A stretch of DNA of 64,000 bases, from assembly GCA_041690355.1 (NCBI GenBank), contig JAWLHK010000026.1, forward strand, positions 1 through 64,000, given 5' to 3'. The stretch comes from a bacterium. Its GTDB lineage: Bacteria; J088; JAWLBW01. The notes below the pieces were generated by a model. It was not told the origin of the DNA. It worked only from the letters and a program-made list of their open reading frames with translations, and ran no database searches. Positions 1-64,000 of the stretch are shown here, piece by piece; position 1 is the stretch's first letter; the number at the start of each line of letters is the position of its first letter. The translations under genes were made by a program, and so were the position numbers.

Positions 1-100
1 ATACAATCCCCGCGGGTGGGGACATGCACATGCGGCTCGGGGGGAGAGGCCCCGGCGCCGCCAATCGACCTACGTCACTGCCGTTCAGGACTCTGCGCCC

Positions 101-895
101 TCAGAACGCGGCGCCGAGCGTCAGCCCCGCGTTCCAGTTGTCGCCGTCGGGGAAGTTGTCGTCGATCCAGTCGGTCAGAATCCGGTACGTTCCCCGCGCG
201 CCGATGACGAAGTTCTGGCTCGGATAGAAGGCGAGACCGGCCGACAGCGGAAAGCCGATGCTTTCAGCGTTGTCGAGGATGCCCCCCTGGTCGTCGAACA
301 GTCCGCTCAGCCCCTGGTCTTCGGTGCTGTCCATGCGGAAGTAGTTCACGCCGGCGGCCAGAAAGGGCTGCACGACCGATTCGGGTTTCAGGAAGTTGAC
401 GCGGCCGAGTACTTCGCCGGCCGTCGAAATGGCCGAGCCGTCGCCCACTTCATAGTTGTTGGCCGAGCCGAAGTAGCCCAGTTCGACGCCGATGGGGCTC
501 GAGGTGCCGAAGACGCCGCGCAGGCCCCAGTTGCCGCCGGGCGAGACGGCCGTATTCAGATTGTCGGTGAAGCGGCTGTAGCCCCCTTCGAGCTCCAGCG
601 CCACGTTGGCCTGGTCGCGCACGCGCACCGGCTCAGGGCGCAGGACGACGGTTTCGGCGGGAACGGCGGTCTCTTCGACTTCTTCTTCGACGGCCCGTTC
701 AGCCTCTTCTTCGACGGCCTCTTCGAGCTCCTGCTCGTCGAGCAGTTCGTCGCGGGCCGGTTCGCGTTCGATGAGGGTTTCGTCGATACCCGTGTCGTCG
801 GCATAGGGGTCTTCGAACGGGTTGCCGTCCTGCGCATAGGCGGGCGCGGCGATGAGCGTGGCGAGTGCTGCCAGCGCAATACCTTTCAGAAACAT
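101..895 (-). CDS. Outer-membrane beta-barrel protein with acidic N-terminal linker
   Basis: ATG at 895 after a GGAGG RBS; signal peptide MFLKGIALAALATLIAAPAYA; alternating beta-strands; C-terminal Phe (LTLGAAF). Confidence 0.75.
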   Translation of the reverse strand: MFLKGIALAALATLIAAPAYAQDGNPFEDPYADDTGIDETLIEREPARDELLDEQELEEAVEEEAERAVEEEVEETAVPAETVVLRPEPVRVRDQANVALELEGGYSRFTDNLNTAVSPGGNWGLRGVFGTSSPIGVELGYFGSANNYEVGDGSAISTAGEVLGRVNFLKPESVVQPFLAAGVNYFRMDSTEDQGLSGLFDDQGGILDNAESIGFPLSAGLAFYPSQNFVIGARGTYRILTDWIDDNFPDGDNWNAGLTLGAAF

Positions 896-1185
896 GGCTC
901 CTCCAAGACAGAAGGGTTCAGAAGCGGCAGAAGCGGATGTGCCTGCCCCTTGGTTCTTGGTCCATGGTGAGGCCGGGAGGGAAGTGGGCCAAGCTCGACC
1001 GCTCATGCGGCAGGAGGCCGGGTGGCGAGCGCACCTGAGTGACGAGTGACGCACAATTTACAAATGACGATTGACGATTGACAATTTGCCGGCAAGAACG
1101 CCCAGCGCCCAGCGTCCAGCGTCCAGCGACTCCCCCCGTTCCGGTTTGTTGGCGCTCGGTGCTCGGCGCTCGGCGCTTTGACGTT

Positions 1186-2565
1186 TCAGGCGGCGCGGGC
1201 GGCGGGGGGGCGCAGGGCGCCGCGCACCCAGTGGTGAATCGTGTTGCGCCGCAGGTATTCGTACATGGCCGCCATGCGGCGTCGGCGTTCGTCCCGCGGC
1301 ATGCGCAGGGCCGTCTCGAGCGTTTCGGCCACCTGCTCGATGTGATGCGGGTTCACGAGCAGCGCCTCGCGCAGCTCCGAGGCAGCGCCGGCGAACTCCG
1401 AAAGAACCAGGACGCCCGGATCGCCCGCCTTGCAGGCCACGTACTCTTTGGCGACAAGGTTCATGCCGTCGCAGAGCGGCGTCACGAGGGCCACGTCGGC
1501 GGCGCGGTAGAGGGCCACCAGCTCGGCGACGGGCACATGCCTGTGCAGGTACCGGATCGGCGACCACTCCGGCGTCCCGAACGTACCGTTGATGCGCCCG
1601 ACGAGCTCTTCGATGGCGCGTTTGTGCTTGTTGTACTCCTCGACCTCTTCGCGGCTCGGGACGGCGATCTGCACGAAGGTGACCTTGCCGACCCGCTCCG
1701 GGTAGCGCTCGAAGAACTTGGCCACGGCATGCAGGCGCTCGGGCAGCCCCTTGGTGTAGTCGAGACGATCGACCCCAAGCACGAGACGCACCCCCGCATG
1801 ACTGAGCTCACGCACCCGCTGGCCGACCTCTTTCTCCCGCGAACGGGCGGCGAGGGCCTCGGTGTCGACCGAAATCGGCATGACCCGCGTGTGGCAGACC
1901 CCGCGGCCGTCGGGGCGAATCACCGATTTTCCCTGTACCCGCCCGGGGCCCAGCAGGCGCTGTACCGCGGCGAGAAACTGCTCCTGATAGAGTTCCGTAT
2001 GAAAGCCGACCTCGTCGGCCCCGATCATGCCTTCGAGAATCTCGTTGCGCCAGGGGAGATGGCGGTAGATTTCGAAGGCCGGAAACGGAATGTGCAGGAA
2101 AAAACGGATGTAGCGCCGCCGCCGGGCCGCGCGCAGCAGACCGGGCAGGAGCAGGAAATGATAGTCGTGCACCCAGAGGTCGTCGGCATTGAGGTCGGCG
2201 TCGATCCGCTCGGCGTAAGTCCGGTTCACCTCGCGGTAGGCGGCCCACCAGGCAGGGTCGAAGCGCGCCCGGGAGAGGAAGTCGTGGAACAGGGGCCAGA
2301 GCGTCGCGTTGCAGAACCCCGAGTAGTAGGCCTTGTGGATGCGGGCGGGTACGTCGATGGGCAGCACCTGGTATCCGACCCGGCCGGGCACGACGTCCCA
2401 GCCTTCGCTCGGCGCACCGGTGCCGACCCAGACGCCGCCGTGTTCCTGCAGCAGCGGCGTGAGCGCGGCGACGAGGCCCCCTTCGCCCCGCTCCAGCCGC
2501 CATCCGGTGCCGGCCCGGATGGGACGCACGGGCAATTTATTGGCGATCAGGGTCAGATTGGCCAT
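1186..2565 (-). CDS. otsA: Trehalose-6-phosphate synthase (GT20)
   Basis: Motifs [48 protein letters not shown]. Confidence 0.93.
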
Positions 2566-2607
2566 CAAGTGGCCAATATAGCACACTCGGCCCGATCCGG
2601 GAGGGTT

Positions 2608-3405
2608 TCAGCGCTGAAGGGAGGTCTGCGGCGGGGTCGCCGGCGGGGTCCCGGTGGCGGCCGCGGCGGTCGCTTCCGCCGGTTCCACGACGGCGGCCGC
2701 CACCTCGCGCGCCAGGCGCCGGCTGAAGAGGAAGGCGGAGTGGCCGAACCAGGGAACGAAGCGGTCGGTGCCCGGAGCCCCGAGGGCGCCGCTGCGCGAG
2801 GGGATGACGAGCTGATCGAGGTTCGACCAGTAACTGAGGACCCGTGTATCCGCCAGTCCCGACAGATCACCGGCCAGCCGGGCGAGCAGGGGGCTCCCGG
2901 GGCGCATCTCGCGGGCCGAGGCGCCGAGGCCCGCCCAGGCCATGATCGTTCCCCGATGCGGCGTGCCGAAGGTGACGAGCAGGGCCACTCGCGGCCCGCC
3001 CCCGCGCACCTGAATGTACCAGCGCGAAACCAGGCCGCCCATGGAGTGCGCGACGATGTTCACCCGGGGGGCGCCCGTCTCGGCGCAGAGCCGCTCCACA
3101 TGACGCTCGAGACGTTCGGCGTGCCGCTCGATGGAGGCGAACATCGGCGTCAGCGACAGGTGCGAAAGCGAGTTGACGCCGGCCCGGCGCAGGAGGCGGC
3201 CGAACCAGAACCAGTTGCCGGCGTTCTGCGAGTAACCGTGCAGCAGGATTGTCGGGTACGGATCGCCCGCTTTCCAGGGGAGCGGAACCTGGCGTCTGCG
3301 GCCCGTCCAGACGACGAAGGCGTAGAAGAAGGCGCTGCCGACGACGAGAAAGAAGAAGAGGAACTCGGCGCTGAGGCCCAGGAGCAAGGCGACCGGCGCG
3401 GGCAT
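2608..3405 (-). CDS. Membrane-anchored alpha/beta-hydrolase (lipase/esterase)
   Basis: N-terminal TM segment; LLHGY; nucleophile elbow AHSMGG; GTPHRG; GH near the C-terminus. Confidence 0.85.
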   Translation of the reverse strand: MPAPVALLLGLSAEFLFFFLVVGSAFFYAFVVWTGRRRQVPLPWKAGDPYPTILLHGYSQNAGNWFWFGRLLRRAGVNSLSHLSLTPMFASIERHAERLERHVERLCAETGAPRVNIVAHSMGGLVSRWYIQVRGGGPRVALLVTFGTPHRGTIMAWAGLGASAREMRPGSPLLARLAGDLSGLADTRVLSYWSNLDQLVIPSRSGALGAPGTDRFVPWFGHSAFLFSRRLAREVAAAVVEPAEATAAAATGTPPATPPQTSLQR

Positions 3406-4349
3406 TACTGCGTCACGTTGATTTTGACGCCGTTGCTGGCCGAGTAGGTCATGGCGTTGCCGGCGATGGAGCTCAGGCCGAGCTGCTCGCTGGTCTTCAT
3501 GTTGAGAAACAGCTCGAGCCCTTCGGGAGCGGCGACGCCGAGCTTGGCGGGCGTTTCGCCGGCCATGACGCGCTTGCCCATCTGGCAGGCCTGGGCGCCG
3601 ATGCTCGACGCGTTGGGGCCGAGGCTGAGCAGGGCGCCCGCCTTGACGAAAGCTTCGTTGTAGGCAAAGAAGGGGACGTTCGAGCGCTGTGAGAACTCGA
3701 GAATGGCCCGGAACGCCTGGGGCGTCACGACGGTCGGGTCGGGGATGAGCCAGAACGCGTCGATACCGTCGGCGAAAGCGCGCAGGGCGCGGGGCGTATC
3801 TTCGGGGGCGTCGACCTTGCTCGCCACCAGCGTGAGCCCGCGCTTGGCGGCCGCGTCCATGGCCGACTGCAGCAGCTCCTTGCTCTTCTTCGGGTTGTAG
3901 ATGACCCCGACCTTGGCCGCCTTGGGGACGATGGCCTTGAGCGCCGAAAGCTGGGTCTCGACGGGAATTTCGAGGGAGATGCCCGCGATGTTGTCGGCGC
4001 CGAGGTCTTCGCGCTCGGGATTGAGCACCATGGCGAAGATGACCGGCACCGAAGAATCGAGGTACAGGCGGGCCACGCGCGCCGCATGCTTGCCCACGGC
4101 ATAAACCATGGCGGGCTTCTGCGCGTTGAGCTTCTCGATGAAGGCCTTGCCGCGCTCCTCGTTCAGGTCCATGTCGAACTCGGAGAAATTCGCCCCGCAG
4201 CTCGTCTTGAACGAAATCACCGCGTCATTGTACGCGGGCAGGTTCTTGCTCTTCAGGATGGCGATGTCTACCGCGTGCGCCGCCGAAAGCGGAGCCAGCA
4301 GAGACACAAAGACCGTCAGAATGAAGAGGGCCGGGGGGATGACTTTCAT
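3405..4349 (-). CDS. ABC-type substrate-binding protein (ABC_sub_bind-like)
   Basis: Signal peptide; motifs KVGVIYNP, DAFWLIPD, FVKAGALLSL; overlaps the next gene by 1 nt. Confidence 0.8.
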   Translation of the reverse strand: MKVIPPALFILTVFVSLLAPLSAAHAVDIAILKSKNLPAYNDAVISFKTSCGANFSEFDMDLNEERGKAFIEKLNAQKPAMVYAVGKHAARVARLYLDSSVPVIFAMVLNPEREDLGADNIAGISLEIPVETQLSALKAIVPKAAKVGVIYNPKKSKELLQSAMDAAAKRGLTLVASKVDAPEDTPRALRAFADGIDAFWLIPDPTVVTPQAFRAILEFSQRSNVPFFAYNEAFVKAGALLSLGPNASSIGAQACQMGKRVMAGETPAKLGVAAPEGLELFLNMKTSEQLGLSSIAGNAMTYSASNGVKINVTQ

Positions 4350-4508
4350 GGGAGCGACAGCTGAGAAACAGGTTCATTGTAGTGACCGGGCGCTCCGAAG
4401 TCAAACCGAATCGCCATGCTGCGGCGCGTCATAACCGCTGCAATTTCAGCAGGTTGGGCCGTCCATGGAGGGGGCGAGACCCATCGCTTCGCGATAAGGC
4501 AAGTGGTC

Positions 4509-6548
4509 TCAGAAGGACCCTTCCACATACAGCATGCCGGTGCGGCGCATGAACTCGCCGCCGTAATTCTCGCGGGCGGTGAAGGGATCCTGGTCGACGT
4601 CGAGCGCGGCCAGCCCGGGGAACTCGCGGTGCTGATCGAGCAGGTTCTTGCCGAGCAGCCCGATCTCCATGCGGTTCTCCCACATGCGGTAGCCGAGGCG
4701 GGCGTCGAGCACCACGTAGTTACCCAGCGTCTGCCCGCTCGTCAGCGGCACGATGAGGTTGCCGAGCTCGGGATTCGAGATGCGCCACTGCCGCTCCGAA
4801 ATGTAGGCGGCGAAGACGTTGGCGACCATGCCGTAGCCCGCGCGGTAGGTGAGCTCGCCGTTGACCTTGTGGGCCGGGTCGGCCAGATCGTCGGGCGATT
4901 TCTGCAGATAGGCGTAGCTGGCGCCCCCCTCGATCTCCTCGGTGATGACAATTTTGGTGCCGACTTCGCCGCCCATGGCGTTCACCTTCACGGGCTGTCC
5001 GTTCTCGGTCTGGATGTCGAACTGCACCTTGTTCGGCTGGAAGATGATGAAGTTCTCGTACTGGTTGTAGAAGAGGTCGACGTTCATCTTGACGCGCTCG
5101 CCGAAACGCGTCACGTAGCCGAATTCGTAGGCGGTCACCTTTTCGTTCGGCAGCTCGGGGTTCGCGAAGTTCAGATTCAGGCGCTCGAGGGCGGCCACCT
5201 GCATCTGGCGCTCGAAGAACGCCGGCTTGCGGAAGGCGTTGCCGTAGGTCAGGCGGAAGGTCTGGTTGCGCACCGGCGTGTAGACCACCGACGCGCGGGG
5301 GCTCACCTGGGGGCTCACCGACTGATAGGCCCCGTTGCAGCTCACGCTCGGCGCGATTTCGGCGCAGAGGGGGCTTTCGAACAGGTAGTAGTCGAGGCGC
5401 GCGCCCGCCGCCAGCACGAGACTGTCGACCGGGCGGTACTCGTCCTGCAGGTAGACACCGAAGCGGTACTCGTTGGCCGACGGGTCGGCCAGCACGTCCG
5501 AGGCGAAATTGTTCCAGCGCACGTTGCCGCCGAAGGTCAGGCGGTTGGCCCCGTCGGCCATCTCCCACATGTACTGGCTCTGCAGATCGAACGTGTTGGC
5601 GAGCCCGTTCAGGTTCGTGAGGATGCGTTCGTCGAGGGCCGTCCCCGGCGGGTTCAGCGTGGCGTCCTGCACGCTCAGTTCCGCATCGAGCACGTTCCAG
5701 AACAGATCGGTCTTCCAGTGCCCCAGCGCGTAACTCACGCGCGTGCCGGTCTGAAAGAGGTCGGCCGGCATTTCGCCGATGGTCGTGAAGATCTGGGTCT
5801 TCGAGCCGTCGAAACCGACGTCGGCCGTGAGCTGGCTGTCTTCAGAGAAGTCGTAGCTGAAGAGGGCGCGGGCCGACGAGGTCTTGTAATCGAAGGCATC
5901 GGGGTTCGAGGTCAGGTTCGACCGGCGAAAACGGCCCGAGGCCTGGTACACGAACTTACCCTTGCGGGCGGCGGCGCGGGCCTCAGCGATGCCGACCCGG
6001 TAATTGCCCGCGACGATGAAGGGCTCGAACACCGAGCCGTCTTCCTTGGGCTTCTTCGTGATGATGCTGACGACGCCCGAGAAGGCGTTCGCGCCGTAGA
6101 GCGCCGAGCCGGGACCGCGGATGACTTCGATACGCTCGATTTCAGACAGCGTGACCGGAATCTGCTCGACGAACGGGATGCCGAAGAGTTCGATGTTCAC
6201 TTCACGGCCGTCGAGCAGCACGAGCACCAGGTTGTTCTGCTCGGTGGCCAGGCCGCGCGCCCCGATGATCGAGTAACCGCCGTTCACCCGGTAGACGTCG
6301 AAGCCGGGCACGCGGCGCAGCAGGTCGCCGAGCGACGTGGCCGAGCTCGCCTCGATTTCGCGCGCCGTGATGACGTAGATGGCGCTGGGCGCCTCGGAGG
6401 CCTTCTGTTCGTGCTTCGAGGCCGAAACGACGACGTCTTCGGCGGCAAAGAGTTCGAACTGTTCCTCGAGGCTGCCGAAGTCCTGGCCGAAGGCCGGAGC
6501 GACCGCGAGGGTCCAGGCAAAGGTCGTGAGGGCGACACGTTTCAGCAT
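4509..6548 (-). CDS. TonB-dependent receptor
   Basis: Signal peptide; plug motifs VVVSASK, LLRRVPG, IERIEVIRGPGSALYGANAFSGVVSIITK; C-terminal Phe. Confidence 0.92.
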   Translation of the reverse strand: MLKRVALTTFAWTLAVAPAFGQDFGSLEEQFELFAAEDVVVSASKHEQKASEAPSAIYVITAREIEASSATSLGDLLRRVPGFDVYRVNGGYSIIGARGLATEQNNLVLVLLDGREVNIELFGIPFVEQIPVTLSEIERIEVIRGPGSALYGANAFSGVVSIITKKPKEDGSVFEPFIVAGNYRVGIAEARAAARKGKFVYQASGRFRRSNLTSNPDAFDYKTSSARALFSYDFSEDSQLTADVGFDGSKTQIFTTIGEMPADLFQTGTRVSYALGHWKTDLFWNVLDAELSVQDATLNPPGTALDERILTNLNGLANTFDLQSQYMWEMADGANRLTFGGNVRWNNFASDVLADPSANEYRFGVYLQDEYRPVDSLVLAAGARLDYYLFESPLCAEIAPSVSCNGAYQSVSPQVSPRASVVYTPVRNQTFRLTYGNAFRKPAFFERQMQVAALERLNLNFANPELPNEKVTAYEFGYVTRFGERVKMNVDLFYNQYENFIIFQPNKVQFDIQTENGQPVKVNAMGGEVGTKIVITEEIEGGASYAYLQKSPDDLADPAHKVNGELTYRAGYGMVANVFAAYISERQWRISNPELGNLIVPLTSGQTLGNYVVLDARLGYRMWENRMEIGLLGKNLLDQHREFPGLAALDVDQDPFTARENYGGEFMRRTGMLYVEGSF

Positions 6549-6560
6549 AAGCGGTTCCTG

Positions 6561-8708
6561 TTATTCCTGAGGGTCGGCGCAGCAGCGGAAGCCGAACTCG
6601 GCATCGCGCACCGAGGGCATGGAATTATACCGGTTCGCGCACCGGTTCATGTAGTCGGGGCGTGAGAAGCTGCCGCCGCGCAGCACGCGGTCCTGCAGGT
6701 TCGACTGCAGTTTGCTCTCGGTCCACTCGAAGACGTTGCCGCTGAGATCCGAGACGCCGTAGCCACTCGTGCAGGCGAATTTGCCCGCCGGCGCGAGCTT
6801 GCGGTCGTTGCCGTCGCCGTCTTCGGTCACGCAGCGGTCGCCGTTGAACTCATTACCGTAGGGGAACTTCGTGTTCTTGGGACCCTTGCAGGCACGTTCC
6901 CACTCTTCTTCGCTGCAGAGGCGTTTGCCCTCTTTCTGGCAGATCGCCCGCGCTTCGGGCCAGCTCACGTTCGTCTTCGGGAGCTTTCCCTTCTGATTCG
7001 GATATTCGTACTTGTCGATGCAGTAGGCGCGCGTCTGGGTCCGCTCGTCGTACTTCTCTCCGGGATTCCGGTCGAGATCGTTCGAGGGGCTGCCCATGAC
7101 AAAGCTGCCGGCGGCGATATGGACGGTGCCGTCGGGACAGGGCTGCGTCGGCCTGGCCGCTTCGGCGCGGGCGGCGGCGACCGCTGCCTTGGCGGTTTCC
7201 TTCTCGCGCGCCTTGGCGGCCTCGGCCTCCTTGGCGGCGGCGAGCGCCTTGATCATGGCGTCGCCGAACGTCTTCTTCGCCTCGTCGGCCAGGCTCAGGG
7301 AGTCGGCGAGTTTCTTGTCGTCACGCAGCGCCTGGGCATCCCGCAGCTGCTGCATTCCCTTGAGAAAGAGATCGGCGGCGAGCTTCGAAGCGTCGACGGC
7401 CATCGCCTCGCCCTTGGCCTTCTCGGCCTGCGCGAGGGCGGCGGCGACCTCGGGGGCGCGCGGGCCGCCCGACGCCGCCGGCGCGGTGGCCGTCGTGGGG
7501 GCCTGTGCAGACGGCTCCTTCCCGAGCAGGAAGAAGGCTCCCCCTGCTGCCGCGAGCAGGACGACGACCAGGACTGCGAACAGGGGCGCTTTGCTCCCCC
7601 CGGACTTCGCGGGGCCGGCCTGGCCGTCCGTCGACGCTTTCCTGTCGGCCTCGCCGAGCAGTTCGTCGTCGAAGAGGCTCCCGGGGCGCGGCGCCGAGAT
7701 CGGCGCGGCAGTCACCTGGGACGGGGGCGGAGGGGGCGGCTGCGGCGCGACCGCGGGCTCCGGTTCGGGTTCGGGCTGGCGGAACTGCGGGCGCTCGGGC
7801 ATGTCGGCGAGCGCGATTTCGGCTTTGGCGGCCGATTCAGCCTTGCCGGCCGCGCGGGCGATTTCGAGGTGAAAGGCGGCGACGTTCGGGAAGCGTTCGT
7901 CGGGATCGGCATGCAGGGCGCGCGCCAGGATCTCGTCGACGACGGCCGGGATTCCCTGCGCATGCTTCGCGGCGGGGGAATACTTGGTGCGCGGCGGAAG
8001 CTTGCCCGTCAGCAGCTGGTAGAGCATCGAGCCCAGCGCGAAAACGTCGACCGCCGGATCGCGCAGCAGGCGATCGGGGTGCGTCATGACCTCGGGGGCC
8101 AGATAGGAGGAGCCGCCGTCGCGCATGATCCGCACGGCCTCTTCGGGCGCGATGATGCGTGCAATTCCCAGATCGGTAATCTGGATGGAGTGCGGGAGGA
8201 TGAGAATGTTCTCGGGCCTCAGATCGCCGTGGACTTCGCCGTTGAGCTTTTCGAGAACGGCGCAGACGGCGTCGAGGATCGGCTCGGCCTCTTCCCACCT
8301 GAGCGTGCCGCGCATCTCGACGAGGCGGCGCAGCGAGATGCCCTCGAGGTAGTCGGTGGCGATGAGCACGCGGCCGTCGGACTCGGCCGCATCGAAAATC
8401 TTGACGAACCCTTCGGGCTCCGAAGCGGCGAGCTCGCGGAAAATCTGCAGCGTGGCCTGACGCACGGCCGGGTCGGCCGCCACGCCGGGATGCAGGATCT
8501 TGAGCGCCGTCGGCACGTCGAACTGCGTGTCGAGCGCCTTGTAGACGCGGCCGAAGGGACCCTCGCCGATGAACTCGCGGATGACGTAGTGCCCGATCGC
8601 ATCCCCATCCTTGAGGACAGGACCGCGATCGGCGCCGCCGCTCCCCGTTCCGTCGGAAGACCGGACGAGGCTGCGCTGCGGTCGGAAAAAATGAAGATGC
8701 TGAGACAA
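6561..8708 (-). CDS. Ser/Thr protein kinase with TM segment and C-terminal FGE-sulfatase (SUMF1) domain
   Basis: GEGPFGRV, ALKIL, HGDLRPEN, DLG, YLAPE; Pro-rich linker; TM; FVMGS, SEEEWERAC, DLSGNVFEW, RGGS, FGFRCC. Start codon uncertain. Confidence 0.85.
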   Translation of the reverse strand: MSQHLHFFRPQRSLVRSSDGTGSGGADRGPVLKDGDAIGHYVIREFIGEGPFGRVYKALDTQFDVPTALKILHPGVAADPAVRQATLQIFRELAASEPEGFVKIFDAAESDGRVLIATDYLEGISLRRLVEMRGTLRWEEAEPILDAVCAVLEKLNGEVHGDLRPENILILPHSIQITDLGIARIIAPEEAVRIMRDGGSSYLAPEVMTHPDRLLRDPAVDVFALGSMLYQLLTGKLPPRTKYSPAAKHAQGIPAVVDEILARALHADPDERFPNVAAFHLEIARAAGKAESAAKAEIALADMPERPQFRQPEPEPEPAVAPQPPPPPPSQVTAAPISAPRPGSLFDDELLGEADRKASTDGQAGPAKSGGSKAPLFAVLVVVLLAAAGGAFFLLGKEPSAQAPTTATAPAASGGPRAPEVAAALAQAEKAKGEAMAVDASKLAADLFLKGMQQLRDAQALRDDKKLADSLSLADEAKKTFGDAMIKALAAAKEAEAAKAREKETAKAAVAAARAEAARPTQPCPDGTVHIAAGSFVMGSPSNDLDRNPGEKYDERTQTRAYCIDKYEYPNQKGKLPKTNVSWPEARAICQKEGKRLCSEEEWERACKGPKNTKFPYGNEFNGDRCVTEDGDGNDRKLAPAGKFACTSGYGVSDLSGNVFEWTESKLQSNLQDRVLRGGSFSRPDYMNRCANRYNSMPSVRDAEFGFRCCADPQE

Positions 8709-8845
8709 ACCGGTACCTTGGGTATGCTGACGGCCGGGGGGCCGGAAGCTAGCAAGATACCATACGGATACCGGTGGGGCAAATGCCGCGGCGCCGCATG
8801 AACAGCGGCGCTGTGCCCCCCGGAACGGTCTGCATTATCGAGCGG

Positions 8846-9136
8846 TCAGTTCGCCTTCAACCCCTGCTCCGGACGCCAGCGGCTCGCCTGCCTGAGCAAT
8901 TCGCTGGGCCGCCGATCGCAGTACTGCTGGCTCTGGAGCACGTCTTCGACCGAGGGGTCCTGCACGCGGTGCAGCTGCTCGGCGAAGCAGGTCGGACAGG
9001 TGCACTCTTCCTGCTTGTGGAGGAAGTACTCCACATATACGCCCAGGTAGACTTCGTTCATGTCGAAGTAGCGGCCGCAAAGAATGCACTGGCCGCCGAA
9101 GGGGAGCAGGTTGTCCTGGGGGGAGAGCACGCTCAT
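8846..9136 (-). CDS. Small Cys-rich hypothetical protein (CxxC...CxxC, possible zinc ribbon)
   Basis: ATG-start ORF with CILC and CPTC, co-oriented with its neighbours. Confidence 0.5.
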   Translation of the reverse strand: MSVLSPQDNLLPFGGQCILCGRYFDMNEVYLGVYVEYFLHKQEECTCPTCFAEQLHRVQDPSVEDVLQSQQYCDRRPSELLRQASRWRPEQGLKAN

Positions 9137-9208
9137 GAATGACCAGCGTACCAGAGGCCTTCCTCCGGCGCGTTGATCCAGATCACACTCTCGCGTTCCG
9201 CAACCGAC

Positions 9209-10340
9209 TCAGCCCGTGCGCGAGCCGAGCACCACGGGGCGCCGCGCGCCGGTGGCCTCGGGCACGTTGCCCGGGGCGCCTGCCAGATGAAGCAGGGCCA
9301 TGTAGGCGAAGGCGACCGCCTCGACCGCGTCGGGGGGAACGCCGAAACGTTCGCTGGTCACGACTTCGCGCCCCGCGAGGGCAGCCAGCCGCTCCACGAG
9401 AAACCGGTTGTGCGCGCCGCCGCCGTACATCACGACGGGAACCGTTCCCGAATCGGCGGGAAGAAAGCGGCGGTAGGCCTCGGCCATCGTCCAGGCGGCG
9501 AACTCCACCGCGGTGGCCACCCGGTCGGCGGCCGGGAGACCAAGGCGCCCGGCGCGGTCCTCATACGATTCGACCCAGGCTTCACCGTAGCGCTCGCGCC
9601 CGGTGCTCTTCGGCGGCAGGAGCGGGACATAGTCGTCCCGCAGCAATTCCTGCAGCATTTCCGCATGCACCTTCCCCGTACGGGCGACGGCCCCGTCCGC
9701 ATCGTAGGGGCGCCCGAAGTGGCGGCGCATCAGGGCGTCGGAGATCATGTTGCCCGGCCCGGTGTCGAAGGCGAGGCGGCATCGCCCCTCCGCGTCGAGC
9801 CATGCCAGGTTGCCGATCCCCCCCACGTTCTGCACGAGGGCCCCCTGCCCCGGCGTGCGAAAGAAATCGCGCAGGAAAACGGGAACCAGCGGCGCGCCGT
9901 GCCCCCCCGCGGCCATGTCGGCGAGGCGGAAATCGGACACGACGGTCAGCCCGGTGCGCTCCGCAATTTCAAATGGGGAACCGATCTGGAAGGTGCCGTA
10001 TCCGGCCGCATCGGGCGGATGATGCCAGATCGTCTGCCCGTGGCTCCCCACGGCCCGCACGCGCTCGCCCGGCTGAAGCTTCCGCGCGAGCAGATCGGCC
10101 AGGGCCGCGCCGAAGCGCGCGCCGAGCCAGGTGTGGGCCCGGGTGATCTCATCCAGATCCCCCTTGCCCGCCGCGAGCGCGAGAAGGCGTGCGCGTTCCT
10201 CCTCGGCATAGGGAATGGTCTCGAAGGCGAGCACCGAAACAGAGCGGCCCTCGGCGAAACGCACGAGGGCCACATCGATACCGTCGAGACTGGTCCCGCT
10301 CATCAGGCCGGCATAGACGCCGGCGTGCGTGGCGCAGGGA

Positions 10341-10348
<8 letters not shown>
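9209..10348 (-). CDS. anmK: Anhydro-N-acetylmuramic acid kinase
   Basis: [51 protein letters not shown]. Confidence 0.93.
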
Positions 10349-11519
<1,171 letters not shown>

Positions 11520-11909
11520 GGTCGAAACTCCGATCGAAAAAGAACCGACATTGTAGCACCCTCACCGAGCAGACCGACAATTTACAAATTACGATTGACG
11601 ATTGACGATTTGCCGGCAAGGGCACCAGACACCGTTCGTCCCGAGCTGACGGCGGGAACGGAGTGAACGCGACAGCGAGGGGGCGCACCCGGGTGCCCGT
11701 GTGCCTGTCTCGCCGTCGCAGGTCTGCGCTGCATCCTGCCGTCGGCTCGACACGAACGGATTCTGGCCTCCCCGGTGCTCGGTGCTCGGCGCTCGGGGCG
11801 GCATCAGGCGATCGGGCATTGCAGCAGGCGATAATCGGCGGCCCCCGGATTCCATTAGCCGAACGCCATATCAATTGATACAATTACCTCTTTGGAAATC
11901 GTCAGCAAC

Positions 11910-13298
11910 ATGCAACGCATCCCCGCCGCCGGGCGCATCGATACCGCCCGGATAGACGTCGACGCGCTCAAAGTCATCCGCCGGCTGCGGCAGTTCGGCT
12001 ACGAGGCCTTTCTCGTGGGCGGCTCGGTGCGCGACCTCTGGCTCGGACGTACGCCGAAAGACTTCGACATCGCCACCAGCGCGAGCCCGCGCCAGATCAA
12101 GCGTGTCTTCTCGAACTGCCGCCTCATCGGCCGCCGCTTTCGCCTCGCGCACGTCTTCTTCGGACGCAAGATTCTCGAGGTCTCGACCTTTCGCGCCCTG
12201 GTCGCGCAGTCGGACGAGCCGGCCGACGAAGTCGACGAGGATGCACCGGAACAGACCGACCTGATCGTCTGGGATGACAACGTTTTCGGCAACGCCGAAG
12301 AAGACGCCCTGCGCCGCGATTTCACCGTCAACGGCCTCTTCTACGATCCCGAGACCGAAGAGGTCATCGACTACGTCGACGGTATCGCCGACATCGAGCG
12401 CAAGATCATCCGCACGATCGGCGATCCCGGAATCCGCATGCGCGAAGACCCGGTGCGGATTCTGCGCGCCGTCAAGTTCGCTTCGCGGCTGGACTTCGAA
12501 ATCGAGGCGGCCACCTACGAAGCCTGCGTGCACCACGCCTCCGAAATCCTGCTCTGCTCGCAGGCGCGCGTGAACGAAGAGATCATGCGTCTGCTCAGCA
12601 GCGGGCACGCGGCCGGCGCCGTGCGCCTGATGTGGGAGATCGGCGTGCTCGAACACCTTCTGCCCGACCTGGCCGATTATCTGGCGGCGTTCGGCAAGCA
12701 GGGCGAGGATCGGCTCTGGCGCACCCTGCGCGCCCTCGACGAGCTCGAGCGCGACCGGCATCCGATCACCGGCGGCATCGTCATCGGCGCCGCCTTCTGG
12801 CCGGTCATCGAGGCCGAAATGGAAGATCCCTCGCAGGCCGCCCTCGATTACGGTCTTCGCGTCGACCACGCCGTCGGCTCGGTGACGCAGAAGCTGCGCC
12901 TGCCGCGCCGCGAATCGGCCCTGCTCAAGCAGGTGCTCATCGCGCGCCGGCGCCTGCTCTCCGACGCCGCGCGCAAGCGCCGCACCCCCATCGGCCGGAT
13001 GCGCGGCAAGGCCTACTTCGCGGGCGCCCTCGCCTTCTGCGAGATGGAGATGCGCGCGGCAGGACGCACGCCCGAAGAAGTCGAAGCCTGGCGCGCGCAG
13101 TACGTCGGGCCCGATCGCGCCGAAGGGCATGCGGCTGAACCCGGGGCCGCGCAACCGGCCGCGCACGCCGCCGCCCATCCGGAAGAAAGCGGCGGCGAGC
13201 AACCCGGAGGTCCCCGCAAGCGGCGCCGGCGCAGGCGGCGGCGCGGACCGCGGCCCGGCGGCGGCGGCGAGGGTACCGAACCGGGTTCCGCCGACTGA
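11910..13298 (+). CDS. pcnB: Poly(A) polymerase I
   Basis: VGGSVRD, KDFDIAT, PAP-specific LIGRRFRLAHV, RRDFTVN, REDPVRILRA; Arg-rich tail. Confidence 0.92.
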   Translation: MQRIPAAGRIDTARIDVDALKVIRRLRQFGYEAFLVGGSVRDLWLGRTPKDFDIATSASPRQIKRVFSNCRLIGRRFRLAHVFFGRKILEVSTFRALVAQSDEPADEVDEDAPEQTDLIVWDDNVFGNAEEDALRRDFTVNGLFYDPETEEVIDYVDGIADIERKIIRTIGDPGIRMREDPVRILRAVKFASRLDFEIEAATYEACVHHASEILLCSQARVNEEIMRLLSSGHAAGAVRLMWEIGVLEHLLPDLADYLAAFGKQGEDRLWRTLRALDELERDRHPITGGIVIGAAFWPVIEAEMEDPSQAALDYGLRVDHAVGSVTQKLRLPRRESALLKQVLIARRRLLSDAARKRRTPIGRMRGKAYFAGALAFCEMEMRAAGRTPEEVEAWRAQYVGPDRAEGHAAEPGAAQPAAHAAAHPEESGGEQPGGPRKRRRRRRRRGPRPGGGGEGTEPGSAD

Positions 13299-13334
13299 GC
13301 GGAATTCCGCGCCGCCCCGTCACTCCCCGGAACC

Positions 13335-13898
13335 ATGGACGATCTCTTCATCGACCCCGAACGATTCGACCTCTTCAGCGAGCCGGCGCTCGCCATGGTC
13401 ACGTTCGGCTGGCTCGCCCTGCTCCTTCTCCTGCGCCGCGTGGCGCCCCGCGCCGGACGCATCCTGCTCGGCCTCGCGCTCGCCGCCATCCTGCTCACGG
13501 CGGCCGACCCGGTGTTCGAATATGCGGCCACCGTCACGCCCGTGGCGAAGCGGCAGACCGAGGCGGTCCTCGAGGCCGGCAGCGCCGATCCGATCCGCGA
13601 GCGCGACCCCGTCTTCGCCCTGCTCGGACCCTACCGGCGCGAGGCCGCCGGGCGTCCGCTGACGGTCATCGACGACCCGAATGGCGAGGGGCTGCGCTGG
13701 GCCCGCTACTACGTCCATCCGCACCCGGTGCTGAACGTCGATCCCGCGGCCCTCGCGACCAGCGCGCCGGCCGAAGGCGAGGGTCCCCTCTTCGTGCTCT
13801 CGCGCGGCATGCCCGCCGTTCCCGCCACGCTGGCGGTCGAGATGGTCGAGCGTCACGGCGAGTGGATGCTGTTCCGCGTCTCCCGGAGCGACCTGTGA
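13335..13898 (+). CDS. Hypothetical membrane protein
   Basis: ATG-start ORF with two hydrophobic segments; host-like codon usage. Confidence 0.6.
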   Translation: MDDLFIDPERFDLFSEPALAMVTFGWLALLLLLRRVAPRAGRILLGLALAAILLTAADPVFEYAATVTPVAKRQTEAVLEAGSADPIRERDPVFALLGPYRREAAGRPLTVIDDPNGEGLRWARYYVHPHPVLNVDPAALATSAPAEGEGPLFVLSRGMPAVPATLAVEMVERHGEWMLFRVSRSDL

Positions 13899-15121
13899 CC
13901 GCGCTCGCCGCCGCATTCGTCCTCTCCGTACCACTGTTCTGGGGAGCCGCGCTCCACCACCGCGGCCTGCACCCGGCGCTCGCGCTCGCCATGGGACTCT
14001 CGCTGGGCGGGCTCGCGCTGGCGGTCACCGGGGCCGTTCTCCACGCCGTTCCGCTCCCCGGCTGGCTGGGCATCCTGCTCGCCGCGGCCGCGCCCCTCGT
14101 GGTCTTCTTACGCACGGGGCGGAACCGGGAGGCGCGCGAAGTTCCCGCGGCCGGCGCGCGCTGGGGGCTCGTGCTGCTCGGCATCGGACTTCCCCTCGTC
14201 CTGCTCTATCTCTGGCTGAACGCCATCCGCCCGCCGATGCTCGTCGGCGCCATCTTCGACTGGTCGGCGCCGGCCCGCAACGGGACGGGGGGCTTCACGC
14301 TTCCGCATCTGCTCTCGGGCGCCTGGTATGCCCTCGACGCGAGCGACCTCGGGTGGAAGTGGCTCTGGTCGGTCTTCTCGCTGCTGCCGCTCGCCGCGCT
14401 CTACGGCGGTCTCCGCGGCGCGGGTCATGCACGCCCGTGGGCGGCGACGGCCGTGCTCGGTCCGCTGTTCGCCTTCTCGGTGCTCTTCTGGGGGAGCAGC
14501 GGCTACCCGGATCTCTTTCTCGCGGGGAACGTCCTGCTGCCCGTGATGCTCACGCGCCGCCGTGAAACCGCGCCGCTCGTCTGGATTCCGCTCGCCGTGC
14601 TGATCTGGAGCGGACCGCTCTGGGCCGGCTGGGGCGCGGCGGCCCTGATCGCCGCCGGTCCGCTGGGGGAACCGCGGTCGCCCGCCGCGCGCACGGCGCT
14701 GGCGCTGGCCGGCCTCCTGCTCGTCACCTGGATCGCCGGCGGCGCGTTCGCCGCGGAACGGGTTCCCCAGACCGCCCTCTATCTCGCCCGCGACGCCTGG
14801 AACACGGCCCGCTACGGTCCCCTCGTCTACGGGGCGGCGGCCGCGGCGCTCTTCTATGCGGGACGGGCGCATGGGCGCATCGGCGCGGGGGCGCTGGTGC
14901 TGCTTGCCGTGCTGATCATCGACGTCACCGGCCGCCCCGGGGCGACCTTCGACATCGCCCTGCGCCTCGAGGGGAGCCGCAGTCTCGCCGCGGCCCTGGT
15001 CGTTCTCTGGGGATGGGCCTTCGCGACGGCGCCGACGGCCGCGCAACGGGCCGCAAAAGCCGAAATGCGCGGGCTCGCCTCGTCTCGCCCGCAGGCGCGC
15101 AAAGCGGAACCGGCCGCTTAA
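13895..15121 (+). CDS. Multi-pass membrane protein
   Basis: GTG overlaps the upstream stop (GTGA); many TM segments. Confidence 0.6.
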   Translation: MTALAAAFVLSVPLFWGAALHHRGLHPALALAMGLSLGGLALAVTGAVLHAVPLPGWLGILLAAAAPLVVFLRTGRNREAREVPAAGARWGLVLLGIGLPLVLLYLWLNAIRPPMLVGAIFDWSAPARNGTGGFTLPHLLSGAWYALDASDLGWKWLWSVFSLLPLAALYGGLRGAGHARPWAATAVLGPLFAFSVLFWGSSGYPDLFLAGNVLLPVMLTRRRETAPLVWIPLAVLIWSGPLWAGWGAAALIAAGPLGEPRSPAARTALALAGLLLVTWIAGGAFAAERVPQTALYLARDAWNTARYGPLVYGAAAAALFYAGRAHGRIGAGALVLLAVLIIDVTGRPGATFDIALRLEGSRSLAAALVVLWGWAFATAPTAAQRAAKAEMRGLASSRPQARKAEPAA

Positions 15122-15885
15122 TCCTCGTCCGAATCCGCCGCCTCGACCGCCTCGGCCAGCACGCCGAGGGCCTCTTCGAGCGCTTCGTAGATGCGCCCGA
15201 GGATCTCCTCGCGGTTCTTCGCGCCGCGTTCCAGGTTCCGCTGATAGAGCGTGAGGCGGAATGACGGCGGATCCCCTTCGGCATCCAGCTCGTCGACGTT
15301 GGCGACGCTCTCCAGCCCGACGCCCGCCCTCACGTCGGCCTCGTCGGGCATGTCGCGCAGGCGGAACCGGCATTCCTCGAGCGTATCCTCGGTCTGCCCT
15401 TCCCACTCGGCCACCGCTTCGAGCAGCAGGTCGTCGACGTCGTTGGCGCTCAGGTGCAGCGGCCCGCCGTACTCTTCCGGATCGGCCCGGTGCGCCCGGG
15501 CGAGCCAGCGGTCGGCATCTTCGGGGCTCTTGCAGTAGTCGGCCACGGCCGAGCGCAGGAAGGCGGCCTCGGCGAACTCGGGCTCGAACAGGAGCGCGCG
15601 ATCGAGATGCTTTTCGGCCTCGTCGACGGCCGCGCGGCGCATGGCCGCCACCGCCAGAATGAAGTGTCCCGTGGGCCACTCGGGGTCTTCGGCGAGCACC
15701 TGCTTCGCCGTCGCTTCGGCCTCGGCCCACTCTCCGAGTTCGGCATGGCACTCGGCGGCGAGCGCCTGCGCGTCAATGCGCTCCGGATCGTCGGGCGCCA
15801 CTTTCGCGCAGAGCTGCAGGGCGCGCCGCAGCGAGCCGGAATCGTAGGCGTCCTGCGCCTGCTGATAGGGAGAAGTCGAGGGCAT
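15118..15885 (-). CDS. TPR protein with degenerate C-terminal zincin-like region
   Basis: Ala-rich TPR helices; LTLYQRNLER motif but no HExxH. Confidence 0.65.
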   Translation of the reverse strand: MPSTSPYQQAQDAYDSGSLRRALQLCAKVAPDDPERIDAQALAAECHAELGEWAEAEATAKQVLAEDPEWPTGHFILAVAAMRRAAVDEAEKHLDRALLFEPEFAEAAFLRSAVADYCKSPEDADRWLARAHRADPEEYGGPLHLSANDVDDLLLEAVAEWEGQTEDTLEECRFRLRDMPDEADVRAGVGLESVANVDELDAEGDPPSFRLTLYQRNLERGAKNREEILGRIYEALEEALGVLAEAVEAADSDED

Positions 15886-15945
15886 CGGTCACCGGGTAAG
15901 CGAGTGACATTGTGCCCCGCCGCGACTGCGGTTTCAATGGGGGGC

Positions 15946-16302
15946 ATGGACCTTACACCGCAGGAAAAAGAACACTGGCGCCGGCGGCTCGAGGATGAAG
16001 AGCGCGACGCGCTGAACATTCTCGGCCACGAGATGGACGATCACGCCGAGATCACCGAGACGGCTCAGGGGAACGCCGACGACGCGGTCGCCTGGGCTGA
16101 GCGCGAGGGGAGCAAGGATTTTCTCGAGCGGCTCGGCGAGCGCGAGCGAAACCGCCTTGACGCGATCCACGAAGCGCAGCGCCGCCTGGAGCACGGCGAG
16201 TTCGGCACCTGCGCCAACTGCGGCGAAGAAATTCCCCGCGAGCGGTTGGAGATCCTCCCCTACACCACCCTCTGCGTGCGCTGCCGGGAAGAGGCTTCGT
16301 GA
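15946..16302 (+). CDS. TraR/DksA C4-type zinc-finger protein
   Basis: Coiled coil followed by GEFGTCANCGEEIPRERLEILPYTTLCVRC. Confidence 0.9.
   Translation: MDLTPQEKEHWRRRLEDEERDALNILGHEMDDHAEITETAQGNADDAVAWAEREGSKDFLERLGERERNRLDAIHEAQRRLEHGEFGTCANCGEEIPRERLEILPYTTLCVRCREEAS
16240..16302 (+). repeat. 63-bp direct repeat copy 1 (3' end of dksA-like gene)
   Basis: Matches 16849-16911 with 4 differences, all synonymous. Confidence 0.95.
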
Positions 16303-16310
16303 CCACCGAA

Positions 16311-16343
16311 AACAATGGTCAATGGTCGATGGTCAATGGTCAA
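16311..16343 (+). repeat. Heptamer array (ATGGTCA)n
   Basis: aatggtcaatggtcgatggtcaatggtcaa; inverted counterpart at 16806-16836. Confidence 0.9.
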
Positions 16344-16737
16344 ACCGGCTTGGGCGCAGGTTTTGCGCGGATGCGTTGTTCAAGGCTTTCAATCCATCCG
16401 TTCAGCTGCTTCCCGATGGAGTTCACAAGTTCGAACAGGTCGACTCGCTGCTTCTCCAAGTGCCTGTACCTTTTGTTACGGGCGACCACGTGAAGCATCG
16501 ATCGGACTTCGCCGGCAGAACCACGAGCGATGAACAGGAACGCAATCAGCTCTTTTGTCGTTCGCCGCTCGAAGCCCTCGGCGATGTTGTTTGAAACGGA
16601 GAGAGCAGCCTTTCCGAATTGCCTCCGCAAGTCCCCTGGTAGTCAAAGCTCTTGTCTCCGCAGAAGGCGAAGGTCTTGTCCGCCAATTCAACGGCAGCGT
16701 TCCAAACAGGCAAATCTTCAAACCGAGTGTCTTTCAT
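16340..16737 (-). pseudogene. Four-helix-bundle protein (23S rRNA IVP/bAvd-like), 1-nt frameshift
   Basis: MKDTRFEDLPVW...SNNIAEGFER...FLFIARGSAGEVRS; frame breaks at a G4 run (16633-16636); total length 398 nt. Confidence 0.85.
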
Positions 16738-16805
16738 AGCGGTTCCTCTTTCGGGAACCATCATGGGACATCGGTCAGACAATGGCTGTCTCGCTTCTCT
16801 CCCCC

Positions 16806-16836
16806 TTGATCATTGACCATCGACCATTGACCATTG
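16806..16836 (+). repeat. Heptamer array (TGACCAT)n, inverted relative to 16311-16343
   Basis: ttgatcattgaccatcgaccattgaccattg. Confidence 0.9.
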
Positions 16837-16848
16837 CGGCTTCGCCAC

Positions 16849-16911
16849 GAGCGCCTGGAAATCCTCCCCTACACCACCCTCTGCGTGCGCTGCCGGGAAG
16901 AGGCTTCCTGA
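16849..16911 (+). repeat. 63-bp direct repeat copy 2 (displaced 3' end of dksA-like gene)
   Basis: Encodes ERLEILPYTTLCVRCREEAS* with no start codon. Confidence 0.95.
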
Positions 16912-17013
16912 ACCAAGCGGGCTACTCTAGGCCGGGCGGTTCTCGCGTTCCCCTTCGATAGGTGTCCGTCAGAGAGAGCCCGCGGCATCAGCGTCCGGAA
17001 AAATCCACGGTGA

Positions 17014-17349
17014 TTACGAAACCTGGCTTCTTATGATCGAAACAAGCACCAAACTTAAAACAATTACGAACAGGAGCAAGTACGCCCGCTCTACCGCTCT
17101 CACCTGATTCCCTTGTCTGGTTAATTCGTCGTCACCAAGTTTTTCGAATGCGCGTGAGTTAAGAAACTTCCGAACAGAGTTGTTCGTTGAGATGGAGTTA
17201 TTCTCGAGGATGCTTGGCGATCCTAGTTCCCGCCAAATATCTTCATGGCGAGTTCGAAGCGCCTTCAAGAACCGACCCCTAACAAACAAGGTGATTACCG
17301 CCACTAGGGCAAGGGAACCAAGTACCGAGATGATAACCACAAAATCCAT
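17014..17349 (-). CDS. Two-TM protein, putative immunity protein of the orphan Rhs C-terminal toxin
   Basis: Starts 7 nt after the Rhs stop with a GAGG RBS; AT-richer than host; N- and C-terminal TM helices. Confidence 0.7.
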   Translation of the reverse strand: MDFVVIISVLGSLALVAVITLFVRGRFLKALRTRHEDIWRELGSPSILENNSISTNNSVRKFLNSRAFEKLGDDELTRQGNQVRAVERAYLLLFVIVLSLVLVSIIRSQVS

Positions 17350-17356
17350 GGTTGCC

Positions 17357-19259
17357 TCACTTGAAATTGATGATCGTACCGCCGTAACCTACGGTTACGC
17401 TGGCGCCTACACCAACCCCAAAACCAACACCACCCGAAACGGAATTGCCGCCTTCGCTGATGGTACCGGACGCTGTGCCACCTACTCCACCCCCACCAGA
17501 AATGGAACCGGTTACATTTGCCCCACTTGACTGCCCTGCATTTATGTCACCTGTGATCGAAGCACCAAAGCCAATCCCCCAGCCAACACCGACATTACCG
17601 GTAACACCATCGCCGGTTACCGAAACACTGCCTGTAGCTCCGACTATACCGTTGCCCGCATTTACTGTAACGGTGACGCTACCATATTCATTGACGAAAT
17701 CGGACACGGTATCTAAGAACCCGCTTCCCTCGTCGTCACCATCGCTATCTCCATCCCCGTCCGAGTCACCCCCGCCACCGAGCCCCGGGTCAGGTTGGTT
17801 TCGTATTGGACATATCGGAACAAGTCCGGATGGATCAATATAGTTGACGGGGTCATTGTTGACGTAGGCGTAGAGGCCTGTGCTTCCACCGGAGAATAAC
17901 ACTGGGTCCTTGGAGGTCCACCGGCCCGTGATAGAGTCGTAGTCCCGCTTACCAAAGCGTGTAAGTTTTGTGTCCTGGTCAATCAATCCACCGGCAAAGG
18001 CAAATGGCTGAAAATCCGGATTGGTGTCTGAAAGGATGTTCCCGAAAACGTCATATTTGATTTCCTGGACGACCTGGCCAGTGTGTGTATTAACCACCAA
18101 GACTGGGGACCCAGACTGGTCTGGGATGATTTGGTAGGCCGTACCATCCTTTACGACATAGCTTGGTGTATTCGCCTGCGCACCATAAATGAAACGACTC
18201 ACCACCTGCCCTCGGCCGTCCAACTCTGCCACGACTTTTCGCTTGCTTTTGTAGAGCCATCCTTTAACGAGCAAACCATTGACTTTTTTCCCAACGCGGC
18301 GATTGTTTCCATCAATCACATATTCAACTGTCTTGGAGACCACGCCGCCCGCATTCCTAAACACCACGCCGAGCAAGTTCCCAAATGCATTGTACGTAAA
18401 CTCCTGGCTTTCCCCTGTAACTGTGTTCTCCTTCTTACCTAACTCCCCATTCGCCGTGTACTCATACACGAAATCGCCATACGACAGCAACCGATCCTGC
18501 GCATCATACGTACCCGTGAACGAACCAAGTTGCCCGCTGTAAGAAAGTCGATTCCCGTTCGCGTCGTACGTGTAGGTCGAAGAAGCGACCCCATTCTTGT
18601 CCACGCCCACCAACCGACCGGCGAGATCGTAGTGGTAGTCGAAGGTCGTGGTGACGCCGTTGACCGTCTCCGTCTTGCTCGAAATGCGTCCGATGGCATC
18701 ACGCACATACGAAACGTCGTAAAGAGTGTTCGTACCGTTAAAGGTCGCCGTGTAGCCGATGGGTTCGGCGAATCCGTTGTAGCTGATCGAATCGGAAACG
18801 CCGCCGATGCTCGACCCCGTAATCAATCCATTATCAGGGTCACGAGCGATAACAAAGTTCACCGCTGAACCGTTGACCGTCGTGTTCGCCCCCGTCAACA
18901 ATCCGTCCAAATCATAAGTGAAGTTCACGGTGTTCGCACCGTTAACCGACTCCGAAGTGATCCAGAAGTTGTTGTCGTAAGTTCTCGATACAGAACCGTT
19001 GACCTCGCCGTTGCTCCACGTCGTGGAGAGCAGCAATGAACCATCGTAAGCATACGACAGCACCCCACCATCCGGTGCTGTAATGTTCGCCAACCGACCA
19101 GCGGAGTCGTAGCCGAGCGTGGTGTCGCCACGGGGCTGTACGATCTTCTTCAGTCGCCCCGTGTTTGGATTAGGCAGCGGAAGGCGAGAGTCGTTGTCCC
19201 CCTCGTAGAGGTACTCCACCGTGACGCCATCAGGTCGGTTCACTGCAACCAGTTGCTTC
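17357..19259 (-). pseudogene. Orphan Rhs C-terminal half (YD repeats, core, Gly-rich CT) lacking N-terminus
   Basis: From KQLVAVNRPDG onward the protein is near-identical to part of 28958-36166; core end YVNNDPVNYIDPSG; upstream in-frame sequence is unrelated. Confidence 0.88.
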
Positions 19260-19512
19260 CACTGATGACAATAGAAACCGGAACCCCTGCTCTCTCCCCT
19301 GAAGACCGTTGTCGAGGGGATGGAGAGTGACCGACCCGTATAGCTGAAAGTGTAGCGACTCCGCCTCCACAAACCGCCGATTTTCGGGCGGAAAGATGGC
19401 CATTCTCCCCTGAACGAGCGGAGCGATTCGTGTAGCAAAAAATGTAGCTACTGGGGGTCAAAAACCCGGCTTTAAGCGTACAACCAGACATTGCGACTAC
19501 TTGGCAGGCATT

Positions 19513-20510
19513 CTATTCTGCTGAGTTCTCATCGCCTGAAAGGTATTCATCAAGTCGCAAAAAGGCTCGCCCCACTTCAGACAGCGCTAACTCATAAGTC
19601 AGTTCAAACCCTTCATCGTTGTCGTATTGAGCCTTGATTTCGTCCAGTGACATACCCTCGAACTGTTCAACGAAATCGTCCCATTCCATCGTATGCATGA
19701 TTACTTCACCTTCAGCGCAGACGCCATGGTGGGTATCAAAAAGGTCTTCGAGATAGAACTCTCGATCCATATCGTCTTCAGGGTCGTCGCCTAGGCTGGG
19801 AAATGAGGCCCACGGAAAGAACATCTGCAACTGCTGCTTCAACACATCAAAACCACCCCACAAAAAGAACCAACTTGACAGCTCGACAGGGGTCTCATCG
19901 CTCTTATCGAGGAGAGAAATACTTCCTCGTGGCACGACTTTATTTGTGAATACGACAAATCGCAAGACGAGTAAGCGCCCTTCATCGACGGCCTGTATCC
20001 ATGGTTTTGCCAGATTGAGACGGAAGAGCCTCTGAATTGCCAAGGGTTCGGCAGTCAACGCTTCGAGAGCTTCTCTGTTCGGCTCGTCGATAACATTCTC
20101 CCGAGGGACTTCGACATACCAGCCCTTGGGCGTCCTTCTAGCCGTTGCCTCTGTAATCTCCTTCCAGTATGCCGTGCTGGAAGATTCGTCGAACAGAACT
20201 ACAATCACTGGCAGATCGTACTTCAGCCAGTAGTCCAAGTCGTCAAGGCTTCCTCGATACCGCCACCCGTTCCCTGACGGCATCGGCTCGTCAAACGCGG
20301 ATGTCCCTGCTTTCACCTGAACACCGAGAAGACGACCGGTCGGCACATAATCTTTGCCCTTCTTCTCGGTGATCTCAATCTGGCGTCAATGCCGACATCG
20401 CGTTTTTCCTGTGGTCGATAAATGTAGCGCAGATTTCTCTCAACCACATACTGGACGCCAGACTGCCCCGTATCTCCCGTCGCCTGCTTGTCAGAAACTG
20501 TTTTCGTCAT
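19513..20510 (-). pseudogene. DUF4365-family PD-(D/E)xK nuclease-domain protein, 1-nt frameshift
   Basis: RPQEKRDVGIDA(Q)IE...LLGVQVKAG...YWLKYDLPVIVV; frame shifts at 20382-20383; total length 998 nt. Confidence 0.75.
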
Positions 20511-20615
20511 GCTTTGGACTTGCAATGGATCAACTCTCACTCATGGAACATATAGCCACACAGCAAGGCATTCTACCAAGCCTTCGCTCTGCTGTGTAGC
20601 TAGATTATCTCTGGG

Positions 20616-21728
20616 TCAGGTGGCCGAAAGAATACCGTCCATCTTCTCCGCCGCTTCTTTCTGCATCGTCGGGAGGACGTGGGAGTAGCAGTTGAGCGTC
20701 GTTTCGATGGAGGCGTGGCCGAGCCGTTCCTGCACGATCCGGGGATGGACGTTCTTCTGAAACAGCAGGGTGGAAGAGGTATGGCGCAAATCCTGAAAGC
20801 GGATGTTCGGCAGTCCGGCCCGTTCAAGGATCGGCTTAAAGGAAGTCACATGGACGTTTTCCTTGCGCAGCGGATTGCCGCGTTTGTTGACGAAGATGAG
20901 AGAAGCATCCCATCCCTCTTTCTGCATCCGCCACTGGTGTTCCCGGAGAACCTTCATAGCGAATGCCGGCAGTTCGACCTTTCGGCGGCTGGTGGGGTTC
21001 TTCACGTCGGAGATGGCCAGTCTCCCTCGTACGTTGGCGAGACTTCTGCGGATGGTAATACTGGCGTTATCCCAGTCCACGTCCTTCCACTCCAGCGCCG
21101 CCAATTCTCCGAATCGGGCACCGGAGGCGATGGCAAGAACGTACAGGGCGTAAAGGCGATTCTTCGCGGCCTCGGTGAGGAATCGTTGGGTCTGTTCAGG
21201 ATCAAGAACAGTCCGGGGCCGATAACGAGGAACTTTCGGAGCCTTGGCATTCGTACAGGGGTTTTCGTGGAGGACGCCCCAATCCACCGCCTGTCGGAGA
21301 GACCGGTGGAGAACGGTGTGGAGATTCTTGCGGGTACGTCTTCCCAGCCCCTTTTCTTCGAGAAGCTGGTAGAAGTCCTGAATGGCGACGGTCGTCAGGT
21401 CAGCGAGCGCCACATGGCCGATGTACGGGGTGATGTGCAGGCGAATGGTGGAGGCGTAGTTATCGACCGTGGTTGGTCGAAGGGTCATGGTGGCGTCCTG
21501 ATGGAGCCAACGGTCGAGGTACTCCCCGACAGATTCCAGTGCCCCGGCACCGCGTTCATCGATGACCGTATGAAGGGCTGTTACCTTGGCCTCGACTTCT
21601 TCGCGGCTGGAACCGTATAGGACTTTCTTTCTGGCCTTTCGGGTGGCGGTCTTGGGGATGGATACAGCACCACACCAGCGTCCGTCTTTGCGCCGATAGA
21701 TACTGCCCTGTTGATTACGTCCCGCCAT
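20616..21728 (-). CDS. Tyrosine integrase with N-terminal arm-binding region
   Basis: GSIYRRKDGRW, SGARFGE, FQDLRHT, RLGHAS, catalytic Y in CYSH. Confidence 0.93.
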   Translation of the reverse strand: MAGRNQQGSIYRRKDGRWCGAVSIPKTATRKARKKVLYGSSREEVEAKVTALHTVIDERGAGALESVGEYLDRWLHQDATMTLRPTTVDNYASTIRLHITPYIGHVALADLTTVAIQDFYQLLEEKGLGRRTRKNLHTVLHRSLRQAVDWGVLHENPCTNAKAPKVPRYRPRTVLDPEQTQRFLTEAAKNRLYALYVLAIASGARFGELAALEWKDVDWDNASITIRRSLANVRGRLAISDVKNPTSRRKVELPAFAMKVLREHQWRMQKEGWDASLIFVNKRGNPLRKENVHVTSFKPILERAGLPNIRFQDLRHTSSTLLFQKNVHPRIVQERLGHASIETTLNCYSHVLPTMQKEAAEKMDGILSAT

Positions 21729-21787
21729 CGATTCGTTACGTGGTTATCCCCCGCTCCCCGGCCACCGGGAAGTATGGCACTGTAGCA

Positions 21788-21828
21788 GTTGAGTCAACAT
21801 GCAAAAAAGGTCTGGACGGTGACTCAAC
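21788..21828. promoter_or_regulatory. Two copies of putative operator GTTGASTCAAC between divergent integrase and repressor
   Basis: Palindrome GTTGAGTCAAC at 21788-21798 and GGTGACTCAAC at 21818-21828. Confidence 0.5.
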
Positions 21829-21876
21829 GGTGGCCCCATTCACAGAAGCGATGGACTGGCATACACTCGAAAGAAG

Positions 21877-22512
21877 ATGAGTACCATCGGCTCCATGATC
21901 CGCCAGAATCGCCGGAAGAAAGAGCTTTCGCAGGCGCAACTGGCGAAGAAGATCGGCATTGACGCAACTTTCCTCAGTCGTATAGAAACCGGCAAGGCGC
22001 GTATCAGTGTCCGTCATGCACCGGCGCTGGCGAAGGCCCTCGATCTCGATGAAGCCGAGGTCATACAGGCCATCGAGGCATCGGCTCCACCCGTGAGTGG
22101 GCGCGGAGTCGGGAAAACGCCTGCTGGCAGTGAAGGCGGAAATGTCGCCGTGGTGGCCGAAATCGCGGCGGAAGAGGGTCGGTATACCCTTCTGGAAGAA
22201 AGTCCGCTTGTGGAGGCTCCGAGCGGCCTCAAATCGGCTGATCCGAACCTGCTTGCCGTCAGGATCAGCGGGAATGGTTACAGTCCACTGGCCGAAGACG
22301 GGGACATTCTCGTCATCTCCCCGGCACGGGCCTACCTGCCCAACGATCTGGTATTTCTGCGCACGACGGACAATCGCGGTTACGTGGGAAAGATTCAGTT
22401 CGAGGGCGATCAGGTCGTACTCCTGCCCGTTCAGCCCAAGCAGGCGAAAATCCGGCGGAAGAAAGGCGAGATTGAAAGCCTCTCCCGTGTAGTCCTGCGC
22501 TACGTGGCGTAG
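21877..22512 (+). CDS. XRE-family HTH repressor with C-terminal S24-like domain
   Basis: LSQAQLAKKIGIDATFLSRIETGK; C-terminal VRISGNGYSP..EDGDILVI. Confidence 0.85.
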   Translation: MSTIGSMIRQNRRKKELSQAQLAKKIGIDATFLSRIETGKARISVRHAPALAKALDLDEAEVIQAIEASAPPVSGRGVGKTPAGSEGGNVAVVAEIAAEEGRYTLLEESPLVEAPSGLKSADPNLLAVRISGNGYSPLAEDGDILVISPARAYLPNDLVFLRTTDNRGYVGKIQFEGDQVVLLPVQPKQAKIRRKKGEIESLSRVVLRYVA

Positions 22513-23108
22513 CATCGCTATTCCCTCCCCGCCGCCTGTTCAGCGGCACATCCAACACATCGGGATCACGTATTCTGGCACATCGGGGATCGCTCCGGCA
22601 AGCGAGTGTCAAGTATACGGAGGGAGTGAAAATGAGTTTGCATTCCCAGTTTATAAACCGGGAGTAAAAGCCAGTGTTCCCTCTGAATAACTACTCGCGG
22701 ATCACCTGTGAGAGTGCAATCACAAAATCACTTGGCCGGAGTAGTTGACTCCGGTGAGTATTCGGCTACCCAGTTGACGGGGGAAAGTGGGTATATTACT
22801 ACCCGTTTTTGGCGGGGTTTTATGCGACCTGCACTGGAAAGGAATGCTGGCATGGAACTAGCATAGTGTGGAGACGTGCCGGAAAACTCCCCTCACGGGA
22901 TGGCACGAAGGAAATTTCGGGTCGTTGCCTGAGCCTTGATCGGGCGTTCTTTCTTTATCCGACTTCCTTCAACAAGACAGCGATGTGTGGTTGCAGAAAG
23001 AGTTTCTGCAAGCAGGCGAGCTATGCCAATACTCGCATAGCCTCTCCGATAGGAGAGTTACGCCCACACATCACCTTTGTTGAATGGCAGTTTCAAAAGG
23101 TGAAAGAA

Positions 23109-25364
23109 ATGAATGCCATGAATAATGATCTGCTGCTCAGTGCAGCCCTTGACTACGCCAAGCGCGGCTTTTCCGTACTTCCCCTCCATTCTCCGATCTT
23201 CGATGAAGACGCTGTTCGGTGTTCTTGCGGGAACACGAGCGAAGACCATCGAAAGCATATCGGCAAACATCCCCGAACGCCGCACGGGTTCAAAGATGCG
23301 ACCACCGACGCTGAAAAGATTCGCCGCTGGTGGACTGATTACCCTGACGCTAACATCGGTATCGCCACGGGCAAGGTGTCTGGGATTTGGGTTGCCGACT
23401 ACGATCCCCGGAGTTCTGAAGGCGAGCGTTCATATATTGAACGATTCGGCCCTCAGAGTACGCCCCACACGCTCACCGGCGGACTGGGAGGCCACTTCCT
23501 CTACGCCTACCATGATGACCTTCCGAAGGGAGGCATCAAGGGCATTGACATCAAGTCGGACGGGGGTTATATCGTAGCTCCCCCCAGCCGCCATTTTTCC
23601 GGACGTGTATACGAATGGCAGGTTGATTTGGACACGCCTCTGGCCGATGTTCCCGTTCACTTGCTGGATGTGATCAAGAATGCAAGGAGGGGGGCAGGTT
23701 ATCTTGCCCCGGCCCACATCAGGCCTGTTCATCCGTACACCTACTGGGTGCGATGGGCCATCGAAAAACGTCTTCCCTTTCACGGTGAAGTGAGGAGGAA
23801 TGCATTCTTCGACCTCGCCTGTCAGCTTCGCGACAATCGCTACCCGTCAGACGAGTGCGAGGCGGCTGTGGAGGCGTACTGCGTTGCTGTGACCGACCTG
23901 AAGGATCATCCCTTTGATGTCGAGCAGGCAACTCAGATTCTCGACGACGTGATGACCAGAGAACCCCGTGATCCCGTCGTGGCTCGCGACGGTGGTCGTC
24001 CACTTACCGATCTTGCCGTGGCCGAAAGGTTCGCAATTGATTACGGCGAGCGCTTCCTCCACTGCCCCGAATTCGGTCACTGGCTGGTCTGGGACGGCGT
24101 CGTCTGGCGGGATGGTCGTGCAGAGGAAGTCTGGGAAGCAGCCTTTCAGCTCGTCCGCCGGATTCGGGCCGAGGCTGTTCGATCGAAGAAGAACGACGAA
24201 CAGGCCGAGGAAAAGAAGTACGATCCGGTGAAGGGGGCAAACCTGCTTCAGCGTAAGAGCCGGATTGAAGCGATCCTTGCCCTTGCAGGCCAGATGCTCA
24301 CCCGACATCAGCACGATCTCGATGGCGACGACAGCCGGTATCTGCTGTCCGTCGAAAATGGCACGGTCGATCTGAAGACCGGCAAGCTGCTCCCTCATGT
24401 ACCGGGGCGTTACATTACAAAATCCTGTCCTGTGACATTCGACGCGGAGGCAACCTGCCCCCAGTGGGGTTCGTTTCTGGATCGGGTCTTCGCCGGGAAT
24501 CAGGAACTTATCACCTACCTCCAGAAGGTGGTTGGCTACTCCATGCTGGGAATTACCAGCGAGCATGTTCTCTTCATCCTCTACGGAAGCGGCCGCAATG
24601 GTAAAACAACCGTTGTCGAGACGATTCGTGCAATGCTCGGCGACTATGCTCAGCAGCTTCCGGAGGGGGTTCTCACGAAATCCGATGGATTTGCCCGCAA
24701 AGCAGAGAATGCCGTTGCACGGCTTCGAGCGGCGCGGTTTGTGACAGCCACGGAACTGGAGGAAGGTGAACGGCTGGCCCCGGCCACCGTAAAGCTGCTT
24801 ACCGGCGGTGACAGGCTCGTTGGCAGGTTCCTCTATCGTGAGCACTTCGAGTTCGAGCCGCAGGCTGCATTCTGGATCTCGACGAACTACCGCCCGCACG
24901 CCGATGCAGATGACATGGCATTATGGGAGAGAATTCGTCTGATTCCATTCAGTGTGACTATTCCGGCAGAAGAACGCGATCCTTATCTGCGCGGGAGACT
25001 TCTGAAGGAACTTCCCGGCATTCTGAACTGGGCAATTCAGGGATGCCTTGCCTTCCAGCGCGAAGGACTGAAGACTCCGAAGGCCGTGGATGAGGCGTCG
25101 TCCGAATACCGGGATGAAGAGGATATCCTCGCCTGCTTCGTTGAAGAATGCTTTGATCACTCGGAGGCTGAATACAAGAACCCCAACGACGAGGTATGGA
25201 AAGCCTACGGAGATTGGTGCGACTTCAACGACGAGCGGAAACTCGCACGAAACACCTTCTTCAAGCGCATGCGGGAAAGAGGTTTCGAGTCCCGGAAATC
25301 CGGCAGTACCCGCTATCTGATCGGTTCAAAACTGACGCCGAAGGATACCAGCGTCGGTTTCTGA
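23109..25364 (+). CDS. Bifunctional Prim-Pol plus D5/P4-family SF3 primase-helicase
   Basis: ALDYAKRGFSVLPL, KHP, DATTD, ANIGIATG, GGYIVAPPS; Walker A GSGRNGKT; KLLTGGD. Confidence 0.92.
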   Translation: MNAMNNDLLLSAALDYAKRGFSVLPLHSPIFDEDAVRCSCGNTSEDHRKHIGKHPRTPHGFKDATTDAEKIRRWWTDYPDANIGIATGKVSGIWVADYDPRSSEGERSYIERFGPQSTPHTLTGGLGGHFLYAYHDDLPKGGIKGIDIKSDGGYIVAPPSRHFSGRVYEWQVDLDTPLADVPVHLLDVIKNARRGAGYLAPAHIRPVHPYTYWVRWAIEKRLPFHGEVRRNAFFDLACQLRDNRYPSDECEAAVEAYCVAVTDLKDHPFDVEQATQILDDVMTREPRDPVVARDGGRPLTDLAVAERFAIDYGERFLHCPEFGHWLVWDGVVWRDGRAEEVWEAAFQLVRRIRAEAVRSKKNDEQAEEKKYDPVKGANLLQRKSRIEAILALAGQMLTRHQHDLDGDDSRYLLSVENGTVDLKTGKLLPHVPGRYITKSCPVTFDAEATCPQWGSFLDRVFAGNQELITYLQKVVGYSMLGITSEHVLFILYGSGRNGKTTVVETIRAMLGDYAQQLPEGVLTKSDGFARKAENAVARLRAARFVTATELEEGERLAPATVKLLTGGDRLVGRFLYREHFEFEPQAAFWISTNYRPHADADDMALWERIRLIPFSVTIPAEERDPYLRGRLLKELPGILNWAIQGCLAFQREGLKTPKAVDEASSEYRDEEDILACFVEECFDHSEAEYKNPNDEVWKAYGDWCDFNDERKLARNTFFKRMRERGFESRKSGSTRYLIGSKLTPKDTSVGF

Positions 25365-25380
25365 CCGGAGTGATAACCGA

Positions 25381-25412
25381 GAGGCCACCCCAACAACCGG
25401 GGTGGTTTTTCA
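25381..25412 (+). terminator. Putative intrinsic terminator after primase
   Basis: gccaccc-aacaacc-ggggtgg followed by T6. Confidence 0.55.
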
Positions 25413-25792
25413 TTTTCCCCATTGGGACAGGCGGGACGGGAAGAACCCGCTTTGGGAAAACCTTCTTTGTTTTTACCTCTTCCGGGGACTTTTCCAGAGA
25501 GATATAGATCCTGTCCCAGCCGTCCCACATGGGGGTATGATTTCGGCCAGTTTTACTCCTGAGCGGCCCCTTTTCCGGTAAAAATTCGGCGGAAAGAGGG
25601 GCCATGTGAGTATACGGTAGTGTCCTAGTAGCACTTCAGAGGTAGATATCGCCTGTAGCCCCCATGGATAAAGGTTTTCATCCATTTATGCGGGGTCAAC
25701 TCAGGGGTATGTATGCTATAGCCCTCACAGTGAAATGACCCCCATGCGCTAGGACCCACACACACATTACCCAGCCGCCACCCAAAAATCGG

Positions 25793-26791
25793 TCACAGAC
25801 CGAGCGTCGAGGCAGCATTTTCGCGAAAAAGAGAGCCGTGACGAATGTACTTCCGCAGGGTAATGAGGCTACGGTGACGAGTCTGGTTCTGGATACTCCG
25901 CTCACTCGCCCCTGATGCTGCCGCCTGTGTCGCCAGTCCTGCTCTCAGCGAGTGTCCTGCAAACCTGTCTGGTGACAGACCGATCCGCCGGCAATGCTCT
26001 TTTATGACTAGCGCAATTCCGTTTCCTGACAGCCTCTCCCCGTGAATCCGCCCGTGCCTGTCCATCGGGCGGAAAATGCCGCCAGAACCGATTTCTGAGG
26101 CCTCCAGCCATGCTTTCAGAGCCGCCACAGGACACGTTTCAATATGATTTCCATGTGGGACACCTACCTGCTGACCGGCACCTTCCTGATCGGTCTTTGA
26201 GCGGCGAATAAGAACAATGATTCCTTCCTCGGTGAAGGTGATATCTTCCACGTTCAGGCCTGCTAACTCAGCCCGCCGCAGACCACCTGCAAAACCGATG
26301 AGCAGTAGAGCACGATCACGGATTCCCTTTCGATTGTCCGGTAACTGAGCGAGCATAGCGCGAATGTCGGCGGAGAGAAGTGGTGACTTCCCGGTTTGGG
26401 CAGTACCGAGAGTACGCCTTACCCCGGCCATGAGGGTACGGACCATGGCAGACTTCGTGGGTGATTCATACCCGGCCAGTTGATGGGCTTGGGAGATGGC
26501 GCACAGTCGCCGGTTGATCGTACTGACCTTCTTCCCCGAATCCGCCAATTCGGTCAGATACAGGCAAACTGTTTCGGAAAAGGCGGGGAGCGGGAGCAGA
26601 TGACGCTCCGCGCAGAAGCCAACAAAGCAGTCCCAGTCTGACCGGTAAGCTCGCCGGGTACTCGAAGCCTTGCTCTCGGCGAAATACCGGCGGCTCTGGG
26701 TGGACAGGTCTACGAGTCGGCTATCAGTGGAAGAAGCCTCCGCTGACTCAACTTGTGCAGATGCTGACTCTTGATAACGTTCAATTCTCAC
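25793..26791 (-). CDS. Second tyrosine recombinase (XerD/Cre-like with SAM-like N-domain)
   Basis: STRRAYRSDW, RDRALLLIGFAGGLRRAEL, RSKTDQEG, GHSLRAG, QTRHRS, KYIR. Confidence 0.92.
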   Translation of the reverse strand: MRIERYQESASAQVESAEASSTDSRLVDLSTQSRRYFAESKASSTRRAYRSDWDCFVGFCAERHLLPLPAFSETVCLYLTELADSGKKVSTINRRLCAISQAHQLAGYESPTKSAMVRTLMAGVRRTLGTAQTGKSPLLSADIRAMLAQLPDNRKGIRDRALLLIGFAGGLRRAELAGLNVEDITFTEEGIIVLIRRSKTDQEGAGQQVGVPHGNHIETCPVAALKAWLEASEIGSGGIFRPMDRHGRIHGERLSGNGIALVIKEHCRRIGLSPDRFAGHSLRAGLATQAAASGASERSIQNQTRHRSLITLRKYIRHGSLFRENAASTLGL

Positions 26792-27006
26792 AAGTCAGAA
26801 TGTAGCAGGAAACCCGCTCGCAAAACAGGATACGGGTGGTCTGGGGATAAGCAGTCGGTAAGCTGGCAGGGAGAGAAATTGGCGAGACGTGGGAGCAGGA
26901 AGGCCGACCATCAACGACTTGTTGGCACGATTCTTCGGGACTGGGGATACTTCGTCTCAGCAACCGTATGCAAACTTGACAGGTCTAGGAGGGCGCGAAA
27001 CCAAAC

Positions 27007-27873
27007 TTACCCGAACAGGGTTCGCTGACCACTGTGCTGAATGGCTGTGATTTTTTTCCAGAACTCGGCTCCCTTGGGATTCTTACTCGCAAAAACCAAG
27101 TCGTATAGTGAAACATTCTTCTGCCAGTATTTGATCTTCTGAGAATCACCGACGAAGGAATAGCCGAGATTGCGCAATCTTTCCGTGTATAAGTTCAGGA
27201 GTTGCCGAACTGTTTTCCCTCTCCAATCTGGGGTCCCGAAGTAGATGTCGAATTCGGTTTTCTGGTCCTTCGGCTTTTCCTCCTGATACGGCTGCTGCCT
27301 CTTCAGGTTCATGCCGGTTGGAACGAGGATAAGAAAGTCATTCACCACTTCAGAGAGCTTACGAATAGTTTCCCAATGGATTTCGATGCCGGGTGGGTCA
27401 ATGAACGCAAAGACAAGGCTTCTTGGCCCGAGAGCCTTAACGTCTTCGACCACCTGTTCGACCTCCATATTCGCGTCTCCCTGTCTAATAGAGATGTTTT
27501 TCTCCGGCCTGTAAGAGGTCACACGAGCGTCAAGAGCCTCGACGCAGTGCTTGGACATGTCGACGAAGAAGTAGTGCGTAAAACCAAGTTGCAGCGCAAG
27601 AAGCGGGGAGCCATCAGAGAACGTCTGGTTTGGTCGAACTCGGCAACGTCCGGGGCCAGCGAACAAGTCGATATAGACAAGGTTCGGCCACTTGTTCTTC
27701 ATCCCTTTGGAAAAGATGTCCGCGTAACGGCTGAGGTAATGATGCTTATCTTCATTCCAGTCGCCTACACACCGGCTGGGAAGGCCATCAACGGAGTCCA
27801 TCGCGACGGCACAGCATCCGTCCGTCATGTTTTCTTCTCGATCCTCACAACCGGGGCAGTTCTTGTCACTCAT
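27007..27873 (-). CDS. tcmP: Three-Cys-motif partner protein (TcmP family, methyltransferase-like)
   Basis: W.EDKH.YL..Y, YIDLFAGPG, DGSPL, GDAN, FIDPPG, YDLVFASKNPKG; directly downstream of DUF5131 gene. Confidence 0.85.
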   Translation of the reverse strand: MSDKNCPGCEDREENMTDGCCAVAMDSVDGLPSRCVGDWNEDKHHYLSRYADIFSKGMKNKWPNLVYIDLFAGPGRCRVRPNQTFSDGSPLLALQLGFTHYFFVDMSKHCVEALDARVTSYRPEKNISIRQGDANMEVEQVVEDVKALGPRSLVFAFIDPPGIEIHWETIRKLSEVVNDFLILVPTGMNLKRQQPYQEEKPKDQKTEFDIYFGTPDWRGKTVRQLLNLYTERLRNLGYSFVGDSQKIKYWQKNVSLYDLVFASKNPKGAEFWKKITAIQHSGQRTLFG

Positions 27874-27882
27874 TACGATTGC

Positions 27883-28599
27883 TCAACCTGTCAGTGCCAG
27901 AGGCATTTCATCCCATGTGCGACCATCCAGTTCACGTCCTGTACGGTGTTTCCGCACACCGCCCCACTGCTTGAAGAAAAAGGGGACTCCCTGCTCTCGG
28001 CAACTATCACGGAGACTACGCACCCATTCAGGCTTCATCGGACGAGCACCGGGTCCACTTTCACCGCCAGCGATTACCCAGTGGATATCAGTCAGGTCAA
28101 GGTCAACGGGGCCCAGTAGTGGCTCCACGGAAAGAAACCTGACTGCCGCCGGAACGCGACGTAGGTAATCAACCCTGTCTGCGTACTTCTGGTTCTCGAC
28201 ACTCACGCCTTGCCAGACATTCTCCGGCCAGACAAGTTCGTCAGCCACTTCGGCGAGTCGATCCGCCCGCTTGGTAAGGATCTGAAACGTGTGCTGTTCC
28301 GCCTTCCGCATTACTTTGAAGACCTTCTTGATGAAGGCCACCGGAACATCCTTCTGGAAGAGATCTGACATGCTGTTCACGAAGATGACCCGTGGCTCGC
28401 GCCACTTCAGCGGCTGTTCAAGTAGCTCGGGTACGAGACGGAGGTCAAAGCCCTGCTCGTACGGGTGGTCGGGAATACCTCTCCAACGTTCTGCAAAGCG
28501 CTCAGCGTAGCAGTGCTTGCAGCCGGGACTGATTTTGGTACATCCGCGAACGGGATTCCAAGTCGCCTCCGTCCATTCTATGGTTGAGCGTTGTGCCAT
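27883..28599 (-). CDS. Phage Gp37/Gp68 family protein (DUF5131; three-Cys motif)
   Basis: [60 protein letters not shown]. Confidence 0.92.
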
Positions 28600-28726
28600 A
28601 TTGGCATTCTACCAGACGCAGAGACAGCGGTTGTCTCCCGCCCAAATCCGCCCTCTCACGCCTTTTCTCCCCGCAACATGCCCACGGGGCAGCCCTCGGT
28701 GAGAAAAGGGGCAGAGGGCGACTGGA

Positions 28727-28945
28727 CTACCCAACGATCTCAAGTCCAACAACCTTGCCATTCTTCAGGTCGATAACGAGCCTACTTCCATCGCAAAGCT
28801 CATACTCTTTCGACTCCACACCCTCAACCCGGGCACTGCCAAATCTCACATACAACGCCTGCCGAGGCGGTACGCCGTCGTCGTCAGACTGAATGTCACC
28901 TGAGTCCACTGCTTCCACGAGCTTCATAAATTGAATTTCTGCCAT
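28727..28945 (-). CDS. Small acidic DUF2283-like protein, putative immunity protein of the Rhs toxin
   Basis: ALYVRF...VIDLKNGKVVGLEIV; starts 12 nt after the toxin stop. Confidence 0.7.
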   Translation of the reverse strand: MAEIQFMKLVEAVDSGDIQSDDDGVPPRQALYVRFGSARVEGVESKEYELCDGSRLVIDLKNGKVVGLEIVG

Positions 28946-28957
28946 TGAACCTATCCT

Positions 28958-31900
28958 CTATTTCGTCCGCCATGTGGTCACGACCTCCCCATTTTCGTTA
29001 ACTACGACAGTGGCTTCTCTACCCTCGTATCTAGTAGTACCCCTATCTGGCTGCTCGATGACGCTAACGGGATTTTCTACGGCATCCTCCATCGCCTCAT
29101 CGGTAACTTGACGCTGCCTCTGCCGTTCCGCACCGTGCTTTGTTTTTCCCTTAATCTTCTTCCCAACCGCGTTGAGAATAGTCGTGACTGTACGGCGTCC
29201 CGCTCCAGCCATACCACCTGTCAGAACATCGACCACCGTGTCTATGGGATCCCAGTCTGGGTCTTCAAGCGGTGGGTCGTAGGGCGGCGGGGGATATGGG
29301 CAGGTGTTCTCTAGCCCAGAGGGGTCTACCCAGTTAACAGGATCGTTGTTGACGTATCCATACAGATTCAGGCCGCCGCCAAAGCGGATTGGATCTTTGG
29401 TAATCCAAAGTCCACTCGTAGGATCGTAGTCCCTCTCACCGAAGCGTACAAGCCCAGTATCTACATCGTATAGGCCGAATGCAAAGCCGAATGGCTGGAA
29501 GTTGGGGTTGGAGTCATGCTGGACGTTTCCGAATTCATCATATTCAATGTGCTGTACAACATTTCCGGTAACGATATCCACAACATACCGAACCGAACCA
29601 AGGTGATTGGTGATGAGACGATATGTCTTGCCGTCCTTCACCATATACGCGGGTGCTGCCCCGGCAAGATCGGAGAAAAACCGACCCACAACATTGCCGG
29701 TGGCGTCAATTTGCGCGCTTATCCTCAGATTACCACCGTACAACCATCCTTTGACAAACACCCCGTCAATCTTCTTCCCGATTCGACGGTTCTGGCCATC
29801 GATGACGTACTCAATCAACCGACCATCTGGGAGCGACACCGACAGAAGGTTGCCATTGGCGTCGTACCTATACTCCCAAACCTCCCCCGTCACCACATTC
29901 TCTTTCCGCCGCAACTCCCCATTCGCCGTGTACTCATACACGAAATCGCCATAGGTCAGCAAGCGATCTTGGGCATCATACGTACCAGTGAACGAACCAA
30001 GCTCCCCGCTGTACGACAGCCGATTCCCGTTACTGTCGTAAGTGTACGACGACGAAGGGATCCCGTTCTTGTCCACGCCCGTCAACCGACCAGCGAGGTC
30101 GTAGTGGTAGTCGTAGGTCGTGGTGACGCCATTCACGGTTTCGGTCTTGCTCGAAATGCGACCGATAGCGTCACGAACGTAGGAAACGTCGTAAAGGGTA
30201 TTCGTGCCGTTGAAGGTCGCCGTGTAGCCGATGGGTTCAGCGAAGCCGTTGTAGGAAATGCTATCGGAGACTCCACCGATGGAACTGCCGGTAATCAGCC
30301 CGTTGTCAGGATCACGAGCGATGACAAAGTCCACCGCCGAACCATTTACCGTCGTGTTCGCACCCGTCAACAACCCGTCCAAGTCGTAAGTGAAATTCAC
30401 GGTGTTCGCACCGTTTACCGACTCACTCGTAACCCAGAAGTTGTTATCGTAAGTCCGAGAAATGCTCCCGTTGACCTCGCCATTGCTCCACGTCGTAGAC
30501 AAGAGCAACGAACCATCGTAAGCATAAGACAGCACGCCACCATCCGGCGCTGTAATGTTCGCCAACCGACCAGCCGAGTCGTACCCGAAGGTCGTATCCC
30601 CCCGTGGCTGCACGATCTTCTTCAGCCTGCCCGTGTTCGGATTCGGGAGAGGGAGGCGCGGATCATTGTCACCCTCGTACAGGTATTCGACGGTCACGCC
30701 ATCGGGTCGATTCACTGCAACCAGTTGCTTCGCCTGGTTGTAGTCGTAGGTCGTCGCGACGGGGCCGCCGATGCGCGGGGGTTGGTAATCGCTCGTCAAC
30801 CCTGCCGGATTGTAGAGGAACTCGTGCGCCGGGCGGCCGGGGGGCGTGACCGAGGTCAGGTTGCCGGCGCCGTCGTAGGCATAGCTCACGATGCGTCCGT
30901 CGGGGAGCTCCTGCCAGGTCAGCCGGTCGGCCGCGTCGTATCCGAACCGCACACGCCGCCCCGCCGGATCGACCAGCTCGGCCAGCCGGCCCAGGGGGTC
31001 ATAGTCCATCCCGGTCACCCGCGCCTCGCCGTCGGCGGCGGTCTGGCGGATTTCTGTCAGCTTGCCATCGTCGCGGTACGTCAGGTTCGTCGGGGCGATG
31101 CCCGGCGTTTCCTGCGCGACCACGCGCCCCTTTTCGTCGTGGACCGATACCGATTCGCGCCCTTCGGGGGTGAGCCGGCGGTTCGTGCGGGTAGCCGCCC
31201 GCCACTGTGAGGCATAGACACGGCCGTTGACCGTCTGGACCTCATCGCGCGCGGTCATGCTCAGCGGGTCGAGCCGGTTCGCGAGGGTCACCGTCTTCAC
31301 GGTCGTCGAGGTGCGCGTGCGGCCCGAGGCCATGCGCACCGCTTCAGAGGCGGTATAGGGGCTGTTCATGCCGAAGCGCGGGTCGGGCTTGACCGTGGTC
31401 GTCGTGCGGATGCCGCCCGATACGTTGCGCACCGTCGCGCCGCCCGTATCCCGCTCGGTGATCTCGCGGGACCCGTCGGGGCGCGTCACCGCACGCCGCT
31501 CCTGGCCCGAGGCGCCGCGCACGATGTCGATGCGCGTCAGCCGGCCCAGCGGGTCGGTCATGTCGACGCGGCCGCCGGTCTTCGCCAGGTACTGCATGCC
31601 GCCGAGGGGGTTCCGGTTGCGGTAGAGCAGCCCCGAAGCGGTATAGCTTGCCATATCCTCGCCGCCGATGGGGGTCCGGATGCGGCGCAGGAGCCCGTCG
31701 GCGCTGTGGTAGAGTTCTGTCTCGTTCCCCGCCGGGTCGATGACGCCGGCCAGGTACTTGTTGCTGTCGATCACCAGCTCGGTGCGCTGCCCATAGGGCG
31801 CCACGATGGCCGAGGCGTGACCCAGCAGGTCGCGTTCGATCCAGGTCGTCTTTCCGTCGACATCGGTGAGCGACGTCAGCCAGCCGGCGGGGTCGTAGGC

Positions 31901-34900
31901 GAAGGTCCAGACGTCGGCCCCCGTGACGGCGTCGACCGTACGCAGGTGCCGGCCACGTCGGTTAAAGACGTAGAGCTGCGCGCCGTCGCCGGAGGGAACC
32001 ACGTACCGATCGAGCGTCGCGCCGGCGAAGGGTGGCGAAATACGGCGGATGCGACGGTTTCCAGCGTCGGCGAACAGCAGACGCCCCTCCTGATCGAGGG
32101 CCAGGGAGTAAATCTCCCGGTTCGAGGCATCGATCGCCGGACCACCGTCACCCGAAAAGCCGTACCGGCCGTAGTTCCCCAAAAGCCGGGTCCTCGTGCC
32201 GTCTGACCTGAGGCTGAATATCGGGTAGCCGCCGCTACTGCCCCGCTCCACGTAGTAGATGGTACCATCCGGGGCTTGGAATACGGCCATCGGATATCCG
32301 TACATATTCGCGACGGTCGTGATGATGCCCGTCGGTGAGAGCCGCCGGATTGCGCGATTGTTGCTGTCAGCGATCAGAATGCCGCCATCGTTCGCAATGG
32401 CGACGGCATAGGGAGCAACCACCGTCGACTGCGTGCCGTACACGCCGTTTTGGTACGAACTGCCCCCGCCGGCGACCGTTTCGATACGACCATCCGGCAT
32501 GACCCGCCGGATGCGATGCGCGCCCGTGTCTGCAATGAACAGGCTGCCGTCGGGGTGCAGGGCGATTCCGCGCGGGCGGGTCAGCGTCGCCTCTGTTGCG
32601 AGACCGCCGTCGCCTGTCGACCCCTCGACGCCTGTGCCGGCCACCCGGTGAAGAATGCCGTCGGGGGTTACCTTCCAGACGCGCATGCCTCCAAACTCGG
32701 CGAAATAGACGGTTCCGCCCTGGTCGACTGCGACCCCGGCAGGCCAGAGCAATCTGACGCCCGCTGCCGATGCGCCGTCTTCGGGTTCTGTGGAACCGCC
32801 CCCGGCAACGCGGGTCACCGACCCGTCAGGCCAAAGGCGGCCGATCCACGGATACTGGGTGCCGGCAATCGCTCTTTCGCTGAAGAACACGGAGCCATCG
32901 GGCCCCATGGCGATAGCCTCCATCCCCAGCGGTCGGTAGGCCAGGGTTTGCACCGTGTTGGGGAGATCCTGAACACGGCTCGTGTTGCCGTCGCCTGTCA
33001 TCAGAATTCCCGACCTGGCATCGTAGTGATGGTGTTCGCTCACCGACCAGCCGTTGACGTGGGTTCCTTCCCACGTGCCAAGCTTACCGGACCAGGAGGT
33101 CGAACTGTCGCGAAGGATGTAGTTGCTGCCGGCGTAGACGGAGAAGCTTCGTCCCCATGCGGTCAGGTTGAGACTGCCGAACAGCGCCGGGCACTGATAG
33201 TACTCGAACCCGTCGTGACACCAGAAATCTGAAATCAGATACTCGAACCGGTAGACGTACGTCAAGGTCACGTTGACAGGCTGCGGCCCTTGAAGGCGCC
33301 GACCATAGGCATCGAGACCATCCCATTCGAATACATACTTCGCTCCAGGGGCCGGCACCGCGTAAATTCGATGCCGATTTCCTGCAATACTGATGTCCAG
33401 TCGCGCATGAACGACATTGGACGGCGGAAAGTCGGAAAACAGCGGGATCGTGAGTCTGCGCGAAGCCTTCTGCCCGGGAACCCGCTGACTCTTGTAGTTC
33501 AGTTTAAGTCCGGTTCCCGTGATGGCAATCGACTCCCCAAAGGCCTGTGTTTCCGGGTAGACGATACACCCCGGGCAGGGGGTGTCGGGCTCGGCCGTGC
33601 CTTCGAGTTCGGGGGTCGCGGTACCCGATAGATCCGGCGCGGGAGCATCCAACTCCGCGAACAGATGGTTGTAGTCCTTATCCGAGAAGTGGCTGTGCTC
33701 GACCCGCCAGACCGACTGTCCGACCGCATACGTTTCGGCGAGCAGCCGGCGCTCGTCGTCCGTGATGCCCAGCGCGTCGAGGCGCGAGATCGGGTCGGCG
33801 GCCCCATCGCCATCGGTATCCAGCAGGGCCATCCCGGCTTCAACGCCGACCAGCGCCATGACGGCGCCGTTCTCGAGCGGCGACCAGATGGCCTGGCTGC
33901 GGTCGTAGGTGCCCACGGGCATGGCCGTGCCGACCGGGAAGCCGTAGAAGTTCTCGACGTAGGCGATCACCGGCTTCGAAAACGTCACCCCCGTTGCGTC
34001 TGCCGCGATGGCTTCGTCGGCCGTGTAATTGATCGCAAAGGTATAGGCCGTCGACGAGGGGAGCTCTCCGGGCATGGCCGCGGGCCCGGCCGCCCCCACC
34101 GTGTACTCGGTCGCCCGAATCGTCAGGGCGTCGACCTCGGTCAGGCTGCCGTCCCGGGCCTTGAGCCACGCGCGGGTGCCGGGTGCAAAGACCAGCATGG
34201 GACGGCGGGCCCCCACGTCATCGGCGACTTCGGAGCCGACCGCCGTCTGCAGTACAGGCGCCGACATGCCGATGACGGTCGCTTTCGGATCGTAGGGGGT
34301 GAGCACGACGTCGTCAAAGGTGACATAGTCCTGCCACGGGATGTCGCGCGTGCGCTGCACGGGCATGTGCCCTTCGAGGTGGTACTCGAGCGTCACCCGC
34401 CCCCCGCCGTTGACGGCCAGATCGAAACGGCCGTCGCTCCGGGTCAGCGTATAGCCGAGTTCGGGGTGGCCGTTGATGACCACCTGCACGCCGGGAAGGG
34501 GCTCCTGTTCGCGGTTGAGCACGCGCCCGCGCAGGACGGCAATGCGGTTCGCCACGATGGCGCCCGATGCGACCCCCATCTGGATCGGCGCGGGTCCCTC
34601 GAAGAGAAAGCTGGTGGCCTCATACAGGTCGGTAAGTTCAATGGGGCTCAGCGGCGGCGCCACCGTAGCGGGGTCGGGCGGGAGCACGGGGCCGCCGGGG
34701 TAAACGACGATCTGAATCACGGCTTCGGACGATTCGAGCTCGCCGTCGCTCGTGACGAACGTGAAGCTCGTCGTGCCGGACCAGCCGGGCAACGGAACGA
34801 ACGTGAACATGCCCGTCCAGGTATCGAGGCTGACCGCCCCGTAGGGACTCTCCTGACGCAAGTGAAAGGTCAACGGCGCGCCTTCGGGGTCGTGGCCCGA

Positions 34901-36166
34901 CAGATAGCCGTCTACCGGCATGCCCTCCTGCGTCGTAAAGGTCGCCCCCCAGGCGTAGGGGGCCACGTTTACGTGCCGGACTTCCAGGTAGGCGTCGACC
35001 GGGTCCGAATAGGCCTGACCGTCGAAGACGCGAAATGCGAACCGATCGGTTCCGTACCAGCCGGCACGCGGCGTATAGGTGAACGAACCGTCGGCGGCAA
35101 GGTCCAGGACGCCGTTCGAGGGGCTGCTGAACACCGAGTACGCGATCGGATCGCCGTCGATATCGGAGCCGTGGAGCTGTGCGTACAGGGTCTGACCCTC
35201 GTCCAGGACGCCGGAATACGGTTGCGCTTCCGGCGGATCGTTCACCGGGAGCACGGTGAGAGACACCGTCGCCGGAGCCGAATAAAGACTGCCGTCGAAG
35301 ACATGGAAGGTAAACGAAGTCTCCCCGTACCAGTCGGCGTCGGGGCGGAATTCGAAACCGCCGGAAAACGGATCGATAACGACCGCGCCGTGAGCCGGCG
35401 GGTCGATCAGGCCGAACTGTAGCACGTCGCCGTCGACGTCGTGGGCAGGCAGCACGCCTGCATAGACCGTATCCTCGAGGCTCTCGACCTGCAACGGCCC
35501 GGCAACGGGCGCATCATTGACGGGGAACACGAGGAGGGTCACGGTCGCGTAGCGCACGTAAGCGCAGTCTTCGACCTGATAGACAAAGCTGGTCGTGCCG
35601 TTCCAGTCCGCATCCGGGGTGAACGAGAAGGTACCGGAGAGCGCATCGATTTCGGTGCGGCCGTGCGGGCTTTCTTCCGCGAGGCTGAACAGGAGCACCT
35701 CTCCGTCGCTGTCGGTTGCATACAACGTGCCGCTTACGCTGGTATCCTCGTCGAGCGACGCAGACGAGTCCCACGCGACAGGCGCCGTATTGTTCTTCAA
35801 CGCGAAGATCGGCACGCCCGTTTCGGCAACCCGCGTCCCGTCCAGGTAAGCCTCGAGTTTGTACGCGGCGCCATCCTTGCCGTTGGTCGCGGGCCAGTGC
35901 TTTCCGGTACGCAGAGAATACGTCCCGCTCGACGTTCCTTGCGCCGTGACGACCGGACTGCGCCAGTAGACTTCGCCTGTGTGCCGGGTATTCGTCAGCA
36001 CGAGCTCGACCGCGCTCAGGCTTTGCAGCTCGGCGCTCCAGCCTACGGTAAGATTCGAGCAGGCATTCACGGGACGGGGGCTGACGCTCAGGTCGATGGC
36101 CGCCGCGAGGACGGCCGACGGCAGCGCGAGCAGTCCTGCGACCGCAAGCATGGCAACGCGATACAT
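28958..36166 (-). CDS. Teneurin-like Rhs/YD polymorphic toxin (signal peptide, tandem Ig/cadherin-like repeats, TTR-like domain, NHL propeller, YD shell, C-terminal toxin)
   Basis: VNDAP/D.DGD repeats; TRSDGRFDLAVNGG; GWSVSEHHHYD; NHL GDGG repeats; YD repeats; core end YVNNDPVNWVDPSG; CT TKHGAERQRQR...GEVVTTW. Confidence 0.92.
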   Translation of the reverse strand: MYRVAMLAVAGLLALPSAVLAAAIDLSVSPRPVNACSNLTVGWSAELQSLSAVELVLTNTRHTGEVYWRSPVVTAQGTSSGTYSLRTGKHWPATNGKDGAAYKLEAYLDGTRVAETGVPIFALKNNTAPVAWDSSASLDEDTSVSGTLYATDSDGEVLLFSLAEESPHGRTEIDALSGTFSFTPDADWNGTTSFVYQVEDCAYVRYATVTLLVFPVNDAPVAGPLQVESLEDTVYAGVLPAHDVDGDVLQFGLIDPPAHGAVVIDPFSGGFEFRPDADWYGETSFTFHVFDGSLYSAPATVSLTVLPVNDPPEAQPYSGVLDEGQTLYAQLHGSDIDGDPIAYSVFSSPSNGVLDLAADGSFTYTPRAGWYGTDRFAFRVFDGQAYSDPVDAYLEVRHVNVAPYAWGATFTTQEGMPVDGYLSGHDPEGAPLTFHLRQESPYGAVSLDTWTGMFTFVPLPGWSGTTSFTFVTSDGELESSEAVIQIVVYPGGPVLPPDPATVAPPLSPIELTDLYEATSFLFEGPAPIQMGVASGAIVANRIAVLRGRVLNREQEPLPGVQVVINGHPELGYTLTRSDGRFDLAVNGGGRVTLEYHLEGHMPVQRTRDIPWQDYVTFDDVVLTPYDPKATVIGMSAPVLQTAVGSEVADDVGARRPMLVFAPGTRAWLKARDGSLTEVDALTIRATEYTVGAAGPAAMPGELPSSTAYTFAINYTADEAIAADATGVTFSKPVIAYVENFYGFPVGTAMPVGTYDRSQAIWSPLENGAVMALVGVEAGMALLDTDGDGAADPISRLDALGITDDERRLLAETYAVGQSVWRVEHSHFSDKDYNHLFAELDAPAPDLSGTATPELEGTAEPDTPCPGCIVYPETQAFGESIAITGTGLKLNYKSQRVPGQKASRRLTIPLFSDFPPSNVVHARLDISIAGNRHRIYAVPAPGAKYVFEWDGLDAYGRRLQGPQPVNVTLTYVYRFEYLISDFWCHDGFEYYQCPALFGSLNLTAWGRSFSVYAGSNYILRDSSTSWSGKLGTWEGTHVNGWSVSEHHHYDARSGILMTGDGNTSRVQDLPNTVQTLAYRPLGMEAIAMGPDGSVFFSERAIAGTQYPWIGRLWPDGSVTRVAGGGSTEPEDGASAAGVRLLWPAGVAVDQGGTVYFAEFGGMRVWKVTPDGILHRVAGTGVEGSTGDGGLATEATLTRPRGIALHPDGSLFIADTGAHRIRRVMPDGRIETVAGGGSSYQNGVYGTQSTVVAPYAVAIANDGGILIADSNNRAIRRLSPTGIITTVANMYGYPMAVFQAPDGTIYYVERGSSGGYPIFSLRSDGTRTRLLGNYGRYGFSGDGGPAIDASNREIYSLALDQEGRLLFADAGNRRIRRISPPFAGATLDRYVVPSGDGAQLYVFNRRGRHLRTVDAVTGADVWTFAYDPAGWLTSLTDVDGKTTWIERDLLGHASAIVAPYGQRTELVIDSNKYLAGVIDPAGNETELYHSADGLLRRIRTPIGGEDMASYTASGLLYRNRNPLGGMQYLAKTGGRVDMTDPLGRLTRIDIVRGASGQERRAVTRPDGSREITERDTGGATVRNVSGGIRTTTTVKPDPRFGMNSPYTASEAVRMASGRTRTSTTVKTVTLANRLDPLSMTARDEVQTVNGRVYASQWRAATRTNRRLTPEGRESVSVHDEKGRVVAQETPGIAPTNLTYRDDGKLTEIRQTAADGEARVTGMDYDPLGRLAELVDPAGRRVRFGYDAADRLTWQELPDGRIVSYAYDGAGNLTSVTPPGRPAHEFLYNPAGLTSDYQPPRIGGPVATTYDYNQAKQLVAVNRPDGVTVEYLYEGDNDPRLPLPNPNTGRLKKIVQPRGDTTFGYDSAGRLANITAPDGGVLSYAYDGSLLLSTTWSNGEVNGSISRTYDNNFWVTSESVNGANTVNFTYDLDGLLTGANTTVNGSAVDFVIARDPDNGLITGSSIGGVSDSISYNGFAEPIGYTATFNGTNTLYDVSYVRDAIGRISSKTETVNGVTTTYDYHYDLAGRLTGVDKNGIPSSSYTYDSNGNRLSYSGELGSFTGTYDAQDRLLTYGDFVYEYTANGELRRKENVVTGEVWEYRYDANGNLLSVSLPDGRLIEYVIDGQNRRIGKKIDGVFVKGWLYGGNLRISAQIDATGNVVGRFFSDLAGAAPAYMVKDGKTYRLITNHLGSVRYVVDIVTGNVVQHIEYDEFGNVQHDSNPNFQPFGFAFGLYDVDTGLVRFGERDYDPTSGLWITKDPIRFGGGLNLYGYVNNDPVNWVDPSGLENTCPYPPPPYDPPLEDPDWDPIDTVVDVLTGGMAGAGRRTVTTILNAVGKKIKGKTKHGAERQRQRQVTDEAMEDAVENPVSVIEQPDRGTTRYEGREATVVVNENGEVVTTWRTK

Positions 36167-36221
36167 AACTCTCCTGCAGTAACACGGCGCCCCGATTGGT
36201 GGAGCGCTTTTCCAGAGAGTG

Positions 36222-36268
36222 ATTGTAGCGAAATTGAAATGTCACACAACTCTGACAGATATGTCAGA
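36222..36268 (-). promoter_or_regulatory. Putative promoter (-10 TACAAT) with upstream 18-bp palindrome TCTGACA-GATA-TGTCAGA
   Basis: Perfect 7-bp inverted repeat at 36251-36268; TACAAT on the minus strand at 36222-36227; lies between response regulator and toxin gene. Confidence 0.55.
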
Positions 36269-36269
36269 A

Positions 36270-36953
36270 TTACTGCCTGGCCTCGACCGAAAAGCGATAC
36301 CCGAGGCCGCGCTCCGAACGCACATAGGCAGGGCGCTTCGGATTGCGCTCGACCTTCAGGCGCAGTCGCGAGACGAGCTTTTCGAGGGCGCTCACCTTGG
36401 CGCAATCGGAGCACCCCCAGAGCGCCTCGACGAGGACCTCACGCCTCAGGGCTCCCGGTGATTGGAACAAGGTAGACAGAAGCGTCCATTCGAGCGGCGA
36501 GAGCTTGCGCTCTTCGCCCCGCACCAGGAGCCGGCGTTGCGAGAGAGAAAATTCAAGGTGCTCATCCTTGAAGCTCTCGTCGGCCCACTCGCGTCGCCGA
36601 AGGAACCCTTGGATATGCGCCTCGAGCAGGGCGACGCTGAAGGGTTTTGCCAGAAATGCATCGGCGCCCTGGGTCAGGCAGGCCACCTGATCCTCATCCC
36701 GGGTCCGCCCGGTCACGGCGAGAATGGGTAGCTGCCTGAAGCCCGCCGCGCGCACCTGCGCAATTAAATCGAGCCCGCTGACGGTGGGGAGGTTCCAGTC
36801 GACCAGCAGGATATCGGGGTTGAAGCTGGCGAGAGCCGGGAGAAGGCCGTCACCGAGACCATGTGCCAGGTCCCAGCCGCGGGCTGCGCAGTGACGTTTC
36901 AGCATGCGGACGATTTTCTCGTCGTCCTCGACCAGGTAAACGCGAACACTCAT
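36270..36953 (-). CDS. OmpR/PhoB-family response regulator (no adjacent kinase)
   Basis: LVEDD, LLVDWNLP, GADAFLAKPF, VSRLRLK, SERGLGYRF. Confidence 0.9.
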   Translation of the reverse strand: MSVRVYLVEDDEKIVRMLKRHCAARGWDLAHGLGDGLLPALASFNPDILLVDWNLPTVSGLDLIAQVRAAGFRQLPILAVTGRTRDEDQVACLTQGADAFLAKPFSVALLEAHIQGFLRRREWADESFKDEHLEFSLSQRRLLVRGEERKLSPLEWTLLSTLFQSPGALRREVLVEALWGCSDCAKVSALEKLVSRLRLKVERNPKRPAYVRSERGLGYRFSVEARQ

Positions 36954-37258
36954 GAGCGGGAACTGCTCTCACACTGAAGGCGTTCCTCGGGCGGAATCGC
37001 ACATACCGGGCAAGGTAGCACATTGACGCTCGGGAAGCCAACCGCCTAACGATGGCAGATGGAAAATCGCAGATGGCAGATTGGAAAGGCACCGTTGCGT
37101 TTCTCGATTCTGCGGCATCCACCGGACCAAGGCCATCCAGGCTGTATTCTGGCCCTCACCCGCCACTCCACCGCCGCCGGCTCTCGCCGGCGCGCAAGGA
37201 TACCCCGTACGATTCCAGCGGAACGCACTTTTGACTACGATCGTCGCGGGAGACCACC

Positions 37259-37906
37259 ATGAAACTCACGCGCATCCTGCGTCACGCGGCCGCGTCAGGC
37301 TTCGTGCTGGCAGTGCCCTTCTCGTTCGCCGGGGAGCCTGCGGCGGCCCAGGAGGGAACACAGTCTTATGTCGCAACCCTCAAACCCCTCAACGATGACC
37401 TGGCGCCCGGTTCCCCTTCGGGGACGGTGGAATTCACCGCCGAGGGGCAGCAGCTGCGGATCAAGGCCGACGTCGACGGGGTTCCGCCCGGAATGCGGCT
37501 GATGCATTACCACGGCCACGCCGACGGCACGGATGCCGTCTGCCCGACCCGCGCCGACGACCGGAACGGAGACGGCATCGTCGATCTTCTCGAGGCGGTC
37601 GAGAAAGCGGGCGATACCATGGTCCCCTTCCACGGCGATCCGGTCAGCCTGGCGATTCCGTCCGAAACCTATCCGGTCGCCAACGAGCGCGGCGAGCTCT
37701 CCTACAAGCGATCGGTGCCGCTCGGCGACCTGTCACAAGCGGTGGAAAAGAAGTTCGGCACCGAAGAGCTGGACCTGGAGAAGCGCGTCGTATTGATTCA
37801 CGGCGTTCCCGAGGACAAAACGCTTCCGCCCACGGCGCAGTCGCTCCCCGACGTTCCCGCCGAGGTCACCGTCCCGATTGCCTGCGGAGAAATCCGCAAA
37901 CCATAA
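37259..37906 (+). CDS. Secreted protein, possibly Cu/Zn-SOD-like fold
   Basis: Signal peptide; MHYHGH, DxNGDG, VVLIHG, PIACGEI. Confidence 0.6.
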   Translation: MKLTRILRHAAASGFVLAVPFSFAGEPAAAQEGTQSYVATLKPLNDDLAPGSPSGTVEFTAEGQQLRIKADVDGVPPGMRLMHYHGHADGTDAVCPTRADDRNGDGIVDLLEAVEKAGDTMVPFHGDPVSLAIPSETYPVANERGELSYKRSVPLGDLSQAVEKKFGTEELDLEKRVVLIHGVPEDKTLPPTAQSLPDVPAEVTVPIACGEIRKP

Positions 37907-37956
37907 AAGCCAAAACCATAAATGCCAAATGCCAAATGGCAAATGGCAGATGTCCA

Positions 37957-38363
37957 TCACCCGGATTTGCGCCTCCTGTCCAGCGCGTCGATCCCATCAA
38001 TGGCGGCACCCTTTCGATTGCCGGCCGATCGACTCGGCCAGTTCGTGCAGTTCTTTACGCGCGTTTTCCAGGCTGGCATATCGCTCGCTCCGTGCAATGA
38101 CGTAAAGCATCGAGCGGACCTCGCCGGCCGAGCCGCGGGCGATATACAGGAAGTTCATCAGCTCTTTCGTTGAGCACCGCTCGAAGCCCTCGGCGATGTT
38201 GTTCGGCACGGACAAGGCCGCTTTACCGAGCTGTCTGCGCATGTCTACCTGATAGTCGAAGCTCTTGTCCTCCACGAGCGTGTCGAGGGGCCAGAAGGTC
38301 TGCGCGAGCTGGCTCGTAGCAGGAGCACCCTGTGAGGCTCTTGTTCTCGAACACGCTGTTCAT
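37957..38363 (-). pseudogene. Degraded second four-helix-bundle gene
   Basis: DKSFDYQVDMRRQLGKAALSVPNNIAEGFER...IARGSAGEVRS; N- and C-termini out of frame; paralog of 16340-16737. Confidence 0.75.
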
Positions 38364-38517
38364 GCGGCGCTGGCCCTTCGAGACGCCGGTGTGGACGTCC
38401 TCGTCAGACCATACCGAATCATTGAGTCTCGTTCGTCCAGGACCGGCTCCTCAGGGCGAACGGTCACGCGATGAACCTGTTTTGGACAAGACTGTCTACC
38501 ATCTGCCATTTTCTTGG

Positions 38518-39063
38518 CTATTCTTCCGGTAGCTTCACGCCCGGCAGGTGGAACCGTTGGAATTCCGCGAGGAAGCTGAGGGTGCGGGTGTCGACGCGGT
38601 CGACGTATACGGCGCCGTCGAGGTGATCGGTTTCGTGCTGCAGGATGCGCGCGTAGAACCCCTCGGCCTCGAAGCGGACCGGGTTCGCCTCCGCATCCAA
38701 TGCTTCGACGCCGACCTTCGCCCAGCGGCGGACGCGTCCGCGCAGATCGGGCACGCTCAGGCACCCCTCGTGATCGTCGATCGTCGCCTCGCCGATCGGC
38801 GTGAGGCGGATGTTGAAGAGGACGTGCACGGGGATGTCGGGGGCCTGCGGGTAACGTGGATTTCCGCGTACCTCGATGACGGCCATGCGCAGCGGCAGGT
38901 GCACCTGGGGCGCCGCGAGGCCGACACCAGCGTACTCGCGCATCGTGTCGACCATGTCGGCGAGGAGGCGTTTCATCTCGGGCGCGCGGATTTCCTCCGG
39001 CGTGAGATCGCGCGTCCCCGCGCGAAGGACGGGGTGACCGAGGCGGGAAACCTTGAGGATCAT
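38518..39063 (-). CDS. def: Peptide deformylase
   Basis: GVGLAAPQV, EGCLSVP, QHETDHLDG. Confidence 0.96.
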   Translation of the reverse strand: MILKVSRLGHPVLRAGTRDLTPEEIRAPEMKRLLADMVDTMREYAGVGLAAPQVHLPLRMAVIEVRGNPRYPQAPDIPVHVLFNIRLTPIGEATIDDHEGCLSVPDLRGRVRRWAKVGVEALDAEANPVRFEAEGFYARILQHETDHLDGAVYVDRVDTRTLSFLAEFQRFHLPGVKLPEE

Positions 39064-39120
39064 GTGACACCTTTGGCTATAGGATACCGCGAGGGGGCGT
39101 GGTGAGCGAGGGGCCGCGGA

Positions 39121-39715
39121 GGAGGAGTGGGGGAGCGGGGGAGGGGGAGAGGGGGGGCTTTCGGACGTCGGTCAGGAAGCGGAGAACGAAACAAATTCCT
39201 TGGGGACCTGCGATCCCGGATTCCCCTGTCCTTCCGCCGCCGGAGGCACTGCGGAACCCGCGGGCACCGTCCCCCCGAGCGGTAGCGAGGGGGCTACCAT
39301 CGTTCACCGATGCACGGACCGCCAGGATTCAGCCCCAACGTTCCAAAGCGATCGCATGCTCGCCGAACGTCGGGAGGTGCAGGGAGGCACGCGCGGCGTA
39401 CGCTTGGCCCGCGCGGTCACTTCGCGAGGAGTGGGGGAGGGGGAGAGGGGGGGCTTTCGGACGCCGGACGTCGGTCAGGAAGCAAGAACGAAACCAATTT
39501 CTTGGGACCTGCGATCCCGGATTCCCCTGCCCCGCCGCCGCCGGAGGCACTGCGGAACCCGCGGGCACCGTCCCCCCGAGCGGTAGCGAGGGGGCTATCA
39601 TGGTGCACCGGTGCTCGGGCCGCCAGGATTCAGACCCGCAGCGCCAAAGCGAACCCGCGGTCGCCGCACGCCGCGAGGTGCGAGAATGCACCCGCGGCAT
39701 CCTCGTGGCATGCAC
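39121..39715. repeat. Tandem duplication of an ~300-bp non-coding unit
   Basis: Two copies offset by ~301 nt; near-identical core 39203-39296 vs 39504-39597. Confidence 0.88.
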
Positions 39716-39835
39716 GGTACCCGGATGGGTATCTTCGTTCTTGCAGACGATGCATTTCATGACCTTCTCCGTTCGAAATCATCGTACCATCGGGCAGCGT
39801 CGGGCTCATATACTGTAACGATAATAACTTCAAGC
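39716..39835 (-). pseudogene. Remnant of DUF4258 toxin/YgiT-type zinc-finger antitoxin pair
   Basis: IIVTVYEPDAARWYDDFERRRS* overlapping (ATGA) MKCIVCKNEDTHPGT; both truncated. Confidence 0.7.
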
Positions 39836-40224
39836 CGGAGAAGCAAGAACCACCTGGTGGGGTCGATCGGCGAGCGCCTTCCGGTCTGACGATCATGCCT
39901 CTCGGAGAGTAGCCCGGGCGAGTGCGCCGGGCGTCACAGGCGCGTAGGCGGGAGCGCTCCGCTGCAACCCCGCGGGGTCGGAAACGCGTGGAAATCGATT
40001 GGCTACTAAATGATGCGACCCCGCTGGGGTCGGCGTGACGCCTGCCTCCGCCTGTGCGGAGCCATTCCGCCTCCTCGCGGAGGCGGGACGCCGCAGCCGT
40101 ATGTGGAGATCAGTTCCCCCTCCTCGTGGAGGAGGGGGACAGGGGGTGGTGTCGTTCGGAATACCGACGTCCGGCGCACTGCCCCCCGTAGCGTAGCGGA
40201 TGGGGGGTCCGACGTCCGATGACC

Positions 40225-41658
40225 TCAGACGGCCACGCCCGACAGGTACTGGTCGACGGCCCGGGCCGCTTCGCGGCCTTCCCAGATCGCCCAGACGACC
40301 AGCGAGGCGCCGCGGCGGGTGTCGCCGGCGACGAAGACGCCGGGAACCGAGGACTCATACCGCTGCGCGTCGGCGAGCACGTTGCCGCGCGGATCGTAGG
40401 CGACCTGCAGCTCGTCGAGCAGCCCCTTGTGCACCGGGGCGACGAAGCCCATGGCGAGGAGCACCAGGTCGGCCTTGATCTCGAAGTCAGAGCCGGGAAT
40501 CTCCTGCATGCTCATGCGGCCGCTCTCATCCGCCTTCCACTCCAGACGCACGGCGTGCAGCGTGTCAACCTTGCCGTCCTTGCCCGAGAGCCGCTTCGTG
40601 GCCACGGCCCAGTCGCGCACGCCCCCTTCCTCATGCGAGGTCGAGGTGCGCAGCATCATCGGCCACAGCGGCCACGGCGTCTGCGGAGCACGATCGTCGG
40701 GCGGCTTCGGCATGAGCTCGAGCTGCGTGACCGAGAGCGCCCCCTGGCGGTGCGAGGTGCCGACGCAGTCGGCGCCGGTGTCGCCGCCGCCGATGACGAC
40801 GACATGCTTGCCTTCGGCCGTGATCGACTTCTCGGCGGGCACGTTGTCGCCCGCGACCCGCTTGTTCTGCTGCGGGAGAAAATCCATGGCGAGGTGCACG
40901 CCGTCCAGATCCCGCCCTTCCACCGGCAGCTCCCGGGGTTCCCCCGCGCCGATGGCGAGGACGACAGCGTCGAAGTCGCGGCGCAGTTCCGTCGCCGACA
41001 CGTCCTTGCCGACGTGCACGTTCGGGGCGAAGACGACCCCTTCTTCCTTCATGACGTCGAGGCGGCGATCGATGAAGCGCTTTTCGAGCTTGAAGTCGGG
41101 AATGCCGTAGCGCAGCAGGCCGCCGATGCGGTCGTCCCGTTCGAAGACGGTCACCAGGTGGCCGGCCTTGTTCAGCTGATCGGCGGCGGCGAGCCCGGCC
41201 GGACCCGAGCCGATGACGGCCACGCGCTTGCCCGTGCGGCTCGCCGGGGGATTCGCCTTGATCCAGCCTTCTTCCCACCCGCGCTCGGCGATGGAGAACT
41301 CGATCTGTTTGATGGTGACCGGGTCGTCGTTGATGCCGAGCACGCACGCGGTTTCGCACGGCGCGGGGCAGACGCGTCCCGTCCACTCGGGAAAGTTGTT
41401 CGTCTTGTGCAAAAAGTCGAGCGCTTCGTGCCAGCGATCGCGGTAGACGAGATCGTTCCAGTCGGGAATCAGGTTCCCCAGCGGACAGCCGTTGTTGCAG
41501 AAGGGAATGCCGCAGTCCATGCAGCGGGCCCCCTGGTCGCGCAGCTCTTCGCTCGGCGGGAGCTGCTCGATCTCCCGGTAGTCCTTGACGCGCTCTTCGA
41601 CAGGCCGCTTCTTCGGCGTCTTGCGCTTCTTCTCCAGAAATCCGGTTACCTTACCCAT
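40225..41658 (-). CDS. gltD: Glutamate synthase small subunit
   Basis: [35 protein letters not shown]. Confidence 0.97.
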
Positions 41659-41680
41659 CGTACGCTTCCGAAAAAAGTCC

Positions 41681-44600
41681 TTACACGCGGCCCAGGGCGA
41701 CGCCCGCCATGGCGTCTTCGCCCGACTTGCGCTGCGCCGCCATCTTCTCGAGGACCTTGCGGTACTCCACCGGCATGATCTTCACGAAGCGCTTGACTTC
41801 GTTGTCCCAGCCGTCGAGGATCCGCTGCCCCTTCTTGCTGCCGGTCCAGCGAACGTGGTTCTCGACCATCGTGCGCAGGAATTGCCGATCGTCGTCGCCG
41901 AGCGTCTCGAAGGCGACCATCTGCATGTTGCAGCGGGTGTTGAACTGGCCCGACTCGTCGAGCACGTAGGCGACGCCGCCACTCATGCCGGCCGCGAAGT
42001 TGCGCCCGGTTTCGCCGAGGACGATGACGCGGCCGCCGGTCATGTATTCGCAGCCGTGATCGCCGACCCCTTCGACCACCGCGTGGGCGCCGCTGTTGCG
42101 CACCGCGAAGCGTTCGCCGGCCATGCCGTTGAAGTAGGCCTCGCCCGAGGTGGCGCCGTAGAGCACCGTGTTGCCGACGATCATGTTGCGGTCGGCTTCG
42201 AGCGTCGAGGTCTTCGGCAGGCGCACGACGACGCGTCCGCCCGAGAGACCCTTGCCGACGTAGTCGTTGGCGTCGCCTTCGAGATCGAAGGTGACCCCCT
42301 TGACGAGAAAGGCGCCGAAGCTCTGCCCGGCCGTGCCCGTGAAGCGGATGTTCACCGTGCCGTCGGCGAGCGCATCGGCCCCGTGCTTCTTCGTGATCGC
42401 GCCGCTCAGCATGGCCCCGGCGGTGCGGTTGCTGTTGCGGATGGGGAAGCTGACGTCGACCTTTTCCTTCTTCTCGATCGCCGGCGCGCACGCTTCGATG
42501 AGGCGGCGGTCGAGGATGTCGACGATGGCGTGCTCCTGCGCCTGCACGCGGCGCACGGCCACGCGCTGCGGCACATGCGGCTTGTGCAGGATGGCGCTGA
42601 AGTCGAGCCCGCGCGCCTTCCAGTGATCGATGGCGGCGTTGACTTCGAGCAGATCGACGCGGCCGACCAGCTCGTCCATCGTGCGCACGCCGAGCTGCGC
42701 CATGTATTCGCGCACCTCTTCGGCGATGAAGAAGAAGAAGTTGACGACGTGCTCGGGCTGACCCTGGAACTTGGCGCGCAGGACCGGATCCTGCGTCGCG
42801 ATGCCCACCGGGCAGGTGTTCAGGTGACACTTGCGCATCATGATGCAGCCCAGCGTCACGAGCGGCGCCGTCGCAAAGCCGAATTCCTCGGCGCCGAGCA
42901 GGGCGGCGATGATGACGTCGCGGCCGGTCTTCATCTGGCCGTCGGCCTGGACGATGATGCGTCCGCGCAGGTCGTTCTTGACGAGCACCTGGTGGGTCTC
43001 GGCAAGACCGATTTCCCACGGGGTCCCGGCGTACTTGATCGACGAAACCGGCGAAGCGCCCGTACCGCCGTCATGCCCCGAGATGAGCACGACGTCGGCC
43101 TTGGCCTTCGAAACGCCCGCGGCGACGGTGCCGACGCCGGACTCGGAAACGAGCTTCACCGAGACGCGCGCGTCGGGATTGACGTTCTTCAGGTCGTAGA
43201 TCAGCTGGGCCAGATCTTCAATCGAGTAGATGTCGTGGTGCGGCGGCGGCGAAATGAGCGAGACCCCCGGCGTCGAGTGACGCGTCTTCGCGATTACCTC
43301 ATTCACCTTGTGGCCGGGCAGCTGGCCGCCTTCGCCGGGCTTGGCGCCTTGGGCCATCTTGATCTGCAGTTCGTCGGCGTTGACCATGTAGTGGGTGGTC
43401 ACGCCGAAGCGGCCCGAGGCGACCTGCTTGATGGAGCTGCGCTTCGAGTCGCCGTTGGGGAGCGGCGTGAAGCGTTCGGGATCTTCGCCGCCTTCGCCGG
43501 TGTTCGAGCGGCCGCCGATGCGGTTCATGGCGACGGCGAGCGACTCGTGCGCTTCCTTCGAGATCGAACCGAACGACATGGCGCCCGTGGCGAAACGCTT
43601 GACGATCGCCTGCACGGGTTCCACTTCGTCGAGGGGAACCGGGGTCGCCTTCTTGAACGTGAGCAGACCGCGCAGCGTGCACAGATTGCGCGCCTGGTCG
43701 TTGATCAGCCGGGCGTATTCGCGGTAGCGGTCGCGGCTGTTCGTCGAGACGGCGTGCTGCAGCGTCGACAGGCTGGCCGGGTTCCACAGGTGGAACTCGC
43801 CGATGCGGCGGTACTGATATTCCCCGCCCGCATCGAGATCGGCGTTGCTGGCATGGTTCACGGCGAAGGCCCGCCCGTGGCGCAGGCACGATTCCCTGGC
43901 GATGACGTCGAGCCCCGCCCCTTCGACGCGCGTGGGCGTGCCGGCGAAGTAGGCGTCGACGACGGAGCGGTTGAGGCCGACGGCTTCGAAAATCTGGGCG
44001 CCGTGGTAGCTCTGGCAGGTCGAGATGCCCATCTTGGAGAAGATCTTGTAGAGCCCCTTCTTGATGGCCTTGATGTAGTTCTCGACCGACTTGTCGTAAT
44101 CCTTCGAAACGACCCCTTCGCGCACCAGGTCGGCGAGCGACTCGAAGGCCAGGTACGGGTTCACCGCGCTCGCGCCGTAGCCGATGAGCAGGGCGAAGTG
44201 GGCGACTTCACGGGCCTCCCCGGATTCGACCACCAGCCCGGCGCTCGTGCGCAGGCCGGCGCGGATCAGGTGATGGTGCACGGCGCCGACGGCGAGCAGG
44301 CTCGGGATCGGCGCAAGCACCGGCGAGACGCCGCGGTCGCTCAGCACGACGACGCTCGCCCCGTCGCGCACGGCCTTTTCGGCCTGGCGGCAGACATCCT
44401 CCAGCGCGGCCTTGAGGCCCGCTTCGCCCTTGCCCGCTTCGAAAAGCATGGGCACGGTCACGGCGCGCAGGTCGGCGTGGCTGATCTGGCGCAGCTTCTC
44501 GAGTTCCGTATTCGTCAGAATCGGGTACGGCAGGCGCACGACGTGGCCGTTGTGCAGGCCGAGGTCGAGCAGGTCCTGTTCACGGCCGATGTAGCCGTTC

Positions 44601-46252
44601 AGGGCCATGACCATCTCTTCACGGATCGGATCGATCGGCGGGTTGGTCACCTGGGCGAAAAGCTGCTTGAAGTAGTTGTAGAGCAGCTGCGGGCGGCTCG
44701 ACAGCACGGCGAGCGGCGTGTCGGTGCCCATCGAGCCGATGACCTCTTCGCCGTTCTCGGCCATCGGCGGCAGCAGCAGGCGCACGTCTTCGGCCGTGTA
44801 GCCGAAGATCTGCTGGCGGTGCAGAATCGTCTCGTGGTCGGGCTCCCGAACATCCCTGGGTTCGGCCAGGTCGTGCAGGTCGACGACGTTCTTCGCGACC
44901 CACTCCTGGTAGGGGAGCTTGGCGACGATCTCGCGCTTGACTTCGTCGTCGTCGATGATGCGCTTACGCTCGAGGTCGACGATGAACATGCGCCCGGGCT
45001 GCAGGCGGCCGTTCTTTTCGATCTCTTCGGGCTTGAAGTCGAGCACGCCGACTTCGGAAGCCATGACGACCAGGCCGTCCTTGGTGACGACGTAACGCGC
45101 CGGGCGCAGGCCGTTACGGTCGAGCGTGGCGCCGATGAGCGACCCGTCGGTGAACGCGAGCGCGGCGGGACCGTCCCACGGCTCCTGCATCGTCGCGTGA
45201 TATTCGTAGAAGGCGCGGCGGTCGGCGTCCATCCGGTCGTCGGTCGTCCAGGCCTCGGGCACCAGCATCATCATGACGTGCGGCAGCGAGCGGCCGGCGA
45301 GCAGCAGCATTTCGACGGCGTTGTCGAGCGAGGCCGAGTCGGAGCCGTTCGGCGTGACGACCGGATAGATCTTCTTCAGGTCGTCGCCGAAGAGCTCGCT
45401 GCGCATGACCGCTTCGCGGGCGCGCATCCAGTTGCGGTTGCCCCGCAGCGTGTTGATCTCGCCGTTGTGGGCCAGGTAGCGGAAGGGCTGGGCGAGGTCC
45501 CAGGTGGGGAAGGTGTTGGTGGAGTAGCGCTGATGCACCAGGGCGAGCGCGCTCTCCATGTCCCTGTCCTGCAGGTCGGGAAAGAACAGCTTGGCCTGGG
45601 CGGCGAGCAGCAGCCCCTTGTAGATGAGGACCTTCGTCGAGAGGCTCGGGATGTGGAAGGACTCCTTGTCCTCGATCGACGAGTCGCGCACGGCGTTCTC
45701 GATGCGCTTGCGGATGACGAAGAGCTTGCGGTTGAAGGCGTCGCCGTCGAGCCCCGCGGCAGGGCCGATGAAGATCTGGCGGATGAACGGCTCGACTTCG
45801 CGGGCCGTCACGCCGATGACGTTGCCGTCGGTGGGCACGTCGCGCCAGCCGAGCACGGTCTGCCCCTCTTCGCGCACGATCTCTTCGAAGCGCCCTTCGA
45901 TTTCGGTGCGGGCCTCGGGCTTCATCGGCAGAAAGACCATGCCGGCGCCGTAGCGGCCCTCTTCGGGGAGCGCAATGCCCAGCGTCGCGCATTCGCGGCG
46001 CAGGAACTTGTCGGGCATCTGCATGAGAATGCCCGCGCCGTCGCCCGTGTGCGCATCGGAGCCCGTGGCGCCGCGGTGCGTCAGGTTGACGAGCACCTGG
46101 AGGCCGCGCTCGACGACGTCGTGCGAGCGCTCGCCGCGGATGTTCGCGACGAAACCTACGCCGCAGGCGTCTTTCTCGAACTGCGGATCATAGAGACCTT
46201 CGGCCGGGGGCAAGCCCGCACGGCGGGGCGGATGATTCGAATCCTGCATCAT
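41681..46252 (-). CDS. gltB: Glutamate synthase large subunit
   Basis: [45 protein letters not shown]. Confidence 0.98.
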
Positions 46253-46985
46253 AAATACCCTTCATCGCGGCATCGCGGTGGACGGCGCAAACGAGAACCG
46301 GAACGGACAGGGGAGCCTCTCCGCTCCCGACTGCGGTGCCGTACCCCGGTTTTCAGGGAAAGACTTATAAGCTAACATGGGCCCAAAGGCCTGTCAATCA
46401 GCGGCCCCCCGGCAACCGTCCCCCGTGAACAGGCCCGGAAAAACATCCGGAAATCCACCCGTTCATCCCCCTCGCCTGGAGGCGCCGGGAGCAGTCCGGG
46501 GCTGGGGGCCCGGGGTGGCGCCGGTGGCCCCCGCGTCCTCCGCTCGGGACCTTGCGGCCGGGGGCTGACGACCCGCAGCAGGCGGAAGAAGGGGGTGACA
46601 TGAGTATACCCGATTCCGCCCCGCTTCGCCACTGGAGAGCCGTGGCGAAAAACACCCGGAATTCAAACGCTTACCCGGGAACCGCCCGATCTGAATGAGC
46701 GCTCATTCGGCATCTCTTTTCCCTTGCCCCCCTGGCGAAGCGGACGAGGGTAAGGGTCCGGGGGGTCCCGGTCCCGGTACCGATGGTAGTCCCTTGCTTC
46801 ACCGACGTCCGACGTCCGGCGTCCGACGTCCAATCCGCCCCCCGCTCCCCGCCCGCCGTACGTCTTGCGCCGCGCTCTCCCACATTTCGGCCCCGCTTGA
46901 AATAGTGGTGTAGAGCGCCGCGAACCGACGTCTGGATGTGCCGGCCACCGGCGAGACCATGCGAACAGGAAAACAGGAGGGAACG

Positions 46986-47330
46986 ATGCCCGAAAAAGGA
47001 AAACTTACCGTGAGCGAGGCGGGCCACCTCGGCGGCGAAAAGCGCAAGTCAGAACTCGGCCACGAAGGCTACGAAGAGCTCGGCCGCAAGGGCGGCGAAG
47101 CCCGCGCGAAAGAGCTCGGCCACGAAGGCTACGAGGAACTCGGCCGCAGGGGCGGCGAAGCCCGCGCCAAGGAGCTCGGCCATGAAGGCTATGAGGAACT
47201 CGGCCGCAAGGGCGGCGAAGCCCGCGCGAAAGAACTCGGCCACGAAGGCTACGAGGAACTCGGCCACAAAGGCGGTCAGCGCGTGAAGCAGCTGATCGAA
47301 GAAGGCAAGCGTAGCGAAGGCAACCCCTGA
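46986..47330 (+). CDS. Em/GsiB-like (LEA group 1, KGG) stress protein, four 20-aa repeats
   Basis: Repeat GGEARAKELGHEGYEELGRK; GGAGG RBS. Confidence 0.88.
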   Translation: MPEKGKLTVSEAGHLGGEKRKSELGHEGYEELGRKGGEARAKELGHEGYEELGRRGGEARAKELGHEGYEELGRKGGEARAKELGHEGYEELGHKGGQRVKQLIEEGKRSEGNP

Positions 47331-47417
47331 TCAGGGACCGGGATCCACGCGGAAGGGCGGCCTGGCCGCCCCTACGCCATGCGCCCGCGGACGTGCCGCG
47401 CGCGCAAGGAGGCAAGG

Positions 47418-47879
47418 ATGGCTGAAGGAAAAATGACGGTCAGCGAGGCCGGCAAGCGCGGCGGAGAGAAGCGCAAGCAGGAGCTCGGCCACGAAGGCTA
47501 TGAAGAACTGGGGCACAAGGGGGGCGAAGCCCGCGCGAAGGAACTCGGCCACGAAGGTTACGAGGAACTGGGCCGCAAAGGGGGCGAAGCCCGCGCCAAG
47601 GAACTCGGCCACGAAGGCTACGAAGAGCTCGGCCGCAAAGGCGGCGAAGCCCGCGCGAGAGCACTCGGCCACGAAGGCTACGAGGAACTCGGCCGCAAAG
47701 GCGGCGAAGCCCGCGCCAAGGAACTCGGCCACGAGGGTTACGAGGAACTCGGGCGCAAAGGCGGCGAAGCCCGCGCGAAAGAACTCGGCCACGAAGGTTA
47801 CGAGGAACTGGGCCGCAAAGGGGGCGAGACGGTTCGCCGCCTGATCGAAGAAGGCAAGCGCAGCGAAGGAAATCCATAA
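47418..47879 (+). CDS. Em/GsiB-like stress protein, six 20-aa repeats
   Basis: Same repeat; AAGGAGG RBS; C-terminus LIEEGKRSEGNP shared with the upstream paralog. Confidence 0.88.
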   Translation: MAEGKMTVSEAGKRGGEKRKQELGHEGYEELGHKGGEARAKELGHEGYEELGRKGGEARAKELGHEGYEELGRKGGEARARALGHEGYEELGRKGGEARAKELGHEGYEELGRKGGEARAKELGHEGYEELGRKGGETVRRLIEEGKRSEGNP

Positions 47880-48085
47880 GTCCGGGCGGGCGCCCGCCGG
47901 CAGCCGGCGGCGCCCGGTCGCAAGCGAGGCGGAGCGGGACTGAAGCGCAAACGGAAATTCCTCGAATTTACCTCTGCATCGCCCGCGGTCGTCATGGGAG
48001 AGACGCCGCCCGGACGCTTGCACCCGGCGGCGGCTTTCCGCTTCGGGCAGGCGCCTCGGCCCCGACCCTGCAGGGAGACCCGCCC

Positions 48086-49987
48086 GTGAATGAAATCCCC
48101 GGCGATGAACATTCGGATCCCCCCGGTCTGCCCGCCCGGCGCGCCGCCGCCCCGGGCTCGTCGGCGTCGACCGGCGATCGGGACCCGCGGACGCGCCCGT
48201 CGCGCACGGGCGCGTCTTCGCGCGGGCCGGGGACGCGCGCAAGGGCCCGCGCCGCCATCTCCGCAGACGAGCGCGACGCGATGTGGCGCGAGATCACGCG
48301 CCTGTCTTGCGACCGGTTCGGCGCCTGCGCCTTTCGTCCGGGGCAGCAGGAGATCATGGATGCCATCCTCTCGGGACGCGACGTGCTCGGCATCATGCCG
48401 ACCGGCGCCGGCAAGTCGCTCACCTTCCAGCTCCCCGCCCAGTTGCTCCCCGGTGTCACGGTCGTCGTCTCGCCGCTCATCGCCCTGATGCAGGATCAGC
48501 GCGAGAAGCTCGCCGAGGTCGGCGTCGACGCGGCCGAATTCAATTCCCGCGTGCGAGCGGCGGAGCAGGCCGCCATGCAGGCCGGCATGGCGGCCGGGAC
48601 GCGCAAGATTGTCTACGTCACCCCCGAGCGGATGGAAAAAGAAGAGTTCCGCCGCTACCTCGCGACGCAGCAGGTTTCGCTTTTCGTCGTCGACGAGGCG
48701 CACTGCATCTCGCAGTGGGGACACGACTTCCGCCCCGCGTACCTGGCGCTCGGCGACGCCATCCGCGAGCTGGGCCGGCCGCCCGTGCTCGCGCTCACGG
48801 CCACGGCGACCGAAGACATCGCGGGCGACATCGTGCGCCGCCTCGGCATGCGCCGCCCCCGGCTGATACACACGGGGGTCGAACGCCCGAACCTCACGTT
48901 CGAAGTCGACCGCGTGACCAGTGCCACGGCCAAACGGCGGCGCATCCTCGCGATTCTGCGCGAGACGCCGGGGCCGGGGATCATCTACGCCGCGACCGTG
49001 CGCGCCGCCGTCGAGCTGCACCGCTGGCTGCACGACGCCGGCGTCGCGGCCGGGCTCTACCACGGCCGGCTGCGCCTGCGCGAGCGCGAAGACACCCAGC
49101 GGCGCTTCATGGCGAACGAAATTCCGGTTCTCATCGCGACCAGCGCATTCGGGCTCGGGGTCGACAAGCCCGACATCCGCTTCGTCATCCACTACCACTT
49201 TCCCGACTCGCTGGAATCGTATTACCAGGAAGCCGGCCGGGCCGGGCGCGATGGACTTCCCGCGCGGGCCATCCTGCTTTACCGGCGCGAGGATCGGCGC
49301 ATCCAGGCCTATTTTCTCGGCGGCAAGCAGGTGCGCCCCGAAGAGACGTGGCAGGTCTTCTGCATGATTCCCCGCGAGGGGGGCACCACGCAGGCCGTGC
49401 TGCGCGAGCGCACGGGGCTCGGCGAGAAGCGCGTGAAGATCATCGTGGCGCGCCTGCTCGACGGCGGGGTCATCCGCCGGCCGCGCAAGCGGCTCATCCG
49501 CGAGCGCGACTTTCCGAACGCCCGCGAGCTCGAGGCGCATCTGCAGGCGCGCGAAGACGCCTACCGATCCGACCGCGAGCGGCTGCGCGAGATGATGCAC
49601 TATGCCGAGTCGGCGAAATGCCGCTATCAGTCGATTCTTTCGTACTTCGGGGAACCGGTAGGGATCCCCTGCGCGCGCTGTGACAATTGCCTGCGCGTGC
49701 GCGGTCGGCGCGAAACTGACGATTCCACGCACCGTGCGCAGACCCTCCTGCGTCCGCCCACCCACGACTTTCACCCGGGCGACGCCGTCCGCCACTTCCG
49801 CTTCGGCCAGGGGCTGGTCAAGCAGGTGGCCGGGGGAACGGTGGAGGTGGATTTCGCGGACGGCGTCCACCGCATCCGGAGTTCCTACCTGGACAAGCTT
49901 CCCACACCTCAAGCGCCAAGCCTATCCGTTCGTGTCGAGCCGACGGTCGAAGGCAGCGCCAGAGACGACGGCGAGTCATGTCAGTAG
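48086..49987 (+). CDS. RecQ-family ATP-dependent DNA helicase
   Basis: MPTGAGKS, VDEAHCISQWGHDFRP, YYQEAGRAGRDG, Zn-binding CR...CARCDNC. Start uncertain. Confidence 0.92.
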   Translation: MNEIPGDEHSDPPGLPARRAAAPGSSASTGDRDPRTRPSRTGASSRGPGTRARARAAISADERDAMWREITRLSCDRFGACAFRPGQQEIMDAILSGRDVLGIMPTGAGKSLTFQLPAQLLPGVTVVVSPLIALMQDQREKLAEVGVDAAEFNSRVRAAEQAAMQAGMAAGTRKIVYVTPERMEKEEFRRYLATQQVSLFVVDEAHCISQWGHDFRPAYLALGDAIRELGRPPVLALTATATEDIAGDIVRRLGMRRPRLIHTGVERPNLTFEVDRVTSATAKRRRILAILRETPGPGIIYAATVRAAVELHRWLHDAGVAAGLYHGRLRLREREDTQRRFMANEIPVLIATSAFGLGVDKPDIRFVIHYHFPDSLESYYQEAGRAGRDGLPARAILLYRREDRRIQAYFLGGKQVRPEETWQVFCMIPREGGTTQAVLRERTGLGEKRVKIIVARLLDGGVIRRPRKRLIRERDFPNARELEAHLQAREDAYRSDRERLREMMHYAESAKCRYQSILSYFGEPVGIPCARCDNCLRVRGRRETDDSTHRAQTLLRPPTHDFHPGDAVRHFRFGQGLVKQVAGGTVEVDFADGVHRIRSSYLDKLPTPQAPSLSVRVEPTVEGSARDDGESCQ

Positions 49988-50280
49988 GCGCCCAGGTGCG
50001 TTCCCTCGCTGTCGCGCTCCATTCCACTTCGCGCGGTCAGCTCGGGACGAACGGTCAGGGTGGCTGGCGATGGGCGTTTTTGCCGGCAAATCGTCAATCG
50101 AAAATTGTAAATAGTCAATCCGGTTCACTCGTCACTCGTAATTCGTCATTTGCAGCTCGCTCAAATCGTCAATCGTCAATTGTCAATCGTAAATGGAGTG
50201 GCCGCTGACGGTCGCGGACCGAAGGCGATGCGCCGATGCTGGGAGACACTGACATCGGCCTTGCAGCCATGGAGGGAGAC

Positions 50281-50466
50281 ATGCCGGAGAAGAAAAGCGG
50301 AATGACGGTCAGCGAAGCCGGCCACAAAGGCGGCGAAAAGACGGCCCGCACCCACGGCCACGATTTCTATGAGGAAATCGGGCACAAGGGGGGCGCCGCC
50401 GGCGGCCACAAGGGCGGCCAGCGCGTCAAGGAGCTGATCGAAAAAGGCAAGCAGTCTGAACGGTAA
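50281..50466 (+). CDS. Short KGG-motif general stress protein
   Basis: MTVSEAGHKGG...HDFYEEIGHKGG; GGAGG RBS. Confidence 0.85.
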   Translation: MPEKKSGMTVSEAGHKGGEKTARTHGHDFYEEIGHKGGAAGGHKGGQRVKELIEKGKQSER

Positions 50467-50500
50467 GGCAGCGCTCCGCCCGCGGCGCGGGCGGAGCGGC

Positions 50501-50536
50501 ATTCCTGATTCCTGATTCCTGATTCCTGATTCCTGA
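50501..50536 (+). repeat. Heptamer array (ATTCCTG)5
   Basis: Perfect tandem repeat. Confidence 0.95.
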
Positions 50537-50583
50537 GCCGGCAAGAACAACGCCGGCTACGGCGCCGACGGGGGAGAGGTCCC

Positions 50584-51456
50584 CTAGTCGAACACCACCG
50601 TCCGGTTCCCGTACACCAGCACCCGGTTCTCCAGGTGCCAGCGCACCGCGCGCGAGAGCACGATCTTCTCCAGGTCGCGCCCCTTGCGCACGAGCTCGTC
50701 CACCGTGTTCCGGTGCGTGATGCGCGCGACGTCCTGCTCGATGATCGGACCGTCATCGAGGATTTCCGTCACGTAATGGCTCGTCGCGCCGATGAGCTTC
50801 ACGCCGCGTTCGTAGGCGCGATGATACGGGCGCGCGCCGTGAAAGGCGGGGAGAAAGGAGTGGTGGATGTTGATGATCCGCCGCGGATGCGCCGCCACAA
50901 AGTCGGGGGACAGGACCTGCATGTAGCGGGCGAGCACGACGAGATCGATGCGCGCATCCCGCAGCAGGGCGAGCTGGCGCGCTTCCGCTTCCGCTTTGTT
51001 CTCCGTCGTGACCGGAATCTCGTGGAAGGGGACGCCGTAGAATTCCGCAAGCGAACGCGTGTCCCCATGGTTGCTCACGATGAGGGGAATGTCGCAGGGG
51101 AGCTCGCCCGCGCGGTGGCGGTAGAGCAGATCGGCCAGGCAGTGATCGTAGCGGGAAACGAAGAGGGCCACGCGTGGCCGGTCCGAGGATCGGGCCAGGC
51201 GCCAGTCCATGGCGAAAGCTTCTGCCACGGGCGCGAAGGCTTGCGCGAAGGTGTCGAGGGGAATGGAGAAGTCGGCCAGGTCCCACTCCACCCGCATGAG
51301 AAACAGGCCGAGTTCGGCGTCCTGATGCTGATCCGCGTGCAGGATGTTGGCGTTGTGGCGGTAGAGGAACTCGGCGATGGCCGCCACGATCCCCTTGCGG
51401 TCGGGACAGGAAATGAGCAGGGTTGCCGTTTCGGACACGGGGGTCAACGCCGTCAT
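50584..51456 (-). CDS. purU: Formyltetrahydrofolate deformylase
   Basis: ACT domain SCPDRKGIV; LARYMQVLS, INIHHSFLPAF, GATSHYV, DDGPIIEQD. Confidence 0.96.
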   Translation of the reverse strand: MTALTPVSETATLLISCPDRKGIVAAIAEFLYRHNANILHADQHQDAELGLFLMRVEWDLADFSIPLDTFAQAFAPVAEAFAMDWRLARSSDRPRVALFVSRYDHCLADLLYRHRAGELPCDIPLIVSNHGDTRSLAEFYGVPFHEIPVTTENKAEAEARQLALLRDARIDLVVLARYMQVLSPDFVAAHPRRIINIHHSFLPAFHGARPYHRAYERGVKLIGATSHYVTEILDDGPIIEQDVARITHRNTVDELVRKGRDLEKIVLSRAVRWHLENRVLVYGNRTVVFD

Positions 51457-51458
51457 GC

Positions 51459-52400
51459 TCAGCGTCCTTCGCCGGCCGCGAAACGGGAGCGGAAATCCGC
51501 CGCCGTCGCCTCGAGCCCCTGCTCCAGCGCCACCGTAGGGCTCCACCCCAGTTCAGCACGCGCAAGCGTGATGTCTGGCTTGCGGCGCGTCGGGTCGTCG
51601 GCGGGGAGCGGCTCCTCGACGATCTGCGCGCCGCCGTATTTCCGCGTCACCAGTTCAGCAAGCTGGCGAATCGTGAATTCCCCATCGTTCCCCAGGTTCA
51701 CGGGCCCCGTGAATCCCCCCCGGGCCATGAGGCGCACGAGGCCGTCGACCAGATCGGTGACGTAGCAGAAGGAGCGTGTCTGGGAGCCGTCGCCGTAGAC
51801 CGTGAGCGGCTTGCCGGCCATGGCCTGGACGAGAAAATTACTGACCACGCGGCCGTCTTCGAAGGCCATGCGCGGACCGTAGGTATTGAAGATGCGGGCG
51901 ATGCCGACGCTCAGGCCGTACTGGCGATGGTAATCCATCGTCGCCGATTCGGCCGCGCGCTTCCCCTCGTCATAGCAGGCCCGGATGCCGTGCGGATTCA
52001 CGTTGCCCCGGTAACGCTCAGGCTGCGGATGCACCTCGGGGTCGCCGTAGACCTCGCTCGTGCTGGCCAGCACCAGGCGCGCGTTGTTCTGCCGCGCGAG
52101 CTCGAGCATGTTCAGCGTACCGATCACGTTCGTGCGCAGGGTACGAACCGGGTCGGCCTGATAGTGCACCGGGCTGGCCGGACAGGCCAGATGATAGACC
52201 TGCTCTACCGGCAGAGAGATCGGCTGCTCGACGTCGTGCTCGACGAGCTCGAACCGTCCCGAAGCGGCGAACCCGGCGACATTCTCCCGGCGTCCCGTAT
52301 AGAAATTGTCGAGGCAGACGACGTCGTGGCCGTCGTTGAGGAGCCGCTCACAGAGGTGGCTGCCGACGAAACCCGCGCCACCGGTTACCAGAACACGCAT
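51459..52400 (-). CDS. UDP-glucuronate decarboxylase (UDP-xylose synthase) family SDR
   Basis: [49 protein letters not shown]. Confidence 0.92.
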
Positions 52401-52536
52401 GCAGACCTGCTTTCGGAAGGGATAGTTTAGCAAGAAGCCCGTACCATGGCCATGATAGCGCCTTCCGCCATCCGGGTCAGGGGGGCCCGGGGACCGGACT
52501 GCCCGGCGGGCGGCGGCGTGGTATGCTATAGCCCGC

Positions 52537-55260
52537 ATGAATACGAGCGTTCCTTCTCTCCGACGGCTGCGGAGCCTGCTGCTGGTTCCGCTGGTTTCCT
52601 TCTGGGCGGCCTGCGGCGAACCCGACGAGGCGCCGGCGCCGGTCTCCTCGAAGGTTTTCGAACCTCTCGAGACCCGGGACGTCTGGCGCCTGCCCGGGCT
52701 CCAGGGGCGCGTCGAGGTCGCCCGGGATCGCTACGGCATCCCCCACCTCTACGCCGAAAACCTGCACGACCTCATGTACGTGCAGGGGTATGTCGTGGCG
52801 CGCGACCGATTCTGGGAGATGGACATCCTGCGGCGTATCTCGCTGGGGAAACTGTCGACGCTCATCGGCCTCGCGCCGATCCTCATCGACTTCGACGAAC
52901 TGTTCCGCGCCATCAACCTCACCGAGCGCGGAACGCTGGTCTACGACGAGGTCTACGCCACGACAGAGGGAGAAGACAAGGTCGCCCTCGACGCCTACGC
53001 GGCCGGAGTCAACCTCTACCTCGAGCATGCCGCCACGGGAAAGTACGGCGCGCGATTCCCGCCCGAGTACAACGAGCTGCTCTTCGGCCTGCTGCAGCAG
53101 CCGACCCCCGCCGACATTCCCCGCTGGGAGCCGCGCGACACGCTGGCGGTCGGCCGGTTTCAGCAGTTCAACCTCTCGGCAAGCAATTACGCACAGGAGC
53201 TGCGGATCGGCGACCTGCTGGCGACCATGGGGGCCGAGCATCCCGACTGGGCCGAAGCCCTGATCCGCTTCCGGCCGGCGGTGACCCAGGCGACCCTGTC
53301 CGACTGGGCCGGGGTGGAACCGGGGGTGGCCGCCGCCCCGGGACTCAATCCCCGGTCCCCGCAGAACAGGGCACTGTCGCCGGCCGCGGCCGCCGACGCC
53401 GCAATCTCATCGAACGCCGTGCGCACGCTGCTCGTCCGCCTTGATGAGATGCGCACCCAGTTCCCCCTGCTTTCCTGGACCGACTACGGCTCGAACAACT
53501 GGGTCGTCGGCCCCGACCGGTCCGCCAGCGGACACGTGCTGGTCGCCAACGACCCGCACCTGATCGTCACGAACCCGCCGCTCTTCTACCAGGTGCACCT
53601 GAACACGAAGGTGTTGGGGGGCGACGACGGCCTGAATGCCTCGGGGGTCGTCTTTCCGGGCATTCCCGTCTTCATGATCGCGCACAACGAATCCGTCGCG
53701 TGGGGCGTGACGGTGCTCGGCTACGACGTGGCCGACATTTATCGGGAACAGGTGCTGGGCGACGGCACGGCCGTGCGGCGGGGTGCGACTTCGGTCCCGA
53801 TCATGGCGAGCCAGCAGTTCTACTGCGACGGCTACAGCGATACCTGCCTCATGCGCCCGCTCAAGTACGTCCCCGGCCACGGCCCGGTCATCGAAGAAGA
53901 GGGCAACGAGCTGCTCACGCTGCGGTGGACCGGCATGGAGCCGACCGGCGATCTGACCGCCTTCCGTAAACTCGCCTACGCGAAGAACGTCGACGAAGCC
54001 TTCGAGGCCATCCGCGACTTCCGCGTCGGGGCGCAGAGCTTCGTCCTCGGCGACGTCGAGGGGAACATCGGGTATTTCGGCAGCGCCAACGTTCCGATCC
54101 GCGATCCGCGGTGCGCGCAGCCCCCGTGGATTCCCCTCGACGGCGCCTCGGGGCTCTGCGAGTGGCAGGGGTATCTGCCCGACGAACTCCTGGTGCAGAC
54201 GAAGAACCCTGCGCAGGGATACGTGGCGACGGCGAACAACGACATCGTCGGCACGAGTTTCGACAACGATCCGCTGAACGACTACCGCGACGGCACGCAG
54301 CTCTACTACTGGTACACCCGCGACGCCGGTTTCCGCGCGGGGCGCATCCACGAGCTGCTCGACGCGAAAGAGAAACACACCCGCGAAGACATGGCGCGCA
54401 TCCAGGCCGACACCTTCTCGTTCGAGGGGCGCATGATGACGCCGCACATTCTCGCCGCGGCCTCGGCGCGCCCCGACCTGGTGTCGCCCGCCCTCGAGGA
54501 CGCCCTGGAGCGCCTGGCCGCGTGGGAATTCGGGACGCCGACGGGGATGCCCGATCCGTTCACCGACACGGTCCCCACTTCGGCGGAAGAGCGCGACAGC
54601 GTGGCCGCCAGCATCTACTACACGTGGATCCGCCTGCTGAAGGACCGGCTGATGGGCGACGAATACGCGCGCTACGGCCTGACGCCCCCGTCGGAGTCCG
54701 ACGGCTACGAACCGCTGGGCACCTTCCGCGCGGCCCTGCACGCGCTCGAGGATCCGTCTGCCTCGTTCCTCTTCGACGACATCCGCACGACCGGCCACAT
54801 TGAAACGCCCGCGGAAACGATTCTCGCGACCCTGGACGACACCGTCACGTGGCTGACGGAACGGTTCGGTACGGCCGATTCCGCAGCGTGGAAGTGGGGA
54901 GAACTGCACTACGTGCGCTTCTTCGACATCTACGGCTTTCTCGGCGCCAACGTGCGCGCCATCGGCCCCTTTCCCAACGACGGCAGCCTGGGGACGGTCG
55001 ATGCCGCGAGCTTCCTGTTCATGCAGGATTCCTACGTGCAGGTGGGCGGCCCGGTCATGCGCATGATTACGGAACTCGATCCCGACGGCGTGCGCAGCTG
55101 GAATGCCCTGCCGGGCGGTCAGGTGCACGACCGCTTCAGCAACCATTACGACGATCTGGTACCGTATTGGATGCAGAACCGGAATTACGAGGTGCCGTTC
55201 AGCCTGGACGACGTCCGCGCGAACCTCGAGCGCCTCACCATCGTTCTTCCTCCCGAGTGA
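52537..55260 (+). CDS. Penicillin acylase family Ntn-hydrolase, probable lipoprotein
   Basis: Lipobox-like [12 protein letters not shown]; catalytic GSNNWVV; ANDPHL; TANN; PGGQ. Confidence 0.9.
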
Positions 55261-55262
55261 GC

Positions 55263-55904
55263 ATGACCCCGACCAAACGCAAGCCCGCCGACCGCACCCG
55301 CCAGGGCGATACCCGCGAGCGCATCGTTCAGGCGGCCGAAGACGCCTTCGCCTACTACGGCTTCAGCGGCGCGAGCCTGCAGGACATCGCCGATCGCGTC
55401 GGCATCAAGAAGGCGTCGCTCTTCTACTACTTCAAGGGGAAGGAAGAGCTCTACGCCGTCACGATCCAGCGCGTCTTCAAATCGCTCGAAGAGATTCTCT
55501 TCCAGGCGATTCAGGACGAGCGGTCCGGCTTTCAGGAGCGCATCGCGCTCATGGTTGGCAACACGTTCGACCTGCTGGCCGAACACCCGAACTACGCCCG
55601 CATGCTCTACCGCGAGCTGATGGACAATGAAGAAGGGGTGACCGAGGTATCCGCGATGCTGTTCGGCCCGCTCATTCAGACGGCCTCGCAGTTTCTCGAA
55701 AGCGGCATGGAGCGCGGCGCCCTGAAGCGCCTCGACCCGATGCACTACCTGGTCTCGACGCTCGCCGTCATCACCTTCTACTTCATCTCGGCGCCGATGT
55801 TCGAGCCGCACTGGAAGACCGAGCTGCTGAGCACCAAGGCGATCAAGGAACGCCGCGAGCAGGTGATGACTTACATCCTGAACGCGATTGTCGCGGACCG
55901 CTGA
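55263..55904 (+). CDS. TetR/AcrR-family regulator
   Basis: GFSGASLQDIADRVGIKKASLFYYFKGKEELY. Confidence 0.93.
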   Translation: MTPTKRKPADRTRQGDTRERIVQAAEDAFAYYGFSGASLQDIADRVGIKKASLFYYFKGKEELYAVTIQRVFKSLEEILFQAIQDERSGFQERIALMVGNTFDLLAEHPNYARMLYRELMDNEEGVTEVSAMLFGPLIQTASQFLESGMERGALKRLDPMHYLVSTLAVITFYFISAPMFEPHWKTELLSTKAIKERREQVMTYILNAIVADR

Positions 55905-56009
55905 GCGCGCTCGGGCGCGCTCAGCGGCCATTCCTGATACCTGATTCCTGAGAAGCAAGCACACCCGAACTGGCCGCGGTATTCGGCGTCGAGCTTCGCG
56001 AGGACAGCC

Positions 56010-56220
56010 AGAATGCCGGGGCCCCCTGCAGCACGGCGCTTACCCCGCCGACCACGATGTACTCCACGGAAAGCGCCGAGAGGAGCCGCAGGAAACTAGG
56101 CACGGTCGTCACCACGCAACCTGAGAATGGCGGTGACCTGCTCCTAAAGCACCTGTAACCTTTCCATCGGCGTCAGCGACAGCATCCACTCAATCAAGGT
56201 CGTGTCGACACCCTGTCTCG
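56010..56220 (-). pseudogene. Remnant of two-gene nucleotidyltransferase-type TA-like module
   Basis: GVDTTLIEWMLSLTPMERLQVL* with in-frame TAG, then truncated EYIVVGGVSAVLQGAP. Confidence 0.6.
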
Positions 56221-56461
56221 GCGTAGTGTCGGGGCGTTCGTCCTGATCCGGCATTCAGGACATTATCCTGCGGCGCCGCACGAGGCTCGCAACCGGACCC
56301 GTGACGTAGACGAAGTCGGATGACATTCGTCCACGGCGCACTTACGCCATCGGTCCGGACTTTACCCCGACGCCCAGGAGGGGGCTGGGCAGACCCGTCG
56401 GCTTTCTGCGGGAAGACGCGTGTGCGCACTTCCCGCCGACCGGAAGGTAAGGCGACAGCAA

Positions 56462-56725
56462 CTACTTGCGGTTCGACGTCCTGGTCTGCACGGCGTCGCC
56501 GAGAGCCTTCAGCTGTCGCGACCATTTGTCGCTCAGCCGCTGGATGTCCTTCTTGATCTCGAGCGCCATCTTATCCAGCTGTTCGGCCAGCTGTTCGGCG
56601 GGGCCGTCCTTCGCCAGCATCTTCGAGACACGGGCCTCGACGTCACGCTCGATCTGCTTTACTTTGCGCACCGCCTTCGCTTCGGCCTGGCGGGCCTTGG
56701 TAACGGCTTTGCTGAGGGTTGCCAT
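56462..56725 (-). CDS. Small basic helical hypothetical protein
   Basis: ATG after GGAGG RBS; 87 aa; host-like codon usage. Confidence 0.7.
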   Translation of the reverse strand: MATLSKAVTKARQAEAKAVRKVKQIERDVEARVSKMLAKDGPAEQLAEQLDKMALEIKKDIQRLSDKWSRQLKALGDAVQTRTSNRK

Positions 56726-56761
56726 ATCGCCTCCTGGGTATGATGTTCTACCCCATTCCCA

Positions 56762-56778
56762 AGCGATCTCCATGCCAA
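56762..56778 (-). promoter_or_regulatory. Putative sigma54 promoter
   Basis: TTGGCAT-GGAGA-TCGCT, giving GG-N10-GC, ~35 nt upstream of the ATG at 56725. Confidence 0.55.
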
Positions 56779-57058
56779 GTACGGCTATCGAGCCCCGCGT
56801 GAACGGCGAGGCGTCTGGAAACGGGCCTGCGTGAGCATAACTGTATTTTTCCGATACACGCAAGGTCAAAGGCGCGCAAACCCGTCTGCTGCTTGCGGTG
56901 GCGGCCCGCGTGGAGCCTACGCAGAAACGCGGGAAAGAAGAGTTGGGGGGAAGGTTCCGGCTACGTGCGCGCGGAGGGATGCAACGCGCTCAGGCTCGTT
57001 CCGAACCGGGGTACGACGTGTCCTGGTCTGCACGGTGCCGCCAAGGGGTGGGCAACGC

Positions 57059-57406
57059 TCACCCTTGGGTCAACCAGGCCCCGAGACGGTTTCTGATACG
57101 CTGCAGTCTTTCGGCGCCGATATTTCCGATGGCGCCCAGAAGGATGTCCGAATTAATCACAGCAAGTCGAGCACAGCAGATCACGCTGGGAACATGTAAA
57201 CCGCTCTCCCGGAAATCGTCGTCGCGCTCCGTGAGGACTTCATCGAAATCAGGGATGGCATGCCGCAACTGGCTGGAGATCATGCAGATCAGCCGATCGT
57301 CATAGCCGCCGGGGAGCCTGGCCAGAAGGAGGGCGGGACGGAGCTTTCCGCTCGCCAGATTGGCGTGGGGAAACTGAAACAGTACGACCTGTCCCGCTTC
57401 CTTCAC
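57059..57406 (-). CDS. PemK/MazF-family toxin
   Basis: GQVVLFQFP, KLRPALL, ICMISS, SGLHVPSVI; ATGA overlap with the antitoxin. Confidence 0.88.
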   Translation of the reverse strand: MKEAGQVVLFQFPHANLASGKLRPALLLARLPGGYDDRLICMISSQLRHAIPDFDEVLTERDDDFRESGLHVPSVICCARLAVINSDILLGAIGNIGAERLQRIRNRLGAWLTQG

Positions 57407-57636
57407 TTGAAAAGGACTCTCAGGTCAGCAGAAGTATAGGCAGGTTCGTCTTCATCGGCCGTTCCTCGCAATGCGGAGTCCAGCGACAGTACTGTCCAGG
57501 CGTGACGTTCCTGGTCGTCGGACCTCCGCGACAGGAACTCGACAAAGTCAAGGACCTCAGATTGCAGCTCGACCGGCATGTCGCGCACCCTGCGCTGAAT
57601 CTGTTCGATCAAGGATGACTCTGGGTTGGTTGCCAT
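57403..57636 (-). CDS. DUF2281-like antitoxin
   Basis: MPVELQSEVLDFVEFL; acidic tail DEDEPAYT; upstream of the toxin. Confidence 0.8.
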   Translation of the reverse strand: MATNPESSLIEQIQRRVRDMPVELQSEVLDFVEFLSRRSDDQERHAWTVLSLDSALRGTADEDEPAYTSADLRVLFK

Positions 57637-57859
57637 GGCCTCATTCTACCCCGACTGCGCTCCTCGCGCACCGGGCATATCACACATCTCCAAGGGTGAC
57701 GCTGTGCGATGTGGCGGACCTTTGAGGGTCGATCTCCCCCACGGGCATTCACGACGCATTCAGGCCGTCGGTCCGGACTTTACCCCGTCGCCAGGAGGGG
57801 GCTGGGCGGACCCGTGGGCTCACTGCGGGAAGTGTCGTGTAGCGACGCAACGCCGGCGT

Positions 57860-58432
57860 TCAGGTACGTTCCGAACCGGCGTCCGACGTCCGGCGTCCGG
57901 CGTCCTCTCCCCGGTAGCGGATGACGCGGGCGGGATTGCCGCCGACGATGGCGTAGGGGGGAACGTCCTTCGTGACCACGGCGCCGGCGGCGATGACCGC
58001 TCCCGTGCCGATGCGCGTGCAGCCCGGCGTGATCAGGGCGCGCGCGCCGATCCATACGTCATCCTCGATGACCTGCTGCACCGGCTCGGCCGCCCCCTGA
58101 CGATTCATGGGAACGCTCGTGTCGTCGATGCGGTGGTTCTGGTTCAGGATGAGCACTTCGGGGCCCATCATGACGTCGGCGCCGATGCGGATGTTGTGCG
58201 GCAGGCGGCACTTGATGCCCAGCCCCGAGCGCGCGCCGATGCGCATCCCGCGCGCGGAACCGAAGTGTGCGCCGCGCTCGACGTTCACGCCCGCGCCGAC
58301 CTCATCCGCGGCCGCGCGCAGGCAGAGCCCCCGCAACGCTTTCCCCATGCGCCCCAGCGGGCCCAGCGAGTAGGACGCGGGAAGGCGGCGGGCGACGGCG
58401 TAGTAGACGACCAGTGCGGGAAGGCGGAGCAT
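57860..58432 (-). CDS. Hexapeptide-repeat sugar O-acyltransferase
   Basis: [40 protein letters not shown]. Confidence 0.9.
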
Positions 58433-58819
58433 ACGTGGGGAACAGTATAGCAAGCGGGGGGCGGGGCACGGTAGTCCGGGCCGACGCCGGACGCCGGATA
58501 CAGGACGCCGGACGTCAGACGTCGGACGCCGGTGAAGCGGGTAAGGACAAGACATAGGTACCGCAAGAACTTGGAGAAGCAAGAGCGGACGCTGCTCGCC
58601 GACGCTCGCGGGAGGGACCAGAAAGGAAGACAACAAGAGGTCTTTCCCGCCAACCCAGGGCCCTGCCCTGGGCAAAAGGCCGTCGCCCCTTCAGGGCTCC
58701 GAGGTGGACGGAGGACCTTTCTCGCGGAGCTGGTACCGTCCGCGAAAAAACGAAGACCGGCAGGCAGGCGCGGTCCGCGTCCGTTCCGGCTCAGGAATCA
58801 AGAATCAGGAATCAGGAAT

Positions 58820-58855
58820 CAAAAAGGGGGACCCGCGTTCACGGATCCCCCCTTC
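58820..58855 (-). terminator. Intrinsic terminator of acyl-CoA dehydrogenase gene
   Basis: Hairpin ggggg-acccg...cgg-atccccc with T6 on the minus strand. Confidence 0.65.
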
Positions 58856-58876
58856 GTGGAATCAGGTTCCGATTGC

Positions 58877-60514
58877 TCAGGAGAGCGCGGCTTCGACCAG
58901 GCTCTTGGCGACGACGCGCAGGGCGAGCACTTCTTCGGCGCCCTCGAAGATCGAGAGCACGCGGGCGTCGACGAAGTAGCGGCTGACGTTGAACTCTTCG
59001 GCATAGCCCATGCCGCCGTGGATCTGCATGGCTTCGCGGGCGACCCACTCGGCCTGCTTACAGGCGAACAGCTTGACCATGCTCGACTCCATCTGGCCGT
59101 TCCCCTCGTCGACCAGGCGCGCGGCCTGGTAGGTGAACTGACGGATGACGTGAATCAGCATGGCCATGCGCGCGATCTTGTACTGCGTGAGCGGATAGTT
59201 GAACTCGGGCTGCCCGAAGATCTTGCGCTCCTGCGCATACGTGAAGCCCGCTTCGTAGGCCGCCTGCATGACCCCGAGCGCGCGCGCGGCGGTCTGGAGG
59301 CGGCCGCCGGCGAACCCGGCCATCTGCAGATAGAACCCCTTGCCGAGTCCCGCTTCGCCGCCCACGAGGTTCTTCTCGGGCACGAAGTAGTTGTCGAAGT
59401 TCACTTCGTAGGAGTGCATGCCGCGGTAGCCGAGCGTCGCGATGGCGCGGCCGCTGATCGATCCGCCTTCGGGCTGCTTGTACTCGAAGTCGTGCCCTTC
59501 GAAGACCGGCTTCTCGGCGAGCAGGATGCTGAGCCCCTTGTGCTTCGACTTCGGATCGGGATTCGTGCGGCAGAGCACGAGCAGCACGTTGGCGCGGCCG
59601 GCAAAGGTGCACCAGGTCTTCGTGCCGTTGATGATCCAGCCGCCGTCGGTCTTCGTCGCGGCGACCTTGAGGCCGGCCACGTCCGAGCCGAAGTCCGGCT
59701 CGGTCACGGCCACGCCGGCCATGACTTCGCCCGAGGCCAGCTTGGGGAGCCACTCCTGTTTCTGCTCTTCGGTTCCGCCCTTGAGCAAGGCCTTGGAGAG
59801 AATTTCGGGACGCGTGATCAGCGAACCGGCGGCGGCAAGCGAGCCGCGCGACAGCTCTTCGGTCACGACGACCATGCCGACGTTGTCGGTCTGGAAGCCG
59901 CCGTACTGCTCGGGAATGGCGATGCCGAACGTGCCCATCTCGGCCAAGCCCTGGATGATCTCTTCGGGAACCAGCAGGTCGTGACGGTGAATCTTCTCGG
60001 CCAGCGGCATGACCTTGTCGACGGCGAACTTGCGGAACGGGTCGCGGATCGCTTCCTGATCTTCGGTCAGCCCGAGGATCGCCGTCTTGCCCTCGGCCAG
60101 GTCCTTCGCGACCGTTTCGTACTGCTCGGGGGCGAGCCACTTGTCCGTATAGGCGCGCACAGCCGGCGCGTCGAGCGCGGCAGACAGCTGCTCGATCGTC
60201 ACGCCGTAGGCCTGCGGACGCGCGGCGACGCGGGTGCGGATGTTCTGCACCGTTTCGGCGAGAAACATGTGCGCGAAGGTCTCCTCCAGTTCCCCCTGGC
60301 GGCCGGCGCGCTCGACGAACGCGAACGCTTCGGACGCGGCCTGCACTTCGGCGACCATGTAGGCGTATTCGAAGGCGGCCAGCTGGTGGCGGTCGAGCTT
60401 GGCGACGGAAATCTGTCCATTGTCAGCGCTCGCCGAGGCCAGAAAGGCGCCGACGGCATCGCAGATTTTCTGGGCGGCATCCAGAGCGGGCTGGGCGTCT
60501 TGGGGAAGAGGCAT
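58877..60514 (-). CDS. Acyl-CoA dehydrogenase, long type resembling (2S)-methylsuccinyl-CoA dehydrogenase
   Basis: 545 aa with N-terminal extension; TEPDFGSD, LGYRGM, QIHGGMGYAEE, IFEGAEE. Confidence 0.85.
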   Translation of the reverse strand: MPLPQDAQPALDAAQKICDAVGAFLASASADNGQISVAKLDRHQLAAFEYAYMVAEVQAASEAFAFVERAGRQGELEETFAHMFLAETVQNIRTRVAARPQAYGVTIEQLSAALDAPAVRAYTDKWLAPEQYETVAKDLAEGKTAILGLTEDQEAIRDPFRKFAVDKVMPLAEKIHRHDLLVPEEIIQGLAEMGTFGIAIPEQYGGFQTDNVGMVVVTEELSRGSLAAAGSLITRPEILSKALLKGGTEEQKQEWLPKLASGEVMAGVAVTEPDFGSDVAGLKVAATKTDGGWIINGTKTWCTFAGRANVLLVLCRTNPDPKSKHKGLSILLAEKPVFEGHDFEYKQPEGGSISGRAIATLGYRGMHSYEVNFDNYFVPEKNLVGGEAGLGKGFYLQMAGFAGGRLQTAARALGVMQAAYEAGFTYAQERKIFGQPEFNYPLTQYKIARMAMLIHVIRQFTYQAARLVDEGNGQMESSMVKLFACKQAEWVAREAMQIHGGMGYAEEFNVSRYFVDARVLSIFEGAEEVLALRVVAKSLVEAALS

Positions 60515-60573
60515 GGGTTTCTTCCAGGTAAAGCAGGGTTAAGGAATTCGAATGCGCGGAAAAGTTCCGCGTG

Positions 60574-60618
60574 AAAAAAAGAGCCGCCCCGGCGGAAAAG
60601 GGTTCCGCGGGGCGGCCG
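60574..60618 (-). terminator. Intrinsic terminator after CitE-like gene
   Basis: gccgcccc...ggggcggc hairpin with T7 on the minus strand. Confidence 0.65.
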
Positions 60619-60623
60619 TGGAA

Positions 60624-61622
60624 TCAGACCGGCTGCGCCAGCCAGCCCTTGACCTCTTCGGGAAGGGCCAGGCCAGAAACGTGGGCGCGCTGCACCAGCT
60701 CCCAGAAGTAGCGGTAGGTGGCGCGATCGTGCAGGTCGCCCTTGTACTGAATCGGGCCCCAATTGACCTTCTGGGCCTCGATGAGAATCTGGGCGCCGTC
60801 CTGCACTTCGGAGTAGTCGGGCTGCATGGCCGCGACGATCGAATCGATCTGCAGGGGATAAATCGACCACATGCGCAGGAAGCCGAACTCGTTACGGGCG
60901 CGGCTGGCGTCCTGGTAGGTCTGGTAGACGTTCTTGAGGTCGAGCGTCACGTTGTGGGCCGGGATGACGCCGTTCGTGAGCGCGGCGGCGACCATCTCGC
61001 TCTTGGCGCGATGGAGCAGGGCGTGGTCGAACTGGCCCGGGCTCTTCATGGCCGAGGCGGGGATGGCGCCGTGGTGGCCCGAGATGAAGTCCATCAGACC
61101 GAAGTCGAGCACCTGCAGCCAGGGAAGCTTGGCGATGTCCCAGACTTCGTGCAGCGCGCCGTGCGTTTCGATCAGCACGTGGATGGGAATCTCACGCTTG
61201 ATGCCCGCCTTGGCGGCCGTCTTCTGGATGTAGTCGATGACTTCGGCGACCTGGGCGGCCTTCGTGGGCTTCGGGATCGTGATGTAGGCGAGCCGCTCGC
61301 CGGCGCCGGGAACGAGGATGTCGACGTCCTGCTTCCACAGGGCGTGTTCGGGATCGTGGATGCGCACGCCGGCCTGGTTGCGCTTGTTCAGGTCGCTGTT
61401 GACCATGCGCACGACCATCTCGGCATGCTCTTTCTCCTTGCCGGCCTGCGCGCCGTCTTCACAGTCGCAGGTGATGTCGAAGACGCCGCCCTTCTTGTCC
61501 TGCAGTTCGAGGGCTTTCGTGATCAGCTTCTCCGAGCCGGCGAAGTGCTCGCAGGCGGGGATGATCGGGAAGGGCTTTTCGCCTTCGAACAGGGCGTCGT
61601 TGGGATGAATCAGAGCGCTCAT
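60624..61622 (-). CDS. HpcH/HpaI aldolase-citrate lyase (CitE/malyl-CoA lyase-like) protein
   Basis: DCEDGA, GVRIHD, TIPKP, LIETHG, LDFGLMDF, WSIYP. Confidence 0.88.
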   Translation of the reverse strand: MSALIHPNDALFEGEKPFPIIPACEHFAGSEKLITKALELQDKKGGVFDITCDCEDGAQAGKEKEHAEMVVRMVNSDLNKRNQAGVRIHDPEHALWKQDVDILVPGAGERLAYITIPKPTKAAQVAEVIDYIQKTAAKAGIKREIPIHVLIETHGALHEVWDIAKLPWLQVLDFGLMDFISGHHGAIPASAMKSPGQFDHALLHRAKSEMVAAALTNGVIPAHNVTLDLKNVYQTYQDASRARNEFGFLRMWSIYPLQIDSIVAAMQPDYSEVQDGAQILIEAQKVNWGPIQYKGDLHDRATYRYFWELVQRAHVSGLALPEEVKGWLAQPV

Positions 61623-62037
61623 GGCAGAATCTCCGCGCGCAGGTCCGGGACCCGCGGTTCTGGTGGCAAGGTTACGTCGCAAAATCCGGGGCCATACCCG
61701 CTCGCGCGAGTCGGCCTTCGAAAACCGGGCAAAATGATTATTTTATCCGGGTCTGACGGGGTGCGTCAAACGTTTCTCCTCGTACCCGCGCGGGGGTTGG
61801 GCACTCTCCGACCTCATCGCTCCGGCCGTCAAAAAGGACCGGGCATTTCACGCGGAGCCGCGGAGACGCGGAGAGGAAATACTCAGCAGGAGCGCTTCTT
61901 TACATTCTGAAAGCGAGCCCTCACCCTATCCCGTAACCTCGTCCTGGCCGGATGATTTTCCTCAGAAAATGTCCTTGTTTCTCTCCGCGACTCCGCGGCT
62001 CCGCGTGGGATAGGCACTCCCCCACCTACGCGAGGAC

Positions 62038-62072
62038 AAAAAAAGACGCCGGGGGGATGTTCCCGGCGTCTG
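62038..62072 (-). terminator. Intrinsic terminator of htpX
   Basis: agacgccggg...cccggcgtct with a T-run on the minus strand. Confidence 0.75.
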
Positions 62073-62093
62073 GAATTCAGGCGGATACGGCGC

Positions 62094-62990
62094 TCAGCCC
62101 ATCGAGACCGGACCCATCTCGAGCCGGCGGATACGCTCCGCGAGCGGCGGGTGGGTCGAGAGCATCGCCATGAGGCGGCCCGGGTTCGAGATCTTGAGCG
62201 AGGCGACCGCGGCCTGCCGGTCGTCGACCACGGCGGGGCCGTTCGCCAGGGCGCGCAGGGCCGCGATCATCTTCTCGCGGCCGGCCAGGCGTGCGCCCCC
62301 TTCGTCGGCGCGGAACTCACGCCAGCGCGAGAAGAAGGCGATCACGAACATGCCCAGGAAGCTGAAGGCGATCTGCAGCACGATGACGGCGATGAGGTGC
62401 ACCATGAAGCGCGCCTCTTCGCGCACCTGCTGGCTGATGACCCACGCGATGATGCGGGCGAAGAACATCACGAAGGCGTTGACCACCCCCTGGATGAGCG
62501 TCATGGTGACCATGTCGCCGTTGGCGATGTGGGCGACCTCATGTCCGAGCACGCCTTCGACCGCGTCGCGATCCATGCGGTGCAGCAGGCCGCTCGAGAC
62601 GGCGACGAGCGAGCGGTTCTTTGTCGGCCCGGTGGCGAACGCGTTGACCTCGGGACTGTCGTAGACCCCCACCTGCGGCATCTTCTGCAGGCCGGCCCCC
62701 TGCGCGAGGCGGTAGACCGTCTGCAGCAGCGCCTGCGCCTGCGGATCGCGGGTTTCGGGGTCGATGACCTTGACCCCCATCATCCACTTCGCCATGATGC
62801 GCGACAGCGCCAGCGAAATGAAGGCGCCGCCCATGCCCCAGACGAGGCAGAAGATCAGCAGGGCTTCGTAATTGATCCCCTGCGCCGTCAGATAGGGCTG
62901 CACGCCCAGCAGCGACAGCACGATGGAGATCGTCGTGAGGACGAGAACGTTGATGGCGACGAACAGTGCGATGCGTTTCAGCATGGCCAT
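62094..62990 (-). CDS. htpX: Zinc metalloprotease HtpX
   Basis: NAFATG, GHEVAHIANGDMVTMTLIQGVVN, SRWREFRAD, STHPPL. Confidence 0.96.
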   Translation of the reverse strand: MAMLKRIALFVAINVLVLTTISIVLSLLGVQPYLTAQGINYEALLIFCLVWGMGGAFISLALSRIMAKWMMGVKVIDPETRDPQAQALLQTVYRLAQGAGLQKMPQVGVYDSPEVNAFATGPTKNRSLVAVSSGLLHRMDRDAVEGVLGHEVAHIANGDMVTMTLIQGVVNAFVMFFARIIAWVISQQVREEARFMVHLIAVIVLQIAFSFLGMFVIAFFSRWREFRADEGGARLAGREKMIAALRALANGPAVVDDRQAAVASLKISNPGRLMAMLSTHPPLAERIRRLEMGPVSMG

Positions 62991-63833
62991 GGTGTTATCG
63001 GGCTCCTTGACCCTGGATGGTACTTTCCTAAACGATACCAGACTGTGACCGCGCAGGTGTCAAGCTGCGCGCAGAAAACGGTTCCGTCGGCGGCGCAAGG
63101 CCCCGAGCAGCCGGCGCACGGCGCGCACGCCGCTGCCGCGAAGCGGTTCGAACGGGCGCGTCCGGTGACGGACTTCGCGGGCGGGATGAGACACCCTCTC
63201 CGAGCGCACGGGCGCTCCCCAGAGGGCGCCGCTGGCTACCGCATGCCGGTCGACGTGCACCGGCCCGGCGAAGATGAACGCCGTATGAATCATCGGAATG
63301 TTCCGCATAACCATTACCTCCTCCTCTTCCCCGCCGGACCTGACGCCCAATCGAGGGAAACCTCCTGAAAAAAAACAAAAGACCGCTATCCGAGCCTTGT
63401 CCAAAGGACGGCCGGATAGAGGTCTTGCGACTTCGCGAGCCGGTCCGGGGTTTTCACCCGTCTTGACGAACCGGCCGACCGCTATTTGCGGCCCGCTACT
63501 CCCCTCTCAGGATCAACGGTTTCACTATAGCAGCGCGTCCCGGGCCCGCGCAAGCAGTCGGCGCCACTTTCGGCAGAGCGCGAGGGCACCGGGCGCTGGT
63601 CCCTGGGCGCTGGGAGTCACTTGCGTCTTCGGCAGGTATCGAATCCGATCGTATCGAGCCGACAGTGGGAGGCAGCGCCTGGAGCCTGGCGAGACAGGGC
63701 CGTGGGCATCCAGGCCCGCTCCCTCGCTGTCGCGTCGACTCCGTTCCCGCCGTCAGCTCGGGACGAACGGGATGAAATCGTCAATCGTCAATTGAAAATT
63801 GTCAATTGAAGGTGTCTCTGGTAGCCTGATGGC

Positions 63834-63887
63834 ATGTTCACGACCTGCATCCCTTCGCGCCAGTGGTGGTGGCTGCCCAACCGGTAG
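63834..63887 (+). CDS. trpL: Trp attenuator leader peptide MFTTCIPSRQWWWLPNR
   Basis: 17-aa ORF with three consecutive TGG codons, followed by a GC hairpin. Confidence 0.8.
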   Translation: MFTTCIPSRQWWWLPNR

Positions 63888-63917
63888 CCGCTCGCTGAAC
63901 GACTGTATGCATCAACG

Positions 63918-63958
63918 GGCCGCGGCTACCTTCGGGTTCCCGCGGCCTGCGCGTTTTC
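63918..63958 (+). terminator. Attenuator hairpin
   Basis: ggccgcgg-loop-ccgcggcc followed by a short T-run. Confidence 0.6.
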
Positions 63959-64000
63959 GTCCCCCCCCCGCACGCAGCCCGGACCCGAAGGCGCCCGCCC

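Follow-up and report, generated by a model that had tools for sequence, protein, structure and literature searches.

Introduction

Phage 21 and e14 are grouped together as elements of the icd type, i.e., elements that replace the end of the gene they enter. In Escherichia coli K-12, e14 lies in icd/icdC, where integrase action has replaced the gene end, and its SOS-induced excision rejoins icd with the old end (PMC13626634, in its passages on e14). The locus described here, in a 64,000-nucleotide stretch of bacterial DNA (the window), resembles e14 in that the interrupted gene continues into the element, which provides a divergent substitute for its 3' end, and the old end (icdC in e14) is stranded at the far side; e14 is SOS-induced, and the element here carries an S24-type repressor. 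It differs in that the replaced end comprises ~590 codons and changes the toxin and the immunity gene, whereas e14 restores the same enzyme. The integrase here also sits at the displaced rather than the reconstituted end, and excision, which is known for e14, is a prediction here.

Rhs C-terminal displacement and orphan arrays were reportedly described by Jackson et al. in 2009 and Koskiniemi et al. in 2014. Passages of two papers, the first citing Jackson et al. and the second Koskiniemi et al., attribute the displacement and the orphan toxin/immunity arrays to homologous and illegitimate recombination (PMC8125069, PMC5361080). As in such arrays, the locus has an intact rhs gene followed by a start-less orphan that retains some of the core and brings a toxin tip and immunity gene of its own. 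Unlike in published arrays, ~480 aa of shell went with the displaced unit, a complete recombinase-bearing replicon lies between main gene and orphan, and the breakpoint coincides with an exact repeat.

For the T6SS effector-immunity modules of Vibrio cholerae, the relevant passages describe sequential displacement, draw an analogy with integrons, and give the authors' statement that there is so far no evidence of integrase help in module insertion (PMC5361080). Here too the new module has been inserted ahead of its predecessor, whose immunity gene is retained, but candidate integrases are present. Integrase-like genes also occur near rhs loci in bee-gut Snodgrassella and Gilliamella, a likeness to our locus, although the sections of that paper on these loci describe no att sites, in-frame junction, or element-borne cassette (PMC5727410). 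Integrases near polymorphic toxin loci, or a likeness to integrons, are thus noted in the cited parts of these sources, which state no evidence tying an integrase to the insertions (PMC5361080, PMC5727410).

Our preferred account is integrase-driven insertion of the element at a 21-bp repeat, with one of two tyrosine recombinases, Int1, as the most probable catalyst. We hold this account tentatively, giving it close to an even chance of being right.

Gene content of the locus

The intact Rhs gene is on the minus strand and encodes a 2402-aa protein (RHS_repeat E 3e-40, TEN_YD-shell E 1e-29, TTR_TEN1-4, TEN_NHL). Its N-terminal 1811 codons (30732..36166) encode, by Pfam, a signal peptide, Big_9/cadherin repeats, TTR, NHL, and the first part of the YD shell, and are host-like in composition (GC 0.659, GC3 0.812). 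The left, attL-like copy of the 21-mer (30711..30731, minus strand) lies within the intact ORF and is followed by the current C-half, C2 (28958..30710, minus strand), which consists of the last ~480 aa of YD shell and Rhs-associated core and then a ~115-aa C-terminal toxin. C2 matches TEN_YD-shell, RHS_repeat, and TIGR03696 (E 7e-10, above its cut-off), and its tip has a weak DUF4258 match (E 0.005, below the curated cut-off). With its shell, core, and variable tip, the protein appears to be a teneurin-like Rhs/YD-repeat polymorphic toxin.

A putative immunity gene for this second toxin (28727..28945, minus strand) encodes a 72-aa DUF2283-like protein (E 2.6e-4, 21.6 bits vs a cut-off of 23). 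The DUF4258 and DUF2283 families pair as toxin and antitoxin. By eye, a hairpin at ~28650-28726, after the DUF2283-like gene, closes the Rhs-immunity unit ahead of the next gene.

That next gene encodes a DUF5131 protein, phage Gp37/Gp68-like (27883..28599, minus strand; PF07505 E 1.6e-106; phrog_2045), and is followed by TcmP, the three-Cys-motif partner of DUF5131 (27007..27873, minus strand; TIGR04474 E 6e-43). Int2 (25793..26791, minus strand; PF00589 and SAM_1) is an Xer-like tyrosine recombinase whose type is frequent on plasmids: tblastn found matches in 2703 plasmid records, the best at 52% identity. The plus strand carries a PrimPol and D5_N/P4-family primase-helicase (22809..25364; Pfam; phrog_1156), which probably starts near 23109 and is 39-42% identical to primases of small plasmids, and a CI/LexA-like repressor with HTH_3 and Peptidase_S24 domains (21877..22512; Pfam; phrog_4). 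Int1 (20616..21728, minus strand) is a phage-type tyrosine integrase whose N-terminal domain is SAM-like (PF00589, E 3e-26 over positions 2-169 of 172; SAM_3; phrog_1, E 5.5e-71).

The DUF4365 gene (19513..20540, minus strand) matches only positions 37-137 of the 139 in its Pfam profile and is apparently truncated or frameshifted near 20340-20365; an out-of-frame ORF upstream (20313-20540) resembles the missing N-terminus by eye and has no Pfam match. Beside the right 21-mer is a 253-bp non-coding element end (19260..19512, minus strand), where the 11-nt sequence TTCAGGGGAGA is directly repeated (19293-19303 and 19404-19414). These are its only two copies in the window at up to one mismatch, and 25 of 100 whole-window shuffles gave at least two; they could be arm-type sites.

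The sequence-only reading had placed a toxin/immunity pair, two recombinases, a repressor, and a primase-helicase between the repeats. That inventory holds except for the identity of the repressor, which is the plus-strand gene at 21877-22512 and not a 259-aa minus-strand ORF. With its long intact ORFs, the DNA between the repeats is plausibly a self-replicating integrative element.

The right, attR-like 21-mer copy (19239..19259, minus strand) provides the opening codons of the orphan. The orphan C-half, C1 (17357..19238, minus strand), comprises the end of the YD shell, the Rhs core (TIGR03696 E 5.5e-5, below its cut-off), and a ~150-aa Gly-rich C-terminal domain. Its frame is open down to 17357, giving 634 codons from the K of the 21-mer; there is no start codon or N-half, and stop codons lie upstream of the W|KQLVAVN frame. 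Past the Rhs-associated core, the tails of C1 and C2 are only 17-28% identical. Next comes a putative immunity ORF for the Gly-rich toxin (17014..17349, minus strand; 111 aa), with hydrophobic ends by eye and no family match in Pfam or other profile searches, including PHROG. C1, a start-less 3' homologue that ends in a separate tip and is followed by a small gene, qualifies as an Rhs orphan module.

The repeat and the edge of homology

The 21-mer, GAAGCAACTGGTTGCAGTGAA on the minus strand, occurs exactly at 19239-19259 and 30711-30731, and both copies encode KQLVAVN in frame, as had been claimed from the sequence alone. The window contains no third copy at up to two mismatches, and none of 100 shuffles reached two matches. 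The copies are 11,472 bp apart, i.e., 3 x 3824, so a deletion between them would preserve the reading frame. Within the 21-mer is a dyad of 5+5 nt with a 2-nt spacer, which we judge unremarkable by estimate rather than computation.

The whole 4.64-Mb genome likewise has only two copies, both at the Rhs locus, a count which bears on whether the locus could be an assembly artefact. The chromosome might hold N-half, core, and C1, with a free circular element (core beside C2) threaded into it by the assembler: such threading would leave a segment lying between two copies of one exact repeat, and the genome is a 42-contig draft. However, the 21-nt repeat, and even the longest exact block shared by C2 and C1 (41 nt), is shorter than ordinary reads and larger assembler k-mers, both junctions are clean and in frame, and no contig carries an alternative junction. 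We therefore consider an artefact highly improbable, and even if true it would imply an episome with an Rhs C-half beside an att-like core, which favours insertion at the 21-mer.

The claim that the 21-mer marks the edge of homology is borne out. In 30-nt bins, ungapped identity between C2 and C1 is 0.27-0.33 above 19260/30742 and ~0.8 below, and the onset is abrupt, with homology opening at one and the same nucleotide of both 21-mer copies and missing a single base further out. Beyond this edge, the two halves are 83.6% identical at the nucleotide level over 830 nt without gaps, and the proteins are 97% identical over the first ~270 codons. In 30-codon bins, third positions agree at 0.50-0.67 as far as codon 240 and at 0.80 over codons 241-270. 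The sequence-only reading was thus right that the proteins are similar, but ~40% of third positions differ rather than most. Divergence is dS 0.83 and dN 0.054, and the dS indicates old alleles rather than a recent duplication.

The 21-mer does not stand out as an identity block, an outcome that the sequence-only reading had itself named as refuting it: the longest exact blocks in the C2/C1 alignment are 41, 26, 26, 21, and 20 nt, so it ranks fourth and its length by itself proves nothing. Exact runs of at least 21 nt start at 34 of 810 alignment positions (4.2%), and the chance of one falling right at the edge of homology is about 4%, which, together with the age of the alleles, speaks for the preferred account.

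This alignment also supports an alternative that leaves the integrases uninvolved, in which a circular element with a 5'-truncated Rhs C-half entered by a RecA-driven, Campbell-type single crossover anywhere in ~1.4 kb of 84%-identical shell. Such a crossover at any point of the homology yields the observed map, the 830 nt of ungapped homology contain three exact blocks longer than the 21-mer, and the tRNA habit of the Int1 family (see below) mismatches an Rhs site. Homologous recombination, however, works poorly at 84% identity when the exact blocks are short. The position of the composition change, described next, also weighs against this alternative, and we regard it as unlikely.

Composition switch and origin of the halves

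The host-to-foreign change in composition falls on the left border of the 21-mer, GC being 0.735 at 30800-30999 vs 0.55 at 30400-30599, and 0.71 in the last 900 nt of the N-half vs 0.56 in the first 275 codons of C2. All eight codons examined upstream of the left 21-mer end in G/C, while four of the seven codons within it end in A/T, making this copy the first stretch with foreign codon usage in the intact Rhs ORF. A RecA-driven entry would require two independent coincidences, i.e., that the resident gene is foreign from the 21-mer on and that the element's fragment starts at the same base. Two coincidences at one boundary themselves point to a site-specific event as their source.

The displaced half, too, is foreign. 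GC3 of C1, like that of C2 and the element, is 0.53-0.69, vs 0.81 for the host, and host-like DNA returns directly after the C1 immunity gene, with the low-GC island stopping at the stop codon of the 17014-17349 ORF. Since C1 is compositionally as foreign as the element, it is not simply the host's original end, and the same boundary must have been used at least once earlier, a requirement that counts against our account.

Attachment sites and integrases

Several features are those of an icd-type element: a tyrosine integrase inside, an identical 21-nt core at the edge of homology, an element-borne 3' part, and an orphan at the far end. Where e14 and its like have the integrase adjacent to the att site at the gene-entry end, neither candidate here does so. 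Int2 is ~4 kb away from where the gene enters, and Int1 is at the displaced end, co-directional with the Rhs gene and 1.36 kb from the right repeat, its nearest boundary, with a decayed gene between.

A polarity opposite to this is found among Int1's relatives. A search of GTDB genomes gave 24 loci, the best of them 35-48% identical over the whole protein with the same Pfam architecture, a likeness that places Int1 in a family of tRNA-targeting phage-type integrases. All 24 loci were fetched, and in 13 of the 16 scanned, a convergent tRNA lies 82-247 bp beyond the int stop, so that in those elements the target gene enters at the integrase end. Unlike elements of that kind, ours has no tRNA or tRNA fragment at its ends: no tRNA genes were found in the window, the longest match of 49 genomic tRNAs to 16300-31000 is 12 nt, and an Rfam search of 15500-31500 gave no match at E up to 0.1.

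Other exact repeats flanking the element, which could be rival att sites, were limited to a 12-mer at 20567/28603. We rejected it because it is a -10-like TGGTAGAAT before two genes, and 18% of shuffles gave at least 12 nt. A search for arm-type motifs common to the two element ends gave none at 9 nt or longer, and no excisionase was recognised, there being six small ORFs without a Pfam match. An integron was also rejected: Int2 scores 23.4 bits vs a TIGR02249 cut-off of 265, and no attC-like repeat family was seen.

These results can also be read as two unrelated events, with C2 displacing C1 by homologous and illegitimate recombination, the accepted model for orphan arrays in the cited portions of the literature (PMC8125069, PMC5361080), and a separate, partly decayed integrative plasmid landing or becoming trapped in the spacer. 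The plasmid would then sit between immunity gene and orphan, its own att sites unrecognisable. A stranded element fits the tRNA habit of Int1, the broken DUF4365 gene, and the failure to recognise an excisionase, and the hairpin ends the Rhs-immunity unit ahead of DUF5131. Orphans in this family of proteins, moreover, commonly lack a visible recombinase: the C-half contigs of the five Nitrospirota genomes checked carry no integrase. Yet the illegitimate joining would have had to cut the orphan exactly at the base where foreign sequence starts in the main gene, the element adjoins the orphan's first codon directly, and the searches for direct repeats, tRNAs, and tRNA fragments gave no other ends for the element. 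On balance we consider two separate events rather doubtful.

Relatives of the element and of the Rhs halves

Among 5.8 billion proteins, the closest non-self relative of Int1 is 46% identical. Neither Rhs nor other element genes occur at the 24 Int1-relative loci, where, of 12 window proteins used in tblastn, Int1 alone matched. Searches of GTDB, metagenomes, viral contigs, and proteins found no relative of the element inside any Rhs gene. In the viral contigs, one primase matched at 33% and nothing was related to the C-half. The four loci obtained from metagenomes with a four-sequence C-half alignment (25-27% identity) are all distant ordinary Rhs genes without element genes.

The genome comparison covered 60 other genomes, one from the same family and three from the same phylum, the lineage being sparse. 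Related genomes with an empty site, which had been suggested as a check, were looked for in this set and none was found; C-half matches occurred in 10 of 61 genomes (G000 included), all at no more than 44% identity. The four nearest genomes have no ortholog of the Rhs N-half (best 33-38%). In larger samples, C-half matches were found in 7 of 351 Nitrospirota genomes and in 10 of 401 Chloroflexota genomes, with one match each in the latter (four candidates per genome were scored, and extra copies may be missed). In the five Nitrospirota genomes checked, homology extends upstream of the junction.

Two proteins speak for recurrence of this boundary outside our locus. In P0002, a 643-aa orphan-like ORF from another assembly, homology begins exactly at ...W|KQLVAVN, after unrelated sequence. 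Among the 120 best near-length matches and 150 best representatives, it is the sole protein with homology starting at the junction codon, and it may share descent from the same old event rather than record an independent one. P0004, a 3390-aa full-length relative, is 0.67-0.77 identical over the first 120 residues past the junction, against a family mean of 0.30-0.60 there (86 relatives), and at or under the family mean upstream of it. We do not treat this step as strong evidence: the family-wide profile shows that the C-half is generally more conserved, and only the first ~120 residues stand out.

Proposed mechanism

That the locus has an element-borne replacement gene end and a displaced old end is supported by the arrangement described above; we infer the role of Int1, the single crossover, and its reversibility. 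The element would run from 19260 to 30731 (11,472 bp, including one repeat copy), would be plasmid-like, and would carry at one end a promoterless cassette of Rhs C-half, toxin, and immunity gene. A single reciprocal crossover within the KQLVAVN block, at the 5' edge of the cassette, would have brought the element into the resident teneurin-like Rhs gene. The resident N-half would now read in frame into the element's shell end and DUF4258-like toxin, and the former shell end, Gly-rich toxin, and membrane immunity gene would be stranded downstream as the orphan. Reversal would return the gene in frame to the first toxin and release a replicating circle.

The proposal that the 21-mer is an att core thus stands in part. 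The edge of homology, the composition switch, the in-frame junctions, and the lack of a rival att among the repeats searched speak for it, while the length of the block, the tRNA habit of Int1, the foreign composition of the orphan, and the lack of an Rhs-inserted relative in our searches speak against it.

More broadly, small replicating elements may use a conserved codon block in teneurin-like Rhs shell genes as their attachment site, producing an SOS-responsive, integrase-driven, in-frame toxin switch; we regard this as possible, though somewhat short of an even chance. The promoterless cassette of shell end, toxin, and immunity gene would then be an att-proximal arm, the switch would make use of the host's own delivery shell, toxin modules would spread among distant hosts, and the P0002 breakpoint and P0004 similarity step would be footprints of the same process.

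Significance

At polymorphic toxin loci such as Rhs, CdiA, and T6SS effectors, new tips and orphan arrays are usually ascribed to homologous and illegitimate recombination. The locus described here is real and unusual, and its integrase-driven reading is partly supported. It provides a concrete, testable case, in which defined candidate att sites and two candidate recombinases occur together with an SOS-type repressor, and an in-frame change from one toxin to the other is predicted. Should the reading not be borne out, the locus would still show clearly that a displaced Rhs half can take a third of the shell with it. If it is true, toxin modules could travel as cargo of self-replicating elements that can do without delivery machinery of their own, and gene-end replacement of the e14/icd type could change the function of a protein, not merely preserve it.

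A shared boundary between two Rhs C-terminal halves

The minus-strand 21-mer GAAGCAACTGGTTGCAGTGAA has copies at 19239-19259 and 30711-30731. These are the only two in the window, with up to two mismatches allowed, and the only two across the whole 4.64-Mb, 42-contig genome. Each copy is translated as KQLVAVN as part of a long ORF, and the copies are spaced 11,472 bp apart (3 x 3824). These results uphold the exact, two-copy, frame-sharing repeat reported by an earlier sequence-only reading. That the arrangement is an assembly artefact strikes us as very improbable.

We refer to the current in-frame C-terminal half of the Rhs gene as C2 and to the displaced, orphan half as C1. An ungapped comparison found that the two regions share no similarity on the gene-5' side of the repeat but are ~80% identical from there on. 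Nucleotide identity between C1 and C2 is 83.6% across 830 nt, with register lost to indels farther downstream. The sequence-only reading described nearly the same protein with most third positions changed; the first part agrees with the 97% protein identity over the first ~270 codons, but third positions are still 50-67% identical up to codon 240. Over the following ~200 shell codons identity is about 50%, and it is lost in the unrelated C-terminal tails. Together, the near-identical protein, the diverged third positions and the substitution rates (dN 0.054, dS 0.83) argue for C1 and C2 being old alleles under strong purifying selection, with no recent duplication. By the same protein identity and dS, these first ~270 codons, a third of the shell, are far more constrained than the remainder. 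Nei-Gojobori counting on C1 17357-19258 versus C2 28958-30730 gives 32 'non-synonymous' steps for just ~9 amino-acid differences, an excess we think comes from serine, leucine or arginine codon-family switches.

The perfect block had been proposed to mark the edge of homology. Similarity is indeed absent upstream of it, but at 21 nt it is shorter than other exact blocks in the C1/C2 alignment (41, 26 and 26 nt), where exact runs of at least 21 nt start at 34 of 810 positions. What is special about the 21-mer is its location at the very edge of homology, rather than its length.

Gene content of the locus

The teneurin-like Rhs protein (2402 aa, 28958-36166, minus strand) has a signal peptide, Big_9 and cadherin-like repeats, a TTR domain, NHL repeats and a YD shell, and its C-terminus consists of an Rhs-associated core and a ~115-aa tail. 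Weak matches, both under the curated cut-off, link the tail to DUF4258 and the following 72-aa ORF (28727-28945) to DUF2283, the two forming a putative toxin/immunity pair; a hairpin, seen by eye, comes next. Continuing along the minus strand, there are a DUF5131 gene and its partner TcmP, the Xer-like recombinase Int2 (relatives on 2703 plasmid records, best identity 52%), a PrimPol/D5 P4-family primase-helicase on the opposite strand (39-42% identity to small-plasmid primases), a CI/LexA-like repressor with an S24 domain (21877-22512, plus strand), the phage-type tyrosine integrase Int1 and a DUF4365 gene (19513-20540). This bears out the two tyrosine recombinases, repressor and primase-helicase previously placed between the repeats. 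The DUF4365 domain match begins at profile position 37, missing the first 36, and the gene is probably frameshifted, a probable mark of decay in the element. An ORF upstream of it, in another frame, looks like the missing start.

Between the DUF4365 gene and the second 21-mer lie 253 bp of non-coding DNA which include an 11-nt direct repeat. The orphan C1 then forms a 634-codon open frame (shell, Rhs core and Gly-rich tail), followed by a 111-aa ORF with hydrophobic ends (17014-17349); the Gly-rich tail and this ORF are a second putative toxin/immunity pair. No phage structural genes were found in the element (19260-30731), and the block between the repeats is most aptly called an integrative plasmid or satellite-like element.

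Immediately beside the island is a second gene-end duplication, this one without a recombinase. At 16841-16911 there is a second copy (92% identity) of the final 71 nt of a DksA/TraR-type gene (15946-16302, plus strand). The two copies flank a 538-bp low-GC insert which carries a frameshifted 23S-rRNA-intervening-sequence (four-helix-bundle) gene. The insert is bounded by a 31-nt inverted repeat of CAATGGTC-like units (16313-16343 and 16806-16836).

Composition and age of the orphan

Host DNA has about 66% GC and a GC3 of 0.81, versus 45-63% GC (200-nt bins) from ~17010 to 30731. On the Rhs side, the left edge of the 21-mer marks the change in composition, from 71% GC over the final 900 nt of the upstream N-half to 56% over the first 275 codons of C2. 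All eight codons preceding the 21-mer end in G/C, and four of the seven within it end in A/T. On the far side, host-like DNA is back within a few bases of the 111-aa ORF's stop codon. By GC3 (0.53-0.69), C1 and its neighbouring ORF are no less foreign than C2 and the element. The orphan is therefore not the host's original gene end, and we must assume that the KQLVAVN boundary had already been through one or more replacements. We found no remnant of that replacement's vehicle or of an older, host-like gene end. The only other trace of the C-half family in the genome (G000) is a 33-residue fragment, 55% identical to a portion of the C-half, at contig C20:3623-3721.

A single crossover and the e14 parallel

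The foreign sequence in the intact gene and the homology of the orphan begin at the identical base. If one reciprocal crossover had joined the chromosome to a circle whose Rhs fragment starts at the 21-mer base, this shared start would arise automatically. The accepted route to Rhs orphans, as described in the cited parts of PMC8125069 and PMC5361080, is paired homologous and illegitimate recombination, which has no reason to yield a shared start base. A history of unrelated events, i.e., an ordinary displacement plus a stranded element, is one we regard as unlikely.

The map is the same as that of e14, a cryptic E. coli prophage in icd. According to the cited portion of PMC13626634, icd runs on into the prophage, the C-terminal pseudogene icdC lies at the opposite end, and SOS-induced excision recombines icd with icdC. 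The locus unites gene-end replacement of the e14 type with Rhs C-terminal displacement, and the observation made by the sequence-only reading is confirmed overall. Homologous recombination, through a RecA-driven Campbell crossover inside the 1.4-kb homology, would produce the same map. Even so, the circle's fragment would have to share its first base with the foreign segment already in place, again pointing to a site-specific origin for the boundary, and we consider this route quite unlikely. Integration at the 21-bp block by the element's own integrase is a tentative reading, to which we give a little less than an even chance. These four readings account for nearly all of the probability.

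Attachment sites and recombinases

No att candidate other than the 21-mer exists. The window has no tRNA genes, the 49 genomic tRNAs have no match longer than 12 nt to the island, and an Rfam search gave no match. The only other exact repeat flanking the recombinase genes is a 12-mer, which we rejected as an att site: it is a -10-like TGGTAGAAT before the DUF4365 and DUF5131 genes, and 18% of shuffles yield an equally long repeat. Its identical copies (TGGTAGAATGCC, minus strand, 20567-20578 and 28603-28614) may be a promoter element common to island genes, and the one at 20567-20578 overlaps an extended -10-like site.

The recombinases themselves weigh against an integrase step. Int1 lacks close relatives, the best sharing 46% identity. 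Of 24 fetched loci with Int1 relatives we scanned 16; the other eight lay on short contigs or matched only partially. Thirteen of the scanned loci have a tRNA gene on the opposite strand, 82-247 bp beyond where the integrase match stops, and in these the integrase end is where the target gene runs into the element; the relatives behave as classical tRNA-targeting integrases. Here, in contrast, the boundary nearest Int1 is 1.36 kb off, past a decayed gene, and it is the displaced end, with the Rhs fragment pointing out of the element. Int2 resembles plasmid resolution enzymes, no excisionase was recognised in the element, and Rhs and other element genes are absent from all 24 loci. A change in Int1's specificity would be compatible with these points, but they lower the odds of an integrase step.

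Relatives elsewhere

Genome sampling of the lineage is thin, and we found no relatives carrying the Rhs gene. The protein family itself runs to thousands of members. A junction-spanning query against 1.84 billion representative proteins gave two informative relatives. P0002, encoded on a 5,591-bp contig, is a 643-aa orphan-like ORF whose homology starts exactly at W|KQLVAVN after 36 unrelated residues; it has 86% identity across the first 277 residues and a Gly-rich tail, as in C1. P0004, from a 25,948-bp contig, is full-length (3390 aa) and reads ...TTYDYNLAKQLVAVNRPDGVTV... across the junction. We rejected its rise in identity there as a recombination step because the C-half is more conserved family-wide (profile of 86 full-length relatives). 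Against those relatives, P0004 is at or under the family mean upstream of the junction and stands out solely in the first ~120 residues past it (0.67-0.77 versus a family mean of 0.30-0.60). These proteins show that the boundary is common to sequences beyond this genome, whether by descent or recurrence. Neither a related element nor an integrase adjoining C-half copies turned up in scans of metagenome and viral contigs or in samples from two phyla.

Two close relatives of the cassette (the C2 shell end, putative toxin and immunity gene), P0152 and P0154 (67-71% identity), are truncated about 128 residues past the junction, and an identical odd peptide, ...IWHLASAIWHSQARPA..., stands ahead of each. 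This peptide seems to arise from reading through short tandem DNA units that resemble the inverted repeat of the four-helix-bundle insert, and elsewhere small cassettes of that kind may enter Rhs loci. Across the broader family (~50% identity), P0195, P0199, P0242/P0260, P0214, P0232 and P0270 are orphan-like ORFs with homology starting at (Y)DANGNVT(S/A)ITPPG, about 55 residues ahead of the junction, and unrelated sequence before it. This motif may be a second preferred breakpoint in the family.

Significance

We found no direct precedent for such a locus in the literature searched. Authors in the field state, in the cited parts of PMC5361080 and PMC5727410, that there is so far no evidence tying integrases to effector-module insertion. 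A demonstrated integrase-driven case would hold real interest, and this locus supplies defined sites and enzymes for testing.
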